Positions 1-64,000 of a DNA stretch of 64,000 bases are shown here, piece after piece. Location of the stretch: NCBI GenBank assembly GCA_002633005.1, contig NMRA01000336.1, positions 81,268-145,267 on the forward strand, read 5' to 3'. The position numbers and the translations under genes are program-made. How positions within the stretch are numbered: position 1 is the first letter of the stretch; each line of letters starts with the position of its first letter. The DNA is from Phoronis australis. Its lineage: Eukaryota > Animalia > Phoronida. The notes under the pieces were generated by a model. The model worked only from the letters and a program-made list of their open reading frames with translations, was not told where the DNA came from and searched no databases.

Positions 1-369
1 TTGGTATTAACTTGTCTCATATTTTTTCCTTAAAATGAATGTGTATGTCTGTAGTGGAACCGTCCGCCATTTTTTCAAGATAGCCGCCAAAAATACTTCA
101 AGTCACAACTTCAGAGTGAAGGGTTTTTTATCTTGATTGTTGCTCGATTGTATAATTCACTGAATATCATTAATCCGAAAAATATAATGCAAATTATTTG
201 TGTAAAGACTTAAGTTACAAAAACATATTGCAGTGCACATAACATTAGTTAGCATGTTTGAAGATACTATTCAGACAAAAAACTAAAAAATTTTCAGGTT
301 AAGCCCTCTGATACCATAATTTAAGTATTTTGTACACATATCCTGTCTATGTTGAATTTTTGTTTTCCT

Positions 370-540
370 TTATATATAAAAATAAAACAATTATGGATCA
401 ACTGAAATTTTCGGATATATGTTGCTTATACTTTCATATCGTTCTTGATTTTACTTTATTTATGTTTCTGTTAAGAAAGAGTGTGATTTTACCCAAAAAT
501 TTGAGTTGATCCGTTATAATTGTTTTATTTTATATATATA
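370..540. repeat. Short inverted repeat/hairpin
   Basis: TATATATAAAATAAAACAATTATGGATCAACT is inverted at AGTTGATCCGTTATAATTGTTTTATTTTATATATA. Confidence 0.7.
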
Positions 541-1392
541 TTCTACGATTTGTCCAATAGTAGTATCCTTCAGAGCCCTGGATCACGTCACATAGTTTCA
601 GAATTATTTTTTCCGTAATTTATGTTTTCCTTTGTAATTTCAAGTTTTCCATTGCATTTCTTAAGCTGGTGCCTTATGTAATACCGCGTAGCCGTTTAGC
701 CAAATGTAATGTATATTATTTTTAGTCTCTTTAGTCACAGTGTGCTCAGTTTTCAGAGTTGCTGTACAATATTAACAAGGGGTTTGTCATTTATATAAGA
801 TCAAAAGAAAGACATATACACAGTTCAATGTCAACCACAACTCAGTGCAACTTACACATGTGCCATGACAATCTTTAAGAGTGTTCTAAACTAAATTAAA
901 AAGATGTGTAGGACCTTACTCCTCCGTCACCCACTTGCATGGAGCACAAAAGTAAATTGCGTTACCAAACGAATAAATGATTAACTCAAAAGCTTTATAA
1001 AACCATGGAAGGGCGTGTTGTTAAAGTTATTGGAATGTGTTTGTGACAGGTTTTCTTGGTTCAGTTCAAGTTACTAATTGTTACCTCTTGACATATATTT
1101 AGCTTAGGTATTTCCTGTATATGTTCAGTTTAAAGTTATTAATTGCTACCTCTTGACATATATTTACAATCATCCCAGCTAAAAGCTAATCTTCCCCATT
1201 GGTTAGTTTTATATTTGGCGCACATTCTGATTGGTCGAATAGGTTCACTTGCACTTGCTATATGTTAGATCTTTATACTATCATATCAGAAGCTTTTAAT
1301 ACATCATACTGCACACAAGTATTTTTCTCTAGGAACCACCTGGGGTTTTATCTTTGTACAATATAAACTCACAAAATCAGATGAACAGTCAC

Positions 1393-1520
1393 CTTCGAAG
1401 ATGACGTTTACGGCAGTATGCTGTGACTTAGTGCCAGCCACGGCATGCAGCTCATACAAGCCTTCATCTTCAGGGACAGGTCTGGATATGGTGAGGATTG
1501 CTCTGGTCTTCCCTATCGTG
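1393..1520 (-). CDS. Exon 26 (2-1): Ig D4, second half, Cys-less (copy C); gene continues beyond the window start
   Basis: Acceptor attgtAG, donor GTGACT; TIGKTRAILTISRPVPEDEGLYELHAVAGTKSQHTAVNVIFE; 128 nt. Confidence 0.88.
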
Positions 1521-2947
1521 CTACAATTAAAAACACAACTTATAAGTCCAGAGTAACTTCCAACCAACAACAACCAAACGAGATAGTTAAATTCGCAATA
1601 TCCTTTTTATATTTTGTCTCAGCCGAGGCGTAGTAGAAAAGTCACGAGGTCAGGTAGTGCCACGTTTTCGCCCGTGCATCGAAAGGCGTAGGTCGTCTTT
1701 AACCGACACTAAATTAGCTTCTCCTAGAACGTTTCCTCAAATCTCACTTGGGTTGGCCAGGATAGTGCTGACCTACTAGTAAAAATGTCGAACAAATCAA
1801 TAAAACTTAACCGAAACCATTGTCAGTCGATTCCTGCTAAAGAATAGCCACCTGTTCACATCAGACAACGCCGGGTGATTCCCAGCAAGCCTCGTCCCTA
1901 AGCCTCAAGATGGCGCTGATAGGTATAGCCATTTGAGGCTTGTTTAGCGGAAATCACAATGAGCTACAGGTATCTCATTGGGAAATCATACACTCTTTCA
2001 TAGTGTTGCGAAAGTATAGATGGCGCTGTGTCAGAGGGTAGGGAAATCAATGTACCAGAGTTATGTCAACTTTGAAATTTTCTGCAGTATAATACAAAAA
2101 TCCAAATCAGAGGTATATGTGCATAAATTTAGGTCTAAATTATTGTAAAAATGATGTATTTTGATTTGGAAACAGATTAATTTCTATGGTGCTATCAATA
2201 AAACTGAATCGAAATTAAGAACGAGTAAAACTGCTTCAAGAATGGCAGCAACAACGCCAGTGATAATAATTAAAATTTGCCTTTCTTGAGGTTCTAATTT
2301 AGTTTCTGGAAAATCCTATATAAGTATATCTGCATTAGCCTACATCGCGCTCAGCGATCTCTAATGAAGAAGGATATATAATGCTCGCTGAGCATTCCAC
2401 TTATCCCGTAATCAGTATTTGTATGTCGCACTTCAGACAGTTTAAGTCGTGTATGATTGAGCGCACTTTTGAGTGAGGCAACATAGTAAATTTTTTACTT
2501 GTTTACATCGTTGCATCTTATTTGGAAACTTGAGAGCATATGTGAATCCAGACATTATACAATCCAGCCCTAAATTATCTAGAACATAACTTAATTTAGT
2601 GGTGCACATAAACTCGAAAAAACTACTTACCACATTCACCAATCCACACCCTAATGCAAATGAAGGTCTTATGGTTTACACGTTCAACTCATAATCCGGT
2701 GCAGATACGTTCACCCTAACGGTTACACTTACCTGTTAAATTACCACTACACCACGAGTCAACACTTAAAAACATAGTTTCTGTCTTTCTAAGTAGACAT
2801 GGAACTTCATTTCATCTTTTGCTTTTTACATAAGCATTTGTTGCTTTATTCAATTGGCTTAACGTACTATAAGTCATAAATTGGAACACAATACAAAATA
2901 CAACACGTTTTCAACATATTAACGAAGGCAAGTGTTATATAACCTAC

Positions 2948-3119
2948 CTTTGAAATCTCCTTGCGTCCCTTAATTCAACATTGCTTTTTCTCCATTTAAA
3001 GGTTGGCATCAGTCCCATTTGTTTTGGTCTCATGTCAACCATCAGTTTGACTTCCTTTGAAGTAGTGTTAAAATACACGTCATCTTCTACAGGCGACATT
3101 ATCACCAACCCGTAGTGGC
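2948..3119 (-). CDS. Exon 25 (1-2): Ig D4, first half (copy C)
   Basis: Acceptor gaacAG, donor GTAGGT; HYGLVIMSPVEDDVYFNTTSKEVKLMVDMRPKQMGLMPTFKWRKSNVELRDARRFQ; 172 nt like exon 18. Confidence 0.87.
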
Positions 3120-4126
3120 CTGTTCACATAAAAACAAACATTTCTTCAACAAAACGTCTTGAAAACATGTCGCAGGCCGTGGTTCCTCATTTTGGGCCTG
3201 CCTACATTATGCAATTAACAAGTGCATAGTGAACTCCCCCCCCCCCATGATACTAAACCACACGAATTTGGAGACACGCCTCATGGCTACAGGACCCCTT
3301 CCTTGCGAAACTAGGGCAACAACTGTGACACAGTTGGGGCGACGGAGAGTAGCTCGAAAGTGATGATGTACGGAGGGTAGCTCGAAAGTGATGATGTTAT
3401 CGTGAAAGTGTAAAGGTTGACAACTTTGAAGACCGGAGAGTAAAATTTGTCTCAAAATTTCTTATGAACTCAGGGCACCGTGTACTACATGGTTTTTTAA
3501 ATAGGACATTCAGTGACCATTTCGACTAGGCAGGTTGATCTTTCCTCATTGATGACTAGATACCAACAGAAAGGAATACTCTATTGTCGGATACTGTAGT
3601 ATTTTTTCGAAATACCTTGCACCAGTGAACGTAGCTGCTAGCAACCTCCGATGTCTAATGATAAAATTTTAAGAGTACCATCAGTCGTAGATATGTACAA
3701 TAATGTCTACTACAAAATGCGACTGCTTTTACAGCATTATTCAGGCCAGGCTTTATACAATGACTGCACTTGATTGTTTTCTACGCTTCCGCCGGATCAC
3801 CCAAGCGGCTAAAACATCTGATTGGTCTGCAAGCCAGAATACGTCATAGACAATCAATTAGATGTCTTAGCCATCATTACGACCAACTTACATTTAACGT
3901 AAGAACGATCTATCAACGCAGTTCAGTGACTGCCTCATGTCAGTGACTGTAAATTGTAATATACTAATCACAAAATTTAAATAAAAAAACTTGGTCTACG
4001 ACAGTCCTACAACAAAGGTGACACTACAAATATGTGAAAACCCAATGCCGTCGTTGACTTGTTAGCATCGCTCGACAAAAATCGCACCATCTATGTGACA
4101 TAATCTGATTGTGTTTAAAACCTTAC

Positions 4127-4313
4127 TTTGAACATCTAAGCTGAACTGTCTTGATTTTCGGAGGTTGTTCCTTTCAGCAGTGCACTTATAGGATCCGCCA
4201 TCTTCTTTTTGAACTCCGGAAATTTTCAGTTGGTTTTCCATAACATATTCCGTGTACTTGGAGGAATACTTTTGTTTCTTCGTGACGATTTCTTTTTGAA
4301 ATCTCATTGGTAC
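4127..4313 (-). CDS. Exon 24 (0-1): Ig D3, second half (copy C)
   Basis: Acceptor gtattAG, donor GTAAGG; VPMRFQKE...NQLKISGVQKEDGGSYKCTAERNNLRKSRQFSLDVQ, with the 'D.G.Y.C' motif. Confidence 0.9.
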
Positions 4314-5810
4314 CTAATACAAAAACCGGTTGATGGAACAATACGGTACTAACATTGAGTTCTTCAAAGGTGTTTGACAGTATTTGCCAATAAAACTGTT
4401 CCTGGATTATGTGTATGACGCACTTGCAATTGCTTCAACGTAGAAATAGCAGTGCGAGACTGTTATCTGCTACCATTAAGAACTCAATTTCTGACCAATG
4501 GGTAAATAGCTTCTGCCCTATTTTATATAATCATTTGTGATGTAGATCTATTTATCATATTTATCTGAATAGCACGGGCAAATTTAGAAGACCTTGATGC
4601 CTAAAAACTATACTGGTGTTGTCATCCCTAGTTCCCCGGGTGTTTTTCATGAAAAGCGACTCTTTGAAAGACTAGAGGCAGAAATTTGGTCTTAGGCTAC
4701 CACTTTACTATTGCCAAATGAAGGTTTAGTCATGTAACAACAGCTTCATAGAAATAATTTGTACACATTTTCTCAGGAAATAATTTGTACAAATTTTCCC
4801 AATAAGTAACAGTTAAGGGTATATAGTGATACACTTTATCCGTTTGCTGAAATGAGTTATAATTGTTTTACAGAAATAGTAATGTCAAATTTTTGTTTTA
4901 AGTCTTAAGTCACTTTTCATGAGAAAGACCTCTGGGCTTAAGACACCCAGATTTCTGAAAGTCTAATTTAAATTCTACTGCACTTGCTCACGCAGAGAAA
5001 CCGAAGTCATTATTAATAAATTTTGCTGAAGAGCCCGCATATATGCTCATCTACACTAAAGCTTTACAAGGCCCTAGACAGGTCAATTGTTATCTTTGCA
5101 TCTCTTTATGAATTGCCAAACTGAGAGCCTAAATTCATCTAATCTTTCCTTTTCGACATAACCACTAAAGTTAGTCGTGGGTGCTCACCCGTAAGATGAT
5201 ACTTGGCTTGGTGATGTCGTTCTGGTAAAACTACCTATGATTAATTTCTTTATCACTATTTAATATAGTCACTTAGCTTGGGAATACTAAAATTTACCAC
5301 ACAAGTAGCGTGCCAGACAGATCCTAGTCGGTAAACCAACCCTTTGGCTTAAACACTCCGTGTATCGAAAGTGTACTATTCATACCACACTAACGGGGTT
5401 AGACAGTTTTTGGTTCCATAAATACCTAAGGGAATTTAATTTAATTAGTACTAGCACATTCAATAATTAGTTTGCCTCCAAACTGGGAATTTCTTCTAAG
5501 TTAGGTCCTTTTCCCAGAATAAATGAATCACGGAAAACCTCACGATGGACCTTCGGCTCTGCTTGAGCTCAGTATTACCTAGTACATACGCGACCGTTCC
5601 ACGGGCATTGGAAAGGAATACATAGTTCTGCTCACTTTACTCAGTTTTTGAAATGTTACTTAAGATTAAATTCTAATAATTCTAATGAAAAATCTATTTC
5701 CAAGTGTGTTCAGCTTGAGCGCATAAATTAGTTACCAGTTGTTGAAAAGTCAGTTAGTCACTACATTTGCCCTTACGTTTGTTTTCGTCATCACGTCGAA
5801 CATAACGTAC

Positions 5811-5968
5811 CTTGCCGTTCATGTGTGGGTGGAGAGACCATGTGAGGCTAACTGACTCCATCTCATTAACATGCACTGAACAGGTCAAGACGACATTGGT
5901 ACCTTCTTCGAAGACTTGTTCCCCAGCATCATTTGCCGTGATGTCTGGCCTAGGGCTTGTCCTTTTAC
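5811..5968 (-). CDS. Exon 23 (1-0): Ig D3, first half (copy C)
   Basis: Acceptor ccgtAG, donor GTACGT; KRTSPRPDITANDAGEQVFEEGTNVVLTCSVHVNEMESVSLTWSLHPHMNGK. Confidence 0.88.
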
Positions 5969-6354
5969 CTACGGTTAAGACTTTCATGTCGCTTAAAGCC
6001 CATGCAATGCCATTTTTGAAAACTAAAGGTTTGCTTGGTATTTTGGAACGAAACCCTTCGTCTTCCTAATGATACATGATAAAACAATGGACCGAATGGA
6101 GTTCAACAAGAATATTAATCGCCGTTAACTTGATTACAGTTTGAAGTTTGCGACTTCGGCTCAGGGCTGCCTGGTACTGTAAATGCATTCGGCTGATTTA
6201 CAAAACGTGTTCTTGCTGTGAATGTGACCACCGTGAGCGTAGCCTTCCGCAAGAGAGAGTGATGAAGAGCAAGGGGTTCTATCATAAACATTCCACTTCT
6301 CTATCAATTGCTAGGTTTGGACATGAGTTGCGGATATGCCCGGTATTTACTCAC

Positions 6355-6469
6355 TAATATAACACAATCTTGTCTTTGGGTTTGGCTGCGTTAGCGTACA
6401 GCTAGTCATATTTGGCTATCCCAGCAATGATTCTTTGTGGTGGAGCCTTTACAACAAACTCCGGAGGAT
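6355..6469 (-). pseudogene. Decayed I-set Ig pseudo-exon
   Basis: Pyrimidine tract plus gAG, donor GTGAGT; DPPEFVVKAPPQRIIAGIAKYD*LYANAAKPKDKIVLY with in-frame TAG at 6402-6404. Confidence 0.5.
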
Positions 6470-6671
6470 CTCCCAAAAATAAAACCAAGTGTTAGACACA
6501 ATTCCAAGAGTCTTTAACCTAACCTATGGCGATCTATTATTAAAATCTCTTGTCTATTTACATTGTCAAGACGTTTCGGTCGGTTTATTCCCCGGCCACC
6601 GTCAGGTGTTCCTGCGTTCTTAGAAGAACGACCACGGATATGTGGTACACTCATCATGGTGTGACTTTTTT

Positions 6672-6754
6672 GACTCCGTGCTGTAGTGGTTAAAGTGGTT
6701 GATTCAAAATATCTGTAGTTTCAGAAGTTGTGGGTTCAAATCCTTCCTCAGACA
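6672..6754 (+). pseudogene. tRNA-derived sequence (Leu-CAA-like pseudo-tRNA or SINE head)
   Basis: A-box-like TAGTGGTTAAAG, loop TTCAAAA, variable arm tctg/caga, B-box GGTTCAAATCC; acceptor and anticodon stems are broken. Confidence 0.55.
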
Positions 6755-6831
6755 ATATATAATCAAAAGAAATCACACCATGATGAGTGTACCACATAAC
6801 CGTGCTCGTTCTTCTAAGAACGCAGGAACAT

Positions 6832-6867
6832 CTGACGATGGCCGGAGAATAGACCGACCGAAACGTC
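6832..6867 (+). ncRNA. Minimal hammerhead-ribozyme-like core
   Basis: CTGACGA-t-GGCCGG-agaataga-CCGACC-GAAA-CGTC: conserved CUGANGA and GAAA boxes with stem II; stem I is not clearly formed. Confidence 0.5.
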
Positions 6868-7030
6868 GTGACATTGTAAATGGACAAGAAGTCGGTGTAA
6901 ATAGACCAAGAAATTTTAACAATAGTTGTAACATGCCACCACCTCAGAGCGGATTTAGAAAGTCACTATTCGAGCGACTGGTGTTGATGAGATTACATAC
7001 ACATAATTATTGAAAAATCTAAATTACTAC

Positions 7031-7309
7031 CTGCAAAGTGTATTAGAAAGGCACGCATCTCTTCGCTCGAGTCAGACGTGGCGAGGCACACTTTTTCTCC
7101 TTTCACTGCCAGTGTTGGGTTCTCGATAATTACTCCTTCTTGCTTTCTGTAATAAACATTTTCACCGAATGGGACGGTATCGTTTTTCTCTATATCTAGG
7201 ACAACGACGTTGACTCTTGAACTCGTCACAAGGCACGGAAGGATGACGTAATCATCGCGATATATGTAAACGGCGAGGGGCTCTGAAGTCTTTAGTAACT
7301 GAACAGGAT
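7031..7309 (-). CDS. Exon 22 (1-1): Ig D2 (copy C)
   Basis: Acceptor ctttcAG, donor GTAGTA; DPVQLLK...YVILPCLVTSSRVNVVV...YRKQEGVIIENPT...GEKVCLA...FLIHFA. Confidence 0.92.
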
Positions 7310-8717
7310 CTGAAAGACAAAATATAAAATTACAGTAACGTTTGAGGGTACTATATCCAGTCACGTTTACTTACAAGCATCGTTTAATGTACTCGTCTCA
7401 AAAAGTTCGGAAATCGATATTCGGTTGTCAATACATTCCTTTTTCGAACAATTTCTCTAGATATGACAGTCATTCCTCTTTAGACTTGAAATAACATAGT
7501 TGGGTGTGAAAACTTGCCCTTTGTTTATGAGAATTCGGAAATTTTTGTTTAGTTGCCAATCTTCTTTTAACTTATCTTATCAATTGTTGCATACATAGAT
7601 ATCTTATACTGTGATGTCTGTTGTTGCATATCATCAAAAAGGTTATGTTTTTCAAACAACACCATCTGCGATCGTAACTTGAATTGTTAACATTAAAATA
7701 TGGGCTTTGTTTAGCAGACATCTTACCATCAACGGTCATTTCCTAAGTCATGTGAGTAAGTTCTACCAATAGTTTTGAATAAACAAAGTTCTTATTCCAG
7801 CATTTGTGGCAAATGTTACTACCGTCAAAATCAATGCATTTTCCATTACAATACGTTGACAACAGACCCAGGAGTGCGCTGGATGTTTTAGTTGTTGGAT
7901 AACTACAACTTTGCATAGGTCTGTTGTTGATTTGCCTATCGATATGGTATTAAGGTATAACATATTCGACGACTTAATCAAGAGTCGTTGCAGTGAGGAA
8001 AGTTGCCACGTTAAGTGCAAACATGCACTGTGCACATTACTTCAGACATGTGAATAGTAAGCTTACGCGGAGGTGCAGAGCAATTGTATAAGACCACTGA
8101 CGCAAATACCACGTGTCTTGACAACTGTATTTTTAACAATGCATTTCCGTGATTTAGTTAGATGAAAACAGAAATTGAATATGACGTTTCAGCTAGGCCT
8201 AGTGTAAAAATATCGGTGTCAAATGTTTCCTACAATGAACGGCGCGTAGGTAATTCCACTAAAAATAGTCCAATCATGCGACACAACAATGACCATTTTC
8301 GTGAGTGCATTAAGTGGCATTCAATATTTTTGAGCTAGGTGCTCCCCACTTTCATTAAAACTTGCCACCTGCTAGGTCGACTTGGCATTTAAAGGTTTGT
8401 TCTGCATGTGTAGGTTACGAATGGCACTTAATTGCTCAAGTCTGGAGTCTGTTCTGAAAGATTGGCAGGTGCTGACTCCTTGATATCGCCAAAAATGTAG
8501 CATGTGGTACTGCGCATGCACATGCCCGCAACCGTCCATAAGAAATACATGGAAACGGAATATTGTTAGCAGAGCAGACAATAGTCTGTTACAGAGAGTT
8601 AAGACTCGGTGAAACATTTTCCATTTATCCTGCCCAACCATATGAACAATTGTCCGTACGTTAAAATTTGAATACATAGCTCACTTTTCAGTCACGTTTT
8701 TGATAAAATTAGTTTCG

Positions 8718-8975
8718 CTATCGGATTTGTCTATATATCATGAGACGAACAGAAGTAATCACAGACAACGAAAGTGAGGGTACAAGACAAAGAGAGAGTT
8801 CTTGGTTTGATCGAGGTTTCAGATAAACTGTTTGGATGAAAGCCAATAACCCTTCTTTGATTAGACAACGATGGTTGCGATTTAAATTGTCTGTCTCATG
8901 GTCCAGTACATTGCAGTTGTTGTCAATGAACGCAGGTAGAGGGTGACAAAATTTTCGGGGAACCAATCCTTCCAT
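8718..8975 (-). mobile_element. Penelope-like element remnant (GIY-YIG C-terminus)
   Basis: NCNVLDHETDNLNRNHRCLIKEGLLAFIQ...KPRSN resembles the PLE tail 'ILD.E....R.IKE..I...P.LN'. Confidence 0.5.
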
Positions 8976-9106
8976 GCCCAGTAGGAGCGTGAAAGCTATT
9001 TCTCATTATCTTCCAGAAGTTATGATTCATATGTTTTTGCTGCTAAGCACTAGAACAGCTGAAGGCAAAAAGCAGCATTTACCTGTTAGCTTTCAGTCAC
9101 GCTTAC

Positions 9107-9266
9107 CGTTCACAAATATGTAAACCGACGCATTTATTCCTGTTGTGTTTTCCAGAAAACACGTATATAATCCTGTGTGGTTGGCTACTAAACCTACAAT
9201 GGTGAGGTTATTCTTGAAGTCTTCTGTTTCTTCGTTGTAGATGTCTCCAGTGTCATACGTCACGAG
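9107..9266 (-). CDS. Exon 21 (0-1): Ig D1, second half (copy C)
   Basis: Acceptor ttttccAG, donor GTAAGC; LVTYDTGDIYNEETEDFKNNLTIVGLVANHTGLYTCFLENTTGINASVYIFVN; 160 nt like exon 7. Confidence 0.92.
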
Positions 9267-9746
9267 CTGGAAAAGATTTTCACCTACAACAGCCCTTATG
9301 TACTTTGTTTTCTTTGCTTGTACGATATACGGGGAGCAGACGGTACAGCTTTTCCAGACACTTCAACCAATGTTTACAAAAATACTCAGATCTTCCTCAA
9401 ATGTATAACAAAATTAATTTTTTTTATAAATGGATGGAAAGAACTCCATCTAAATGAAAATAAGGTTTTATTAGAAATAGTATCGAAATTTCTTTTCAAT
9501 ATCAATTCTCTTTGAGTGAGGAGATAAAATTATACATATGTAAAATAACTTATTTTGTATGCAAATGATTTATTAACATTTGTAATCATAACATCAATTT
9601 TTTAATTATATATCTGTGTATAATAATTGTATATAGATTTCTTTGTATTTATTTAACTACAGATACAATGTCTCATGACTCTTTTTGGGTATGTATATCT
9701 ATTGTACTGAATATTTCGTAATAAACATTTAAAAAAATATATTTTA

Positions 9747-10272
9747 AGGTTCTGTAGGACCTTCAAAAAATGGCAAAATTTGGCTGACTTCGAAGAATCA
9801 CATTATTTTCAGAAATGACAGACCGAATTCATATGAAACTTTCAGACACCATGGTTTATGTATTGTTCTCCATTAATAATTGTTTTTAAAAGTTACCTCT
9901 TTTGCTCGATGAGCAATCACAAAATTGGAATTTTATGATTTTTATGAAAAAACTCAAAAATTCCATAACACGAAAATCGAAATGATAAATTAGAAAACTG
10001 TAACAGCGTTTTTGAGATTTCATCTTGAACGCTCTTTACATCGAACGAACTTTTGTCACGCTATTGATACCGTTGGCTTGCTATGGATGTTCCTTCCTTT
10101 TTGTTAAATTTTACTAAAAAGACATGTTCACGTAATCCAAATAATAGTAGATTGGAGTAAAGTCAAATATTACAGGCTTTTTACTTTCAAAAATATATAT
10201 GCTTCTATTCAGTTAAAATCTACATAAATTCGGCTAAAAACACCGACAAGGTGAAAAGGTCCTGCATAACCT
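9747..10272. mobile_element. Non-autonomous TIR element (Kolobok-like termini)
   Basis: AGGTTCTGTAGGACCTT ... AAGGTCCTGCATAACCT (15/17 inverted match) in a TTAA-like context. Confidence 0.5.
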
Positions 10273-10370
10273 TATGATAAAAGATATTCGTCCAGTATTG
10301 CGTGCAGAGCTGATTAGTTAGTCAAGAAGAAATGTCGATAACAATTTAATATAAATTTGTTCAAATTTAC

Positions 10371-10519
10371 CTGTACAGAAGGAAGTTTCCACTGGAGAGT
10401 TTTGCTTCCAGTACAGGCAAGGTCCACAGTTGATCCTACGCCCACGTCTACATAGGGGTAACCGTTCTCATCTGCTTGCTTTGCACTTCCCAGCACGACA
10501 AGTTTTGGCTCCATAGGCT
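10371..10519 (-). CDS. Exon 20 (1-0): Ig D1, first half (copy C)
   Basis: Acceptor atttcAG, donor GTAAAT; EPMEPKLVVLGSAKQADENGYPYVDVGVGSTVDLACTGSKTLQWKLPSVQ, parallel to exon 6 (YPFIDV vs YPYVDV). Confidence 0.9.
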
Positions 10520-13500
10520 CTGAAATAAATTAGCAGTTAATGAACGTGGGAATGAAATCAGTTGAGATGGTGTCTTGCCAGATACTTTTTGTGACCCAAA
10601 TTTACCACACAATTTATACTTTTCGCAGTTAGCCTGGAGTACTAATACCAGGAAAATATCAGGAAAGAAATCCAAGCCGGGATAGCTCAATTCTTAATAT
10701 GTTGATGAAGACGTTGACTAGAAAGCTTAAGCTTTAGAACTCTCACTGCGACACGTGATTATGGAAGCAGCTGAAATTGGTGAAAGTGATATAAACGATA
10801 TCGTCACTGAGGCCGTAAAAATCCATCAAGCTCTCATGTGGCCCGCTATTATAAAAGTACTGAGGGAGCAATTAGCCCAGCTTGCACTAGTGCAGATGAA
10901 TAATATCTAGAGGCTAGGTTATAAGAGAAGGACGAGGAAATCAATAATCTCATACTGATAATTGTTCAAACTTAGTTGATACCTTAAAACAATACTCGCG
11001 ACGTAAAACGTGACAAATTTCGGTGAACCTGCCAGTGAAAGTAAAAGCGAAACAGACAAGAAAATTATCGACCTTGGAACGTAACTGGGCATAAACACAG
11101 ACCAAAAAGTCGCATGTCTCACTGCATAGACTGTGACCTGAGCGCAAAATCGCAAAGCAGAGTAATTATATGCAAATTTATATCGTACAGTACAGCACAA
11201 CAAAACACAAATTTAGGGGCGACGATATGTGTATAGTGCAACAATATATGCTGCCACATTGCGATGGCACAAATCATTGTCCCTAAAAGCACCTATAATT
11301 AGCGAAATTGCTTGACTGACTGTGTACGTGCAACCTTACGCGATACTGATGCTAGGCATAGGTAAAGGTATAGGCAAATCCTAACTTCCACGAAGGACTC
11401 TCCCGGGAGACGAGCTGGATGTTCCAGGGGGTCTGAATGAGGAAACAGGGTTCGAGTAGGGGAATTACCGAAAGCCTGGAGTAAAACATATTTTTAGCAT
11501 CCCAAAGATTCATGCTTGCGAAGTCAATGTTACTGCAAACGACGCTGGCGTCAGACGTAATTATCACCAACCATCCCGAATCTGTCCCGTTCAAAGTGCC
11601 ACAACTTCATTTTTTCCAATTTGCCGATACTCTCTCAGACTCTGGATCCGCCTATGTGCCATAATTCCTGATATGCAGACACATTGTGAGGAGAACACAA
11701 TTTTTCGGTTTTCATGACACATATTGTCGTACCTGACAACTCGCCTGGGCGACAATATGTGCCAATGTGATACTAAGACCCGTATTTTACTCTAGTTTGA
11801 ATTTAAATGCTCCAAACCATTGTGCGTAGCATAAACGAACTTCAAGGACTTCATAAAGCGAGCCTCGGTTTGGCTGATTTATATGCATAGTTTTTTACAA
11901 AGTTCTGTAAACATACTTCTGCATGCTTTTTTCAATAGGAATAGGCTATTGTTCGTCAACCATCTTGTGCCCGGGTGTTTCGATCTTTGCGTGAATTTCT
12001 TCCTATCACATTTAATTCTTTATTTTACAATTTCTTTTTATCCTTTTTATCAACTGTGCGTGTTTTTATGTCGTATAGAAGAAAAGTGTTTATTTGCCAC
12101 CTGTATATCTGCAGCAGGTATTCTGTGCGTGGAACAACTAAAGAGTCGTATATACATCGTTGGAGTAATCAAAGTTACGTGTATTTAAATCATGTGCTCC
12201 TTTATCTCAACAACTGTAACATAAGCCAACAAGTAAGTGGTGAGCGGGACTTTGGCTACAGACTACAATTTCGGGATGCAATAACCATTATTAATGCCAA
12301 GAAAGATTCAAATACAACCAAAGTACTAAATACAATTGATGCAAACTGTACACGTCACTGAGGAGAAATTACACTCAGTCACTCATTCATTTTCACATGT
12401 GAAGTCCTAAGCATAAAAAATAATATATCCAATAAAATATTTTCGATAACTATCGACGGCACAGTACTAGACCAGGTAAACGTTTCAGCATACCTTTCTT
12501 AGTTTCACTATCTTACGGTCGAACAATGCCTAAATCTTCAATAATCTCATGTATCACTACGTGCAACACCTTCCAAGAATGTAATAATTAAGTCATCATT
12601 AAAGGTAGTCCACTTGGGCGCAATACTTCGGCGAAAAACGAATATCATTCCTCTTACTGGCTTTAATCATATATCCTATTCAAAGGAAATTTGTTTGCAC
12701 AGACCCCAGTTAAATTCAGGCACAATTTTCAAAACATGTCTCTCGGCTGTGGATTTGTCCAAATGAGTTTTCATTAATTTTATTTATTGCACATTTATGC
12801 AATCCATTGTTGCAACACATACATGTACACACATTCAGGCAGGTGTGCGTAATGCCGGAGTGTGTTGTCACAATGTCAGAATATTGGGTCACCTCTCACT
12901 CTAGATTCCACGGCGAAAGACCTTCTTTGAAATCATTTTGCTGCTTGTTCCGCCCATGGTTAAACACATACTTTTCCATAAGAACATTTCACTGTCATTT
13001 TTGATGTTTCAAAGACTACAATTGTACTATTATGTTCAATTGCACCAATCTACTGCAGAATTTTGCATGTAAGCACACGTGCCTTAAGTTCACTTACAGA
13101 CCCAGCTTCTGTCTCCTGAACATGAGCATGTTTTAAAGTGGGCGTTTTGTGTGTAATTTGTCCACTTGTGCACATTTAATCACAAAGTTAATGAGAATAG
13201 AATACGCGTCTACGTTTTCGTAGTTGGGATAGTCAAAGTTTCCTCACATGCTATTTCATAAGTTGCCCCACATTTTTTACACAAGTGGTTCACATCCTGT
13301 GGTATGGGTGTAAAATAGCACATTCGACGTTTCGACAGGGCAATGATTCCACCTTCTATGCAATGCATAAACAGTGTATCCAATAAGACAGCGTGTACAA
13401 TGACGGGTATGGAAAAACTGTTTCATGGCATCTTTGCCTTTTGACATCACATGAACCACTATTCTTCATTTCAAAAGGACTTGCCACAGTCAGGGGCGCT

Positions 13501-13705
13501 TTTTCGTAATGCAATAGATGCATTGAGAAATGTGTGAAATTCCTCGAAGCGTGTGTGATTTTTCCCAATGTTTGCCCTACTAGTTGGGAAATAAACCCAA
13601 CTCGATAGTGTACCTTTCAGCCAAAATAATCTCTTCTACAATGTAAAGGAATGCACGTCGAATGTAAGGCAGATAGCACACTAATGCGATAAAGAAAACA
13701 ATTAC

Positions 13706-13833
13706 CGTCGTATTGTAATGTGACTTCTGCTTCTCCAATATACACAAGTTTGTGCGTTGCAACAAATATATAGCCGCCTGCGTCGTGTTCGGTTAGCCCA
13801 GAAATAATTAGCCGAAATGTTTTGCCGTCATTT
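13706..13833 (-). CDS. Exon 19 (2-1): Ig D4, second half, Cys-less (copy B)
   Basis: Acceptor ttttgcAG, donor GTAATT; NDGKTFRLIISGLTEHDAGGYIFVATHKLVYIGEAEVTLQYD; 128 nt. Confidence 0.88.
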
Positions 13834-14819
13834 CTGCAAAAATGCAAATTGTAGTTGACTTGCCGAGAGGGTTTCATTTCTAAAAGAGAGTGGTACGAGC
13901 AGAAAATCTGGTAATCCAGGTAATCTGGTCAAAATATGCGATGGAGCTTGATTTTCCAATATGAAGCTTAAAATACCGATGGGAAGGACGAACCACCTTC
14001 TGGTGCAAAGGAGGGACTCAAAACGCGAAGAAAGAACGAGAAATGCAACGACGAAGTAATGATGGGAAGGAGGAGGCTGTGAAAGGAATGCATTTGTTTT
14101 TGAGCACGCCATTTAAAGTGGCACAGAAAGCGAAAAACAAAGTAAACTCCATTATGGTTCTCTGCCGGTGAATCCGAAGTCGATCTGTTCGCCAAGCAAT
14201 TTTGTTCGTAAAGATTTTTAAATTTCTGTTGATGCCAAATTGTTTTTCCTTTAAATTGATGAAGATCATAATTCATCCAGGTCCATGTATATAGGACTAA
14301 TAATGAATTTTCTCAACAAGACGTATCTTGTTGAAAACTTGAAGTTGCAGGGCTCTCACCTGTCATCTTCTATGGAAGATTATTGACTGGCGGTCTCAGG
14401 TCTCCCAGCCATGGACATCACAGTATTAAGATGTCTATGCTCCCCGCTTTTCCCGTGGAACTGTGCCAGCTTGACCACTGTTGGACAGTAAGTGCAGTGC
14501 CCTATGCCAGGTCTTGGACATGTTAAGTCTCGCTCCATCAGACTGGTTCTAGGAGTGATTTTTTAACCGAGATCCAAAGGTCTTTATACCACGCTCAAAC
14601 CAGTTATTCTCGATCCTAGACAAGGAAAACAATGGTTTGAGTGCGGTGTCAAATAGGCCTTTTGGATATCGGACAAACCTTCCCTAAACCATTCTGGTGG
14701 AGTGAGATTTAACCTGTCTAAAACCTGGCTGAAGGCATTGGAATTATCATACAACAGAGGTCGCAACCTCCCATTAGTTGGAATTAAAACCCATTCTTCG
14801 CGATCTCATCCGCCACCCT

Positions 14820-14940
14820 TCGGCTGTCCGAGCTTGGTATGGATCATCAAGTCTATACAAAGATGATTTGCGTTGTGTGTAATCTGAACAAAGCCAATGG
14901 TTTTCAGAGCTCTGTATGTTTGATTCTGCTTACAAACACG
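14820..14940 (-). mobile_element. Possible APE-endonuclease remnant of a decayed element
   Basis: RALKTIGFVQITHNANHLCIDLMI resembles the 'gf.Q....T.....IDl' APE motif; surrounding frames are broken. Confidence 0.3.
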
Positions 14941-15303
14941 AACGCTAATGATAGTAACCGCCTAACCGGTCATTTCTAGTTGAGGTTGACCTTTCACTAG
15001 GGATTGGTGGATTGGTTACTAAGGACGTGGACAACTCGGGAGAGGGTATTGTTTCAGGTGTGCATCGTCTTGCATGACTAGTTAGGTGTCCTGGCATAGT
15101 CTCGTTGAGTGGGTATATGGACAAGATGAATACGGGGAGGTTCATCATTCGGATATCCATTTTCGGTCAACCAGGTATTGCGTTTCATTTGAATTGTGAA
15201 TGCGAGGAGGCGCCTTCACGCGTTAACTTGCCATTTGGTCGATAACTCAAAAAGATGACGGCACAAAGCTACGCACGACTTCGAATGCTTCAAACTACCT
15301 TAC

Positions 15304-15475
15304 CTGACTTGATGCTTCACACCATCGTTGCTAAGTTCATAGCCATTCAAAAACCACTTCCCGATGATCGATGCAGGGGGTGTCTGGTCATAGAATACTA
15401 CCAATTCTCTTATTCGCGAGCCCCAACCGAAGTTGATTATTGGTTTGTCCACGCGCAGCGTAATGCTAGGCATTT
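15304..15475 (-). CDS. Exon 18 (1-2): Ig D4, first half (copy B)
   Basis: Acceptor gctgcAG, donor GTAAGG; EMPSITLRVDKPIINFGWGSRIRELVVFYDQTPPASIIGKWFLNGYELSNDGVKHQV; 172 nt. Confidence 0.87.
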
Positions 15476-16056
15476 CTGCAGCAAGCCGGAATGAAGACAA
15501 TTGAATCATACAGTCGTGTTTATTTCAAAAATGTATGAATGAATGTAAGTTTTGAGTGATCCAGTTGAGAGAGATTTTTTTCATTTTTAAATAATATAAA
15601 AGCAAGCAATGTTATATGACTGGGTAGCCAACAAAAACACGGGCCGCTGATTGCTGACCACCGAGCAACAATAAATTAAATAGAAATTAACAATGAAGAA
15701 GAGCAATACAGATAACTACACGAAAAGTACATCTACAATGAAATAAAATACAATGCATTTTCCAAAAAACGTTAATTAAATGTATTTCACAAAGAGTTAA
15801 CTTAAAACACAGAGACTATTGATACAAGGGAAACGACACGGTTAAAAAACATACGACTAAGATGTAAGACAGGTGATCACGGTTACTTAAATTAGAACAC
15901 GCATACCAATGTAGAACGTTACACCGAGAGTTGTAGATTACATATTAAAAATGCAATTTTCCAAATACATGGAGAACCCTTTAAGCTATCCGTATCGATT
16001 TTGTCTGTTGTAAATCAATAAGTGAGGATTGAATAATACTGCAACTTGCTTTAAAA

Positions 16057-16579
16057 TGACGCGACGTTGCGGCCCTGTCACAGGGTCGTGGGGTTGGCTA
16101 ACTGAAGGAGTGGGTTGGTCTCTTCTAAGCCTGTCGACACTCCCAACGCCACCGGCTAGTTCATGTGAAAGACCTAGTTCTTACGAATCATAAATCCTCA
16201 GTTGTGTACGAGATTAAGATTGCAGCACGGAATCTTGTGGGCCCGGGGAAAGTTTTGTAGGTGAGTCCAAACAGGCACTGAAGAGCAAACTTTACGATAA
16301 TCGTCGCCCCAGTTATAGAGATACATATGATTCTGCGGTTCTCACTCACCACTGATTCTGGACAGCCAGTGAAACTGACTAGCTCAGGAGAGATGTGAAG
16401 GAGGCGCTATATAAGCATATTGGACAACCAGCTCTCAACAAACATGGTGGACTCCGTCACAATCCATCTCATGTGTGTCAACCAGGTTTTTAGGTGTCTC
16501 TCGAGTTGTCTATTACCTGAACCCACTCCGGCCAGTCAGTCCACCGACGGCCCTGTGATACCGCCGCAACGTCGCGTCA
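16057..16579 (+). mobile_element. Penelope-like 3' remnant with inverted pLTR segment
   Basis: ILD...RRDVKEALYKHIGQPALNKHGGLRHNPSHV (16355-16478); 16057-16116 is an inverted copy of 16520-16579. Confidence 0.75.
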
Positions 16580-17042
16580 CTAAGTTCCAGTGAAGAAATT
16601 GTTCTAATTTCACCCATTCATTTCGAAAATGGTTGGAAGTTTAGAAAATGAGTTTTGTCATTATTACATTTTTGTGGTCTGACATAGACATTGACATAAT
16701 AGACGTAAACCTCTTCCGGTGAATTGTATCAACGGGGAGCCACGCTGTCCAAGGCCGATGACTGATCGAGGTCAATATTGCTCACCTGAGGCAACGCAAA
16801 GCATCGTACCATAGGCGGATTTAGGGGGGCCAGGGGACCCTCTTTACCCAATTCTCCGAGGCAACATGTTGGCCCCCCTTATGGTGATCATAGATCCGCC
16901 ACTGCGTACTGTCTTTTATACATGTATAGCCAGATGTCCTATAATAATACTTGATTTTATACCAGCAAACGTTGACAAGACGTCAAATAAAAACAATTTA
17001 TTTCTCACGACTAATTGAAACACAATAATCATAATTACTTAC

Positions 17043-17196
17043 CGTGGACCTTTAACAAAAACGGTTCAGAGGTTAGGTTGAACTCTTTGTGGGTACAAGT
17101 GTAATTACCAGTATGAGACATTTGAATCTTACGTAGACTACACTCACTAGTAGCGTTTGAGTAGTATCCATACGAACGTATAGTGTATTGGGAAAT
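17043..17196 (-). CDS. Exon 17 (0-1): Ig D3-like, second half (copy B)
   Basis: Acceptor tttttacAG, donor GTAAGT; ISQYTIRSYGYYSNATSECSLRKIQMSHTGNYTCTHKEFNLTSEPFLLKVH. Confidence 0.88.
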
Positions 17197-19463
17197 CTGT
17201 AAAAAGTAACGAACCACTGGAACAGTAGGAAGATTACTCCATATATCTTCCAAAAGCATCCTGTGTTTTTATTACAATCAGATATGATGAAAACTCAGTT
17301 AGAAGGCCATTGTCAGCTCTTGTTACTGCCTGATCCCTTCATTTAAGTTTCTGACTGACGATACATGCATCACATAAGTAAGAACGGTGACCTCGTCTAT
17401 TTTAAAGACCACAGCACAAACGTTATCGACAAGTGAACTGGCTGCCCTGCTTCATATTATATTGACTTTCGTCACAGGTGCAAATGTAACGAATAAAGCT
17501 TTCCTGCCATCACCTCCAAAATATAAGTTCAAACGCTTGTAAAAGTTTATGTTAAATTTATGAAGTGGTGTGAATGCCGTGTTTCGTATGTACACACAAC
17601 CGAGTAAAACATGAAACGCCCCACACCACGATCTCTTTTTGGTCAATGATTTTCACTGTAAAAAAACAATATTGTCTTACTCTGAGTTCATGTGGTCATA
17701 GTACTCATAGTGAAAGGTACTCTTAATAATATAAAGCTACAGATAACCATTGTAATCAGTGCCCAGTAATCCTTGTCCATCAGATGTAGTGTAACAGACT
17801 AATTTGATACCAATGTTAACAAAAGTCGATCAATCAGGAACCTAATTTCTTGGATTTATATTTGTTGGAAAAAAGGAAGAAAAAACGGAAAGGAAAGTTT
17901 GTGCGACCTGAGGGATAAGCGCAGTGGTAGGAGGAGGACGTTGGATGAATGCAACTGGAAGAGGAAAGCTGGCCTGTGCCGAAAAATAAGCTTCTCTGCC
18001 TATGTTACGGAGACAACTTTAAGACCAGACGTGCTGTCGTCACAGACAAGAAAAGTATAATACAAAATTTAACTATATTATACATATTAAATTTAACTTG
18101 TTAAATGCATTTGTAGTCATTATTTTGACACGTGTCATTTTTTTATTTTTGTATCAACCCTTTCGGTTTAGTTTACATAATCCATTTCTATTTATATCCT
18201 CCGGGTTCTACTTTTGTATTCATACACCTCTCTTCTCGACACGTGATTGCTCACTCATATTTCCTTGTTCAATATTGCCACCTACCTCCTTGTCTACAGG
18301 ACCTCTACGTTTTTTTCTCAGTATTTTTTACACCCTACATCCCAGGTGCCTGTTTTTATTTTTCTTATTATACATTGTCTGTTACACCTTTCAGGCTTTT
18401 CTTAACTCTTTTGTTTTTGTTCCAGTACTAAGGGCACTTCTACGTACACACCGGTGGCGCCGTTTTTCCATGCTCACCTTGCAGTTTTCTATATTTCTTC
18501 AATTTACGTCATAATAGGTGACATTATTACTGGATGAGGCAATGGAGACAGAATGTCCAATGGTCAAAGTATGTTCCCCTACTGCAGTTGGTCTGTCTAG
18601 TTTCTGGTGTTCTTTGAATCTAGTTCCAAGCGACGTTTGGTTTCCCCAACATCATTGGCAAAGAACAGAATTGGTTTGCACGTAAGACCAAATAATCCAT
18701 AAAAAATCAGGACAGAGCGCTCCCTTTTGAACCGGGACCCTGGTGTACATTTACCTCCACTGTACTCTAACATACATACTAAGCGAACGGCGGGAAACAC
18801 GTCATTCATCGACAAAGGCCTGGCGGACCAGGCCGAAATGTCTGCATCCAACTAATTCGTTTCTGAGTAAGTGTTTTTTCTTATTCCAATGCATCGAGAG
18901 ACCAATGACAAACATTTTTCCCTAAATTGAACATGCCTGTACATAATTCCCTTGATAAAACATGCACTGGCTCTAAATACTATCTTTCCAGAGATTATTA
19001 TTTTATGTTTAGTTATCATTTTACACTCGCATTTCTGGATCGTTATCGGTCATGATGAATGATCTTTATTTCGCTTATATATGGTCTCCTTTTTATCTCT
19101 GGGCACGGAGCTTGCGACACATCTATCGGGACATAGGTTGAACATAAATAGCTTAATTTGAAACAACTAACCAACGCTGGTCGTACAGCGCAGGTAGCCA
19201 AGCCGTGGGCTGCTTAGGCTTCGATGCTTGCTCTTCGTAATTTCTGAATTAAAATGTTTTTCATAGCCAGGCTGCTTTTCATTAATGGCGTGATAATATA
19301 GCAAAGGACTAGACAGTTGTGTCATGCCATTGGCTTAGTTTATTTGCTGTCAAATCAAACTATGTGTCATATCTACGCAAAGGACCACCTAGGTATTCCG
19401 AAGACCATGGCGTAGGTTTTCTTGCAAGCCAAGCCACAGCCTGTTAAAAAATGTGTACAGTAC

Positions 19464-19615
19464 CTTGCTACATATCCCGAAGGGCACGTTCCACTTGAAG
19501 CTGACATTGACCTCTTTACCGACTTCAACCGTGCAATTCAAGGTGATACTGTCGTGTACTAAATAATCACTCTGTCTGTTACCTATAACCGGACGCTGAC
19601 GTCGTACATTTTTCG
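19464..19615 (-). CDS. Exon 16 (1-0): Ig D3-like, first half (copy B)
   Basis: Acceptor gtttcAG, donor GTACTG; KNVRRQRPVIGNRQSDYLVHDSITLNCTVEVGKEVNVSFKWNVPFGICSK, D3-like 'LNCT......V.F.W..P'. Confidence 0.88.
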
Positions 19616-20117
19616 CTGAAACCGTAAGATCTCGTTCAGTACATTTTACAAGCGTAATTTACAACTACAATGATACAAAAATGTTTTGACTATTCAGGCT
19701 TGGTCATACACTTTAGTTCTTTTCTCACGTACTCCAGAATTTTATTCGTATAGTCAAATTTTGCCCGTTCTTTGTGAAACAAGCCATCATATAGGACAAC
19801 AAACATGTTTCTTAAGGTCATATATTTTCACAGGAAAAAATCTAGTTCGTAACTTTTCAGAACTCTCAATACTCATGCATAGTTGGCAGTATTTTTGCTA
19901 AAATCAGTGTCAAGAAGTCATGTTTGCAAGATCAACATAAAAAGAAAAACGAGGCTTGTGTTAGAAAAGACAAAGTGACTTAGTACATATCTAGGGGTAC
20001 TTCAAGCTCTCCAGAAAATCTGTGACAGTCGATGTAGAAATTGCTACTCAAAATAGTTTATTATTTTATTACTCACCATATACTTTATGAAACAAAAGTC
20101 AGTAAAGTGGCTCTTAC

Positions 20118-20251
20118 GTGTCACCAAAATTTTCCTGTACAACGCAATTTCACGCTGTTCGGTGCCTACCATAACACGGCACACATACATGTTGTGGGTT
20201 CTTAAGCTTGCCTCCCGCACGGCGTACAACACAACATTGTTATAATCGGTG
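20118..20251 (-). CDS. Exon 15 (2-1): Ig D6, second half
   Basis: Acceptor cttttAG, donor GTAAGA; TDYNNVVLYAVREASLRTHNMYVCRVMVGTEQREIALYRKILVT. Confidence 0.85.
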
Positions 20252-20972
20252 CTAAAAGAAAAAATGTAAAGGACTGTTACATGTAAAAGAGACATACGCA
20301 GATATCCTAATGTTAACAATTAACCTGAAGTTATAGTTGTGCAGTGCTCTGTGCGTAGGACAAGTACCGTAATGGAGCGTTGACCAGTTACGTCAACCGA
20401 AATTTGTCACTATTTACCCCTCCCATCTTGATATAACCCCCTCCCCTGTCAAGCGTCTAATTAAGTCTAATTATGTGATCATAGTCAAAGACATCCTCCC
20501 AGTTTAGGCAGTGCTGGAATAAGTCTGTTTGTGTACATGTTTATAACGTAAACTTAGTGAAACGTGATCAAATCTTGGAATCCCGGAGGAGTGAAGCGGC
20601 GGGTCCCAGTTTTGGAATTAGTTAATTCCGCTAGATGATGAATCAATTTCCCAACGATATTCTAATAAACCACACGATGACGTTACCATCCCCCAGTCAT
20701 CTTTTCCAAACTCCTCCCCCTCGAGTGATGACGTAATATCTAAACGCTCCCTAAGTGAAGCTCTGGACGAAGCTTTGTTCCGCAGGCCTGAGACAATAGC
20801 ATGCATTTGTAGAGAGAAATCGCAACTTATGGAACGGAAATAGGTAGTTCTATACCATGCTTTACGAATTATATCCCACAATTTAACATTCGAACTTCAC
20901 CGAGCGATCACTTGAGTGGCCGCCATTTTGCAAGGGTACGCTAATAAAGTCTTGAGCATACACGCCTAATAT

Positions 20973-23900
20973 ACCGGGATCCCAGAGCTTTTTTGGGCAT
21001 GAAAAGGTAACCAACTTTCTTTGGTGCCACAGTGCTCTATGGGTATCCTGATGCTTGGAAATGGTCGTCTGGCAGGCTCGCTCTGTTGGGTGTGGTCAGG
21101 GGAGCCAAGAGAATGACACTCAAAAATTGAGCTAGATCAACTTTTCTGATAACCACTTCAAACTGCCTCGGATACCTACTACGTAATCCACTGTATCAAA
21201 ATTGGTCATTGCCAGAAAAGTTCAGTAGTGGGGAGTATCAGTCAGACGGTTATAAACAAGGTGAAAAAATGAGCTAGATCAATCAAAAATATAACCGCGT
21301 GAAACCAGTTGCAAAATATTCACCGTGAGCCCAGGTATCACGAATGAACACTGTCAGACAAATCTAGTGGTAGATTAGCCCCGCCAGACACGCCCAAATA
21401 CCCGAGTTGAGCTAGATGAACCCACCAGGTAACCGTTTGAAACCAATTGCACGATGTTCAGCATCACTGTACAGTTGTACATGGCACAACTGTTAGATGC
21501 CAGGCAATTTTAGTGGTGGGGTGTCCCTGCAAGAGGACTAAAGAAGGGCTAAATTGTGAGGTAAATCAACCCGCATGAAACCAGTTTCAAAATATTCTAC
21601 GTAAGCCCATGTATCATGAATAAACAATGCGAGACAAGTCTAGTTGTGGATTAGCCCCGCCAACACGATCAAATATCTGAGTTCGACCAGATTTACCCGT
21701 TTGAAACCATTTACATAATGTCGAGCAACATTTTGCATACAGCAAAAGGTACTTTACAGACATTTTTAGTGGTGGGGCAGTAGTGTTCAGAGGTTTGGTC
21801 GATGCAGGGGCGACTTTTTATTAGGCGCCCCTATCTCTCTACTCAAATGCATATATCTTATTCAAGTGATTAGCCAGCACTGAGCTGGGGTGGTTCGAAT
21901 TTCAAGAACGGTGGACCTTTGGTATTTCGCAAACGTCGACACTGTAGAAACCTCGGTAAGACCTTTGACTGAGCTAAATTAGGGGGAAGAGAACATTCTC
22001 GCATTATCTCTTGCCAAAGTTTCAAATCAGCCATGCTTAAATGAGTGATTACACCTCATGGCATACTCAAACGGAAATATGAAGTTTAGTCGGTGAATGA
22101 CTTAACAAAATTGTTTAGGCCTATCTGGTTATATTTTAGCGTGTTACTTAAGTTGCTTACATGGCTGAAATGGGAACGTCCCACTATTTCGAAGGTTCGC
22201 TAGTTCGACGATTCACCAATCCGAAGTTTCACCGCCCAAAAAATATATAAACTTTCAAACTCAGATGTGATTTTTAAACTTTTACATGCAAAAATAAACG
22301 TTTTTTCGATTATTAGATGCACCTATACCGAAAACAAGACCGGGACACTAAAACACTTGGTTTGGATTCCATGTAGACAGTGACCACTGTCTCCAGCTGG
22401 CTAGAACAACTAGAAACCTAAGTCAGATTTCATGTGCATGCGAAATTGCCCGCATGTGAGTACGCACTTGCATTTTAAAATGATACGAAGTAGGAATACT
22501 GATGGATTATCAACCATGACACAATTCATCAAGTCCATGTCAAGATCGAATTGCAGCGCGACGCACACGGCCAGGGCGAAACTAAATGAAGTTACTAGGC
22601 CACCCTGTCATTGCCACTTCTCACGAAATCAGGGAGTCCCATTTAGTCTTCTTAAATTTGAAACCGCCATTAGTCGCCGTAGCCGTGAGGTCGCTGCAAC
22701 ATCAGGCGCGATGTTTCTGGTTTTCATGCCCTGACGTAAACTTACTGACAAAATTCTTTCACCTTGCGTGATAACCTATGCCGCACGGACTCAGTGGCTG
22801 GTTCCTCAATGTGATGCTTATTCATTGTGAATGGGCTTATAATCAATTATGTTTCGACTCTTTATTTGTCTGATGGAGGCATCTTACTGTTGTGCCATGT
22901 GCAGTGATGCTGAACATCGGACGATTGGTTTCAAACGGTTACCTGGTGGGTTGATTTAGCTCAACTCAGGTACTTGGGCGTGTCTGGTGGGGCTAACTAG
23001 ATTTGACTGGCAGTGTTTATTCGTGATACCTGGGCTAAGGATGAATATCTTGGAACTGGTTTTAAAGAGTTCCCACCATGACCCTGTGTCTCAAAAAGGA
23101 ATTTTATTATTACATCTTAACAGATTTGATAGCCTTTAGTACACCCGTTGCTACGAAACAATCTAAAAATTTTAAAAATATATTTTTCTGTTATCGAGTT
23201 TGTACGCAATGGGTGGAAGACCGCCTCAGCCGTTGTTGTTTTACCAGTGCGATACTGAGGAGTTGTGAAGAAAGTCCGCGTGGAGCCGTCTTTTTCAGAC
23301 ATGAAAAGGTGCGTTTGTGGAAACTGTGGTAACAACAACTTGACTGTGAACGTCTTAGTGTTCAAATTTCCTAAATACGTGAAAGTTGCACAAAATTGGC
23401 ATCGGTTTGTCATGGGCGGCGCACCATAGGGGCCTAGGGTAGGGCTATAGCCCCCACTTTTTCAGGGCTAAGCCGCCCATGGTNNNNNNNNNNNNNNNNN
23501 NNNNNNNNNNNNNNNNNNNNNNNNNNNNNNNNNNNNNNNNNNNNNNNNNNNNNNNNNNNNNNNNNNNNNNNNNNNNNNNNNNNNNNNNNNNNNNNNNNNN
23601 NNNNNNNNNNNNNNNNNNNNNNNNNNNNNNNNNNNNNNNNNNNNNNNNNNNNNNNNNNNNNNNNNNNNNNNNNNNNNNNNNNNNNNNNNNNNNNNNNNNN
23701 NNNNNNNNNNNNNNNNNNNNNNNNNNNNNNNNNNNNNNNNNNNNNNNNNNNNNNNNNNNNNNNNNNNNNNNNNNNNNNNNNNNNNNNNNNNNNNNNNNNN
23801 NNNNNNNNTTGTGGCTCACATATGTCATTTCTCGTGCAAATGGGTCGAGTTCATACGGCCTGAAACCCGACGAAAGTTCGCTAAATGGGAAATCGAATTC

Positions 23901-24844
23901 ATTGTCTGATTCTTCAAGTACTTGAGTATAAGTGCCCGTATCCACTCTCCTCTCTGTCGGCATAATAATTGTCCAATTCTCGCCTAATATTGTCATTGTC
24001 TTCTGACCTGCAGTGTTCCGACATTGCAAATGATTGTCAAGCGGCCAACCGTCTTCCACCCATTGCATCATTTGGCGGGAAACTTAGAAATAAGTAATTT
24101 TTCTTCAAAATTAAAAAAGTTGCCACTATTTGGCATAAAAAGTGCCTATTTAGCAAGATTTTATGGTATTCGATTCATATTAGCTAACTGAAACCTGAAA
24201 AAGTAAGAAAATGCATGGTGGGAACTCTTTAAGCGGTTACCTCTTGGGTTGATTTAGCTTAATTTTTAACCCTTTTTGATAATTGTATGGCAGGGACACG
24301 TACTCCACCATTGAAATTGCCTGGCATTTAACAGTTGTGCCATGTACAGTGATGCTGAACATCGTGCAATTAGTTTCAAACGGTTACCTGGTGGGTTCAT
24401 CTAGCTCAACTCAGGTATTTGGGCGTGTCTGACGCGGCTAACCCACCACTAGGTTTGTCTGGCTGTGTTCATTCGTGATACCTGGGCTCACGGTGAATAT
24501 TTTGCAACTGGTTTCACGCGGTTACCTCTTTGATTGATCTAGCTCAATTTTTTCACCTTGTTTATAACCGTCTGGCTGATACTCCCCTCCACTGAAATTG
24601 TCTGGCAGTGACCAATTTTGATACATTGGATTACGGAGGAGGTTTCCAAGGCGGTTTGAAGTGGTTATCAGAAAAGTTGATCTAGCTCAATTTTTGAGTG
24701 TCATTCTCTTGGCTCCCCTGACCACACCCACCAAAGCGAACCTGCCAGACGACCATTTCCAAGCATAAGGATACCCACAGAGCACTGTGGCACCAAAGAA
24801 AATTGGTTACCTTTTCATGCCCAAAAGAGTTGTGGGATCCCGGT
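20973..24844. mobile_element. About 3.9-kb foldback-like DNA transposon with long (about 600 bp) modular TIRs
   Basis: ACCGGGATCCCA...GGGCATGAAAAGGTAACC at the left end is inverted at 24803-24844; the arms carry repeated GAGCTAGATCAA-like modules; contains the N gap. Confidence 0.85.
23484..23808. other. Assembly gap (325 N)
   Basis: Run of n. Confidence 1.
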
Positions 24845-25090
24845 CTATAACGCTCTTCAGGTGTGTGACTTAGGCTCGTTTAAGCTCACTTAACGGCATT
24901 AGAATTAACTTAATGTATCTTGTAAATATTATGAGTCGGAGTAATCATTTCTGACATGAATAATTACGGGGTTCACAGTTTACCACTTCGAGTGCACTTA
25001 TGGCAGGCTCAGGACACAACTGTCGCTGTGGTTTCCCTTTTTGCTATGTGAGTAACACTGCGCAAAAATTCTGAGCAAAAACTAACTTAC

Positions 25091-25280
25091 TATTTTATGC
25101 GTGTATGTGTCAGTTTCGTCTTTCTGTTGGACATCTCTAGCTCTGCGAATACCTGTGGAAAACTGTACGCCCATTTGTTTGCCGAGCACTTGATCTCAAA
25201 CGAGTCACCTTCCTTCACTTTTCTAGGTGATATATCGAGCTCAATGCCATCAGTTCCATTTGCCTCCGTCGAGAAGATAT
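25091..25280 (-). CDS. Exon 14 (1-2): Ig D6, first half
   Basis: Acceptor ttataAG, donor GTAAGT; DIFSTEANGTDGIELDISPRKVKEGDSFEIKCSANKWAYSFPQ..., D6-like 'EGD....C.A.K..Y'. Confidence 0.85.
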
Positions 25281-26133
25281 CTTATAACATAGGAGGCATC
25301 AAATGTGATTTAAATGATATAAATCAATACTGGATTTTAAAACTATTTTAAATACACGTTTATTACAAATGTTGACGAGATGCCTCGTACCAAAGGACTA
25401 GAGCCATTCCTAAAGTTCAATGCTCATAGTGAACAGTATTAGTTTCATCCGTTATTCAACAATACAAGTGGCGATCCCATCATCGCTTGAACCTGCCACT
25501 GTCTAGGGGCCAATGTGTGACCATTGACTGCTAAAGTGGGTGACTTACTCGCCAAACATTAATGGGATTTTGCGTTTTACTAACGTGTGCGGACCTACTT
25601 ACAAAATATTAGGAAACTATGCTTTTTATATCGATTACTCCTCTGCCTGCACAGCAAAGAAGGGACATCCCACTAAACTATAGCCCCATGAATTAATTAA
25701 GATATTTCTGTTTGCAACCCTGTGTATCCTCAAGGCAAAACCAATAAACTACAGCAAATAGTGTTTACTTTCAAATATTCGTGCAATGTTGAAAGAGCAC
25801 CAAATTTGAAATGGATTTGGAGCAAATGAGGACATACAACAAAACAGGTAATTAAGAAAAATCATCATGGGCACACTTTGCCGACAATGAGTTCGCGGAA
25901 CTAAAACATAACTTTGAGTTCCATCACGAACCAAAAACGCCAGCTGATTACACGGATACAAAGAGACGCCATATGCGCAATGGGTGTTTTTCAAAACTAT
26001 CATCGACATTGTGGACTCACAGTGTTCCATCACAATTTAAGTTTTTGCCTGTTCATCAACATGGCATCGTGCTGCTGATACCACGTATTTACATGTTCAG
26101 TTTTTATTTACTCAACCCAATGAAATCACTTAC

Positions 26134-26445
26134 CATTTACCAGAATGTGCACAGTAGTGTTGACATTTTCAATATATTTGTTTCTCAGGAAGTAAAGAAG
26201 GATACCAGAGTCAACGGCCTTAAATTCTACTATATTAGGCGTCGTTGTGAAGTTGTTCTTTGATATGTAAACACTTGACCATGAAATCTTCGAAGAAATC
26301 TGGCATGGGCTCACTACGCATGGTTGCCAGAACCAGAAGGTTTCGAACACGTGTGGTATTGTCGTGTGTACGCTGAACACAAGTCTGTACCGCCCGCCCT
26401 TCGCGTATAGACGGTGTGCACCGACTACGGAGACTTCTGGTGGTT
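26134..26445 (-). CDS. Exon 13 (1-1): Ig D5
   Basis: Acceptor ttttgtaAG, donor GTAAGT; EPPEVSVVGAHRLYAKGGRYRLVFSVHTTIPHVFETFWFWQPCVVSPC...DSGILLYFLRNKYIENVNTTVHILVN, with the 'W.WQPC' VEGFR/PVR D5 signature. Confidence 0.88.
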
Positions 26446-26874
26446 CTTACAAAACAAGAAACGAGTGACAAATTGGTAAAAACATAGTCACTGAAATTCA
26501 AAACCCTCACTCCAAATTTTGCAAGATCGTTATAACACTGTAATTTCAAAAAGCCTAGATATCAGATCTAAACTTTTGGTACCATACTGTGAGACTTCAA
26601 TGATCTATATTTGTAAATATATGTAGCGTTATACCAAAACTGTCGCAACAGCGAATGTGCAAACCTCAATGCGCATGCTCCACACCAGTTCCTCTCTATT
26701 TTATTCTAGGATAGTATCATGCCTAGCAACAGCGTGAGAGTTTCTATGCGGAAGAGATTATTATACTTAGCTGCCGTTTTCAATTATTAAGAAAAATGTT
26801 ACAAATTCTCAGTATCTTATAAAAATTATAATTTTTAAAATTTGTACAATCCAAGACATGTGCTTATAGTTTAC

Positions 26875-28207
26875 CTGGCCCGGTTTCCAATCTCCGTACT
26901 CAGACTCGAATCTATTCAAATTCACATCGTGTTCATACTCACCGCACTTCATTGCCGCCAATTTTTAAAGTCTTGCTTACTACGATTCCTGGCAACTGGC
27001 GAATGCTAATCCCATGTCAATGAGTCATTACAAAGGGTCAAAAGCAGCTGTGGGGTGGGGATTGCCGTGATTGAAGTGCGTGTGCAACAGTTTGTACTGT
27101 TCGTCCTAAAGACGAAAAAAGTTAAAAAAAAACAATTTGCTTCCCTGTCAGATTTCACATCATAGTTTAGTAATCGATAATTCCTCAATCCCCGAATGAT
27201 ATTCCAGATTTTGTTCGCCGATTGATGAGTAGACGTCTCCTCCCGTTCACTGATGAACTCTGAATGCCTGTTTTTAACGCGCCAAATGTCAACTAACTTG
27301 ATACATCCCGCTATTTGCAAAGATACAGCAGGCCCTATCAAAGTTTTGACGTCAACGTAGGCCTTCACGGCAATGGGTTCTATGCAAGAGAGAACAGGGG
27401 TTGTCTAGTAACCAAACAATTGCCGCCCAAAAATGGGCTGACGTGGACAACCGGTTTACTAGAGAAAAGGTTGGCAATTAAGGTACAAACTTTTGAAATT
27501 CGACCTCCCGTCAAAGAAAATGTGCAATTCGAACTCTCCCTTAAAAATATTGTTTGCAGGCCTGTGATATGGTACCCGACTCCCGTACCAGGATCACCGG
27601 CCCACTACTGCATTAATGAAAAAGATAATTTCAATATGCCGACAATCGTTTATGTGACCATGACAATTTTAGGAGTAAATGAGTCAAGTGTAAGGGAGAA
27701 TGCCCCCTGACTAAATCGGACACTGAGATTTTGGCTGCTCCGCTCCGGGCGACTGACTTTCTTTGATAAGCTGTTTCAAATTTCTTGAGACATTTTGCGG
27801 CGGGAGATAAGGAACTCAAGAAGTAAAGCTTAATAATTGGCAAATGTATCAAAAAATCATTTGGTAGAAGAATATAGTATTGAAACTGAAAAAATGAATA
27901 ACAGTTACAGAACACTCAACATTCTACGTTATAATCTTGTAATTGTGGCGAGAGCTGACGATAACAGTTGCTAGGGTAGTCGATGCGAACATAGGGAGCG
28001 CTGAATCAGCGCGACTTTTCGTGGTTTTGGCATTTCACATCATAACTGAAGAGTTCCATGGCAACTCGAGTACGATTATCAGATTTGAGTACGTTTGGAG
28101 TCTACTGAAAATGCGACATTAAATGCGCTTTTTCGAGTACGACTCCAGTGAGCACGATTTTGAGAATGAGTATGAGCCTGAGTACGGAGATTGCAGACCG
28201 GGCCCCG
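26875..28207. mobile_element. Non-autonomous TIR element, copy 1 (hAT-like ends)
   Basis: GGCCCGGTTTCCAATCTCCGTACTCAG ... CTGAGTACGGAGATTGCAGACCGGGCC; internal sequence shared with 62610-64000. Confidence 0.8.
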
Positions 28208-29116
28208 GAGTCACAGTCGACGGAGGTGGGGTGCGGCAACGGTGAGTTTATTCATGTCCAAAACATTTCTATAATAAAATACAGTTGTATGCTTCCTGCA
28301 CTAGTTATTCATTTAATATCAATTTTTTGATAAGAAATCAAATAAAATAACTTTATTGACCGCTTCTGTGCTAAACATTCGTTAGAACAACACCCGGCAA
28401 CACTGTACACAATCGATTGTCAAGCGACAGAGGCATACATTTCCCATAATGCAACTGCGGCGGCAAATTCAAATATGGCGGATTTGCACTTTCGCTACTC
28501 CACAAACTGTCGCAATCCTTAATTTCCTGCAGTCTGTTGAAAATCTTCGAAACACAAACTGCCGTTGCGACATTTCGCATATGTAAATTATTGCCACGTG
28601 TTAGTACTTAAGTCATCCCTCTCAACATCACAGTTTCCGGCAACCTCGCCACACTCTCAGAGTCTGGTTAGTTATCCCCTTCATAGTAATCACCGTTGAA
28701 TTGCTTTACGAAACCTTTCGTCACGTTTTCCCCGTGGGTAGTTGGGCGCAGATCGATATTAACCGATGGTAATAGATTGTGTTGCGATGATTGACTGAAC
28801 GTTCACAAGTCTAATCAAACGTTTAGAAGAGGAAACGAACGACGACATCCGTTGGAAAATAAGTAACCAAGTGGCTTTGGTGATGGATTCATAAAAGATC
28901 ATTGGGTCAATACGAGTTTTAATAAGTTTAAGTTGAAAGTTTTCACTCAGAGACAACAAGAGGTAGTCAAATGAAAAATTTAACTTTTAAAAATACTTTA
29001 CAAAATTCTAGTGACTTAATTTAAATGATGATGTGGATAGAAACGAGTAACCTGGTTGTTTGTTATGGCAGCGTTTTTTCCCATAAAATGTGATGTACTC
29101 AGTAATAATTAAAATG

Positions 29117-29362
29117 CATGCACGCACCCAGCCTTCGATTTGGGGGGAGGCTCGAATTTCTCACGTTGTGGACCTTTTGGTAACAAAAAGGCGTGCGTAC
29201 TAAAAAAAAACGGGGGCACCACTGTGCGTTTGTGCCTGTTTAGTGGACTTTTATCTCATTCTCTCGGACTTCTTGTTTCTCAGTGGCGGACCTTTTTGCC
29301 CACTTCGCCAAATGGGGGGCTCGTTCGAGCCCCCGAGCCCCCCCCCCCTGGGTGCGCGCATG
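29117..29362. mobile_element. MITE; related copy at about 42434-42639
   Basis: CATGCACGCACCCAG ... CTGGGTGCGCGCATG inverted ends; shared 'gtggaccttt' and 'gcggacctttt..cccacttcgcc' internal motifs. Confidence 0.65.
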
Positions 29363-29759
29363 AAATATATACCACACATGTACAATAAATGCACATGCAA
29401 GACGTGAAATAACTGGTCTACTGACAAATAACTACTGACAAATAATGTCTTGTGTTATGGACTACTTTCTCTGCACTGGATGACTGTCTCGGAATTCCCA
29501 TTTATCTGGGTTAATGACAGTGGATTAACAGAAAAAACAAACCGAAAATTCTACGTTTACCGACAGAATATAATTTAAAATAGAATCGAAACTAAGCTAA
29601 TACATATATTGCAATCATGCTTCACAGTAAATACCAAAACTTTAAGTAAAATAACGCAATATGAAGCAAGAATGATCCGACAAAAGTTTTTGATCGACGC
29701 AAGTCATAAATGAAATCTAGGTCACTCGTTCGGCGAACTCATTATTGGGAAGGCGACAA

Positions 29760-30125
29760 GACTGTGAACAGTTTTACATTGGAATGAAGAACACGGTAAA
29801 GACACACACAGTGCTGTTTTCAATCATTCCATGACAACTGGTCACACTACTGATTGCTCTTGTATTCAGATCCTAGACAAGGATAATGCAACCCTCAGGC
29901 TCCTCATCAAGGAGGCTACGCATGTATGGTTGAATCATGGTGAGCGTTACCTCAATAGAAACATTGGTTCATTTAAGCTCCAACTGTTTTGATTTCTGGT
30001 CTCTCCCCCCTCACAATGCATGTTGACGTGTATCTGTGCAGTCTCTTCTCTACCTGTGTCGCCTGTTTTGAGTCTGTGAACTTTTTCCTTGACAATGGTT
30101 TAGAGAAATAAACCAAAACGTTGGA
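29760..30125 (+). mobile_element. Penelope-like element remnant (GIY-YIG)
   Basis: DCEQFYIG / EEHGKDTHSAVFNHSMTTGHTTDCSCIQILDKDNATLRLLIKEATHV...LNRNIG, followed by a degenerate hammerhead-like segment near 30088-30123. Confidence 0.8.
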
Positions 30126-30803
30126 TAGATATGTCGTTATTTACTTACGCGCTAAGTTTAAAGTTCGTGCTTCTGTTCTGGCCTAAATCAAATGTGATCG
30201 AAGGCCACAATACTCGTTCACCGGTTCAGACACAAAGATTTGCATTTTTACAAATCAAAATAAAAGAGCTAAATAAGCTTCACACATTCTGGACATCGGA
30301 AGCGAATTCAGTGATTCTGTACATGTAGCTAAAGACTTTTCGCCACGAGTGGACGCTTACGTCTTGCTGTCTATATTGAACTCAACCCAGATTAAAAGAA
30401 CTTTGGGTATGATGAATTGTTTATACATATTACAAGAGTAACGTGGAGCGTTGCTATGCAACCACCGTGTGTATCCCTTAAAGCGCAGATACATTGGATA
30501 TTCATTTTGAACATCCTCACTAAAGGTAGCAATACTAATAAGCTTAAAATAGCAATGCTCTCTTTCATCGGAACATTCCTTCTGCCCTTCGTAATGCAGT
30601 TTGGAGGATAAAGAGGCGGGCAACAAAGAACATAACAAAAACAAAAAAAAGTCACCACGAAAAATAACCACTTTGACTGACACATTAATAGAATACTGTG
30701 TTTAAAAAATGCGGCTTTAGCTTGCCTGATCAGGAATTCACTCGTTTTCAAAGAAATACACAATGCTATACATTCACTGTACAGTTGTAATTAAACTTCT
30801 CAC

Positions 30804-30931
30804 CAATATACTTCAGTTCCTTGTGTGCGATCACTTTCAGGTCACCTGGTCTTAAAATCGTTAGAAAGTAAATGCCGTCGTCTTCTTGTCCAGGGTTATT
30901 GATAATCAAACTTGCACTCCTTTGATCGTGC
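30804..30931 (-). CDS. Exon 12 (2-1): Ig D4, second half, Cys-less (copy A)
   Basis: Acceptor ctgtAG, donor GTGAGA; HDQRSASLIINNPGQEDDGIYFLTILRPGDLKVIAHKELKYI; 128 nt. Confidence 0.88.
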
Positions 30932-31292
30932 CTACAGCAGAAACAAACTATTGAAGAGGCATGGAACGCAAAGTAACACTCGTAAAAATATCTTAAGCAG
31001 AACGTGTTGAATGTACTTCTTGTGGATGCTCAAGTGAGAGTTATTCACTTTGAATATTGCAAGAATTTCTGGAAAAATCGTCAGATTCACTATTTTTGAA
31101 AGACAGACGAAATAAAACTCATTCATTGCAATACAGTTCTCAAATTCTCCGCCTCATTATACACGCACGCATGAGCTCAAAGAAATCGAGTTGGCTGCTG
31201 TTTAAAATCTCCATTGTTTTGTTAACGTTAAAGGCTGAAGATCAAATTCTCCAAATGACGGAAATGTGTTACGCCTATGTCTTGCCATACCA

Positions 31293-31582
31293 GTTGACCT
31301 ATCGTAAGCTCCGCCTCCTTGAGAAATAAGTTTTACCCGGCAAGGTGTTGCTTATGGGGCAAAATGGCGGGCTTGGAAACGAAGGTTTGTCAAGAATGCT
31401 GCGTTCTGATTGGTCAACTGACCTATCGCCACGATTTTGAGTGATGGCTTTACTGACCAATTAGAAGGCAGCATTCTTGACACACCGTCTTCATTTTACC
31501 CGTGAAACAATACGTTATCGGGTAAAACTTATTGTTTGTTTGTCGACATTTCGCTGGGTGGCGGAGCTTGCGATAGCTCACT
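31293..31582. mobile_element. Palindromic MITE; partial relative at 33890-34022
   Basis: GACCTATCGTAAGCTCCGCC ... GGCGGAGCTTGCGATAGCTC, with internal inverted GTCAAGAATGCTGC / GCAGCATTCTTGAC. Confidence 0.7.
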
Positions 31583-31914
31583 TGACGAGAGGTGCTTTAC
31601 GTGCGATAGAAAAATCAACGAAGTAACGAGCAGTTGACAGGTCGTCTTTGGAAATTTGAAACTAAAAGAAAAATGCTTTGACATTAATACAAGTTCAATA
31701 TCTTTACAAACAAATCATAAAAAATACCTGGTGAACAGTTTGCCATGCGTTTCAGTGGCAGAGAAGTACTTTGAGTAATGCAATTTAGGCTGTTTTTCAC
31801 GTCGTATGCCATTTTAAATCCAAAATAACGAGACAGCTATGAGTGTTCATGTAGGATTCTATTTGATTTCATAACATTTTTACATGGGTGTGGCTTTGTT
31901 GTATAAGCGAGCCA

Positions 31915-32205
31915 CCGCTGCCGCTGTTCCTATTGCCGCCACTAACGCAGGTGTTGGTGTCGTTTTTCATCACAAGGTCCTGATTTGGTAGTACACGGGA
32001 GACCAAATCTCATTGCTGCGTCCGCTGTCGCCGCCACTGCTGTTGCTGCACATTTTGTTGCTGCTGTTGCTGCTGTATCTGCTACAGACACCGCGGCTGT
32101 TGCTGATGTTGCTGCACGTACTGCTGCCACCGTGACTGCTGCTACCACAGCCTCTGATTATTTTCCAACCCTTCCTGCTGCTGTTGCAATTGCCCATGCC
32201 GCTGA
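31915..32205. repeat. Degenerate (GCT/CAG)n low-complexity tract
   Basis: Dense gctgct/gttgct triplets. Confidence 0.85.
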
Positions 32206-34930
32206 TTGTTTTTGGCCCCCCTAACGCAAACACAGCTGTTGTAAATTCATATTCATTGTGCAACTCTTATGCTAACACTGTTTCAACAGAAGGGGACGAG
32301 AATGTGTGCATCTTTCACCCTACAGTTTCCAACAAAGCTATAGGTATATCAAAGCCTTGATGGTGCCGCCACAGATTTAAGTGAGCTAGTCGCCATTCAT
32401 GTGCTTGGCCGAATGTGTACGGGATGAAATAATTGCTGTTGTAACCACACGACTGTTAAAGCGTGGGAGTTTAAAAGTGAAGAAATGAACAATAAGTAAG
32501 ACAAATGACTAAAATAAGAAAGTAAATATTAGCCGCCTTCCACTTTTTAAAATCGGTGCAGTATTAGAGAAACTAGCGAACCTACGTTTACTTCAGTTTC
32601 GGGACTGAGCAACAGTACACATTAATTTACTTTTACGGCAGGACGGTTTAGTCACGGTCTGGCTTAGGCACAGTCATAGCATTGGGTCACATGGTAGCAT
32701 GCGAGTTGCCTCATATCAGATATTTTAATGAAAATGCAGCAAATTACAATACTGAAACAAGTCACATTGTATCTGGACAATGTCACGCACGCACCCCTTT
32801 GGCGAAGTGGGCAAAAAGGTCTGCCTCAGAGAAACAAGAAGTCCAAGAAAACAAGACAAAAGTCCACAAAAATTCAGGGCGAATGCATAATTTATAGGTC
32901 TGAACCTAGTACCTCGTTTTTAGTCCCTTTTCTATTTTCACTAAGGGTCCACATACTGAACAATTCGAGCCCACTTATATTTTAGGCGCGCATGAATGTT
33001 GTAAGAACGCAATCACTTACGAGGTTCTGTATTTGGTGGTTTTGCTGGACAGAACAAGGGATCCCTTTCGCCATGTGTAGCTCTCTTGCCCCGGAGCACA
33101 ATGGTGATTGACCACAAATTTTAATTCGACCATCCAACCCAATGAAGTGAAATAAACCGGACCGTTGTTAGGATGTGGGAAAATTTCAATGTTACATTTG
33201 GCTGTAAATAGAAGGAATGTTTATAGGACAAATTAGTGTGAGGATGCGCAAATGTGTCACCTGAATCAGGAAAATCCCTGCTGTTGAAGCACAAGTGCTA
33301 AATACAACATATGTACACTGCTTTATGGAAACATTTTCATTCGTGATATGGGACTTGTTTCGTGAAACTTTTATTGTATCAGCTTTTACCGAAATCGGGC
33401 TGACTTAAGACCAAAACGGCTTAGCCCTGTTTCACAGAATTTCGTAAAGCCAAAATTAGGACCGAAATGGGTCTAAGCTAAGACCGAAAGTTAGGCAGCT
33501 CGAGAGTAGACTTGAGGTTAAACGCTTGGTCTATATTACCAGATTGTACAGCTACTTTACGATCATTTTAAAATATCGAAAAACAAATTTCGTTGGTATT
33601 TTTCCGAATCTAACATCAAATTAAAGATCCCCTGCTTTCGATTCAAGAACAGGCAAAGTGACGTAGACACTTAGATACACTGCTACATTGCGACTCACTT
33701 GCAAACTGATACTTTCTAGCCAATCCATGCTATCCGCACGTTATATCCAAAATTTTATATACAAATCCCTATTTAGAGCTTCAATACCAAAATTATTTTT
33801 GAAACCGTCACACCGCCAAGCTTAGTATTGTGAATCACCAACAGGAGACGAAAGCATAGTTTGTATGTTCAATTTATCAGAGCCTTACTTAATTGACCTA
33901 TCGTCAGGATTATGACTGGCGGTTTAACTGACCAATCAGAACGCAGCATTCTTGACACACTCGTCTGTGATTCCAAGCCGCCATTTTACCCGACAAACAA
34001 CACGTTGTCGGTAAAGCTTATTTTAGTATATAGCTCAAAAAATGTGGGATAAGAATTGTGAAACGGTATTGCATGTGGCGTGTGTAATTCTGACAGCCGG
34101 TATACAGCTCGAGAACAATATCTCGTCACTTTTTGGTCATTCCCTAAGCCGAAAAGTGATGTCGACTGTGTAAACACTGTAAATGATGGATCAAACTGTG
34201 TGGGCGGCTACACGAGCAGCTAAGCTTGGCAATGTTGCTGGATTACTCAAAGGTTAAATACAAATATTTCTGTTCCAAGATAAGTACATTTCACTTGATG
34301 GCTATAGCGTAACTCGTCTGGTCACATTTGTCTCGCCATCCGCTGGATCCCAGCACACGTCTAGTCTAGTGGTAAAATCCCCGTAAATTGTTGTTTTTAA
34401 GGACAATTTATTTTTCATTTATTAATTCGACCTATAATGGACATCGTTCTGTTTCGTAGCAGACGTACATTTTTTTATATTCATACACCCGTAGGCTAGC
34501 GTCCAACTGAACTTCTCACCAAAATTGACAGATTCGACCACCGGGTTCATGCAGGAACTAGGGGCACTAGCTTACTGAACTCAAAGACTCGTTCGAGCTC
34601 TTGTCACAAAAAATAAACAATTAAATTACTTTTTGTTGCGAACCACTAGTATACACTACGCCTGTAGAGTGAGGGAGGTCTCATTCCGTAGTTGTTCACA
34701 ACACGATACTTGGTTTGATGAAGTTTTAAAAAACAATTTTTGTTATTTTTTGAAATGGTCACTTTTTGTCACTACAACAGTCTTGCATTAATTTGACTTG
34801 GACACAGCCCTAGACCTACCGGAGCTAACTGTTTGCCTAGGATGAGATGAGTATGTGCCTGGTTCTTTTTAATCAAAATATTTCGCTGGAAGATTAGAAA
34901 AGTATAAACAGTGCTATCGACTCGACCTAC

Positions 34931-35123
34931 TTTAATCGGGGAATCCCATCAGTTGTGACCTGCTTTCCATTTTCGGAATTTAGCAGATGACAGAATAAAA
35001 ATATCGGCGAATCTTCACTGATTTTGTTCAAAATATCCTCAAAAATATGGCATCGGACAGATAATTCGACTTTAAGGTACCTATCCAGCTTTACATGAAC
35101 ATATCGCATTGGATTTACGCTGG
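34931..35123 (-). CDS. Exon 11 (1-2): Ig D4, first half (copy A); 5' boundary uncertain
   Basis: Open frame SVNPMRYVHVKLDRYLKVELSVRC...SENGKQVTTDGIPRLK; its end resembles exon 18 (FLNGYELSNDGVKHQVR); donor GTAGGT in phase 2 fits the next exon; the acceptor is an atypical gAG. Confidence 0.6.
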
Positions 35124-35356
35124 CTCCGAAAAACATTTCTTCGAACACTTATTTTTTCATGGTCGCGTTTACAAATTCCCAAATCATGGACGTACGATTC
35201 TCAGCTGAAAAGTATCACCTGTTGTCTTTGTAGAAGCGTTTTTTAAAGTGCCAAAAACACTCATCGATTCCACCAGGAACGTCGTTTAGCGACAATGTGT
35301 TTGCCTCTGACATTTTGTTCGTTTGTCGGGTGTCACGTAACTTTTCGCAAGGGGGC

Positions 35357-36228
35357 GCAAAAGGTACCCGCTCATCCAAAACCTTTACGGCTAACAGATG
35401 GCGCTTTTCATCAATCACGTGTCATTTTATCGCTCAAGTAAGACTGTCTGCCAGGCAAAAGGTACCCGCTCATCCAAAACCTTTACGGCTAACAGATGGC
35501 GCTTTTCATCAATCACGTGTCATTTTATCGCTCAAGTAAGACTGTCTGCCAGAGAATCTTAACCAAAAACCTTGACCTACATTCTGCTGCTGCTGACTGT
35601 AACCACAGGTCACGAGAGTTCATGAACCAGACAGTGTATGTCCTGATGAGTGGCGAATTTGTGTGGAAAAGAAATCTTTGTGTCCGACATTCCATGTTTA
35701 AAACCCCATTTGTAACAACTATTTATAACATATAATTAAGATGAAAGTGTTAATAATATACGCTGTTGTGGTTGCTCGGCCTAAACGCTGGGGTAAAATA
35801 TATATTCAATGAACGTGACCATGGTGAGGCTACTAAACCGGGCCCGGCCACTTTTCCGCCCGGCGAGATTTTGGCAACTTCACAACCATAATTTTAATTA
35901 GGTTGAAATATAACCACTTTTTTAAATTATGCTTGAATTATACATGGTGATATACATGTTAGGTTTTATTCTCTGCGATATTTTCTTTTTCGTTCAGCGT
36001 CTCGTTAGCCAACACTGAGCCCAGCAGACCGGACTGGCCGTGGCACGACACGGCAGCTGATGGTTCACCAAGTAGAAACGTCTGTATTTTATGTTCCGGC
36101 ATAACACAAGATTCAGTTCACACAAGAATGTCCCATGACTGTAAGCAGCGCTGCCTGTTAGTAAAGCATCATTGCATCCAGCGCCATCTGTTTGCCGTAA
36201 AGGTTTTGGATGAGCGGGTACCTTTTGC
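35357..36228 (+). mobile_element. 872-bp MITE with 9-bp TSD (Mutator/MULE-like), copy 1
   Basis: TIR GCAAAAGGTACCCGCTCATCCAAAACCTTTACGGC; perfect TSD CAAGGGGGC at 35348-35356 and 36229-36237. Confidence 0.9.
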
Positions 36229-37924
36229 CAAGGGGGCGGAGCTTGCGATAGGTCAAATTCCTGTCGCAGACCGAAGACCAAGAACCAATTCAGTATTTAT
36301 GAGATTGTCTTTTTGCCTTTTCTGAAGTTTCGCCTTCAGTCATAAGTTGGCCCGATTTTCGGTCTTAACTTCAACAAATTCGTCATCTTTTAAGTCTAAG
36401 TTACTTTTCATAAAACCGGTTCCTCATCCTCTGGCAGGGATACGTTGGAACTACGAGAATCAAAGTCCTTTGTGAATTTGAATATATTGTGTACATACCT
36501 TTTGCATGTGTGTGAAGTTTGCACGTGCTACTCGCATGGATACATTCATGTTCTGGTGTGTTATTAAATTGATTTACAACGATAAATAAGAAACTGTTTA
36601 AATCATTCGTCATCTGTAAATCAAAGTAAAACCTACATTGACACCAGGCGTCACAACAGTTGTCCGAATGTCGTCGACATCCGTTGTCACGTTCATGAGA
36701 AATACACTGCACTCTTTCACAGGTAGCACTGTGGAATGTTTATCATGGCTTCTTATTGGTTGAAGTAATGAAACCGACATCATAACATTCAGTCATTCCC
36801 ATTGGTTGAAATCTGGGAAACCCCTTTCAGTTTACTGTTACGTAGTATGGCGTCCACCTTTGACTTGAAAACGTGCAGTGATCAAAGTAAACAAAATCAA
36901 GGGAACCCCAATCCCGTATCTAAGCCCAAACAAGCACAGTGCTTAGAAGGCGTGTGCAAGTGGTGGCGAGGTGATCAATAAACATCCGATCAAGCATGCG
37001 CATTGAGACCCACACACGGAATTCCGTGTGTCGTTCATCATGTTTCCACAGGGCCACTTTTCAGTATAGGTGACGCTATGCCAGAGGGTAAAAAATACAC
37101 TTGCCAAGTTTAACAAAATCTTGTTGGGCTTAAAGGAGTAACAGCAAAAGTACCACTAGGGTTGCACTTAAGTCAAAGTCGTACAAAAATCATTGACAGC
37201 TGTGCTGTTCGCAGTAGGAAAATATGCCAAATTTCACAACGATCCTTCAATGTGGTTTGCCCGATGCAGTGCTGAACGCCAAAAATTGACTCGAAAATTA
37301 TTAAAATGGTCAATCATGTATATAAAAGATACTGATTTGGTAGATTTCATGAAAATCCGACAGGGTATTCCGTCAACGCAGAGGAAATGTGCTGTATCTT
37401 TGTAACTATAACTTGCATTTGTAACTGTACCTTGAACTGTCTCTCATTAACCCGTACCTGGATATGCATATTTATTTATTCTTTCACCAAATCAAACATA
37501 TTCGAGAACTTACCGGAATCTATTCAAGCATTCTAAAACATATACTAGGCTCTAGAATGTTCCATAGTTCTACATCAGTCACAAATATACTGAAAACTAC
37601 TAGAATGATTTCAAATAATATATTGTTAACAACTTTATTCCTGGCCTGACTTCACAGGTCGTGCCCCTCAAGTGTTTTCTACTCGGGACAGCATCGCACG
37701 CGAAATAATGTGAAAGTACTCTTAAGACTTAGCAATGTTATGGTTTTGATTGATAGCTAAACCAGTCTAAATATTGATAAAGTACATACATGTACTTAGT
37801 GAATTCAACAAACTTGAATCAAATGGTGAAATTTGATAGAAAGTTAACTGAACGGCAGGGAAATCTTAACAAATAGGCGACATTTCAAACAGTCGAATGT
37901 TGTAACATGTTGGCATCAACTTAC

Positions 37925-38087
37925 CAAGGATTTTCAACCTGTATCTGGTGATCTTTTTTTCCTGTAATCTGGACGCGATACACTTTATAGCGCCAGCATC
38001 AGAAGCTTGAAGAGTTGTGATGGTAAGGTGCTTCTTCAATCTCACTAAATCTTTGGTCTCTCTGTAAGTTGGTGCCTCCATGTATCT
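37925..38087 (-). CDS. Exon 10 (0-1): Ig D3, second half (copy A)
   Basis: Acceptor tgtatAG, donor GTAAGT; RYMEAPTYRETKDLVRLKKHLTITTLQASDAGAIKCIASRLQEKKITRYRLKIL. Confidence 0.88.
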
Positions 38088-38686
38088 CTATACAGTATAA
38101 AGATTTAGAACGGTTTAAAGCCTCTGAGTGCCGAATCCGAATCGCATTGTTCCGTGAGGAAGGCACGGATTTTCGAGGGGAAGCTCCAAAATGCTTTTAG
38201 TACACGTTTCTAAAACGTTAAGCTTTTGCTATACTTTATCAAGGAATTACATGACGAAGGCCATGGTCACAGATGCTTGAATTCGGTTACCAACAATTTT
38301 GGCATGATATTTGAATTATTTCTTCTTCAATTTAAGTACTTTTAATCAGGAGACAAACGCAAAAATTAAAAAATATAAAATTTGCGTGACTTCATCAGTG
38401 GTAATCCGATTTCCGTCATTGTGTTGCTCTACACCAGCCGTGAGCTGGAGTGGTCTCGAAAAGAATCAAATAATATGCTCGAGACAAGAATTATGAAAAG
38501 GTACACGAGTGTGCGGACAAACAAAATTTCAGTTTTCCTGTACCCAAAAGACCCTAAGATCGCCTAGAAATGGCACAGGTTCATGCGTCGGACACGGATA
38601 CGGCAGTGCACGGTGAAACAAGTGATCAATTCACGCGCCATGTTGTGCTCCGCCATTATTAAGAATCTTGCTTCCACCAGGCAAAA

Positions 38687-39558
38687 GCAAAAGGTACCCG
38701 CTCATCCAAAACCTTTACGGCAAACAGATGGCGCTGGATGCAATGATGCTTTACTAACAGGCAGCGCTGCTTACAGTCATGGGACATTCTTGTGTGAACT
38801 GAATCTTGTGTTATGCCGGAACATAAAATACAGACGTTTCTACTTGGTGAACCATCAGCTGCCGTGTCGTGCCACGGCCAGTCCGGTCTGCTGGGCTCAG
38901 TGTTGGCTAACGAGACGCTGAACGAAAAAGAAAATATCGCAGAGAATAAAACCTAACATGTATATCACCATGTATAATTCAAGCATAATTTAAAAAAGTG
39001 GTTATATTTCAACCTAATTAAAATTATGGTTGTGAAGTTGCCAAAATCTCGCCGGGCGGAAAAGTGGCCGGGCCCGGTTTAGTAGCCTCACCATGGTCAC
39101 GTTCATTGAATATATATTTTACCCCAGCGTTTAGGCCGAGCAACCACAACAGCGTATATTATTAACACTTTCATCTTAATTATATGTTATAAATAGTTGT
39201 TACAAATGGGGTTTTAAACATGGAATGTCGGACACAAAGATTTCTTTTCCACACAAATTCGCCACTCATCAGGACATACACTGTCTGGTTCATGAACTCT
39301 CGTGACCTGTGGTTACAGTCAGCAGCAGCAGAATGTAGGTCAAGGTTTTTGGTTAAGATTCTCTGGCAGACAGTCTTACTTGAGCGATAAAATGACACGT
39401 GATTGATGAAAAGCGCCATCTGTTAGCCGTAAAGGTTTTGGATGAGCGGGTACCTTTTGCCTGGCAGACAGTCTTACTTGAGCGATAAAATGACACGTGA
39501 TTGATGAAAAGCGCCATCTGTTAGCCGTAAAGGTTTTGGATGAGCGGGTACCTTTTGC
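38687..39558 (-). mobile_element. 872-bp MITE, copy 2, inverted relative to copy 1
   Basis: Same length; appears to be the exact reverse complement of 35357-36228 (the ORF track gives identical peptides on opposite strands). Confidence 0.9.
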
Positions 39559-39651
39559 TTCGAGCAGTCGCAGAAACGGAAATTTGATGAAAGTTTCTTT
39601 AACCTGCTTCGTGGTGCAGTTTTCCCCTACTTTAAGAAGATTGATGCTTAC

Positions 39652-39806
39652 CCCTGATGTCTTTGTTCGGTAATCCCACGACAGTTGTACGTTAAGTAGA
39701 TCAGTGACTGCCTGCGCTTCGACTTGGCATTTAAGTGTGGCTTTGTCACCTAGTCGATAGGCGCCTTCGTATGCTTCGATGAATGGTTTTGGCGGCAAGT
39801 CGTTCC
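39652..39806 (-). CDS. Exon 9 (1-0): Ig D3, first half (copy A)
   Basis: Acceptor acgtAG, donor GTAAGC; NDLPPKPFIEAYEGAYRLGDKATLKCQVEAQAVTDLLNVQLSWDYRTKTSG. Confidence 0.88.
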
Positions 39807-39922
39807 CTACGTGTAACACATAATACTTTCCCAGTCTGATTTATCACTGTTGTTTCGTGACGAATTTTCTGCATTTCAAAATACTCAATGTTGGGACCCC
39901 ATTCAGAGATTGTAAATCACAT

Positions 39923-40782
39923 AAATATAGATTATTACATGGCGAAGTCGTTATCCCTAGTTATCTAGAGCCCGAGTGGATTTAAGAGAATTATCGCCAG
40001 AGGGGCGTTAGCCCCGAGGGTGATAATTCTCCAAAATCCACGAGGGCTCTAGATAAGGGGGATCACGACTGAGAACATGTAATAATCTATTTATACCACA
40101 TACTGAACGAGAAACATTGCAATGAATCGATCTACCTTTCTCGACTCGCCTCGGCTTTGTAACTACTTTCTATGTCAGAGGCCCGGGGCCGGAGGTCGTG
40201 ACCTTTTAAAAAAGCGAGCTGATATCAAATATAGCTTATACTCAAAACCAATTGAAAATTTAAACAAAATAGAAATAAAATGAAACTATAAATTAAGGTT
40301 TAGCAACTATTATAGCTTACTACACATTTTATCACGCTCAGCTTCGACTGGGAAAATATCGTCTGCTAAAGTAGGTTACTATTAGTATCTGACTACAATG
40401 CTTAAGTCAAAGGATCCCGACGACATGATACCCGCATTCAAATTGGAGATCAGTGACTTACAAGTGAGAGAACACGATCGAAAAATTTTACTGAATTAAA
40501 ATATCGTTTTTATGGAAATTATGCGTCTTATTTTTCATAATGTATAAATGTCGGTGCAATGCCCTTTGCTGAACATGCGATTGTTGCGCGTGCTCATTAT
40601 TTTTCGCGTTCGATGACGTCAGCCGCTAAGTGGTAGTGGTAAAGTCGGCGACTCGAAACTCTTGACGCCCGGTTCGAATCCGGCCTCGGTTTCCCGCCAA
40701 AATGTTATCTCACTATTGAAATAACTTTATGGGTTATTACACGGTTGTATCTGCCATTCGAGGCTAATATTGAGGTATAAAT
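39923..40782. mobile_element. Element with a 170-bp terminal hairpin (Crypton-like non-autonomous, tentative)
   Basis: 39923-40092 is a long palindrome (ATAGATTATTACATG ... CATGTAATAATCTAT); ttatacc/ggtataa pairing; tRNA-like B-box GGTTCGAATCC at 40671-40681. Confidence 0.45.
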
Positions 40783-41018
40783 GGTTATATTTACCACAAC
40801 CAATTACAACACACATAGCTAAATAGTGTAGATAGCAGTCCTATTAACAGTAACAATAATAATGATGATGACGGTGGTGTGGGGGATGGTGGTGATGTCT
40901 GCAGTGTGTGTACTTGGGAAACATTCTAACAAGATGATCGAACCTAAATGTTTAAACTTATCTTGTACGTTTCATATTAGTATCGAGCTAAATGCTGTCA
41001 CCTGTCGGTAATACGTAC

Positions 41019-41303
41019 GTAAATATATAACAAACAAGGAGAAGGAATCCGTGCGTGACCCTAATGCAGCTTTGCAATACATCATTCCTTGCATGTGTAC
41101 TGTTGGGCTCCGAACGGTTACTCCTCGCTGTTTACTGTACCCTATGTTCGACCTGAACGTGAACTCCGTCATGTCGTTGCCGTTGATAAACTTTACTTGC
41201 GCCTTTGAGTTAGTAACGCGACATGGTAAGACAGCTGGGACTTTATGATACACCACTTTTATCGTCATGTGACGGGACTTCACCAAGAATAACCTTTTTG
41301 CAT
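41019..41303 (-). CDS. Exon 8 (1-1): Ig D2 (copy A)
   Basis: Acceptor ttttctcAG, donor GTACGT; ...PAVLPCRVTNSKAQVKF...YSKQRGVTV...GMMYCKA..., with the 'PCRVT' VEGFR/PDGFR D2 signature. Confidence 0.92.
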
Positions 41304-43116
41304 CTGAGAAAAGTGACAACTACAAGATGACAAGACCAACTTCGACCGTTGATATGCGCCAATAGGGCATCTTATGTTCCTAGGGGTTACCAAATAGTTT
41401 GATGCAGGGTGCAAGGAGACTATTTGAACACAAATGGTCAGAATTAACATCAGATCAAACAGTTTAAAACAAGGGAGTATAACACCAGGCACCCAAATAT
41501 TAGAATATCTGGTCTACTTTTTGAGATTCGAAGATAGAAACGAAATGACAAAACGGGCACAGCACTAGTTGGAATCTGTTCAAAACTGGTATCTATAATC
41601 TCCAAAATAGAACGGTCACTACGGTGCTGCATTAATACGAAACACAAAAGGTAACAGCGCATTGCCGTTACATACCTCTGCGTCAACGTTTCAATGAAAT
41701 CGGTCAAATTCCTAGATATCATACGGAGACGCCCTCCTTCTCCAAAATATGGAAAAGCCTCATGTTAACACCAAAATGAAAACCAAGGGTGCTGCAGACA
41801 TCGAAAAGGCCCACAAGTGGTCTTGTTTGAGAGCATTTGACATATACCTGTGTAAGGTTGTACATATGATCTTATCGACAAGACTGAACGTTTAGCCAAA
41901 TATCTACAAAACTCTAAAATTTAACTACGTAAAAGTATATATTTTCTGAAAGCAAAAATCCTTTAAAATTTGATTTGGACTTCATAACAACCTACCATTT
42001 ATGGAGTCACTCACGACGGAGACCATGTATTTTAGTAACAAAAAACACAGTCAGATAGTAAAACAATGATACACGTTCATATTACCGTCATCATGTTTTG
42101 TTCTTGTAAATATTTGGTTTTTCAGTGTACATCTATTAAATAAAAACTGTATAACATTTTGGTATGAAAAAAAGATTCGTCCTCCACTTATTCAAACAAT
42201 TGAGGTGTATTCTTTAACAGCACATTTTCTGAAATGAAATTTCTTCAAGCAGTTTTTAGAAAAGTCAGGGAGGTGTGTATACCTACTACAAGCGTTACGA
42301 TTAACCTTTTCTCTATTTTGGAAGAAGGAACAAGTGTCCAAACATTTACAATTTGAAACGATACCTACCACACGTTCTATTTTTGCGATATTACTTTGTA
42401 AAACGTCACCAGTAAGAATCATCGCCAATTTTACATGCGCGCACCCAGCCTCGAATTTTTGAAAATGTGGACCTTTTACTAAGATTCTTGGGGTACGTTC
42501 AGAGCTATGAATTGTCAATTCGTCGAATTTTGATAGTTCCTGGCTTTTTAGCGGACTTTTGTCTCGTTTTCTACTTTTTCCTGAGTTTTTGTTTCTCTGA
42601 GGCGGACCTTTTCGCCCACTTCGCCAGATGCGCGTATGTTTTATATATGAAGTAGATGTGCTTTAGCGATTAATTTACCAAATTCAAAGCCTACGTATCA
42701 TGCAAAGCACTCTTCAAATGACTGAATAGTTTCTATCAGCGTACATATCTGTGCTCATTGTCCTAACCTCTAGCGAGTTCATAATGGATGAGGTAGTTCG
42801 AGCGTCATTCCGTATAGACTAGGCAGGACGCTGGATTGTTAATCCAGCGGGCACATTGAGGAAAACCAAGCACCATGTTCACATGTGTAGCCATGCGAGA
42901 AGTAAACTTCCACCGAAATGCATGCCAATCGATCGGTCAGTAAAAACAAATACATTTGAAAGAAACGGATAATGTCTGCAACACATAGTGCTATCGAATA
43001 TCAGAGAAACCTTGACATACTTTCTATCAAAGCAAACAGTAAAGTTCAAAAATGAATAAGCTGGTTACTGCGGGTTTTCTTATTGACAGACATACCAACA
43101 CTGGAAATTTCTTTAT

Positions 43117-43318
43117 TTTGGAAAACATAGTTCTGTTCTCCAATCAGAGGCCTTTGCAATTACTGAAGTTGTAATAAAAGAACTGCTCGAAAAGCGAATA
43201 AAAAAACTGTAGAGCTATCTTGTCAGATAGCCAGGCAGCTATTTTAAAAAGCCATAAAATGCTGCTGTGAAATCACATATTGTTCAGCAATGTATCACAA
43301 ATCTAAATAATTTAGATA
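43117..43318 (+). mobile_element. RNase H remnant of a non-LTR retrotransposon
   Basis: FGKHSSVLQSEAFAITEV ... ILSDSQAAI ... VKSHIVQQCITNLNNL across frameshifts. Confidence 0.75.
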
Positions 43319-43320
43319 AA

Positions 43321-46300
43321 TATACACACAAAACGTACTGAGAGTGGCGTAGAAGAAGTAATATCCCACGAGACATTGTTCTGCGTATCGACCGAGAAAT
43401 TCCTAGTAAGTTTCTTTCATTTTAGGCAGACTTTTTAAATTCTTGACCCAGACTGTTCACGTGGCGGATCACATTCAATATGTATATACGTTCTCGTTAC
43501 GTTCCAAGTTTTCTCTAGTAAAATAAACAGCTTTAAATGTAACGATTTCTTACTTGAAAAGAAACAACAAAGATGAAAACAAAGGTTAATTAGGCATTGA
43601 ACTTGTTACATTTCCCGCCAATATTTAAATAACAACATTTGATATTGTAGTTACCGAAGAATCGACGCCAGAGTTGCAGACGATATAATACTAACATTAA
43701 GCAATTGAAAACTGAAACAGAAATGTCATATAATTTAACAGTTTTGTAGCAGATGTTACGTTTTGCATGTTGAGTGTTATTTATACTGCTGCAATTGAAT
43801 TACTTAAAAACTATTTCGGAAAGTTTGATGATCGAACCGGCTAACGACGTCGAGTCAACATTGACCTACCTTTTGAGCTTTCCATGTAAAAGGTCACTGT
43901 TGAAGTAGTGCAGGAGGTGAATATGGAAAACATTATTACATGGCCGTTTTGCACTTGACTGATTCAGCGCGTATGGCATAAAATCGTATCACATTTGCTT
44001 GGACCCTGGACACGTTGGTATACAGGGTAATGGGGCAGTTAACCGATTAGCTAAAGATCGTCCATAAGTTTCATTTCAAGAACCTAATCCAAATTCACCT
44101 TTCCCTTGTGCGTCCTGCGGCTTAGTAATTACTAAAAATTTGATTATTTAAACGATGGAAACATCTTGGACTAATAGAAGTGACCGCGGAGGAGCAAAAG
44201 AGGCGGTGAGCTGGATAACTCCCAGTCTTACAACCAAGCTTTTGAGTCTTAACTGCAGTTGGCAATGCGGGTCGTTGTAACCTGTAGAAACATAAAAACA
44301 ACAGGTCGAGCAACAGATTCTAACTGCTCGAAGACCTGGATTGAAGATGAAACATTAGAACACCATGTCTGTCGGTGTTTCACATATCTAAGAATTACAA
44401 AAATACTTCCTAAATAAACCGAGACTGTCACATACGTCTTCGTCAAGGTGCATTAAAACCCGTCAACCAGTTGTCTAGAGATCATACAGAAACACCCAAA
44501 TAGTACAGAAAAGTCCCTTGCCAAGTCCAAAATGACGTCTATGGGTTGGTGAAGTCTTCTAAAGTCGATTGTTGCGGATGAAATGTCGTCACATACTTGT
44601 AAGTCAAATGTCATTGCAATAAATCCACCAATTCTTCACATATCATCTGGAAACAACCTTTCCCGGCCTCCTGGCATGGCCATGCAACAAACTGAAAAGT
44701 AACATGCGCCTCTCCAACAATAACCATTGTGCCAAAGTTCATCCAGATACGGCCCGGGATTAATCAGATATCGAAAAGGGCAAAATGATCAATGGGGATG
44801 TTGCAGTGGTTGAAATTGTTCAAGAATCGACTGATGCCAGCGGAATGGCGTCGTATACATGTGTCAAGTTTCATTAAAACCGCCAATATGTTCACTAGAT
44901 ATCATTCGGAAACACTCTTCGTCCTAAAAGTACCCCTGATCGATACCAGATCGGTCACTAGGGGATGGAGCAGTGGTCGAATCCACACGAAAATTGACTG
45001 ATGCCAACGCATTGTCGACAGATACTTTGGCAAATTAATGTTCACATTCATGTAGAATTACTGAATGTCGTTGTTGTGTTGCGTTCTGGTACAACATTAA
45101 CGATGTTAGTAATCTTCAAGAAATCGTGGAAAATCAAAATTTTATGTGAACGACAATTCCCATTGTTGAACAAATTCGCCCTCCATTCAGCGAACAAATC
45201 CTCCTCTGATATTTTTCTAAGATCAAATCTATAATAACTTTTGCTAGCACGAGAATCTGTGATTATACAACATCCAAAAATATCAAAAGCACGTGGAAAA
45301 TATTCAGGCCCTAAACTCTAGACTCCTTTTTTCTACGAATACGGCTTCCGTCTACATGTACCAACTAAATTCGAAGAATCAAAAACCCAAACTTTTGAAA
45401 ATTTAAACATTTGAATAAATTAATTATTTATCCCATACGCGTTGAATCAGTCCAGTGCAATACAGCCATGTAATAATGTTTCCCTTTTCACCTCCTGCAC
45501 TACTTCAACAGTGACCTCTGACATGGAAAGTTCAAAAGGTAGGTCGACGTCGACACGACGTCATTAGCCGGTTCGATCATCAAACTTTCTGAAAATGGTT
45601 TAAAGTAATACAATTGCAGCACTGTAAATAACAGTCACCTAAGCGGAATTAGGGAGGGCCCAGGGAGCCCGCCCTCCCCCCCCCCTTGGCTGCCGCATAA
45701 GAATAAATCAGCAAGAGCGAAGGGAAATGTTGAGTTCATTAATTAACCCCGGTAATTAACATTATACGGCTGAAACAAGATTTAAATGTGTACAGTTTTA
45801 GTGTGTTTGGGGGGGCTCAGATTCAATTTCAAGTGTCAAATTTAGAACACGGCGCAATCGTGACGGAACTATGGCTAAGTATAGGCTCTCTCGCGATATC
45901 CCAGGCGACCGGCTGTGGTGCTGCGCACTACGACTCCGTTTTCGTTGTCTGATTCACATTGCAATGAAGAAAATTACTTCATTTTTTTAAGGAAATGGAA
46001 TCTGAGTGACGATAAAAAACAGAAGCTGCTGGTAAGATGTGAATTTTAATCGAAGCCTTAGTGAATCACTCAGAAACTCATAATTCTCTCTTTGTCAAAC
46101 TTTAACTTAAGACGATTTCCAAAGCAATCGCATCATTAATGCCAACACAAAAAACGGATTTGGTCTTTTGGGCAATTGAAGAATATTCTAAATACAACAA
46201 ATTTGTTACGAACTGATTGCACAAAATACAAAAAGTATAATAAGCATAACAAAAACAAGTAGGTTTCGCGTGCAAACGCTGTGGACCATAAACAAGTAGG

Positions 46301-47107
46301 TCTCTCAGTAAGAATTTACAAATGTAAGCGTGGTGGCGTAGTGGGTGGTAAAGCACTCGCGCTCCATGCACAAGGTCGTGAGTTCGAGTCTGTGATATAA
46401 CAGCAGGTTTTCAAGATTGACACGTTCTCTGTGTTTTATTTTTCTTCTTTGCCTTATTTTCTTAGATAATACTTCAGGAATCAAGGAAAATGATTGATTT
46501 TTAGAGGAAAAAACAAAAAAAATCCCCCTCCCGACCTCCCCCCTAAGCGCATCCACAATCGCGCTTTGCGCAAATGTTTACAGACAAAATGTTGGACCCA
46601 CCCTTTGTGATATCCAAGATCCGCCACTAAGTCAACATGCAATCAGGTCCCAATCGTAACATCTGAAACCGAACTGTGAATTATATGATAGTTCTTTCTC
46701 AGTTTTCAATTGCTAAATATTATATCGTCTGCAACTCAGAAGCCAATTCCAAATATTGTTGTTATTTAACTATTTTCAGGGGTTGTTACCGTGTTTTTTT
46801 CATCTTTGTTATCTCTTTTCAAGTAATAAATCGTTACATTCACTAGAGAAAACTTGCAACCTAACGCGCAAGTACATAATTATATGTATATGTATATGTA
46901 TATGTAGGAAGTGATCCTCCACGTGAACAGTCTGAGCGAAGTATCTTAAATGAAAGAAACCTAGGAATTCGAAGCGTATGGGATAAATACAGAACGTACC
47001 TCGATTGGCGTAGATGAAGTGATATCCTACTCGACATCATTACGCGGAATGATGTCTCGTGGGATATTACTTCATCTACGCCATTCTCGGTACGTTTTGT
47101 GTGTATA
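43321..47107. mobile_element. About 3.8-kb element with diverged long inverted arms; right arm interrupted by a 1-kb insertion (about 45636-46631)
   Basis: 43321-43960 is inverted in 45450-45635 plus 46631-47107 (e.g. AAGTAATATCCCACGAGACAT / ATGTCTCGTGGGATATTACTT). Confidence 0.7.
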
Positions 47108-47936
47108 ACAACTTTCTGTCCACTAAATTCTATAACCAAAACGAAATATTTTTGAAACGCACTCCAGAGTAGAACTTTTTGAAAAGGCAACACTTAATGG
47201 AAACGGCGTTCATTTACACGTATCCAAAACCAAAGACGCAACTTAAAAAGTTGACGAAACGTTTGTATTGGTGCCAGTCATTGTGTAGACGGGAGAAACT
47301 CGCTCATTCGAAACAATAAATGAAAGTTTCGTCGTTATTGTTTTCATATACAAATACAAACACTTGGAACGAACTTCTCGCCTCTGTAATTGCAAGGTAA
47401 GTAGTAACGTACACGATAACACCACTATTGAATCGATTCAGTTTGTAGTCAGGTTCACTATGTCCAAATTTTGACATTCGTGGGAATTTTTTGGGGAAAG
47501 TGGAGACTATATATTTTTGGAAACGTCATGGAATGACGAATCAGAAAATAATTGATTCTATTTTTTCATTGGCCATCTTGGCGACCATTTTTTTTTTCAA
47601 AAATGGCGCCGGTAAAATGGATTTTGCCTAATATATCCGCCCTTGGGTCACTGAGAATGTTAGTTTTTATCGCTACACCTGCAGTTCTGAGGTCAATGAA
47701 TTAGAAATTTTAATTTTAATGGCGGTCATCTTGGTGGCCATCTTGAAATTTCACAAATGGCGCCAGTATAATACATTGTGCTCAGTATTTCTGTTCTTGG
47801 GTCACTTAGAATGTTAGCTTTAATGGCTGAAAAGGATGCAAAGATGACGCGGGTGTACGCAGAACATTTTGAAAATGCAAAAAGAGGTTATTTTCAAATA
47901 AAAACAAGGCAGTGTGAGCAGAGCCGATGATGATAC

Positions 47937-48096
47937 CATTCACGTATATGTAGATGGTAGTATTTTTCGTTTCGTCGCTTTCGAGTCTACATGTTTTCGG
48001 GCCTGTATCTTCAGGAACCAATTTTCCGAAGATTAACCAAGTTTCGTACTTGCGAGTTTCGTTGTTGTATTCACGAGGTGATCCGTCAGCTGGTTC
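47937..48096 (-). CDS. Exon 7 (0-1): Ig D1, second half (copy A)
   Basis: Acceptor ctttcAG, donor GTATCA; EPADGSPREYNNETRKYETWLIFGKLVPEDTGPKTCRLESDETKNTTIYIYVN, with the 'DTG...C' and 'IYIYV' D1 ending. Confidence 0.9.
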
Positions 48097-48341
48097 CTGA
48101 AAGAACACAGACAAGGAACAATTCATGCTCTTAATGAATCAGTTAGATAATCATGTTCTAACCATTACTGTACAATGTTTGTTGTGCATGTATATAATGC
48201 AACAATTAGACGTGATACATTATAAGGTGCCACCTTTTTGACAAATGTGCATGTCAGAATATAGTCTTACAGTATTTTTAGTTGTATTGTATTGTTTTGT
48301 TATTCAGTTTGATTGGCATGACCCCTGAGTTAAGTACAGTG

Positions 48342-48927
48342 ATGATGTAATTTGTTTACTACAAAATAGTGTAGAACTTTCTAGAAAACTCTAGCATGAC
48401 AGTAATTAATGCAGTCTGGAATATTCTAGAGACTAGTACATGTTTGTGGAATGGTTGGGTATATTCAGGAAAGTTCTAGAATGTGCTTGAATTGATGCAA
48501 AGTTCCAGAACAATGCATTCGGCTATAAATACACAAGCACGGGTTTGTGTTAGTCAGATCAAGTCAGTTAATCCTGAGTTCAAGAAAGTTAATCAAGAGA
48601 TTACAGTTGAGTTGCAGTGAAGAGAATCAGCAGTTACAGCGGTAGTCAATAGAGAGCCAGCTACAGAGACAGCAGGTTATTGAATCGACGAGTGTAACAG
48701 TTGCTGAACGTGTCTCAGAAGTTCATCACAAGTCAAGGCTTCGCAGCATTGGTTGGAGCATAAACAGACATTACGTCGGACGTTTTGTTTGAGTAGGCTT
48801 GTGAACGTACGGTCGGGATTAATAAAGGATTAACTCGAACCAGTCTTCAGTCAATCATCGCACTGAAAGCTATTAGCACCGGTCTGTAACAACCTGCGCC
48901 CACCCACACACGGGGAAAAACGTGACA
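48342..48927 (+). mobile_element. Probable solo LTR; related fragments at about 37380-37620 and 28720-28800 on the minus strand
   Basis: TG...GTGACA ends, TATAAAT near 48524, AATAAA at 48821; no clean TSD; left boundary approximate. Confidence 0.55.
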
Positions 48928-48978
48928 GTGCAATACAGTTCCAGGGTTTGCGACCCCTGAAGAGTTGGTAACACTCAC

Positions 48979-49106
48979 AGTCCAGTTGACGGGAGCGTCG
49001 CCTGCACAAGTGATAGTGAGAGATTGACCGGCTTCCACGTCTATGAACGGATATTCTTCTGCACGATCAAGCTTGACAGTGACGTTTAACTCTGGACTTC
49101 CAGGAC
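48979..49106 (-). CDS. Exon 6 (1-0): VEGFR/PDGFR-type Ig D1, first half (copy A)
   Basis: Acceptor ccgcAG, donor GTGAGT; PGSPELNVTVKLDRAEEYPFIDVEAGQSLTITCAGDAPVNWT. Confidence 0.88.
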
Positions 49107-49158
49107 CTGCGGCGAAATATCCAAAGTAAGTATATTTTCTAACAACCCCTTAATTTTC

Positions 49159-52100
49159 ATCGCTATGGGATGTTCAATTTCGCGTACTTTGTTTTGTCAA
49201 TTGAATTGATACTTGACGCGACATCTGACTGGTTAAGTGCGTACTACGGTTCATCCCATGAAACAACATCAGTGACCACATTCATAGACGACACAATTGT
49301 TCTCAAGAATCCAAAAGCAACGCAACACGTTCTGAATAAGCTGACTGAGTTTTCGAATGGTCACATGTGAAGGCAAAATCAGCAAAACCCACCAGAAGCC
49401 TGTCTTTAAATAGTGTGAAACTGGATGCGAACAAGATAGCTGGGAATGACATCTCTACTGTCTGTGATCAACCTGTCAAAAGTCTTAGCCGGTGGTATGA
49501 TTGCAACGTTAAAGATAGCTCTCGGAAGGAGGAAGTCAATTAACTTTCGAAATCGGGTTTGAGTACGACAGACTCAAAGAAACTTTCAAAGATTGAATTT
49601 TCCAGTATGTAAGTGCCAAGATAACATGGCCTTTACAAATATATGATATACCAAATACATATGTTGAAAAAATGGAAATACCAATTGATAAACACACAAA
49701 AGAGCCATTCCACGAGATAACCAAAAGAAATCAAAAAATCACTTCAGGGGTCATCTTCCAGAGTCAGCCTAAACTTTGTGTATGAAGAAAATGACACGTT
49801 TTGCATACCGAAAACAGCAATTTTCCAATTAATAACAGGAAGATTGCATACAATGAGAGGATTCTTGTAATGGGATTAGGAAGTAGGACATCAACATTTT
49901 AGGGACCATAATGCTGTCTGACATATCCGTTTCACCCATTGAGCGTTCATAACTAACCATGGGTCATAGACTACACAGGCACAAGTGCTGGCATAACTGC
50001 TTGGTGCCAATACCCAAAACGGTTGACGACTTTAGACACAATTTTAAAGGCTGACATGAATATTTCATGTGATTTTAATAAAATATTCTTATGTGTAGAA
50101 TATCTCAAGGCAATTTGGCTTTTATTTGTAAAAAATTCTTTTGAATTAAGGGCTTGGGACTGTATGAAGCGGTCGAACCGAAATAATTTTTCACTTAGAA
50201 GACAAAGCTCACATCACAGGAAAGGCATCAATGTCTGAAATACAAAAATAAAAAAATATCAAAATCGCGGGGTGCATTCAAAAGTTATCTCTTTTTATGT
50301 GTCAAATTTTGACTTTACTTCGGTCGTGTCGGCCATCTTGTGATGTCTGCAGTACATGTTACGGGTTCAAAGTGCTTAAAAATTATATTCACAAACATTC
50401 TAGCAATAAAATTTGTTACACATATCTTTACCTACCATTCTGTATAATCCAAGAGTATACACCAGAATTAAATCATGCAGGTGTAACTTATTGAATTGAG
50501 TGGTTAAGGTGCTCACAATTCACGTTGGACAACATGACGGCTTTTCTGAACTGAAAGACATGTTCAACGGGCTACATTGTCATCGGTGAAGATTTAACTA
50601 CAATAGGTACATTTGCAGACACACTGCTACAAAAAGCAGTTTTGTACAGTTTTCCGAGGCTTGTGCCATAACTATTATGAGTCTCCAATTTATTTCAATG
50701 TGAACTGCCCATTCAGCTAAATTCTGTTGAAATTGTTCTGAAATCGTTTTTTTTTTTGTTTGAAAGTTAACTTCTGTTCATGTTATGATTATGTGTCACA
50801 GCACGAAACATATTTTTCTAACTTCTATGCACAAAAGATGCTTTTGATTCATGTTTTGTAACTTACTTGGTTTACAGAAATAGGTTACATTTGGATTATG
50901 AAATGTAAAGCTTACTCGGATCTTTCTGTGTCATAGTTCATATTATTCATTATCATGCTAGTCAAATTCTAGTTTAAGGACGAAAACTTTTATGGTACTC
51001 AGTCGCCATGTTAACAATTATGGATGTTTACTTTCATACTTAACGTGAGCTTGGTTCACCCAGTATTGTTGAACATTTCCAAAGTACGTTCTGAGTTACT
51101 TACTGTGGCAAAAGGCTGTTATGATCATTTTAGTTTGCGTATTAATTTGTACCGAGATCACTTTGCTAAGAGCAAGCCTTAGCTACAATGCAAATTTTGA
51201 AACCCGTTTGTCCAATATATCTCTTATCGGAGTGTGACAACAAGTGCCAAAATCAGAGTTGGGTGAAATCGGTTAAACGATCAGCATCCTGCGAAAATGA
51301 CAAAACTCAGAAGTGACTTTATATATTTTATGTAATGAATGATTACCAGATAATAAGGTGAATGTTACCAGGGTACCAGTTAGCAGCTGCCGGGGCGGAG
51401 AAAAGTTAGACGCATGAACGAATTCCAAAGTGCTAAAACTGTCTCTGGTGTGGCAGCAGACTCATTCGAAAACATGCAGTTTTGGGCTAAATTACAAGTA
51501 AGACGTGGAAAACAAAAACGGCGCTAGAGTGCAGCATGTAAACCAAGTTTCGATATTAATCAAAAGTCATCCTCATGTACGATAGTAGACAAAAAACAAA
51601 CTATGGTAACATAATTTGATTAATGCTGACTCGTCGTTCTCAAACATGATTGTGCCATCGTTTCTTCGATGGAAACGTTTTGGCCAAATTTCATGAAATT
51701 TCACCAAAGAAATCTACTTATAAAAATTGCCACCAGGGGGCCAGCAGTATTCCAAGTATATAAAAATTGTCGTGGACTGATTTGATCACCCTAGAAACAT
51801 ATTTGCAAAAATTAATGAAGCTCTTTTATGAGGTTTGTGAGATACAGATACATACTGTCCGTAGTCAGGCTCTATAAAATACACGATGGTATGTCATTTC
51901 TATGGACTGTTGCTTGAAAATACACAAAAAGCCCGTTTTTATTATTTTTATTTTCTTTGTATGACAGCAAACTGATGAAAAGTACCATTGGAAATCACCA
52001 ACACCCCGCAAACTGGCACCTCAAAAATATCTCAAAATCAAAGACAAAAAATTGGCAAATTTCACCGAATTTTGGCACTCCATTGAAAGTTAACGGAAAC

Positions 52101-53297
52101 CCCATTTGAAAATTCAAAGACTGTCTTCTGATAGAAATGTTCATGTCTATATAAACATTATAAATATCTTTTTTCCCGTTCTTTTAAGCCGTTTTAAAAA
52201 AAATTCGCTAACTGAACCTTTTTAGGCCAAAGTATTCATGATGTTCTACCTTAAAAAATAAAGGCCCAAAAATTTTCAAATAAGCACTTTGAACATATCC
52301 CACCAGGATGTATGTACACACACATTTTTTTCAAGATCTGAGTGGCCCTAGAATCGACCTTTTGGTGCTCTCGTGGAATGATCAGACCCATCGCCAAGGT
52401 ATCGGGTACAGTCGAATGGAAAATCAATTTTGGTCAAAAGCTAAACTTCAAGAGAGGAAGCAACTCTGCTCTCAACTGAGACAGGAGGAGGACAAGAAAA
52501 TATTTCAGTCTGCTGTTCAACAGCAGGGTCAATGGACATCATGGAATCCGCGATGGAGAGTAAGCTGAATTGGTCAGGTTTATAGGCAATGTCCAATAAA
52601 CATCTGAGTTATGCCATGCATCTAGCCTACGACTAACTACCAACTCAAACCAACTTGATAAAGTGGAGTCTTGTTGACACTCACCTCTGTGTGTTGTGTG
52701 GCCAAAGCTGCGACCTTGTCTCTTATTTTATCGAGTTGCTCTGTGTCATTGTCAAGCGGAGTTTTAAAAAGATTGCGGAGGCCTTGGCGTTGGCAATCAG
52801 TAAAACATCCAAGTCAAAGCCAAGTGATGTCATACAATTTGTCACAAAGGGTTATAATTCCAAGGTTGCTCGTACACGTAGACAGTACAGCATTGTGTTT
52901 GGAGGAGTAATATACTCGAAGTTAGCCGCAGATTTAAAGACTGAAGGCTGTTACCCTGAAGTCGTCACTGAAAGTGGGCAACGCCCAAATATTGTAATCT
53001 TGTCGGCATGGACCAAGAAAATGGTTCTAGTCAAAATAACTTTACTATATGAACCTCGTATTGAGGAGAGTCGTGAATTCAAGATGGCCAAGTACAAGGA
53101 CTTATGTCAAAACTTGCGAAATAAAGGGTATACCATAGAAGTTGAAGCTAGAGGCGTCCCTAGCTCTTCTTTATAGACTGTCATCAGTAAGACAAGTTTA
53201 ACACTCAGTGAAAAGTACTGATTTGTCAGACAGATATGTATTGCAGCTGAGGTAGCGTCAAAGTAGATTTGGTGGAGGAGAAATGAAAAGACCTGGC
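49159..53297 (+). mobile_element. 5'-truncated, decayed RLE non-LTR retrotransposon (R2/HERO-like), split by an insertion of about 2.4 kb (about 49961-52389)
   Basis: RT motifs IAMGCSIS..LF, TFIDD, KPTRSL, QPVKSLSRWYD, WPLQIYD; zinc knuckle CVLCG; RLE RPNIVILS..KKMVLVKIT..YE..IEESREFKMAKY..VEARG; tail AAEVASK*IWWRR. Confidence 0.88.
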
Positions 53298-53608
53298 GGG
53301 ATGCCTTGTAGTGGCCAGGCGTTTCTTAAATCCCCTGTTAGTCAGAGGCAGACATCCATCCGGCAGTTGTTGGCCTTCTTTGGTGCTGGTGGGTGTGGGC
53401 CGCCCTCACCTACAGTGTAAAAAGTCAAAGGCCCAAAACACTGGTGGGGGTCTTCTTCTGAAGACTGCCTCTGGCTTTGCAATCTTGTTGGTTGTTTGTC
53501 TTCCTAGTTTTTGTTTAAACGTAAATCAGTGCACCTACTACACTCTAAAAATCCACTTGCAGGAATTCTACATCTCAAATAACGAACAATGCTTACCCTA
53601 CAACTTAC

Positions 53609-53696
53609 CAAACAAACATGGCCCCTTTCTAGGATCTCCATGGAATCCAGCCACGCACCTTTCACAGTGGTCTCCTTCTGTGTTGCTCTTGCAGTT
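53609..53696 (-). CDS. Exon 5 (0-1): laminin-EGF, second half
   Basis: Acceptor ttctccAG, donor GTAAGT; [29 protein letters not shown] matches the LE consensus 'NC..NT.G..CE.C..GF.GDP....C'. Confidence 0.92.
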
Positions 53697-53916
53697 CTGG
53701 AGAAACATTCCATAAAAGAGAAATAGAAGAGAATGTTTAATTCAAGCTACCAGAAACGTGGGAATTTTAGGACTTGTCGATTTTATAATTTGTCAACATC
53801 AAACTTTTTAACTGATTTCTGTATTTAAACATACAACTTTTTAGACCCTCGGATTTTCGAAACTTTATGCCTCAGGTTTGCCAATGAAATTGCAGTTACA
53901 AATTTGAACCACCAAC

Positions 53917-54006
53917 CTTGCACTTTCCTGACGCGTCACATTCGCTTGAACGGCAATTACAGAAGCAATGCGCTAGTTGCAAGTGAAACGGAAAGTCAGC
54001 GCAATA
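53917..54006 (-). CDS. Exon 4 (0-0): laminin-EGF, first half
   Basis: Acceptor tttttttcAG, donor GTTGGT; YCADFPFHLQLAHCFCNCRSSECDASGKCK. Confidence 0.85.
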
Positions 54007-55189
54007 CTGAAAAAAACAGTGTTAATAGAAATGCAATAGGCGAGATTTAAGTTTGGCCACTATTGTTAATTAAATCAGTTTTTGGCCACAATATGATTAA
54101 ACATGAACTTTTTATATAAGCGGCGATCGTCCGGTTTTTAAGTTTGGCCGTATGTGAGATTTAACTTACGTCGTTTTAAGGGAACTAAACTATGTGCAGG
54201 TGAAATTTGCAAATAAGTAACCGCGTCATCAGCTATTGTACACTAGTACAGCAGTGTCGTATAAAGATTTTCAAGGAGCCCTAGACTATAAGAAGTCAGT
54301 GGTCAGTTGCACAAAGATGTCCAAGACAGGGACTTCACTAATTTCCTTAAGTACTCAAAGCATTTGTGAACCTTATTTAGTAACCAATGTGACTTTACAT
54401 TCATAATGAGCTCATCTTACACGAATGACTTATTGTATTTATAAACCTCAAAACTGAGTCCATATTTCAATGGAAAAGCGTAGACACTGAGTCTTTAAAC
54501 ATGTGGGCTTTATGAGAAGGCCCTTATATGTTTTCAATAATTTTAAGAATTTAACATGGACTTTACTCTTGATAGGTTTCAAAAGTAAACAGTACCTTAG
54601 TGATGAACATAAACTAGCAGAAGAAAGGGCACTCACTGTATGTACAAATTTACAAATGCACTAAATATAGACAACATAGTTGATTACCTGCCTGTGAGTT
54701 CTTCACGCAACCAGCTCTGGGCATTTAAATTTCATCAGATCCCTTCGGTCGACACCCCAATCGCCGGGCCAAACATTTTGAGTCACCCCGGTCCCCATAA
54801 TGTCACTTTTGAGCTACCCTCGGTCAACTGAATTTTGTCAACTACCGTCTCCATAAGTTTTGCTCATGTCAAAAAGGAGGCTACAAGGCGGGGACTATTT
54901 TTATGAACCCAATTGTAATTTAATTAGCTTAATGTGTGATAGGCTAAAATCATATTTAGATAAGATTGGTCTTCATAAAGGAGATTGTGCGGTCCAACGC
55001 GTATTGACGGATATAACAAACATTGTATGGTACAATCAAACTTGTTCCAAATATCTGTGGATAGGTTAGAGTTACATGATAGTTTCAAAACCTTTATAAA
55101 AGTGATCTAGTTGTAGAACTTATTACCAATTACAGCCTCCAGTGTCTCGTTCAAGTTAAGTTGCACGTATTCAAAAATGTACAAGCTGC

Positions 55190-55495
55190 AAACAAGAAAA
55201 TATGAGAGACGAAAACAAGAAATGATAAGATAAGGAATTAGAAAATAAACGGTAAGGAAATGATTCAAGACTGAAGATATGAAAAATAAAGGGAAACGAA
55301 ATGAGCCAACACTAAAGAGAGGAAAAGTAAAAGGGAACCAACACTGAAGAGAGAAAAAATAGAAAGAAATAGTAAAAAGAAGAATAAAAATATAGCAGAG
55401 AAAAATGAAAAAAGAAAGAAAAAGAACCGTGAAGAAAAAAATTGGAGACGTGAAGAAAAAGAGGAGGTGAATAACTGTAGTCACAAATGAAAGAG
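55190..55495. repeat. A/G-rich low-complexity tract
   Basis: Purine-rich runs; produces a spurious Phe-rich ORF on the minus strand. Confidence 0.75.
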
Positions 55496-55541
55496 TAATA
55501 TGTAAATGAGAGTTATTTTACTAACAAAGTTGCAGACTTAC

Positions 55542-55778
55542 TTCGCATGACAAACCAGAAAATCCGTCAGGACACACACACTGTTCTACGGAGTACACAC
55601 TACTGTTCCTTGAAGACGGGGGAGCTGTTTTCATAGACACACGAAAAAGATTGAATGACACTTGTGCTGTGTTGTACTTGGTGCGAAGTGATATAGCGTC
55701 CAAGTGAGACAAAACGCGTAGGAATTTACTCCGAGAAACGTGTACCCCAGCCATAGTATTCTCATCAAAAAACGAAGT
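55542..55778 (-). CDS. Exon 3 (0-0): laminin IV/B C-terminal part and start of laminin-EGF
   Basis: Acceptor ttttcAG, donor GTAAGT; TSFFDENT...SRSKFLRVLSHLDAISLRTKY...VEQCVCPDGFSGLSCE is the classic LamB end plus 'VE.C.CP.G..G.SCE'. Confidence 0.92.
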
Positions 55779-57502
55779 CTGAAAACAAAGCCAAGCGTTT
55801 GTCAGTGTTTACAATCTGACGTTCGCCGTGGGATATACACTATAAATTTTGGAAAATGGTGAACTTTTAGTGTGGCAAAAACAAAACCGATGGTATCAGA
55901 CAGAAACTATAGTAAGAGCTTGTAGAACCAATAACCACTTGTCAGTACTTTCAAGGGCCTGACACAATCTTCACTTTGCCTTAGGTAAAACATGAGACCA
56001 GTGTCATAACGATAAGTGGTCTGCAACAAAAATGTTTTTTATAATCAAAGTCGGTTTATAATCTTTTTAAGGATAACAACACCCGTTGTGGCAAATTTGT
56101 AAGTCTAGGCTTGCTGATTCGGTGCCTTCACATTCCACGTTTATATGGCACTCGGCTTCTGAAGCATTAATCATAGGTTTTAACGCAAAAAGCATATTGA
56201 AGTATTGAAGTATATTTTAAAGAGTATGGGTCGTTTCACATTCTCAGTACTTTCAAGTTCTTTGTGTCTCAGCAATAGACCCAATTCACGCCGACAGGAG
56301 GCGCGTTCCAAAACGAGGCTCGCTACGATAGCTCTGTTAGCTTATCGGCAAAGTTCTGTTTTTCAGTCCGTGTGGTTCCGCGAACGGCTACAAAAAATAC
56401 GGACACGCAACTGTCTGCTTCACAATCTCTAAAGACGTTGAGATTCGAAAGCGTTGGGTCGTTGCCATACGCCGCGACGAAGCAAAATATGTCCTTGTAA
56501 AATTTATAAATGTTTTCGAAAAGTTAGATCATATTTTGTCGCATCTCGGTTGTCAAGCATCATAGTAACGACCGAAGAAAGGGTCAGCCAGGCTGTGTTT
56601 TCATGACTATGGATTTAGGGGGGCCAAGGGGGCCATGGCCCCCACTAAAATTGTATCAGATCCCATTTCTGAGTTCAGGTGCGAATTGCTGACTAGCACA
56701 CGTACGCAACCAGGGGGCCTTTGGGGGTGAATGAACAACGCATAGGCGCCGCCCCTGCTACGGGTTGAAACATTATAATTTTCTTTCCAAAAAGGACAGG
56801 GCCCTCAATCACTCGAATTTGGGGCCCAATATTGGCCCTATTCCCCTCTCAAAAATATTGAAATATCACGCGAAATTCCCCCAACGAGGCATAAAAATTC
56901 CTCTAGTGAAAAATCTCTCTGAGTTCACGTCACCTGTAACCACACAGGTGACAACTTTTAAGAGCACAAAAGGCTACTTTAAAATGAGACAGAGCCTATG
57001 AGAGCTTGCAACAGGGCGGGGGTGCTATTGATGGTGATCAGGAGGTAGATTGTTCCCGCCCTCACTCGGCGAAAAAATCGCCTCTCAGTAGGCACTGGCA
57101 CCTTTCCCCTCGGATGAACGAGGCTCCTGCAGAAACATGATAACTGTGATTGCATTGTCCAGTAAACTGAAATCGAGTTCTAAAACGAGGTTACATGTAT
57201 GCTTTGGACGAACGAATTAGGTGTTTTAATTTTTAAATTCAACTTTGTCCAGACTGATATTTGAAATCTAACACATGAAATAGACGTAAGAGTTATTACA
57301 ACCAAGAAAGCAGAATTGATGGTCAAATAATTTTTATTTTCAATTACGAGCCTGTTTTTTTTATTTTAATAAAAAATATATTTAATACATCAATTATTCT
57401 TTCAGATCAATGGCAAATCAACTATTAGTCCCAGTGAGTGGATAGGATCAGGTTATGCTTGATGTTAATATTCGCGATCAACAAATTAAACCAGATGTGA
57501 CT

Positions 57503-58681
57503 AATAGGCCTTTTGCGAGTTTATAACAATAACGCGAGATTATGCGAGACTTAACTGTGACGTCACGGGAAGTGGGGCAAAAGCTTGTCGTTTGGTCATT
57601 TGCCCAATACGGTACCAGAGTGTATTCTGTTATTGTCTTCGAGTTTTTAGCCGTTTAGTTCGAAAAATGTCCAAAAGCATTGCTGTTATGGCAAATGAAC
57701 TTCAGATTCGTACTACAATACGTTCCATCGCGTTCTGTACTAATTTCGTCCCGTGTATTTTAAACGGGCGGTAGGCGAAATCCGCTCACTGATAAAGTTT
57801 TCACATCGTCGAAAATACATTCTACACCTAAAATTAGCACGTAAAAGGCTCTTACTTTCTTCAGTGACTCTTTCTGCTTCTAAACATATCTTCGATGAAG
57901 CATATATACGGAAATTCAGGTGACTTAGGCGAAGAATTCCAACTCCACTTTGTGGTTCCTGTTAACTTTGTCCGCGCGCGCGATTACCACAATCAAGTAT
58001 TTCAGCTGAGTCAGGTGAGTATGAGGCAAAGGCTAGCGCGAGACTGAGCGAAGCGCGAGATCTGGTGCGTGACCTGGCGCGTGACACTTGCAAAATAGCA
58101 TGAGAAAATATCAAGTGAAATTTGTAAGATTTGTGTCCCTTGGACTTTTTGTTCGTCAACAGGCGTGATTTCACGTAACTTTTTCAAAATGGCGGCTCTT
58201 TAGTGAGAGAATTTCGAGAGAACCGTGAGGTTTTCATGAATATGCTCAAGTTATTTGTAGACTAAATTGTGTCCAGATTGAGGGTATGTGTTAATTATAA
58301 CTTCATGTGCACATATGCATGTTTCATTTGATTTTATTTGCTGTATTTTGAAGTGAATATCTTTTTATGGGGATACACTATCGCCACTGTATGCCTGCGC
58401 CATTCAGGCCTAGAGCGGGTTAAGTTCCAATTTCAGTCCGTTCACAGCTTCGCACAACATAACAAGGTCACATTTTCTTCGTCTATTCACAGTTATTCCA
58501 CGACCCATCTACCATATCTTATGTTGTTTTAACGTTTTAAGCGTAAAATTCACCATAAGAACTCCAGTAAGTTTTAGCGTGTGTAGCAAAGACTCGGGAC
58601 AAAACAAGAGCAATATGGCGGGTTTTGCCCCCTTTCCGGTGACGTCACTGTGACTAGCGAGAAACTCGCAAGTGAGCTATT
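57503..58681. mobile_element. Non-autonomous TIR element
   Basis: AATAGGCCTTTTGCGAGTTT...GTGACGTCACGGGAAGTGGGGCAAAA is inverted at TTTTGCCCCCTTTCCGGTGACGTCAC...AAACTCGCAAGTGAGCTATT. Confidence 0.65.
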
Positions 58682-61090
58682 GCACATGACAGCCACCAGT
58701 GTCGAATATGTCTTCAAATCGTCAACAATATGAGCAGATGACCTGGTTCGCGTAGAAAGTATTGATCAACAATTTACAAGAAAAAACGTAACCCTGCATT
58801 CAGCATAGTACCTAATCCGTGACACTACGATCACTGCAATATGGTCCATGTTTCGAACCTAGTTTTCGGAAAAAAATAAACTCTTTCGTCAGACAACTCT
58901 TTGGCGCCTTAACTTGTTCTCTAGTGTAATTTTCTACGTCTCTGTGGTTAATTGTCGGCACATCATTAAAATTTAATATCCAGGATGGACTCGAAAGACC
59001 AGCCTCCCGTTCACTAACGCTAGGACCTAGCTTAAAACCAAGACTTTGCGAGATTACGCGAGATATTGCCGTGTATTTTAAATACGAGCAAGTGACCTTG
59101 ACTAGCTTTTGGCTAGGTCTTAGCGTAGGTCCTAGCGTCTACTGAACGCACGCCGGCTATTTAACTCACGCAATGTCTACTTTCGCTTTGTTTATGGCAG
59201 TGAGCCTCGCTTTGGATTTTAATGTCCGTCGCGTGAACTAAGTCTATACCTATTCGCCCTAATAAGCGCCCATGTCCCAATAAGTGCCCCAACGCGTTTT
59301 CAGACTTTGCTAAAGTAAGCGTCCAGCCCATGAACTGCATGCGAAAAATGCCTTACCTACAGTTCTAACGTCTCCAATTTATCAATTGAAAGATCCGACA
59401 GTCCTGAATTTGTAGACCAGGAGCCTCACCGTTATGTCCGTATACACTTCAAACTTACGCCACGATTCAAAAAGAACGAAAAGTTTTGCTGCTCTTGCGA
59501 GGGATGTGCCCCACTATACGCGGGCCTGGACTTTTAAAACAGACGAAGCGTACTTGTCAGCGGGATTGCATTGTTTCTTTCCGGTACAGAACTTCTCCGG
59601 TCTCAACAGTATTTCAATCTTCTTTATACACGTGAAAACCGTGAATCGAAGACTAATTAAAAAACTCGACCACTGTTAGCACGCGGCCAAGAAGCGCGCG
59701 CTGCATAATGTGCCGGCTGTCATCGAAGACATTTAGTCGGGAACTATCTATTCATGAAACGGGTAACATAGCATCGGCAAGAAATAAATATTGGCACTAA
59801 TTTCCGAAAGTTTCTAATACCGTAAAAACTTTGGCATTATTTTTATGAGAAATTATTTAACTAATCATAACTGGTGTCTTTAAAGTCAAAATGACCCACT
59901 GATAGTGAACACATTCGTACCCTTACACCCCCAATCTTCTGGAAAATAGCTGTTACACTACGGTCACGCATCCACTTACCCGGCGACTCAATGAGTGACA
60001 TATCGGTCTTACCGAAACGATTTTCGAACGTTTTTTAGCAGATGAGGCCAGCGAGTGCTAAGCTGAATATTAAAGACGCTCTGCTTGACTGTTTGAGTTA
60101 ATTTCTTTGGATACAATGCACACCTAGATCATTACATCGCATTTACTCTGGCAAATGAACTCTGATGACAAGCACACACACGCTTACTATCACACACACG
60201 CATACAAACTTCAAAACAAACGTCACGTGACAACAACAGTGTGTTCCTCCGGAGATTTTTCTCTTGTTGCGAGCTACAATCTAGCGCAGATTTGGACTTA
60301 ATCTGCAGTTAATCCAGACTCCAGAAGAACTTAAAAATCTTAGAGACGCTATTTGGAAAACTTGAGGAGGATTTCAGGTAATTTGTCGAGTCGAAGCTGT
60401 ATTCTTATTCAAGAATTCAAGCCCTATCGGCGATTGCGAGACCGGCAGCTACGCATTTGTCGGCGAGATTTCGCCCAGAGATTTCAGTACATTTTTCTGA
60501 AAAAATGATCGTGATTTAACAACGACTTTTGATAGCAAATGCACCACTATTTTGTAGAAAGTAAATAATAATATTCTGCACGCTTTATCTTAGCCCGTTA
60601 ATGCATATAGTGTGCGTACGTTAAGTGAGTCGACCCAGAACAGGTGATTGTGCAGAGGCATTATCCTCAAAATTGCTCATGCTTACTTGCTTCTGGTCAA
60701 GCGAAAACAAGTTTTTTTTTCATTACCAACCGCCGTGGAGTATTTGTAACTGTTTCTTTCAAGGGAAATATTATTGTTGGGCAGTTTCCAAGATACGTTG
60801 TCTTGCCGCCCTCAAAATGAGCGCTGCATACGATGCTACGAAGTCGGTACCAAAATCCCTAAAGCGTCTTGTCATTGCAATGTCGAATAATAATCGAGGA
60901 ATGATATAATCGGTGTCCCCGAAATAGTCAGAAATAAGTGGTGTATACAAGGAGTCAATTACCAAACATGATGGAAGTGAGATTTTTATCAGTATTTACG
61001 TTTACGTTACAAGAGGTGAGTCGCATACAAGGAGGTTCATTCCAACACCGCTACTGTTGAGATCCCATGCACGTTCTATATCAGAATTAC

Positions 61091-61174
61091 CTCTGCCAGA
61101 AGAATGGTATGGCTTTGGTATTCATTGGGTATTTTCTCCTTGCTATTCATGTGATACAGGCTCTCGTTACCTCC
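61091..61174 (-). CDS. Exon 2 (0-0): laminin IV/B domain, middle
   Basis: Acceptor ttttAG, donor GTAATT; GGNESLYHMNSKEKIPNEYQSHTILLAE joins both neighbours in frame. Confidence 0.8.
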
Positions 61175-62437
61175 CTAAAACGAATGCACCGTTATGTCAA
61201 TGATGAGGAGAAATACAAAGTCAGCAATGACACCAACTACTGACATTACCGAGTACGTATTTTTTTTATATTACAAGGGCGAATCACAAAGTAGAAATCA
61301 ATACGTCTTACATTTTATCGACTGCAAAACACTAAAGCAACCAAACGCGTGCCAACCAAACAATGCTGGAATTTCGTGAAGGTGACAAATCGTGTGTTGC
61401 AACGGTACATATTCGCAGTCGGAAGAACATGCAAACAACTTCTTAAAACGGACCCATCTGCGGCGGCGAACTTCATATCCACTTTCGTTCAAAAGGAGAC
61501 GAAGCCCAACTCAAGAAACGCGGTGAGACTTTCTAACTGTGCTTTCTCAAGGTCAATTCAATGCTAAAGCGCGGGGAAGCCCTGCTGACTATTTATAAAC
61601 ATTTTTTAAGTTTGAATATCATCACTTCAAAAATATTTATTAGATTCTAACTTGAAAATTTGTTACTAAAGCTGAATGCAAGCTCAAAATAAAACTATTA
61701 CAAAAAATAACCGACCTTATTTTACATTGCACAAGCGTGTTTTTACAAAAAAGCGTCATGTGGTTGAATGTTTTAGACAGGTCGGGTTTTTCGGCAAAAA
61801 GATTGTATTTATGGCAAACGAATTTTCCAAGAGGTTTTGCCTGTGTCATAAACCTGAGACGAGTGTAGAATTATCTACTTATAAATGACATTAGATCACT
61901 TAGGCAAAATCGTGCAAGCTTTATAAGTTCAAATAATTCCTTAATACACGACGGTGTTGTGTATTCACAACCAGTATGTTCACCAGTCGTTTAAAGAGCA
62001 ACAATGGGGTAAATGAGCAAGAGACATTGCAATGATGTATAAAAAGACGGCTACAATTAAGGATTGGTCATGTCCTATGTTCAGGCCGGCAAAAATGAGA
62101 CAAGGCTTACAACCAGAATTAACAGGTTAGCTTTCCATTGACCGAAATTCTTGTTAAAAAATCGAGAACACCCCAGGCCACGCAAAATCACCTGAGTGAA
62201 TTAGACGAATGTGTCTTGAGCATGCCCAGGAGCTTTCTTGCATAACTCGGCTAAAAACCAGAGAAATAAGTGCATTCTTTTCTAGGTTGTGCAAAAACAA
62301 TGTCACAGCTACTAAGGTATATGCCCACAGCCTGTTGTAGATAATTAGAGGCGTTTTTGCACCGGTCCGGATGTTAGGGTGAACCAAAATCGACTACGCG
62401 TACTTGGTGTATTATAGACGAAGTGCAGTTACTTAAC

Positions 62438-62536
62438 TCTAAATTCCACATCTGTTTCTTTTTCTTGGGTCGCAGTGCCCACACCTCTGACATTGAACCG
62501 GAATAGATACTGCAGTGATCCTCCATAGAACCTTAG
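62438..62536 (-). CDS. Exon 1 in window (phase 0-0): laminin IV/B domain, N-terminal part
   Basis: Acceptor tttacAG; translates LRFYGGSLQYLFRFNVRGVGTATQEKETDVEFR, matching the laminin B 'YGG.L.Y' and 'DV.l.G' motifs; donor GTTAAG is weak. Confidence 0.8.
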
Positions 62537-62609
62537 CTGTAAATATAGGTCAACTGATCAACATCACGTAATTCAAAACAGTAAATGTTCATGTATTTAT
62601 ATTGGACAC

Positions 62610-64000
62610 CAGGGCCCGATCTCCAATCTCCGTACTCAGACTCGAATCATGCTCAAACTCACACTTCATTCTCAACTCGAGTACAGACTCAGCTTTGGTG
62701 TATTCAATGTCATACTCGAAAAATCTGTACTCGAAATTTCGAGCACGTACTCAGTTTTCGAGTGTACTCGAACTGAAGTGTATCTCATCTACATGTATAT
62801 TTCTAGTACGATTTTGAGTAAAAACTTGGAGTCTATGCTCAATTTTCAAGTTTGGTATGCCAGTGTGCTTGAAATCGTACTCGAAAATAAACACGAGCCA
62901 GGGAACAAAATATCGAAAGGGAACCAAGAAACACAGCAAATTTAAAAAAATAAGTCCTCTTACCGTATCTTAGCACTTCAATTTCAGTTCAGAGATAATA
63001 GTTTTCATCTGAAATCTTCTTATTCTTCACCTTATTAACCCGCCGTATCACTGTATGTTATGGCAGCCATTCTACCTCTACAATTCCTGGCAACAGGCGC
63101 ATTGTAATCCCTTGTCGGCGAGTCATAACAAGCGTCGAAAGCAGTTGTGGGAAAAGTCGTGTGAGAAGTTTGTGCTGCCTTTATTTCGGTATGTGTGCCT
63201 ACGTTTTGTAGGGTTTCCAAAAGACGAGGAGGGGAGGGAAGTTAAAAAAGTTCGCTTCCCTGTCAGGTACATTTCTAATCATAACTTAGTCATCTATAAT
63301 TCCTCAATCCCCAAATGGAATTCCAGATTTTGTTTGCCGATTTCTAAGTAGACGTCTCGTCCCGTTCACTGCCACTGGTGAACTCTGAATGCCTGCACAA
63401 GTATTGTTTTTTAACTCACGTGCCAAATGTCAACTCACTTGATACATCCCGGTAAAATACAAAGTACGGTATCGAAGTTTGACATCAGCGTAGGCCTACA
63501 CAGCAATGGGTTTTATGTCAAGACTAAATTAGCAGCAGAGATGTGATGTGATAAGCTGTTACAAATTTCTTAAGACATTTTCGGGACTGGGTGAGGAACT
63601 CAAGAAGTAAAGCTTAATAATTGCCAAATGTATCAAAGAAATGACATAAGAATATTTATTGAAACTGAAAAATGAATAACAGTTACCGAACACTCAGAAT
63701 TCCACGTTATAGACATAATCTTGTAGTTGTAGCGACAGCAGACGATAATGTAGGCCTAGTTCCTGGGGTGGTCTATTCCAATAGGGAGCGATGAATCAGC
63801 GCGTCTTTGCGTGATTTTGCATTTCACATCATAAAGAGTTCCATAGCAACTCGAGTATGAGTGTCAGATTTGAGTACGTTTGGAGTCTACTCGAAATACG
63901 ATATTAGATACGCTTTTTTGAGTACGACTCCAGTGAGCACGATTTTGAGTATGAAATCTCGAGTATGAGTATGAGTCTGAGTACGGAGATTGGAGACCGG
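62610..64000. mobile_element. Non-autonomous TIR element, copy 2 (runs to the window end)
   Basis: CAGGGCCCGATCTCCAATCTCCGTACTCAG ... CTGAGTACGGAGATTGGAGACCGG; long diverged direct homology to 26875-28207. Confidence 0.8.

Follow-up and report, generated by a model that had tools for sequence, protein, structure and literature searches.

Perlecan and the VEGF receptors are, in known systems, separate cooperating molecules. In laminins the L4-bearing region is followed by further LE modules and a coiled coil, not by Ig domains, and PDGFRL is secreted. According to passages of a 2019 review (PMC6744579), the laminin B (L4) domain sits inserted in an LE module and its function is unknown; perlecan domain III binds FGF-18, as stated in part of another source (PMC6266596). 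For the known VEGFRs, a section of PMC7765180 assigns ligand binding to D2-D3 and receptor-receptor contacts to D4, D5 and D7, and describes sFlt-1 as a soluble VEGFR-1 decoy; for a D4/D7 contact motif, no paper was found. The first-pass annotation took about seven Ig domains as the VEGFR norm, but VEGFR-type receptors with more are known: sea urchins have ten, and kinases annotated in sea stars exceed 20. The sea-star giants comprise 3,070 aa (Acanthaster, XP_022091569.1), 3,083 aa (Patiria) and 3,373 aa (Asterias), and the sea-urchin receptors about 1,800 aa.

The window analysed here, the whole stretch of 64,000 nt, contains a chimeric gene with a transcript-supported new domain architecture of known parts: perlecan-type and VEGFR-type modules share one transcript, and their join is backed by reads. 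This is a test that many claimed invertebrate chimeras have failed, according to part of PMC4967905. The gene resembles VEGFR/PVR in its domain types, in their order (D1-D6 and D1-D4) and in its top structure matches (VEGFR-1 and VEGFR-2). Unlike the seven-Ig receptors, it has at least 12 Ig domains and a D5 without canonical cysteines, and in its transcript a laminin-EGF exon, not a signal peptide, directly precedes the first D1. It shares with the echinoderm VEGFRs duplicated internal ectodomain blocks and far more than seven Ig domains; however, the expanded echinoderm receptors (including VEGFR-10-Ig) repeat D1-D3 only, whereas D4 is repeated here too, and they start with D1 near the N-terminus, with laminin B or LE in none.

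The succession of laminin B, half an LE, a whole LE and Ig domains is that of the domain III-IV border of perlecan/HSPG2/Trol/UNC-52, and the L4 of the head likewise interrupts an LE module. In contrast to the similar disulphide-bonded repeats of perlecan, the Ig domains that follow are VEGFR-type and several are without cysteines. The gene differs from laminin chains in that LE is spliced straight to Ig exons, and from hemicentin in having no long run of uniform I-set repeats. sFlt-1 and PDGFRL share receptor-type Ig domains able to act without a kinase, but are short and have no laminin module.

Gene model and laminin-type head

From six-frame open reading frames and splice sites, 26 minus-strand exons running from 62536 to 1393 were joined into 4,273 nt encoding 1,424 aa without a stop, each exon being flanked by an AG acceptor and a GT donor, which reproduces the earlier stop-free frame of about 1428 aa. 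The motifs quoted earlier were located in exon 7 (IYIYV), exon 8 (PCRVT) and exon 13 (W.WQPC), and the Cys-less F strand was seen in three D4-type domains (exons 12, 19 and 26). Six-frame translation of the window gave 1,689 fragments; when these were compared with profiles made from the VEGFR domains and hemicentin repeats of other species, the 16 top matches were all model exons on the minus strand. RNA support covers exons 3-10 and 7 of the 25 junctions, the other 18 being derived from the sequence. In the introns of the model, neither a further Ig exon nor a kinase remnant was found. Both ends of the gene lie outside the window. An assembly gap of 325 N (23484-23808) is located inside intron 14, between the two halves of Ig A6.

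The head consists of the C-terminal 128 aa of laminin B, half an LE module (5 Cys) and one whole LE module (8 Cys), with 13/13 LE cysteines intact. This refines the earlier reading 'LamB-LE-LE', whose first LE is the second half of the module that laminin B interrupts. The start of laminin B and of the gene lies upstream of the window. Searched against solved structures (E up to 1), exon 3 matched perlecan only, and exon 5 also matched the LE domains of netrin-4 and laminin gamma-1. Exons 3 and 5 are collinear with perlecan 9i5a, with one domain III unit visible.

Table. Coordinates, matches and read support of the main features (read counts joined by a plus sign are those of X1 and X2)
Feature	Position	Strand	Description	Matches and support
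Exon 1	62438..62536	-	mid laminin B (L4); in frame with exons 2-3, AG/GT flanks	no Pfam or PDB match for the exon alone
Exon 2	61091..61174	-	further 28 aa of laminin B, phase 0-0; splice-site scan, in frame	no Pfam match for the exon alone
Exon 3	55542..55778	-	laminin B C-terminal part and start of interrupted LE half	Pfam Laminin_B E 3e-9; perlecan chains 9i5a/9i5b residues 196-263, E 1.5e-6; 81+48 reads link its donor to 54006
Exon 4	53917..54006	-	end of interrupted LE and first half of whole LE	Cys pattern; both junctions read-supported
Exon 5	53609..53696	-	second half of LE, phase 1 end	90+62 reads at acceptor; Pfam EGF_LMN_ATRN E 4e-9, EGF_laminin E 7e-6; perlecan 9i5a residues 302-326
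Intron 5	49107..53608	-	chimeric junction; 4,502 nt, GT-AG, phase 1	
Ig A1	47937..49106	-	D1-type; exons 49106-48979 and 48096-47937	D1 profile 28.5 bits vs hemicentin 5.4; internal junction 62+59 reads
Ig A2	41019..41303	-	D2-type; single exon	junctions 64+58 and 53+39 reads; Pfam VEGFR-1-like_Ig-like E 5.5e-8; D2 profile 45.8 bits
Ig A3	37925..39806	-	D3-type; exons 39806-39652 and 38087-37925	D3 profile 28.5 bits; internal junction 88+74 reads (sum of two rows skipping the same 1,564 nt)
Ig A4	30804..33201	-	D4-type, Cys-less F strand; exons 33201-33021 and 30931-30804	D4 profile 18.4 bits vs 10.0; junctions from sequence
Ig A5	26134..26445	-	D5-type; single exon; W.WQPC kept, both canonical Ig cysteines absent	D5 profile 10.5 bits
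Ig A6	20118..25280	-	D6-type; exons 25280-25091 and 20251-20118	D6 profile 18.2 bits, D3 13.9
Ig A7	17043..19615	-	D3-type; exons 19615-19464 and 17196-17043	D3 profile 30.7 bits; acceptor 17196 chosen from several candidates
Ig A8	13706..15475	-	D4-type, without Cys; exons 15475-15304 and 13833-13706	D4 profile 21.4 bits vs 14.1
Ig B1	9107..10519	-	D1-type; exons 10519-10371 and 9266-9107	D1 profile 46.1 bits; top PDB match VEGFR-2 residues 84-118; 32% identity with A1
Ig B2	7031..7309	-	D2-type; single exon	Pfam VEGFR-1-like_Ig-like E 3e-9; PDB matches 6/6 VEGFR-1
Ig B3	4127..5968	-	D3-type; exons 5968-5811 and 4313-4127	D3 profile 47.0 bits vs 32.8
Ig B4	1393..3119	-	D4-type, without Cys; exons 3119-2948 and 1520-1393; phase 1 end, gene continues	D4 profile 22.0 bits, hemicentin 22.5 (tie)

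RNA reads across the laminin-EGF to Ig junction

Three public raw-read RNA runs with the same species label (X1, X2 and X3) were mapped to 37850-57800. The reads differ from the window sequence at many positions; being public and so divergent, they are independent of the joins of the assembly. All seven junctions within the mapped stretch were spanned by reads in X1 and X2. Reads that skip the chimeric intron 5 numbered 33 in X1, from 26 start sites, and 45 in X2, from 32, and overlapped the shorter flank by as much as 74 nt, so that the proposed 53609 to 49106 junction is borne out and the laminin-EGF and Ig exons share a transcript. Depth was about 72-97 over the laminin exons and 88-119 over the Ig exons in X1 and X2. 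In X3 depth was zero, with no junction reads and both the laminin and the Ig halves without signal. Compared with the mean of the other six junctions, the chimeric one had 33 vs 73 reads in X1 and 45 vs 57 in X2.

Within intron 5, a same-strand signal was seen at 52502-53167, for which a search for in-frame cassettes with good acceptors gave no candidate.

Class, order and duplication of the Ig domains

The claim that the Ig domains belong to the VEGFR/PVR type and are not plain I-set repeats was upheld by positional VEGFR profiles, on which 11 of the 12 domains scored best, B4 being a tie, with hemicentin repeats serving as control and stand-in for perlecan domain IV repeats. By these profiles the order is D1-6, D3-4, D1-4, the last D4 (B4) being the tie; no D7 was found within the window. 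Pfam PF21339 was matched twice in the model. The domains are diverged: they are about 25-30% identical to relatives, sit on long branches and have lost consensus residues. For B2, the alignment places charged residues at the positions of the hydrophobic F strand of VEGFR-1, positions that have a ligand role in that receptor.

The weakest assignment was that of A5, which aligns to D5 of 14 receptors. Its predicted fold is an Ig-like sandwich (pLDDT 74), and a fold search returned VEGFR-3 D5 at Z 8.6 (rmsd 2.8, 97 residues aligned), tied with many unrelated sandwiches. There was no VEGFR among the top 50 Foldseek matches and no PDB sequence match for its exon (exon 13).

All domain borders coincide with phase-1 introns, which fits the requirement for the exon shuffling proposed in the first-pass annotation. 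The D1 copies have a common second exon of 160 nt and the D4 copies one of 128 nt, two of them with 172+128 nt; the exon lengths and phases of B4 equal those of A8. In both trees A1-3 was sister to B1-3 (support 93 and 97). B3-4 grouped with A3-4 (SH-aLRT 99) in a D3-D4 tree that was poorly resolved and left A7-8 unplaced. The D1-3 blocks adjoined a scorpion receptor, outside the echinoderm rows, and a forced grouping with the echinoderm blocks was rejected at p-AU 0.0056, a value from a quick tree with long branches and a group defined after the first tree. The 15-row tree was preferred, as the 30-row tree has two sea-star rows starting D3-like, not D1. The giant ectodomain therefore likely expanded independently of the echinoderm one, so that giant VEGFR ectodomains probably have a second origin, likely an independent one.

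Precedents and the form of the complete protein

A fusion of laminin B/LE with VEGFR-type Ig domains was not found in the searched databases or literature, and laminin B was present in 0/115 retrieved proteins. Word-index protein searches at E up to 0.001 (proteins of up to 2,000 aa) confirmed 0/18 candidates for exon 3 and 0/13 for exon 8, a weak negative given that length limit, and in metagenome contigs 0/376 pattern matches were confirmed. The architecture had been called unrecognised; this holds for the laminin B head on VEGFR-type Ig domains, which is the new part, but giant VEGFR-type ectodomains were already known. Because VEGFR-type receptors with more than seven Ig domains exist, the giant ectodomain is less new than claimed and the balance tips towards a receptor. 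Among the retrieved proteins, the long named ones in which VEGFR D1-D3 blocks recur have a membrane helix and kinase at their end; one precedent search used a kinase-region query, so that kinase-bearing precedents were favoured. A cockroach protein (P0003) has five D2-type domains, I-set domains and a C-terminal hydrophobic stretch or membrane helix, with no kinase.

Spliced join, exons 3-10 in RNA and domain identities are observed. Beyond these, we consider the chances about even that this one transcribed gene, in which the perlecan-type head is spliced to the VEGFR-type Ig domains, encodes a giant single-pass receptor, with an anchor and kinase predicted beyond the window. In such a history the 5' part of a perlecan-like gene would have been joined, via a phase-1 intron, to a VEGFR/PVR gene behind its signal-peptide exon. 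The Ig exon blocks would later have been duplicated within the gene to give D1-6, D3-4 and D1-4, and the last block would extend through D5-D7 to a membrane helix and then a kinase, like the sea-star giants. A single breakpoint is enough for this, which supports the receptor model. The laminin head may anchor the receptor tip in the basement membrane, one or both D2-D3 pairs are predicted to capture dimeric PDGF/VEGF-family ligands, and signalling would depend on, or be localised by, matrix contact. Somewhat more tentatively, and at less than an even chance, the product may be a receptor tyrosine kinase made of a perlecan front and a multiplied VEGFR ectodomain with two putative growth-factor sites along a stalk of at least 12 Ig domains, acting as a matrix-anchored, perhaps matrix-triggered, kinase switch. 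If a kinase follows, this would be a receptor kinase tethered to the matrix by nature, through which laminin L4 function could be probed.

Neither a signal peptide nor a membrane helix was found in the window (best 19-residue hydropathy 1.72, inside B2), and no kinase was matched before the frame runs off the window end. These absences weaken the receptor reading, as do the kinase-biased search, kinase-less P0003, the divergence of the domains, the cysteine loss of A5, the charges in B2, the lower read count of the chimeric junction, the unknown function of L4 and the read support for only 7 of 25 junctions, all within the mapped stretch. A secreted, matrix-bound growth-factor trap or presenter, perlecan-like with domain IV replaced by VEGFR blocks and without an anchor, so that it would act much as soluble VEGFR-1 fixed in basement membrane, is rather unlikely, although its head matches perlecan domain III collinearly and the Ig domains begin where, in part of PMC4398486, perlecan domain IV begins. 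The 1,424 aa without a membrane helix and the two D2-D3 pairs would fit such a protein, and soluble VEGFR decoys are known (part of PMC7765180), several D2-profile matches being named PDGF-receptor-like protein. It would, however, require two breakpoints if the perlecan C-terminus was retained. No perlecan-type I-set repeat was seen among the 12 Ig domains, the B4 tie excepted, pattern matching found no Ser-Gly glycosaminoglycan site, and the retrieved proteins with repeated VEGFR blocks carry membrane anchors. If secreted, the protein would be a natural multivalent matrix-anchored growth-factor trap.

A membrane-anchored decoy or adhesion receptor lacking a kinase, its VEGFR-derived domains being mostly a long stalk that has lost growth-factor binding, appears improbable: P0003 offers a precedent and the long branches and lost consensus residues would suit it, but full D1-D6 and D1-D4 runs in receptor order would be unneeded in a mere spacer. 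We regard as more improbable still two tandem genes, with the laminin B-to-A8 chimera ending after exon 10 and an ordinary VEGFR/PVR gene starting with B1-B4. Read support does end at 37925 (in the mapped stretch 37850-57800), intron 14 holds the 325-N gap, and B1 is D1-type, the usual first domain. Yet the gap lies between two halves of one domain, the phase-1 GT donor of exon 19 fits the phase-1 start of exon 20, and the 3.2-kb intron 19 is without an ATG-hydrophobic-donor exon by a strict pattern that may miss real ones; the laminin-VEGFR fusion would stand regardless. Least probable, and largely refuted, is occasional read-through between laminin/perlecan-like and VEGFR-like neighbours, or an assembly mis-join. 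The chimeric junction had 45% (X1) and 79% (X2) of its neighbours' mean reads, intron 5 carries the same-strand signal noted above, and novel invertebrate architectures are often prediction errors (part of PMC4967905). Set against this are 78 junction reads with 58 start sites in two runs, independent of the assembly's joins, the similar depth of both halves and their joint absence in X3, and the lack of a signal-peptide-like exon and of AATAAA/ATTAAA between 53608 and 52000. The single-gene receptor is the preferred reading.

The D2-exon profile search (two exons) gave 22 matches, among which P0002, P0004 and P0018 were dismissed as chance repeats. In the ESM Atlas, B2 fell in generic Ig clusters and exon 3 in laminin B clusters named laminin gamma-1-like.

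Gene model and transcript evidence

The gene model was assembled from six-frame ORFs and splice-site scans of the window. The first-pass annotation had described 26 minus-strand GT-AG exons in a single stop-free frame, and the rebuilt model reproduced this, with 26 exons (4,273 nt, 1,424 aa, zero stops) and AG acceptors and GT donors throughout. The frame is open at the 5' end, inside the laminin B domain, and at the 3' end, at a phase-1 donor. Exons 1-5 encode laminin B and laminin-EGF (LE), and exons 6-26 encode the Ig domains A1-A8 and B1-B4.

Raw reads came from three RNA runs labelled with the same species (X1-X3, a single study); about 18-19% of each was compared with 37850-57800 at 92% likeness. 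Reads of X1 and X2 crossed all seven model junctions in this region, in the orientation that a typical stranded library gives for a minus-strand transcript. The decisive LE-to-Ig junction, RNA across which had been the proposed check, was among them, confirming the existence of the laminin B/LE-VEGFR chimera. Read support covers 37850-57800; the 18 other junctions (2 above 55778 and 16 below 37925) rest on sequence. Read depth, worked out from bins, was about 72-97 for laminin exons 3 and 5 and about 88-119 for Ig exons 8 and 10. X3 gave zero reads at all seven junctions and zero depth in repeat-free exon bins of both halves, and a contig run (X4) contained none of the seven.

Exons of the model, placed by ORF and splice sites, and junctions crossed by reads
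Feature	Position	Strand	Read support
Exon 1	62536-62438	-	
Exon 2	61174-61091	-	
Exon 3	55778-55542	-	donor
Exon 4	54006-53917	-	both junctions
Exon 5	53696-53609	-	both junctions
Exon 6	49106-48979	-	both junctions
Exon 7	48096-47937	-	both junctions
Exon 8	41303-41019	-	both junctions
Exon 9	39806-39652	-	both junctions
Exon 10	38087-37925	-	acceptor
Exon 11	33201-33021	-	
Exon 12	30931-30804	-	
Exon 13	26445-26134	-	
Exon 14	25280-25091	-	
Exon 15	20251-20118	-	
Exon 16	19615-19464	-	
Exon 17	17196-17043	-	
Exon 18	15475-15304	-	
Exon 19	13833-13706	-	
Exon 20	10519-10371	-	
Exon 21	9266-9107	-	
Exon 22	7309-7031	-	
Exon 23	5968-5811	-	
Exon 24	4313-4127	-	
Exon 25	3119-2948	-	
Exon 26	1520-1393	-	
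Junction	55542>54006	-	X1 81, X2 48
Junction	53917>53696	-	X1 90, X2 62
Junction (LE to Ig, chimeric)	53609>49106	-	X1 33, X2 45
Junction	48979>48096	-	X1 62, X2 59
Junction	47937>41303	-	X1 64, X2 58
Junction	41019>39806	-	X1 53, X2 39
Junction	39652>38087	-	X1 88, X2 74 (sum of two rows skipping equal length)

Identity of the domains

When exons were run singly against Pfam, the HMM check held for exon 3 (Laminin_B, E 3e-9), exon 5 (laminin-EGF, E 4e-9) and exons 8 and 22 (VEGFR-1-like Ig, E 5.5e-8 and 3e-9), while 12 of the 26 exons matched no family (E up to 0.1). In searches of solved structures, perlecan was the only match of exon 3 (two sequences, E 1.5e-6), and exon 5 matched the same perlecan chain 39 residues further on, together with netrin-4 and laminin. 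Exon 22 (B2) matched VEGFR-1 only, exon 21 (B1) matched VEGFR-2 D1 best and exon 8 (A2) matched VEGFR-2 weakly. The predicted fold of A5 is an Ig-like sandwich; in a fold comparison VEGFR-3 D5 scored level with numerous unrelated sandwiches.

Profiles for D1-D7, the Ig positions of an ordinary VEGFR/PVR ectodomain, drew on the ectodomains of 16 retrieved receptors, giving 12-16 rows per profile: the lamprey rows were left out of D1-5, two fly rows out of D1-2, and single rows where D4, D5 or D7 was lacking. The control profile came from 50 of 150 hemicentin repeats. Eleven of the 12 Ig domains each had a single best position among the profiles, and along the chain these run D1, D2, D3, D4, D5, D6, D3, D4, D1, D2, D3, in agreement with the proposed VEGFR/PVR type. 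The last domain, B4, tied (D4 profile 22.0, hemicentin 22.5). Scores were modest (10-47 bits); among 1,689 six-frame fragments, the 16 top-scoring were all model exons. Such a collinear order is hard to obtain by chance.

The hydrophobic F strand is retained in A2, as in VEGFR-2, and not in B2; the positions compared presumably contact ligand in VEGFRs. By analogy with relatives, D2-D3 may bind ligand and the laminin head may bind matrix. B4 (exon 26) has Arg and Asp at the positions of the receptor-dimer salt-bridge motif of KIT D4 and VEGFR D7. This Arg is absent from A4 and A8 and from the matching D4 domains of 13 reference receptors, and literature searches gave no paper confirming the D4/D7 motif.

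Related proteins, origin and rival readings

A search of 1.84 billion representatives with a profile made from both D2 exons yielded 22 matches, the best being an Acanthaster protein of 3,070 aa (XP_022091569.1) that combines six D2 domains with a membrane helix and a kinase. A search with the kinase region of this protein brought up 85 proteins of 1,688-5,373 aa, including the Patiria and Asterias giants, sea-urchin, vertebrate and insect receptors, and hemicentins. The three sea-star proteins (P0001, P0037 and P0040) are annotated VEGFR-type kinases of 3,070-3,373 aa with >20 Ig domains, under the database names 'uncharacterized' or 'hemicentin-1-like'; literature searches aimed at other subjects turned up no paper about them. 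Laminin B and laminin-EGF were absent among the Pfam domains listed for the 85 proteins, the lists being truncated for some hemicentins. Against 115 retrieved proteins, the model laminin B scored at most 0.3 bits and the LE at most 6.2 bits. Since a protein search aimed at laminin B gave zero matches and database searches were not exhaustive, orthologues of the fusion could have been missed. In full-text literature searches, chiefly of open-access papers, no listed title or abstract mentioned a fusion of laminin B with VEGFR.

Phase-1 introns lie at every domain border, including LE-to-Ig, and exon structure is common to the copies of each domain type: 128+160 and 149+160 nt for D1, single exons of 285 and 279 nt for D2, intron phases 1-0-1 for D3, and 181+128, 172+128 and 172+128 nt for D4. 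Identity is 32% for A1/B1 and 28% for A2/B2, so the duplications are old. In quick trees, read with the warning that two long model branches meet, the two model D1-3 blocks were sisters, with a scorpion receptor and an unnamed protein as neighbours and the echinoderm rows lying apart. The octamer TAGGCCTA, which is enriched in some invertebrate deuterostomes, occurs 4 times in the whole window against 0.8 expected from base composition; such enrichment would fit oddly with Ig blocks near a scorpion receptor.

The simplest route of origin would be one recombination that joined the 5' part of a perlecan-like gene to a VEGFR/PVR gene, ahead of its first Ig exon; blocks of Ig exons would then have been duplicated. 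This would leave the receptor 3' end in place, and it fits the long proteins with D1-D3 repeats that were retrieved, which end in a helix and kinase. The model differs from plain VEGFR in having no signal peptide before its D1, and from perlecan in its VEGFR-type Ig domains; it probably functions as a VEGFR would, with the head of a perlecan added.

We give even chances to a kinase receptor, the ending seen in those long proteins. A secreted matrix trap, in which the laminin head would be the matrix-binding part and no helix or kinase would follow, is possible but doubtful. A membrane protein without kinase is improbable; a cockroach protein (P0003, XP_069689011.1, named hemicentin-1-like) has five D2-type and five I-set domains and a C-terminal hydrophobic stretch without kinase. 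Two tandem genes are slightly more improbable, and read-through or artefact is very improbable, given the reads joining LE to Ig. Against a simple single-route picture, the chimeric junction reached 45% (X1) and 79% (X2) of the mean count over the six remaining junctions, and signal also appeared in two bins within introns. As there are 72 further joints besides those listed, some transcripts may take a different path through intron 5.

Intronic signals and repeats

Gene-strand RNA was seen at 52502-53167, inside the chimeric intron (depth 5.5 in X1, 4.2 in X2, zero in X3), and at 47174-47839, directly downstream of exon 7 (6.5, 5.1 and near zero). The former bin contains a strong donor-like site at 52683, and a splice-site search found no good in-frame acceptor; an alternative exon or alternative end is possible. 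On the plus strand, 52637-53173 is a stop-free frame of 179 codons with no Pfam match, the end of which resembles the tail of non-LTR retroelements that carries a restriction-like endonuclease.

Around exon 10 lies an 872-nt inverted repeat (35357-36228 and 38687-39558, 100% complementary), each arm carrying a tandem 98-nt repeat. It either arose by duplication very recently or is an artefact of assembly, and could fold the pre-mRNA around this frame-shifting exon; the join of exons 9 and 10 is present in reads despite it. In intron 14, inverted arms of about 500 nt (20964-21473 and 24343-24853, 92-94%) enclose a 2.9-kb stretch with a 325-N gap; the whole may be a DNA transposon whose terminal repeats are long.
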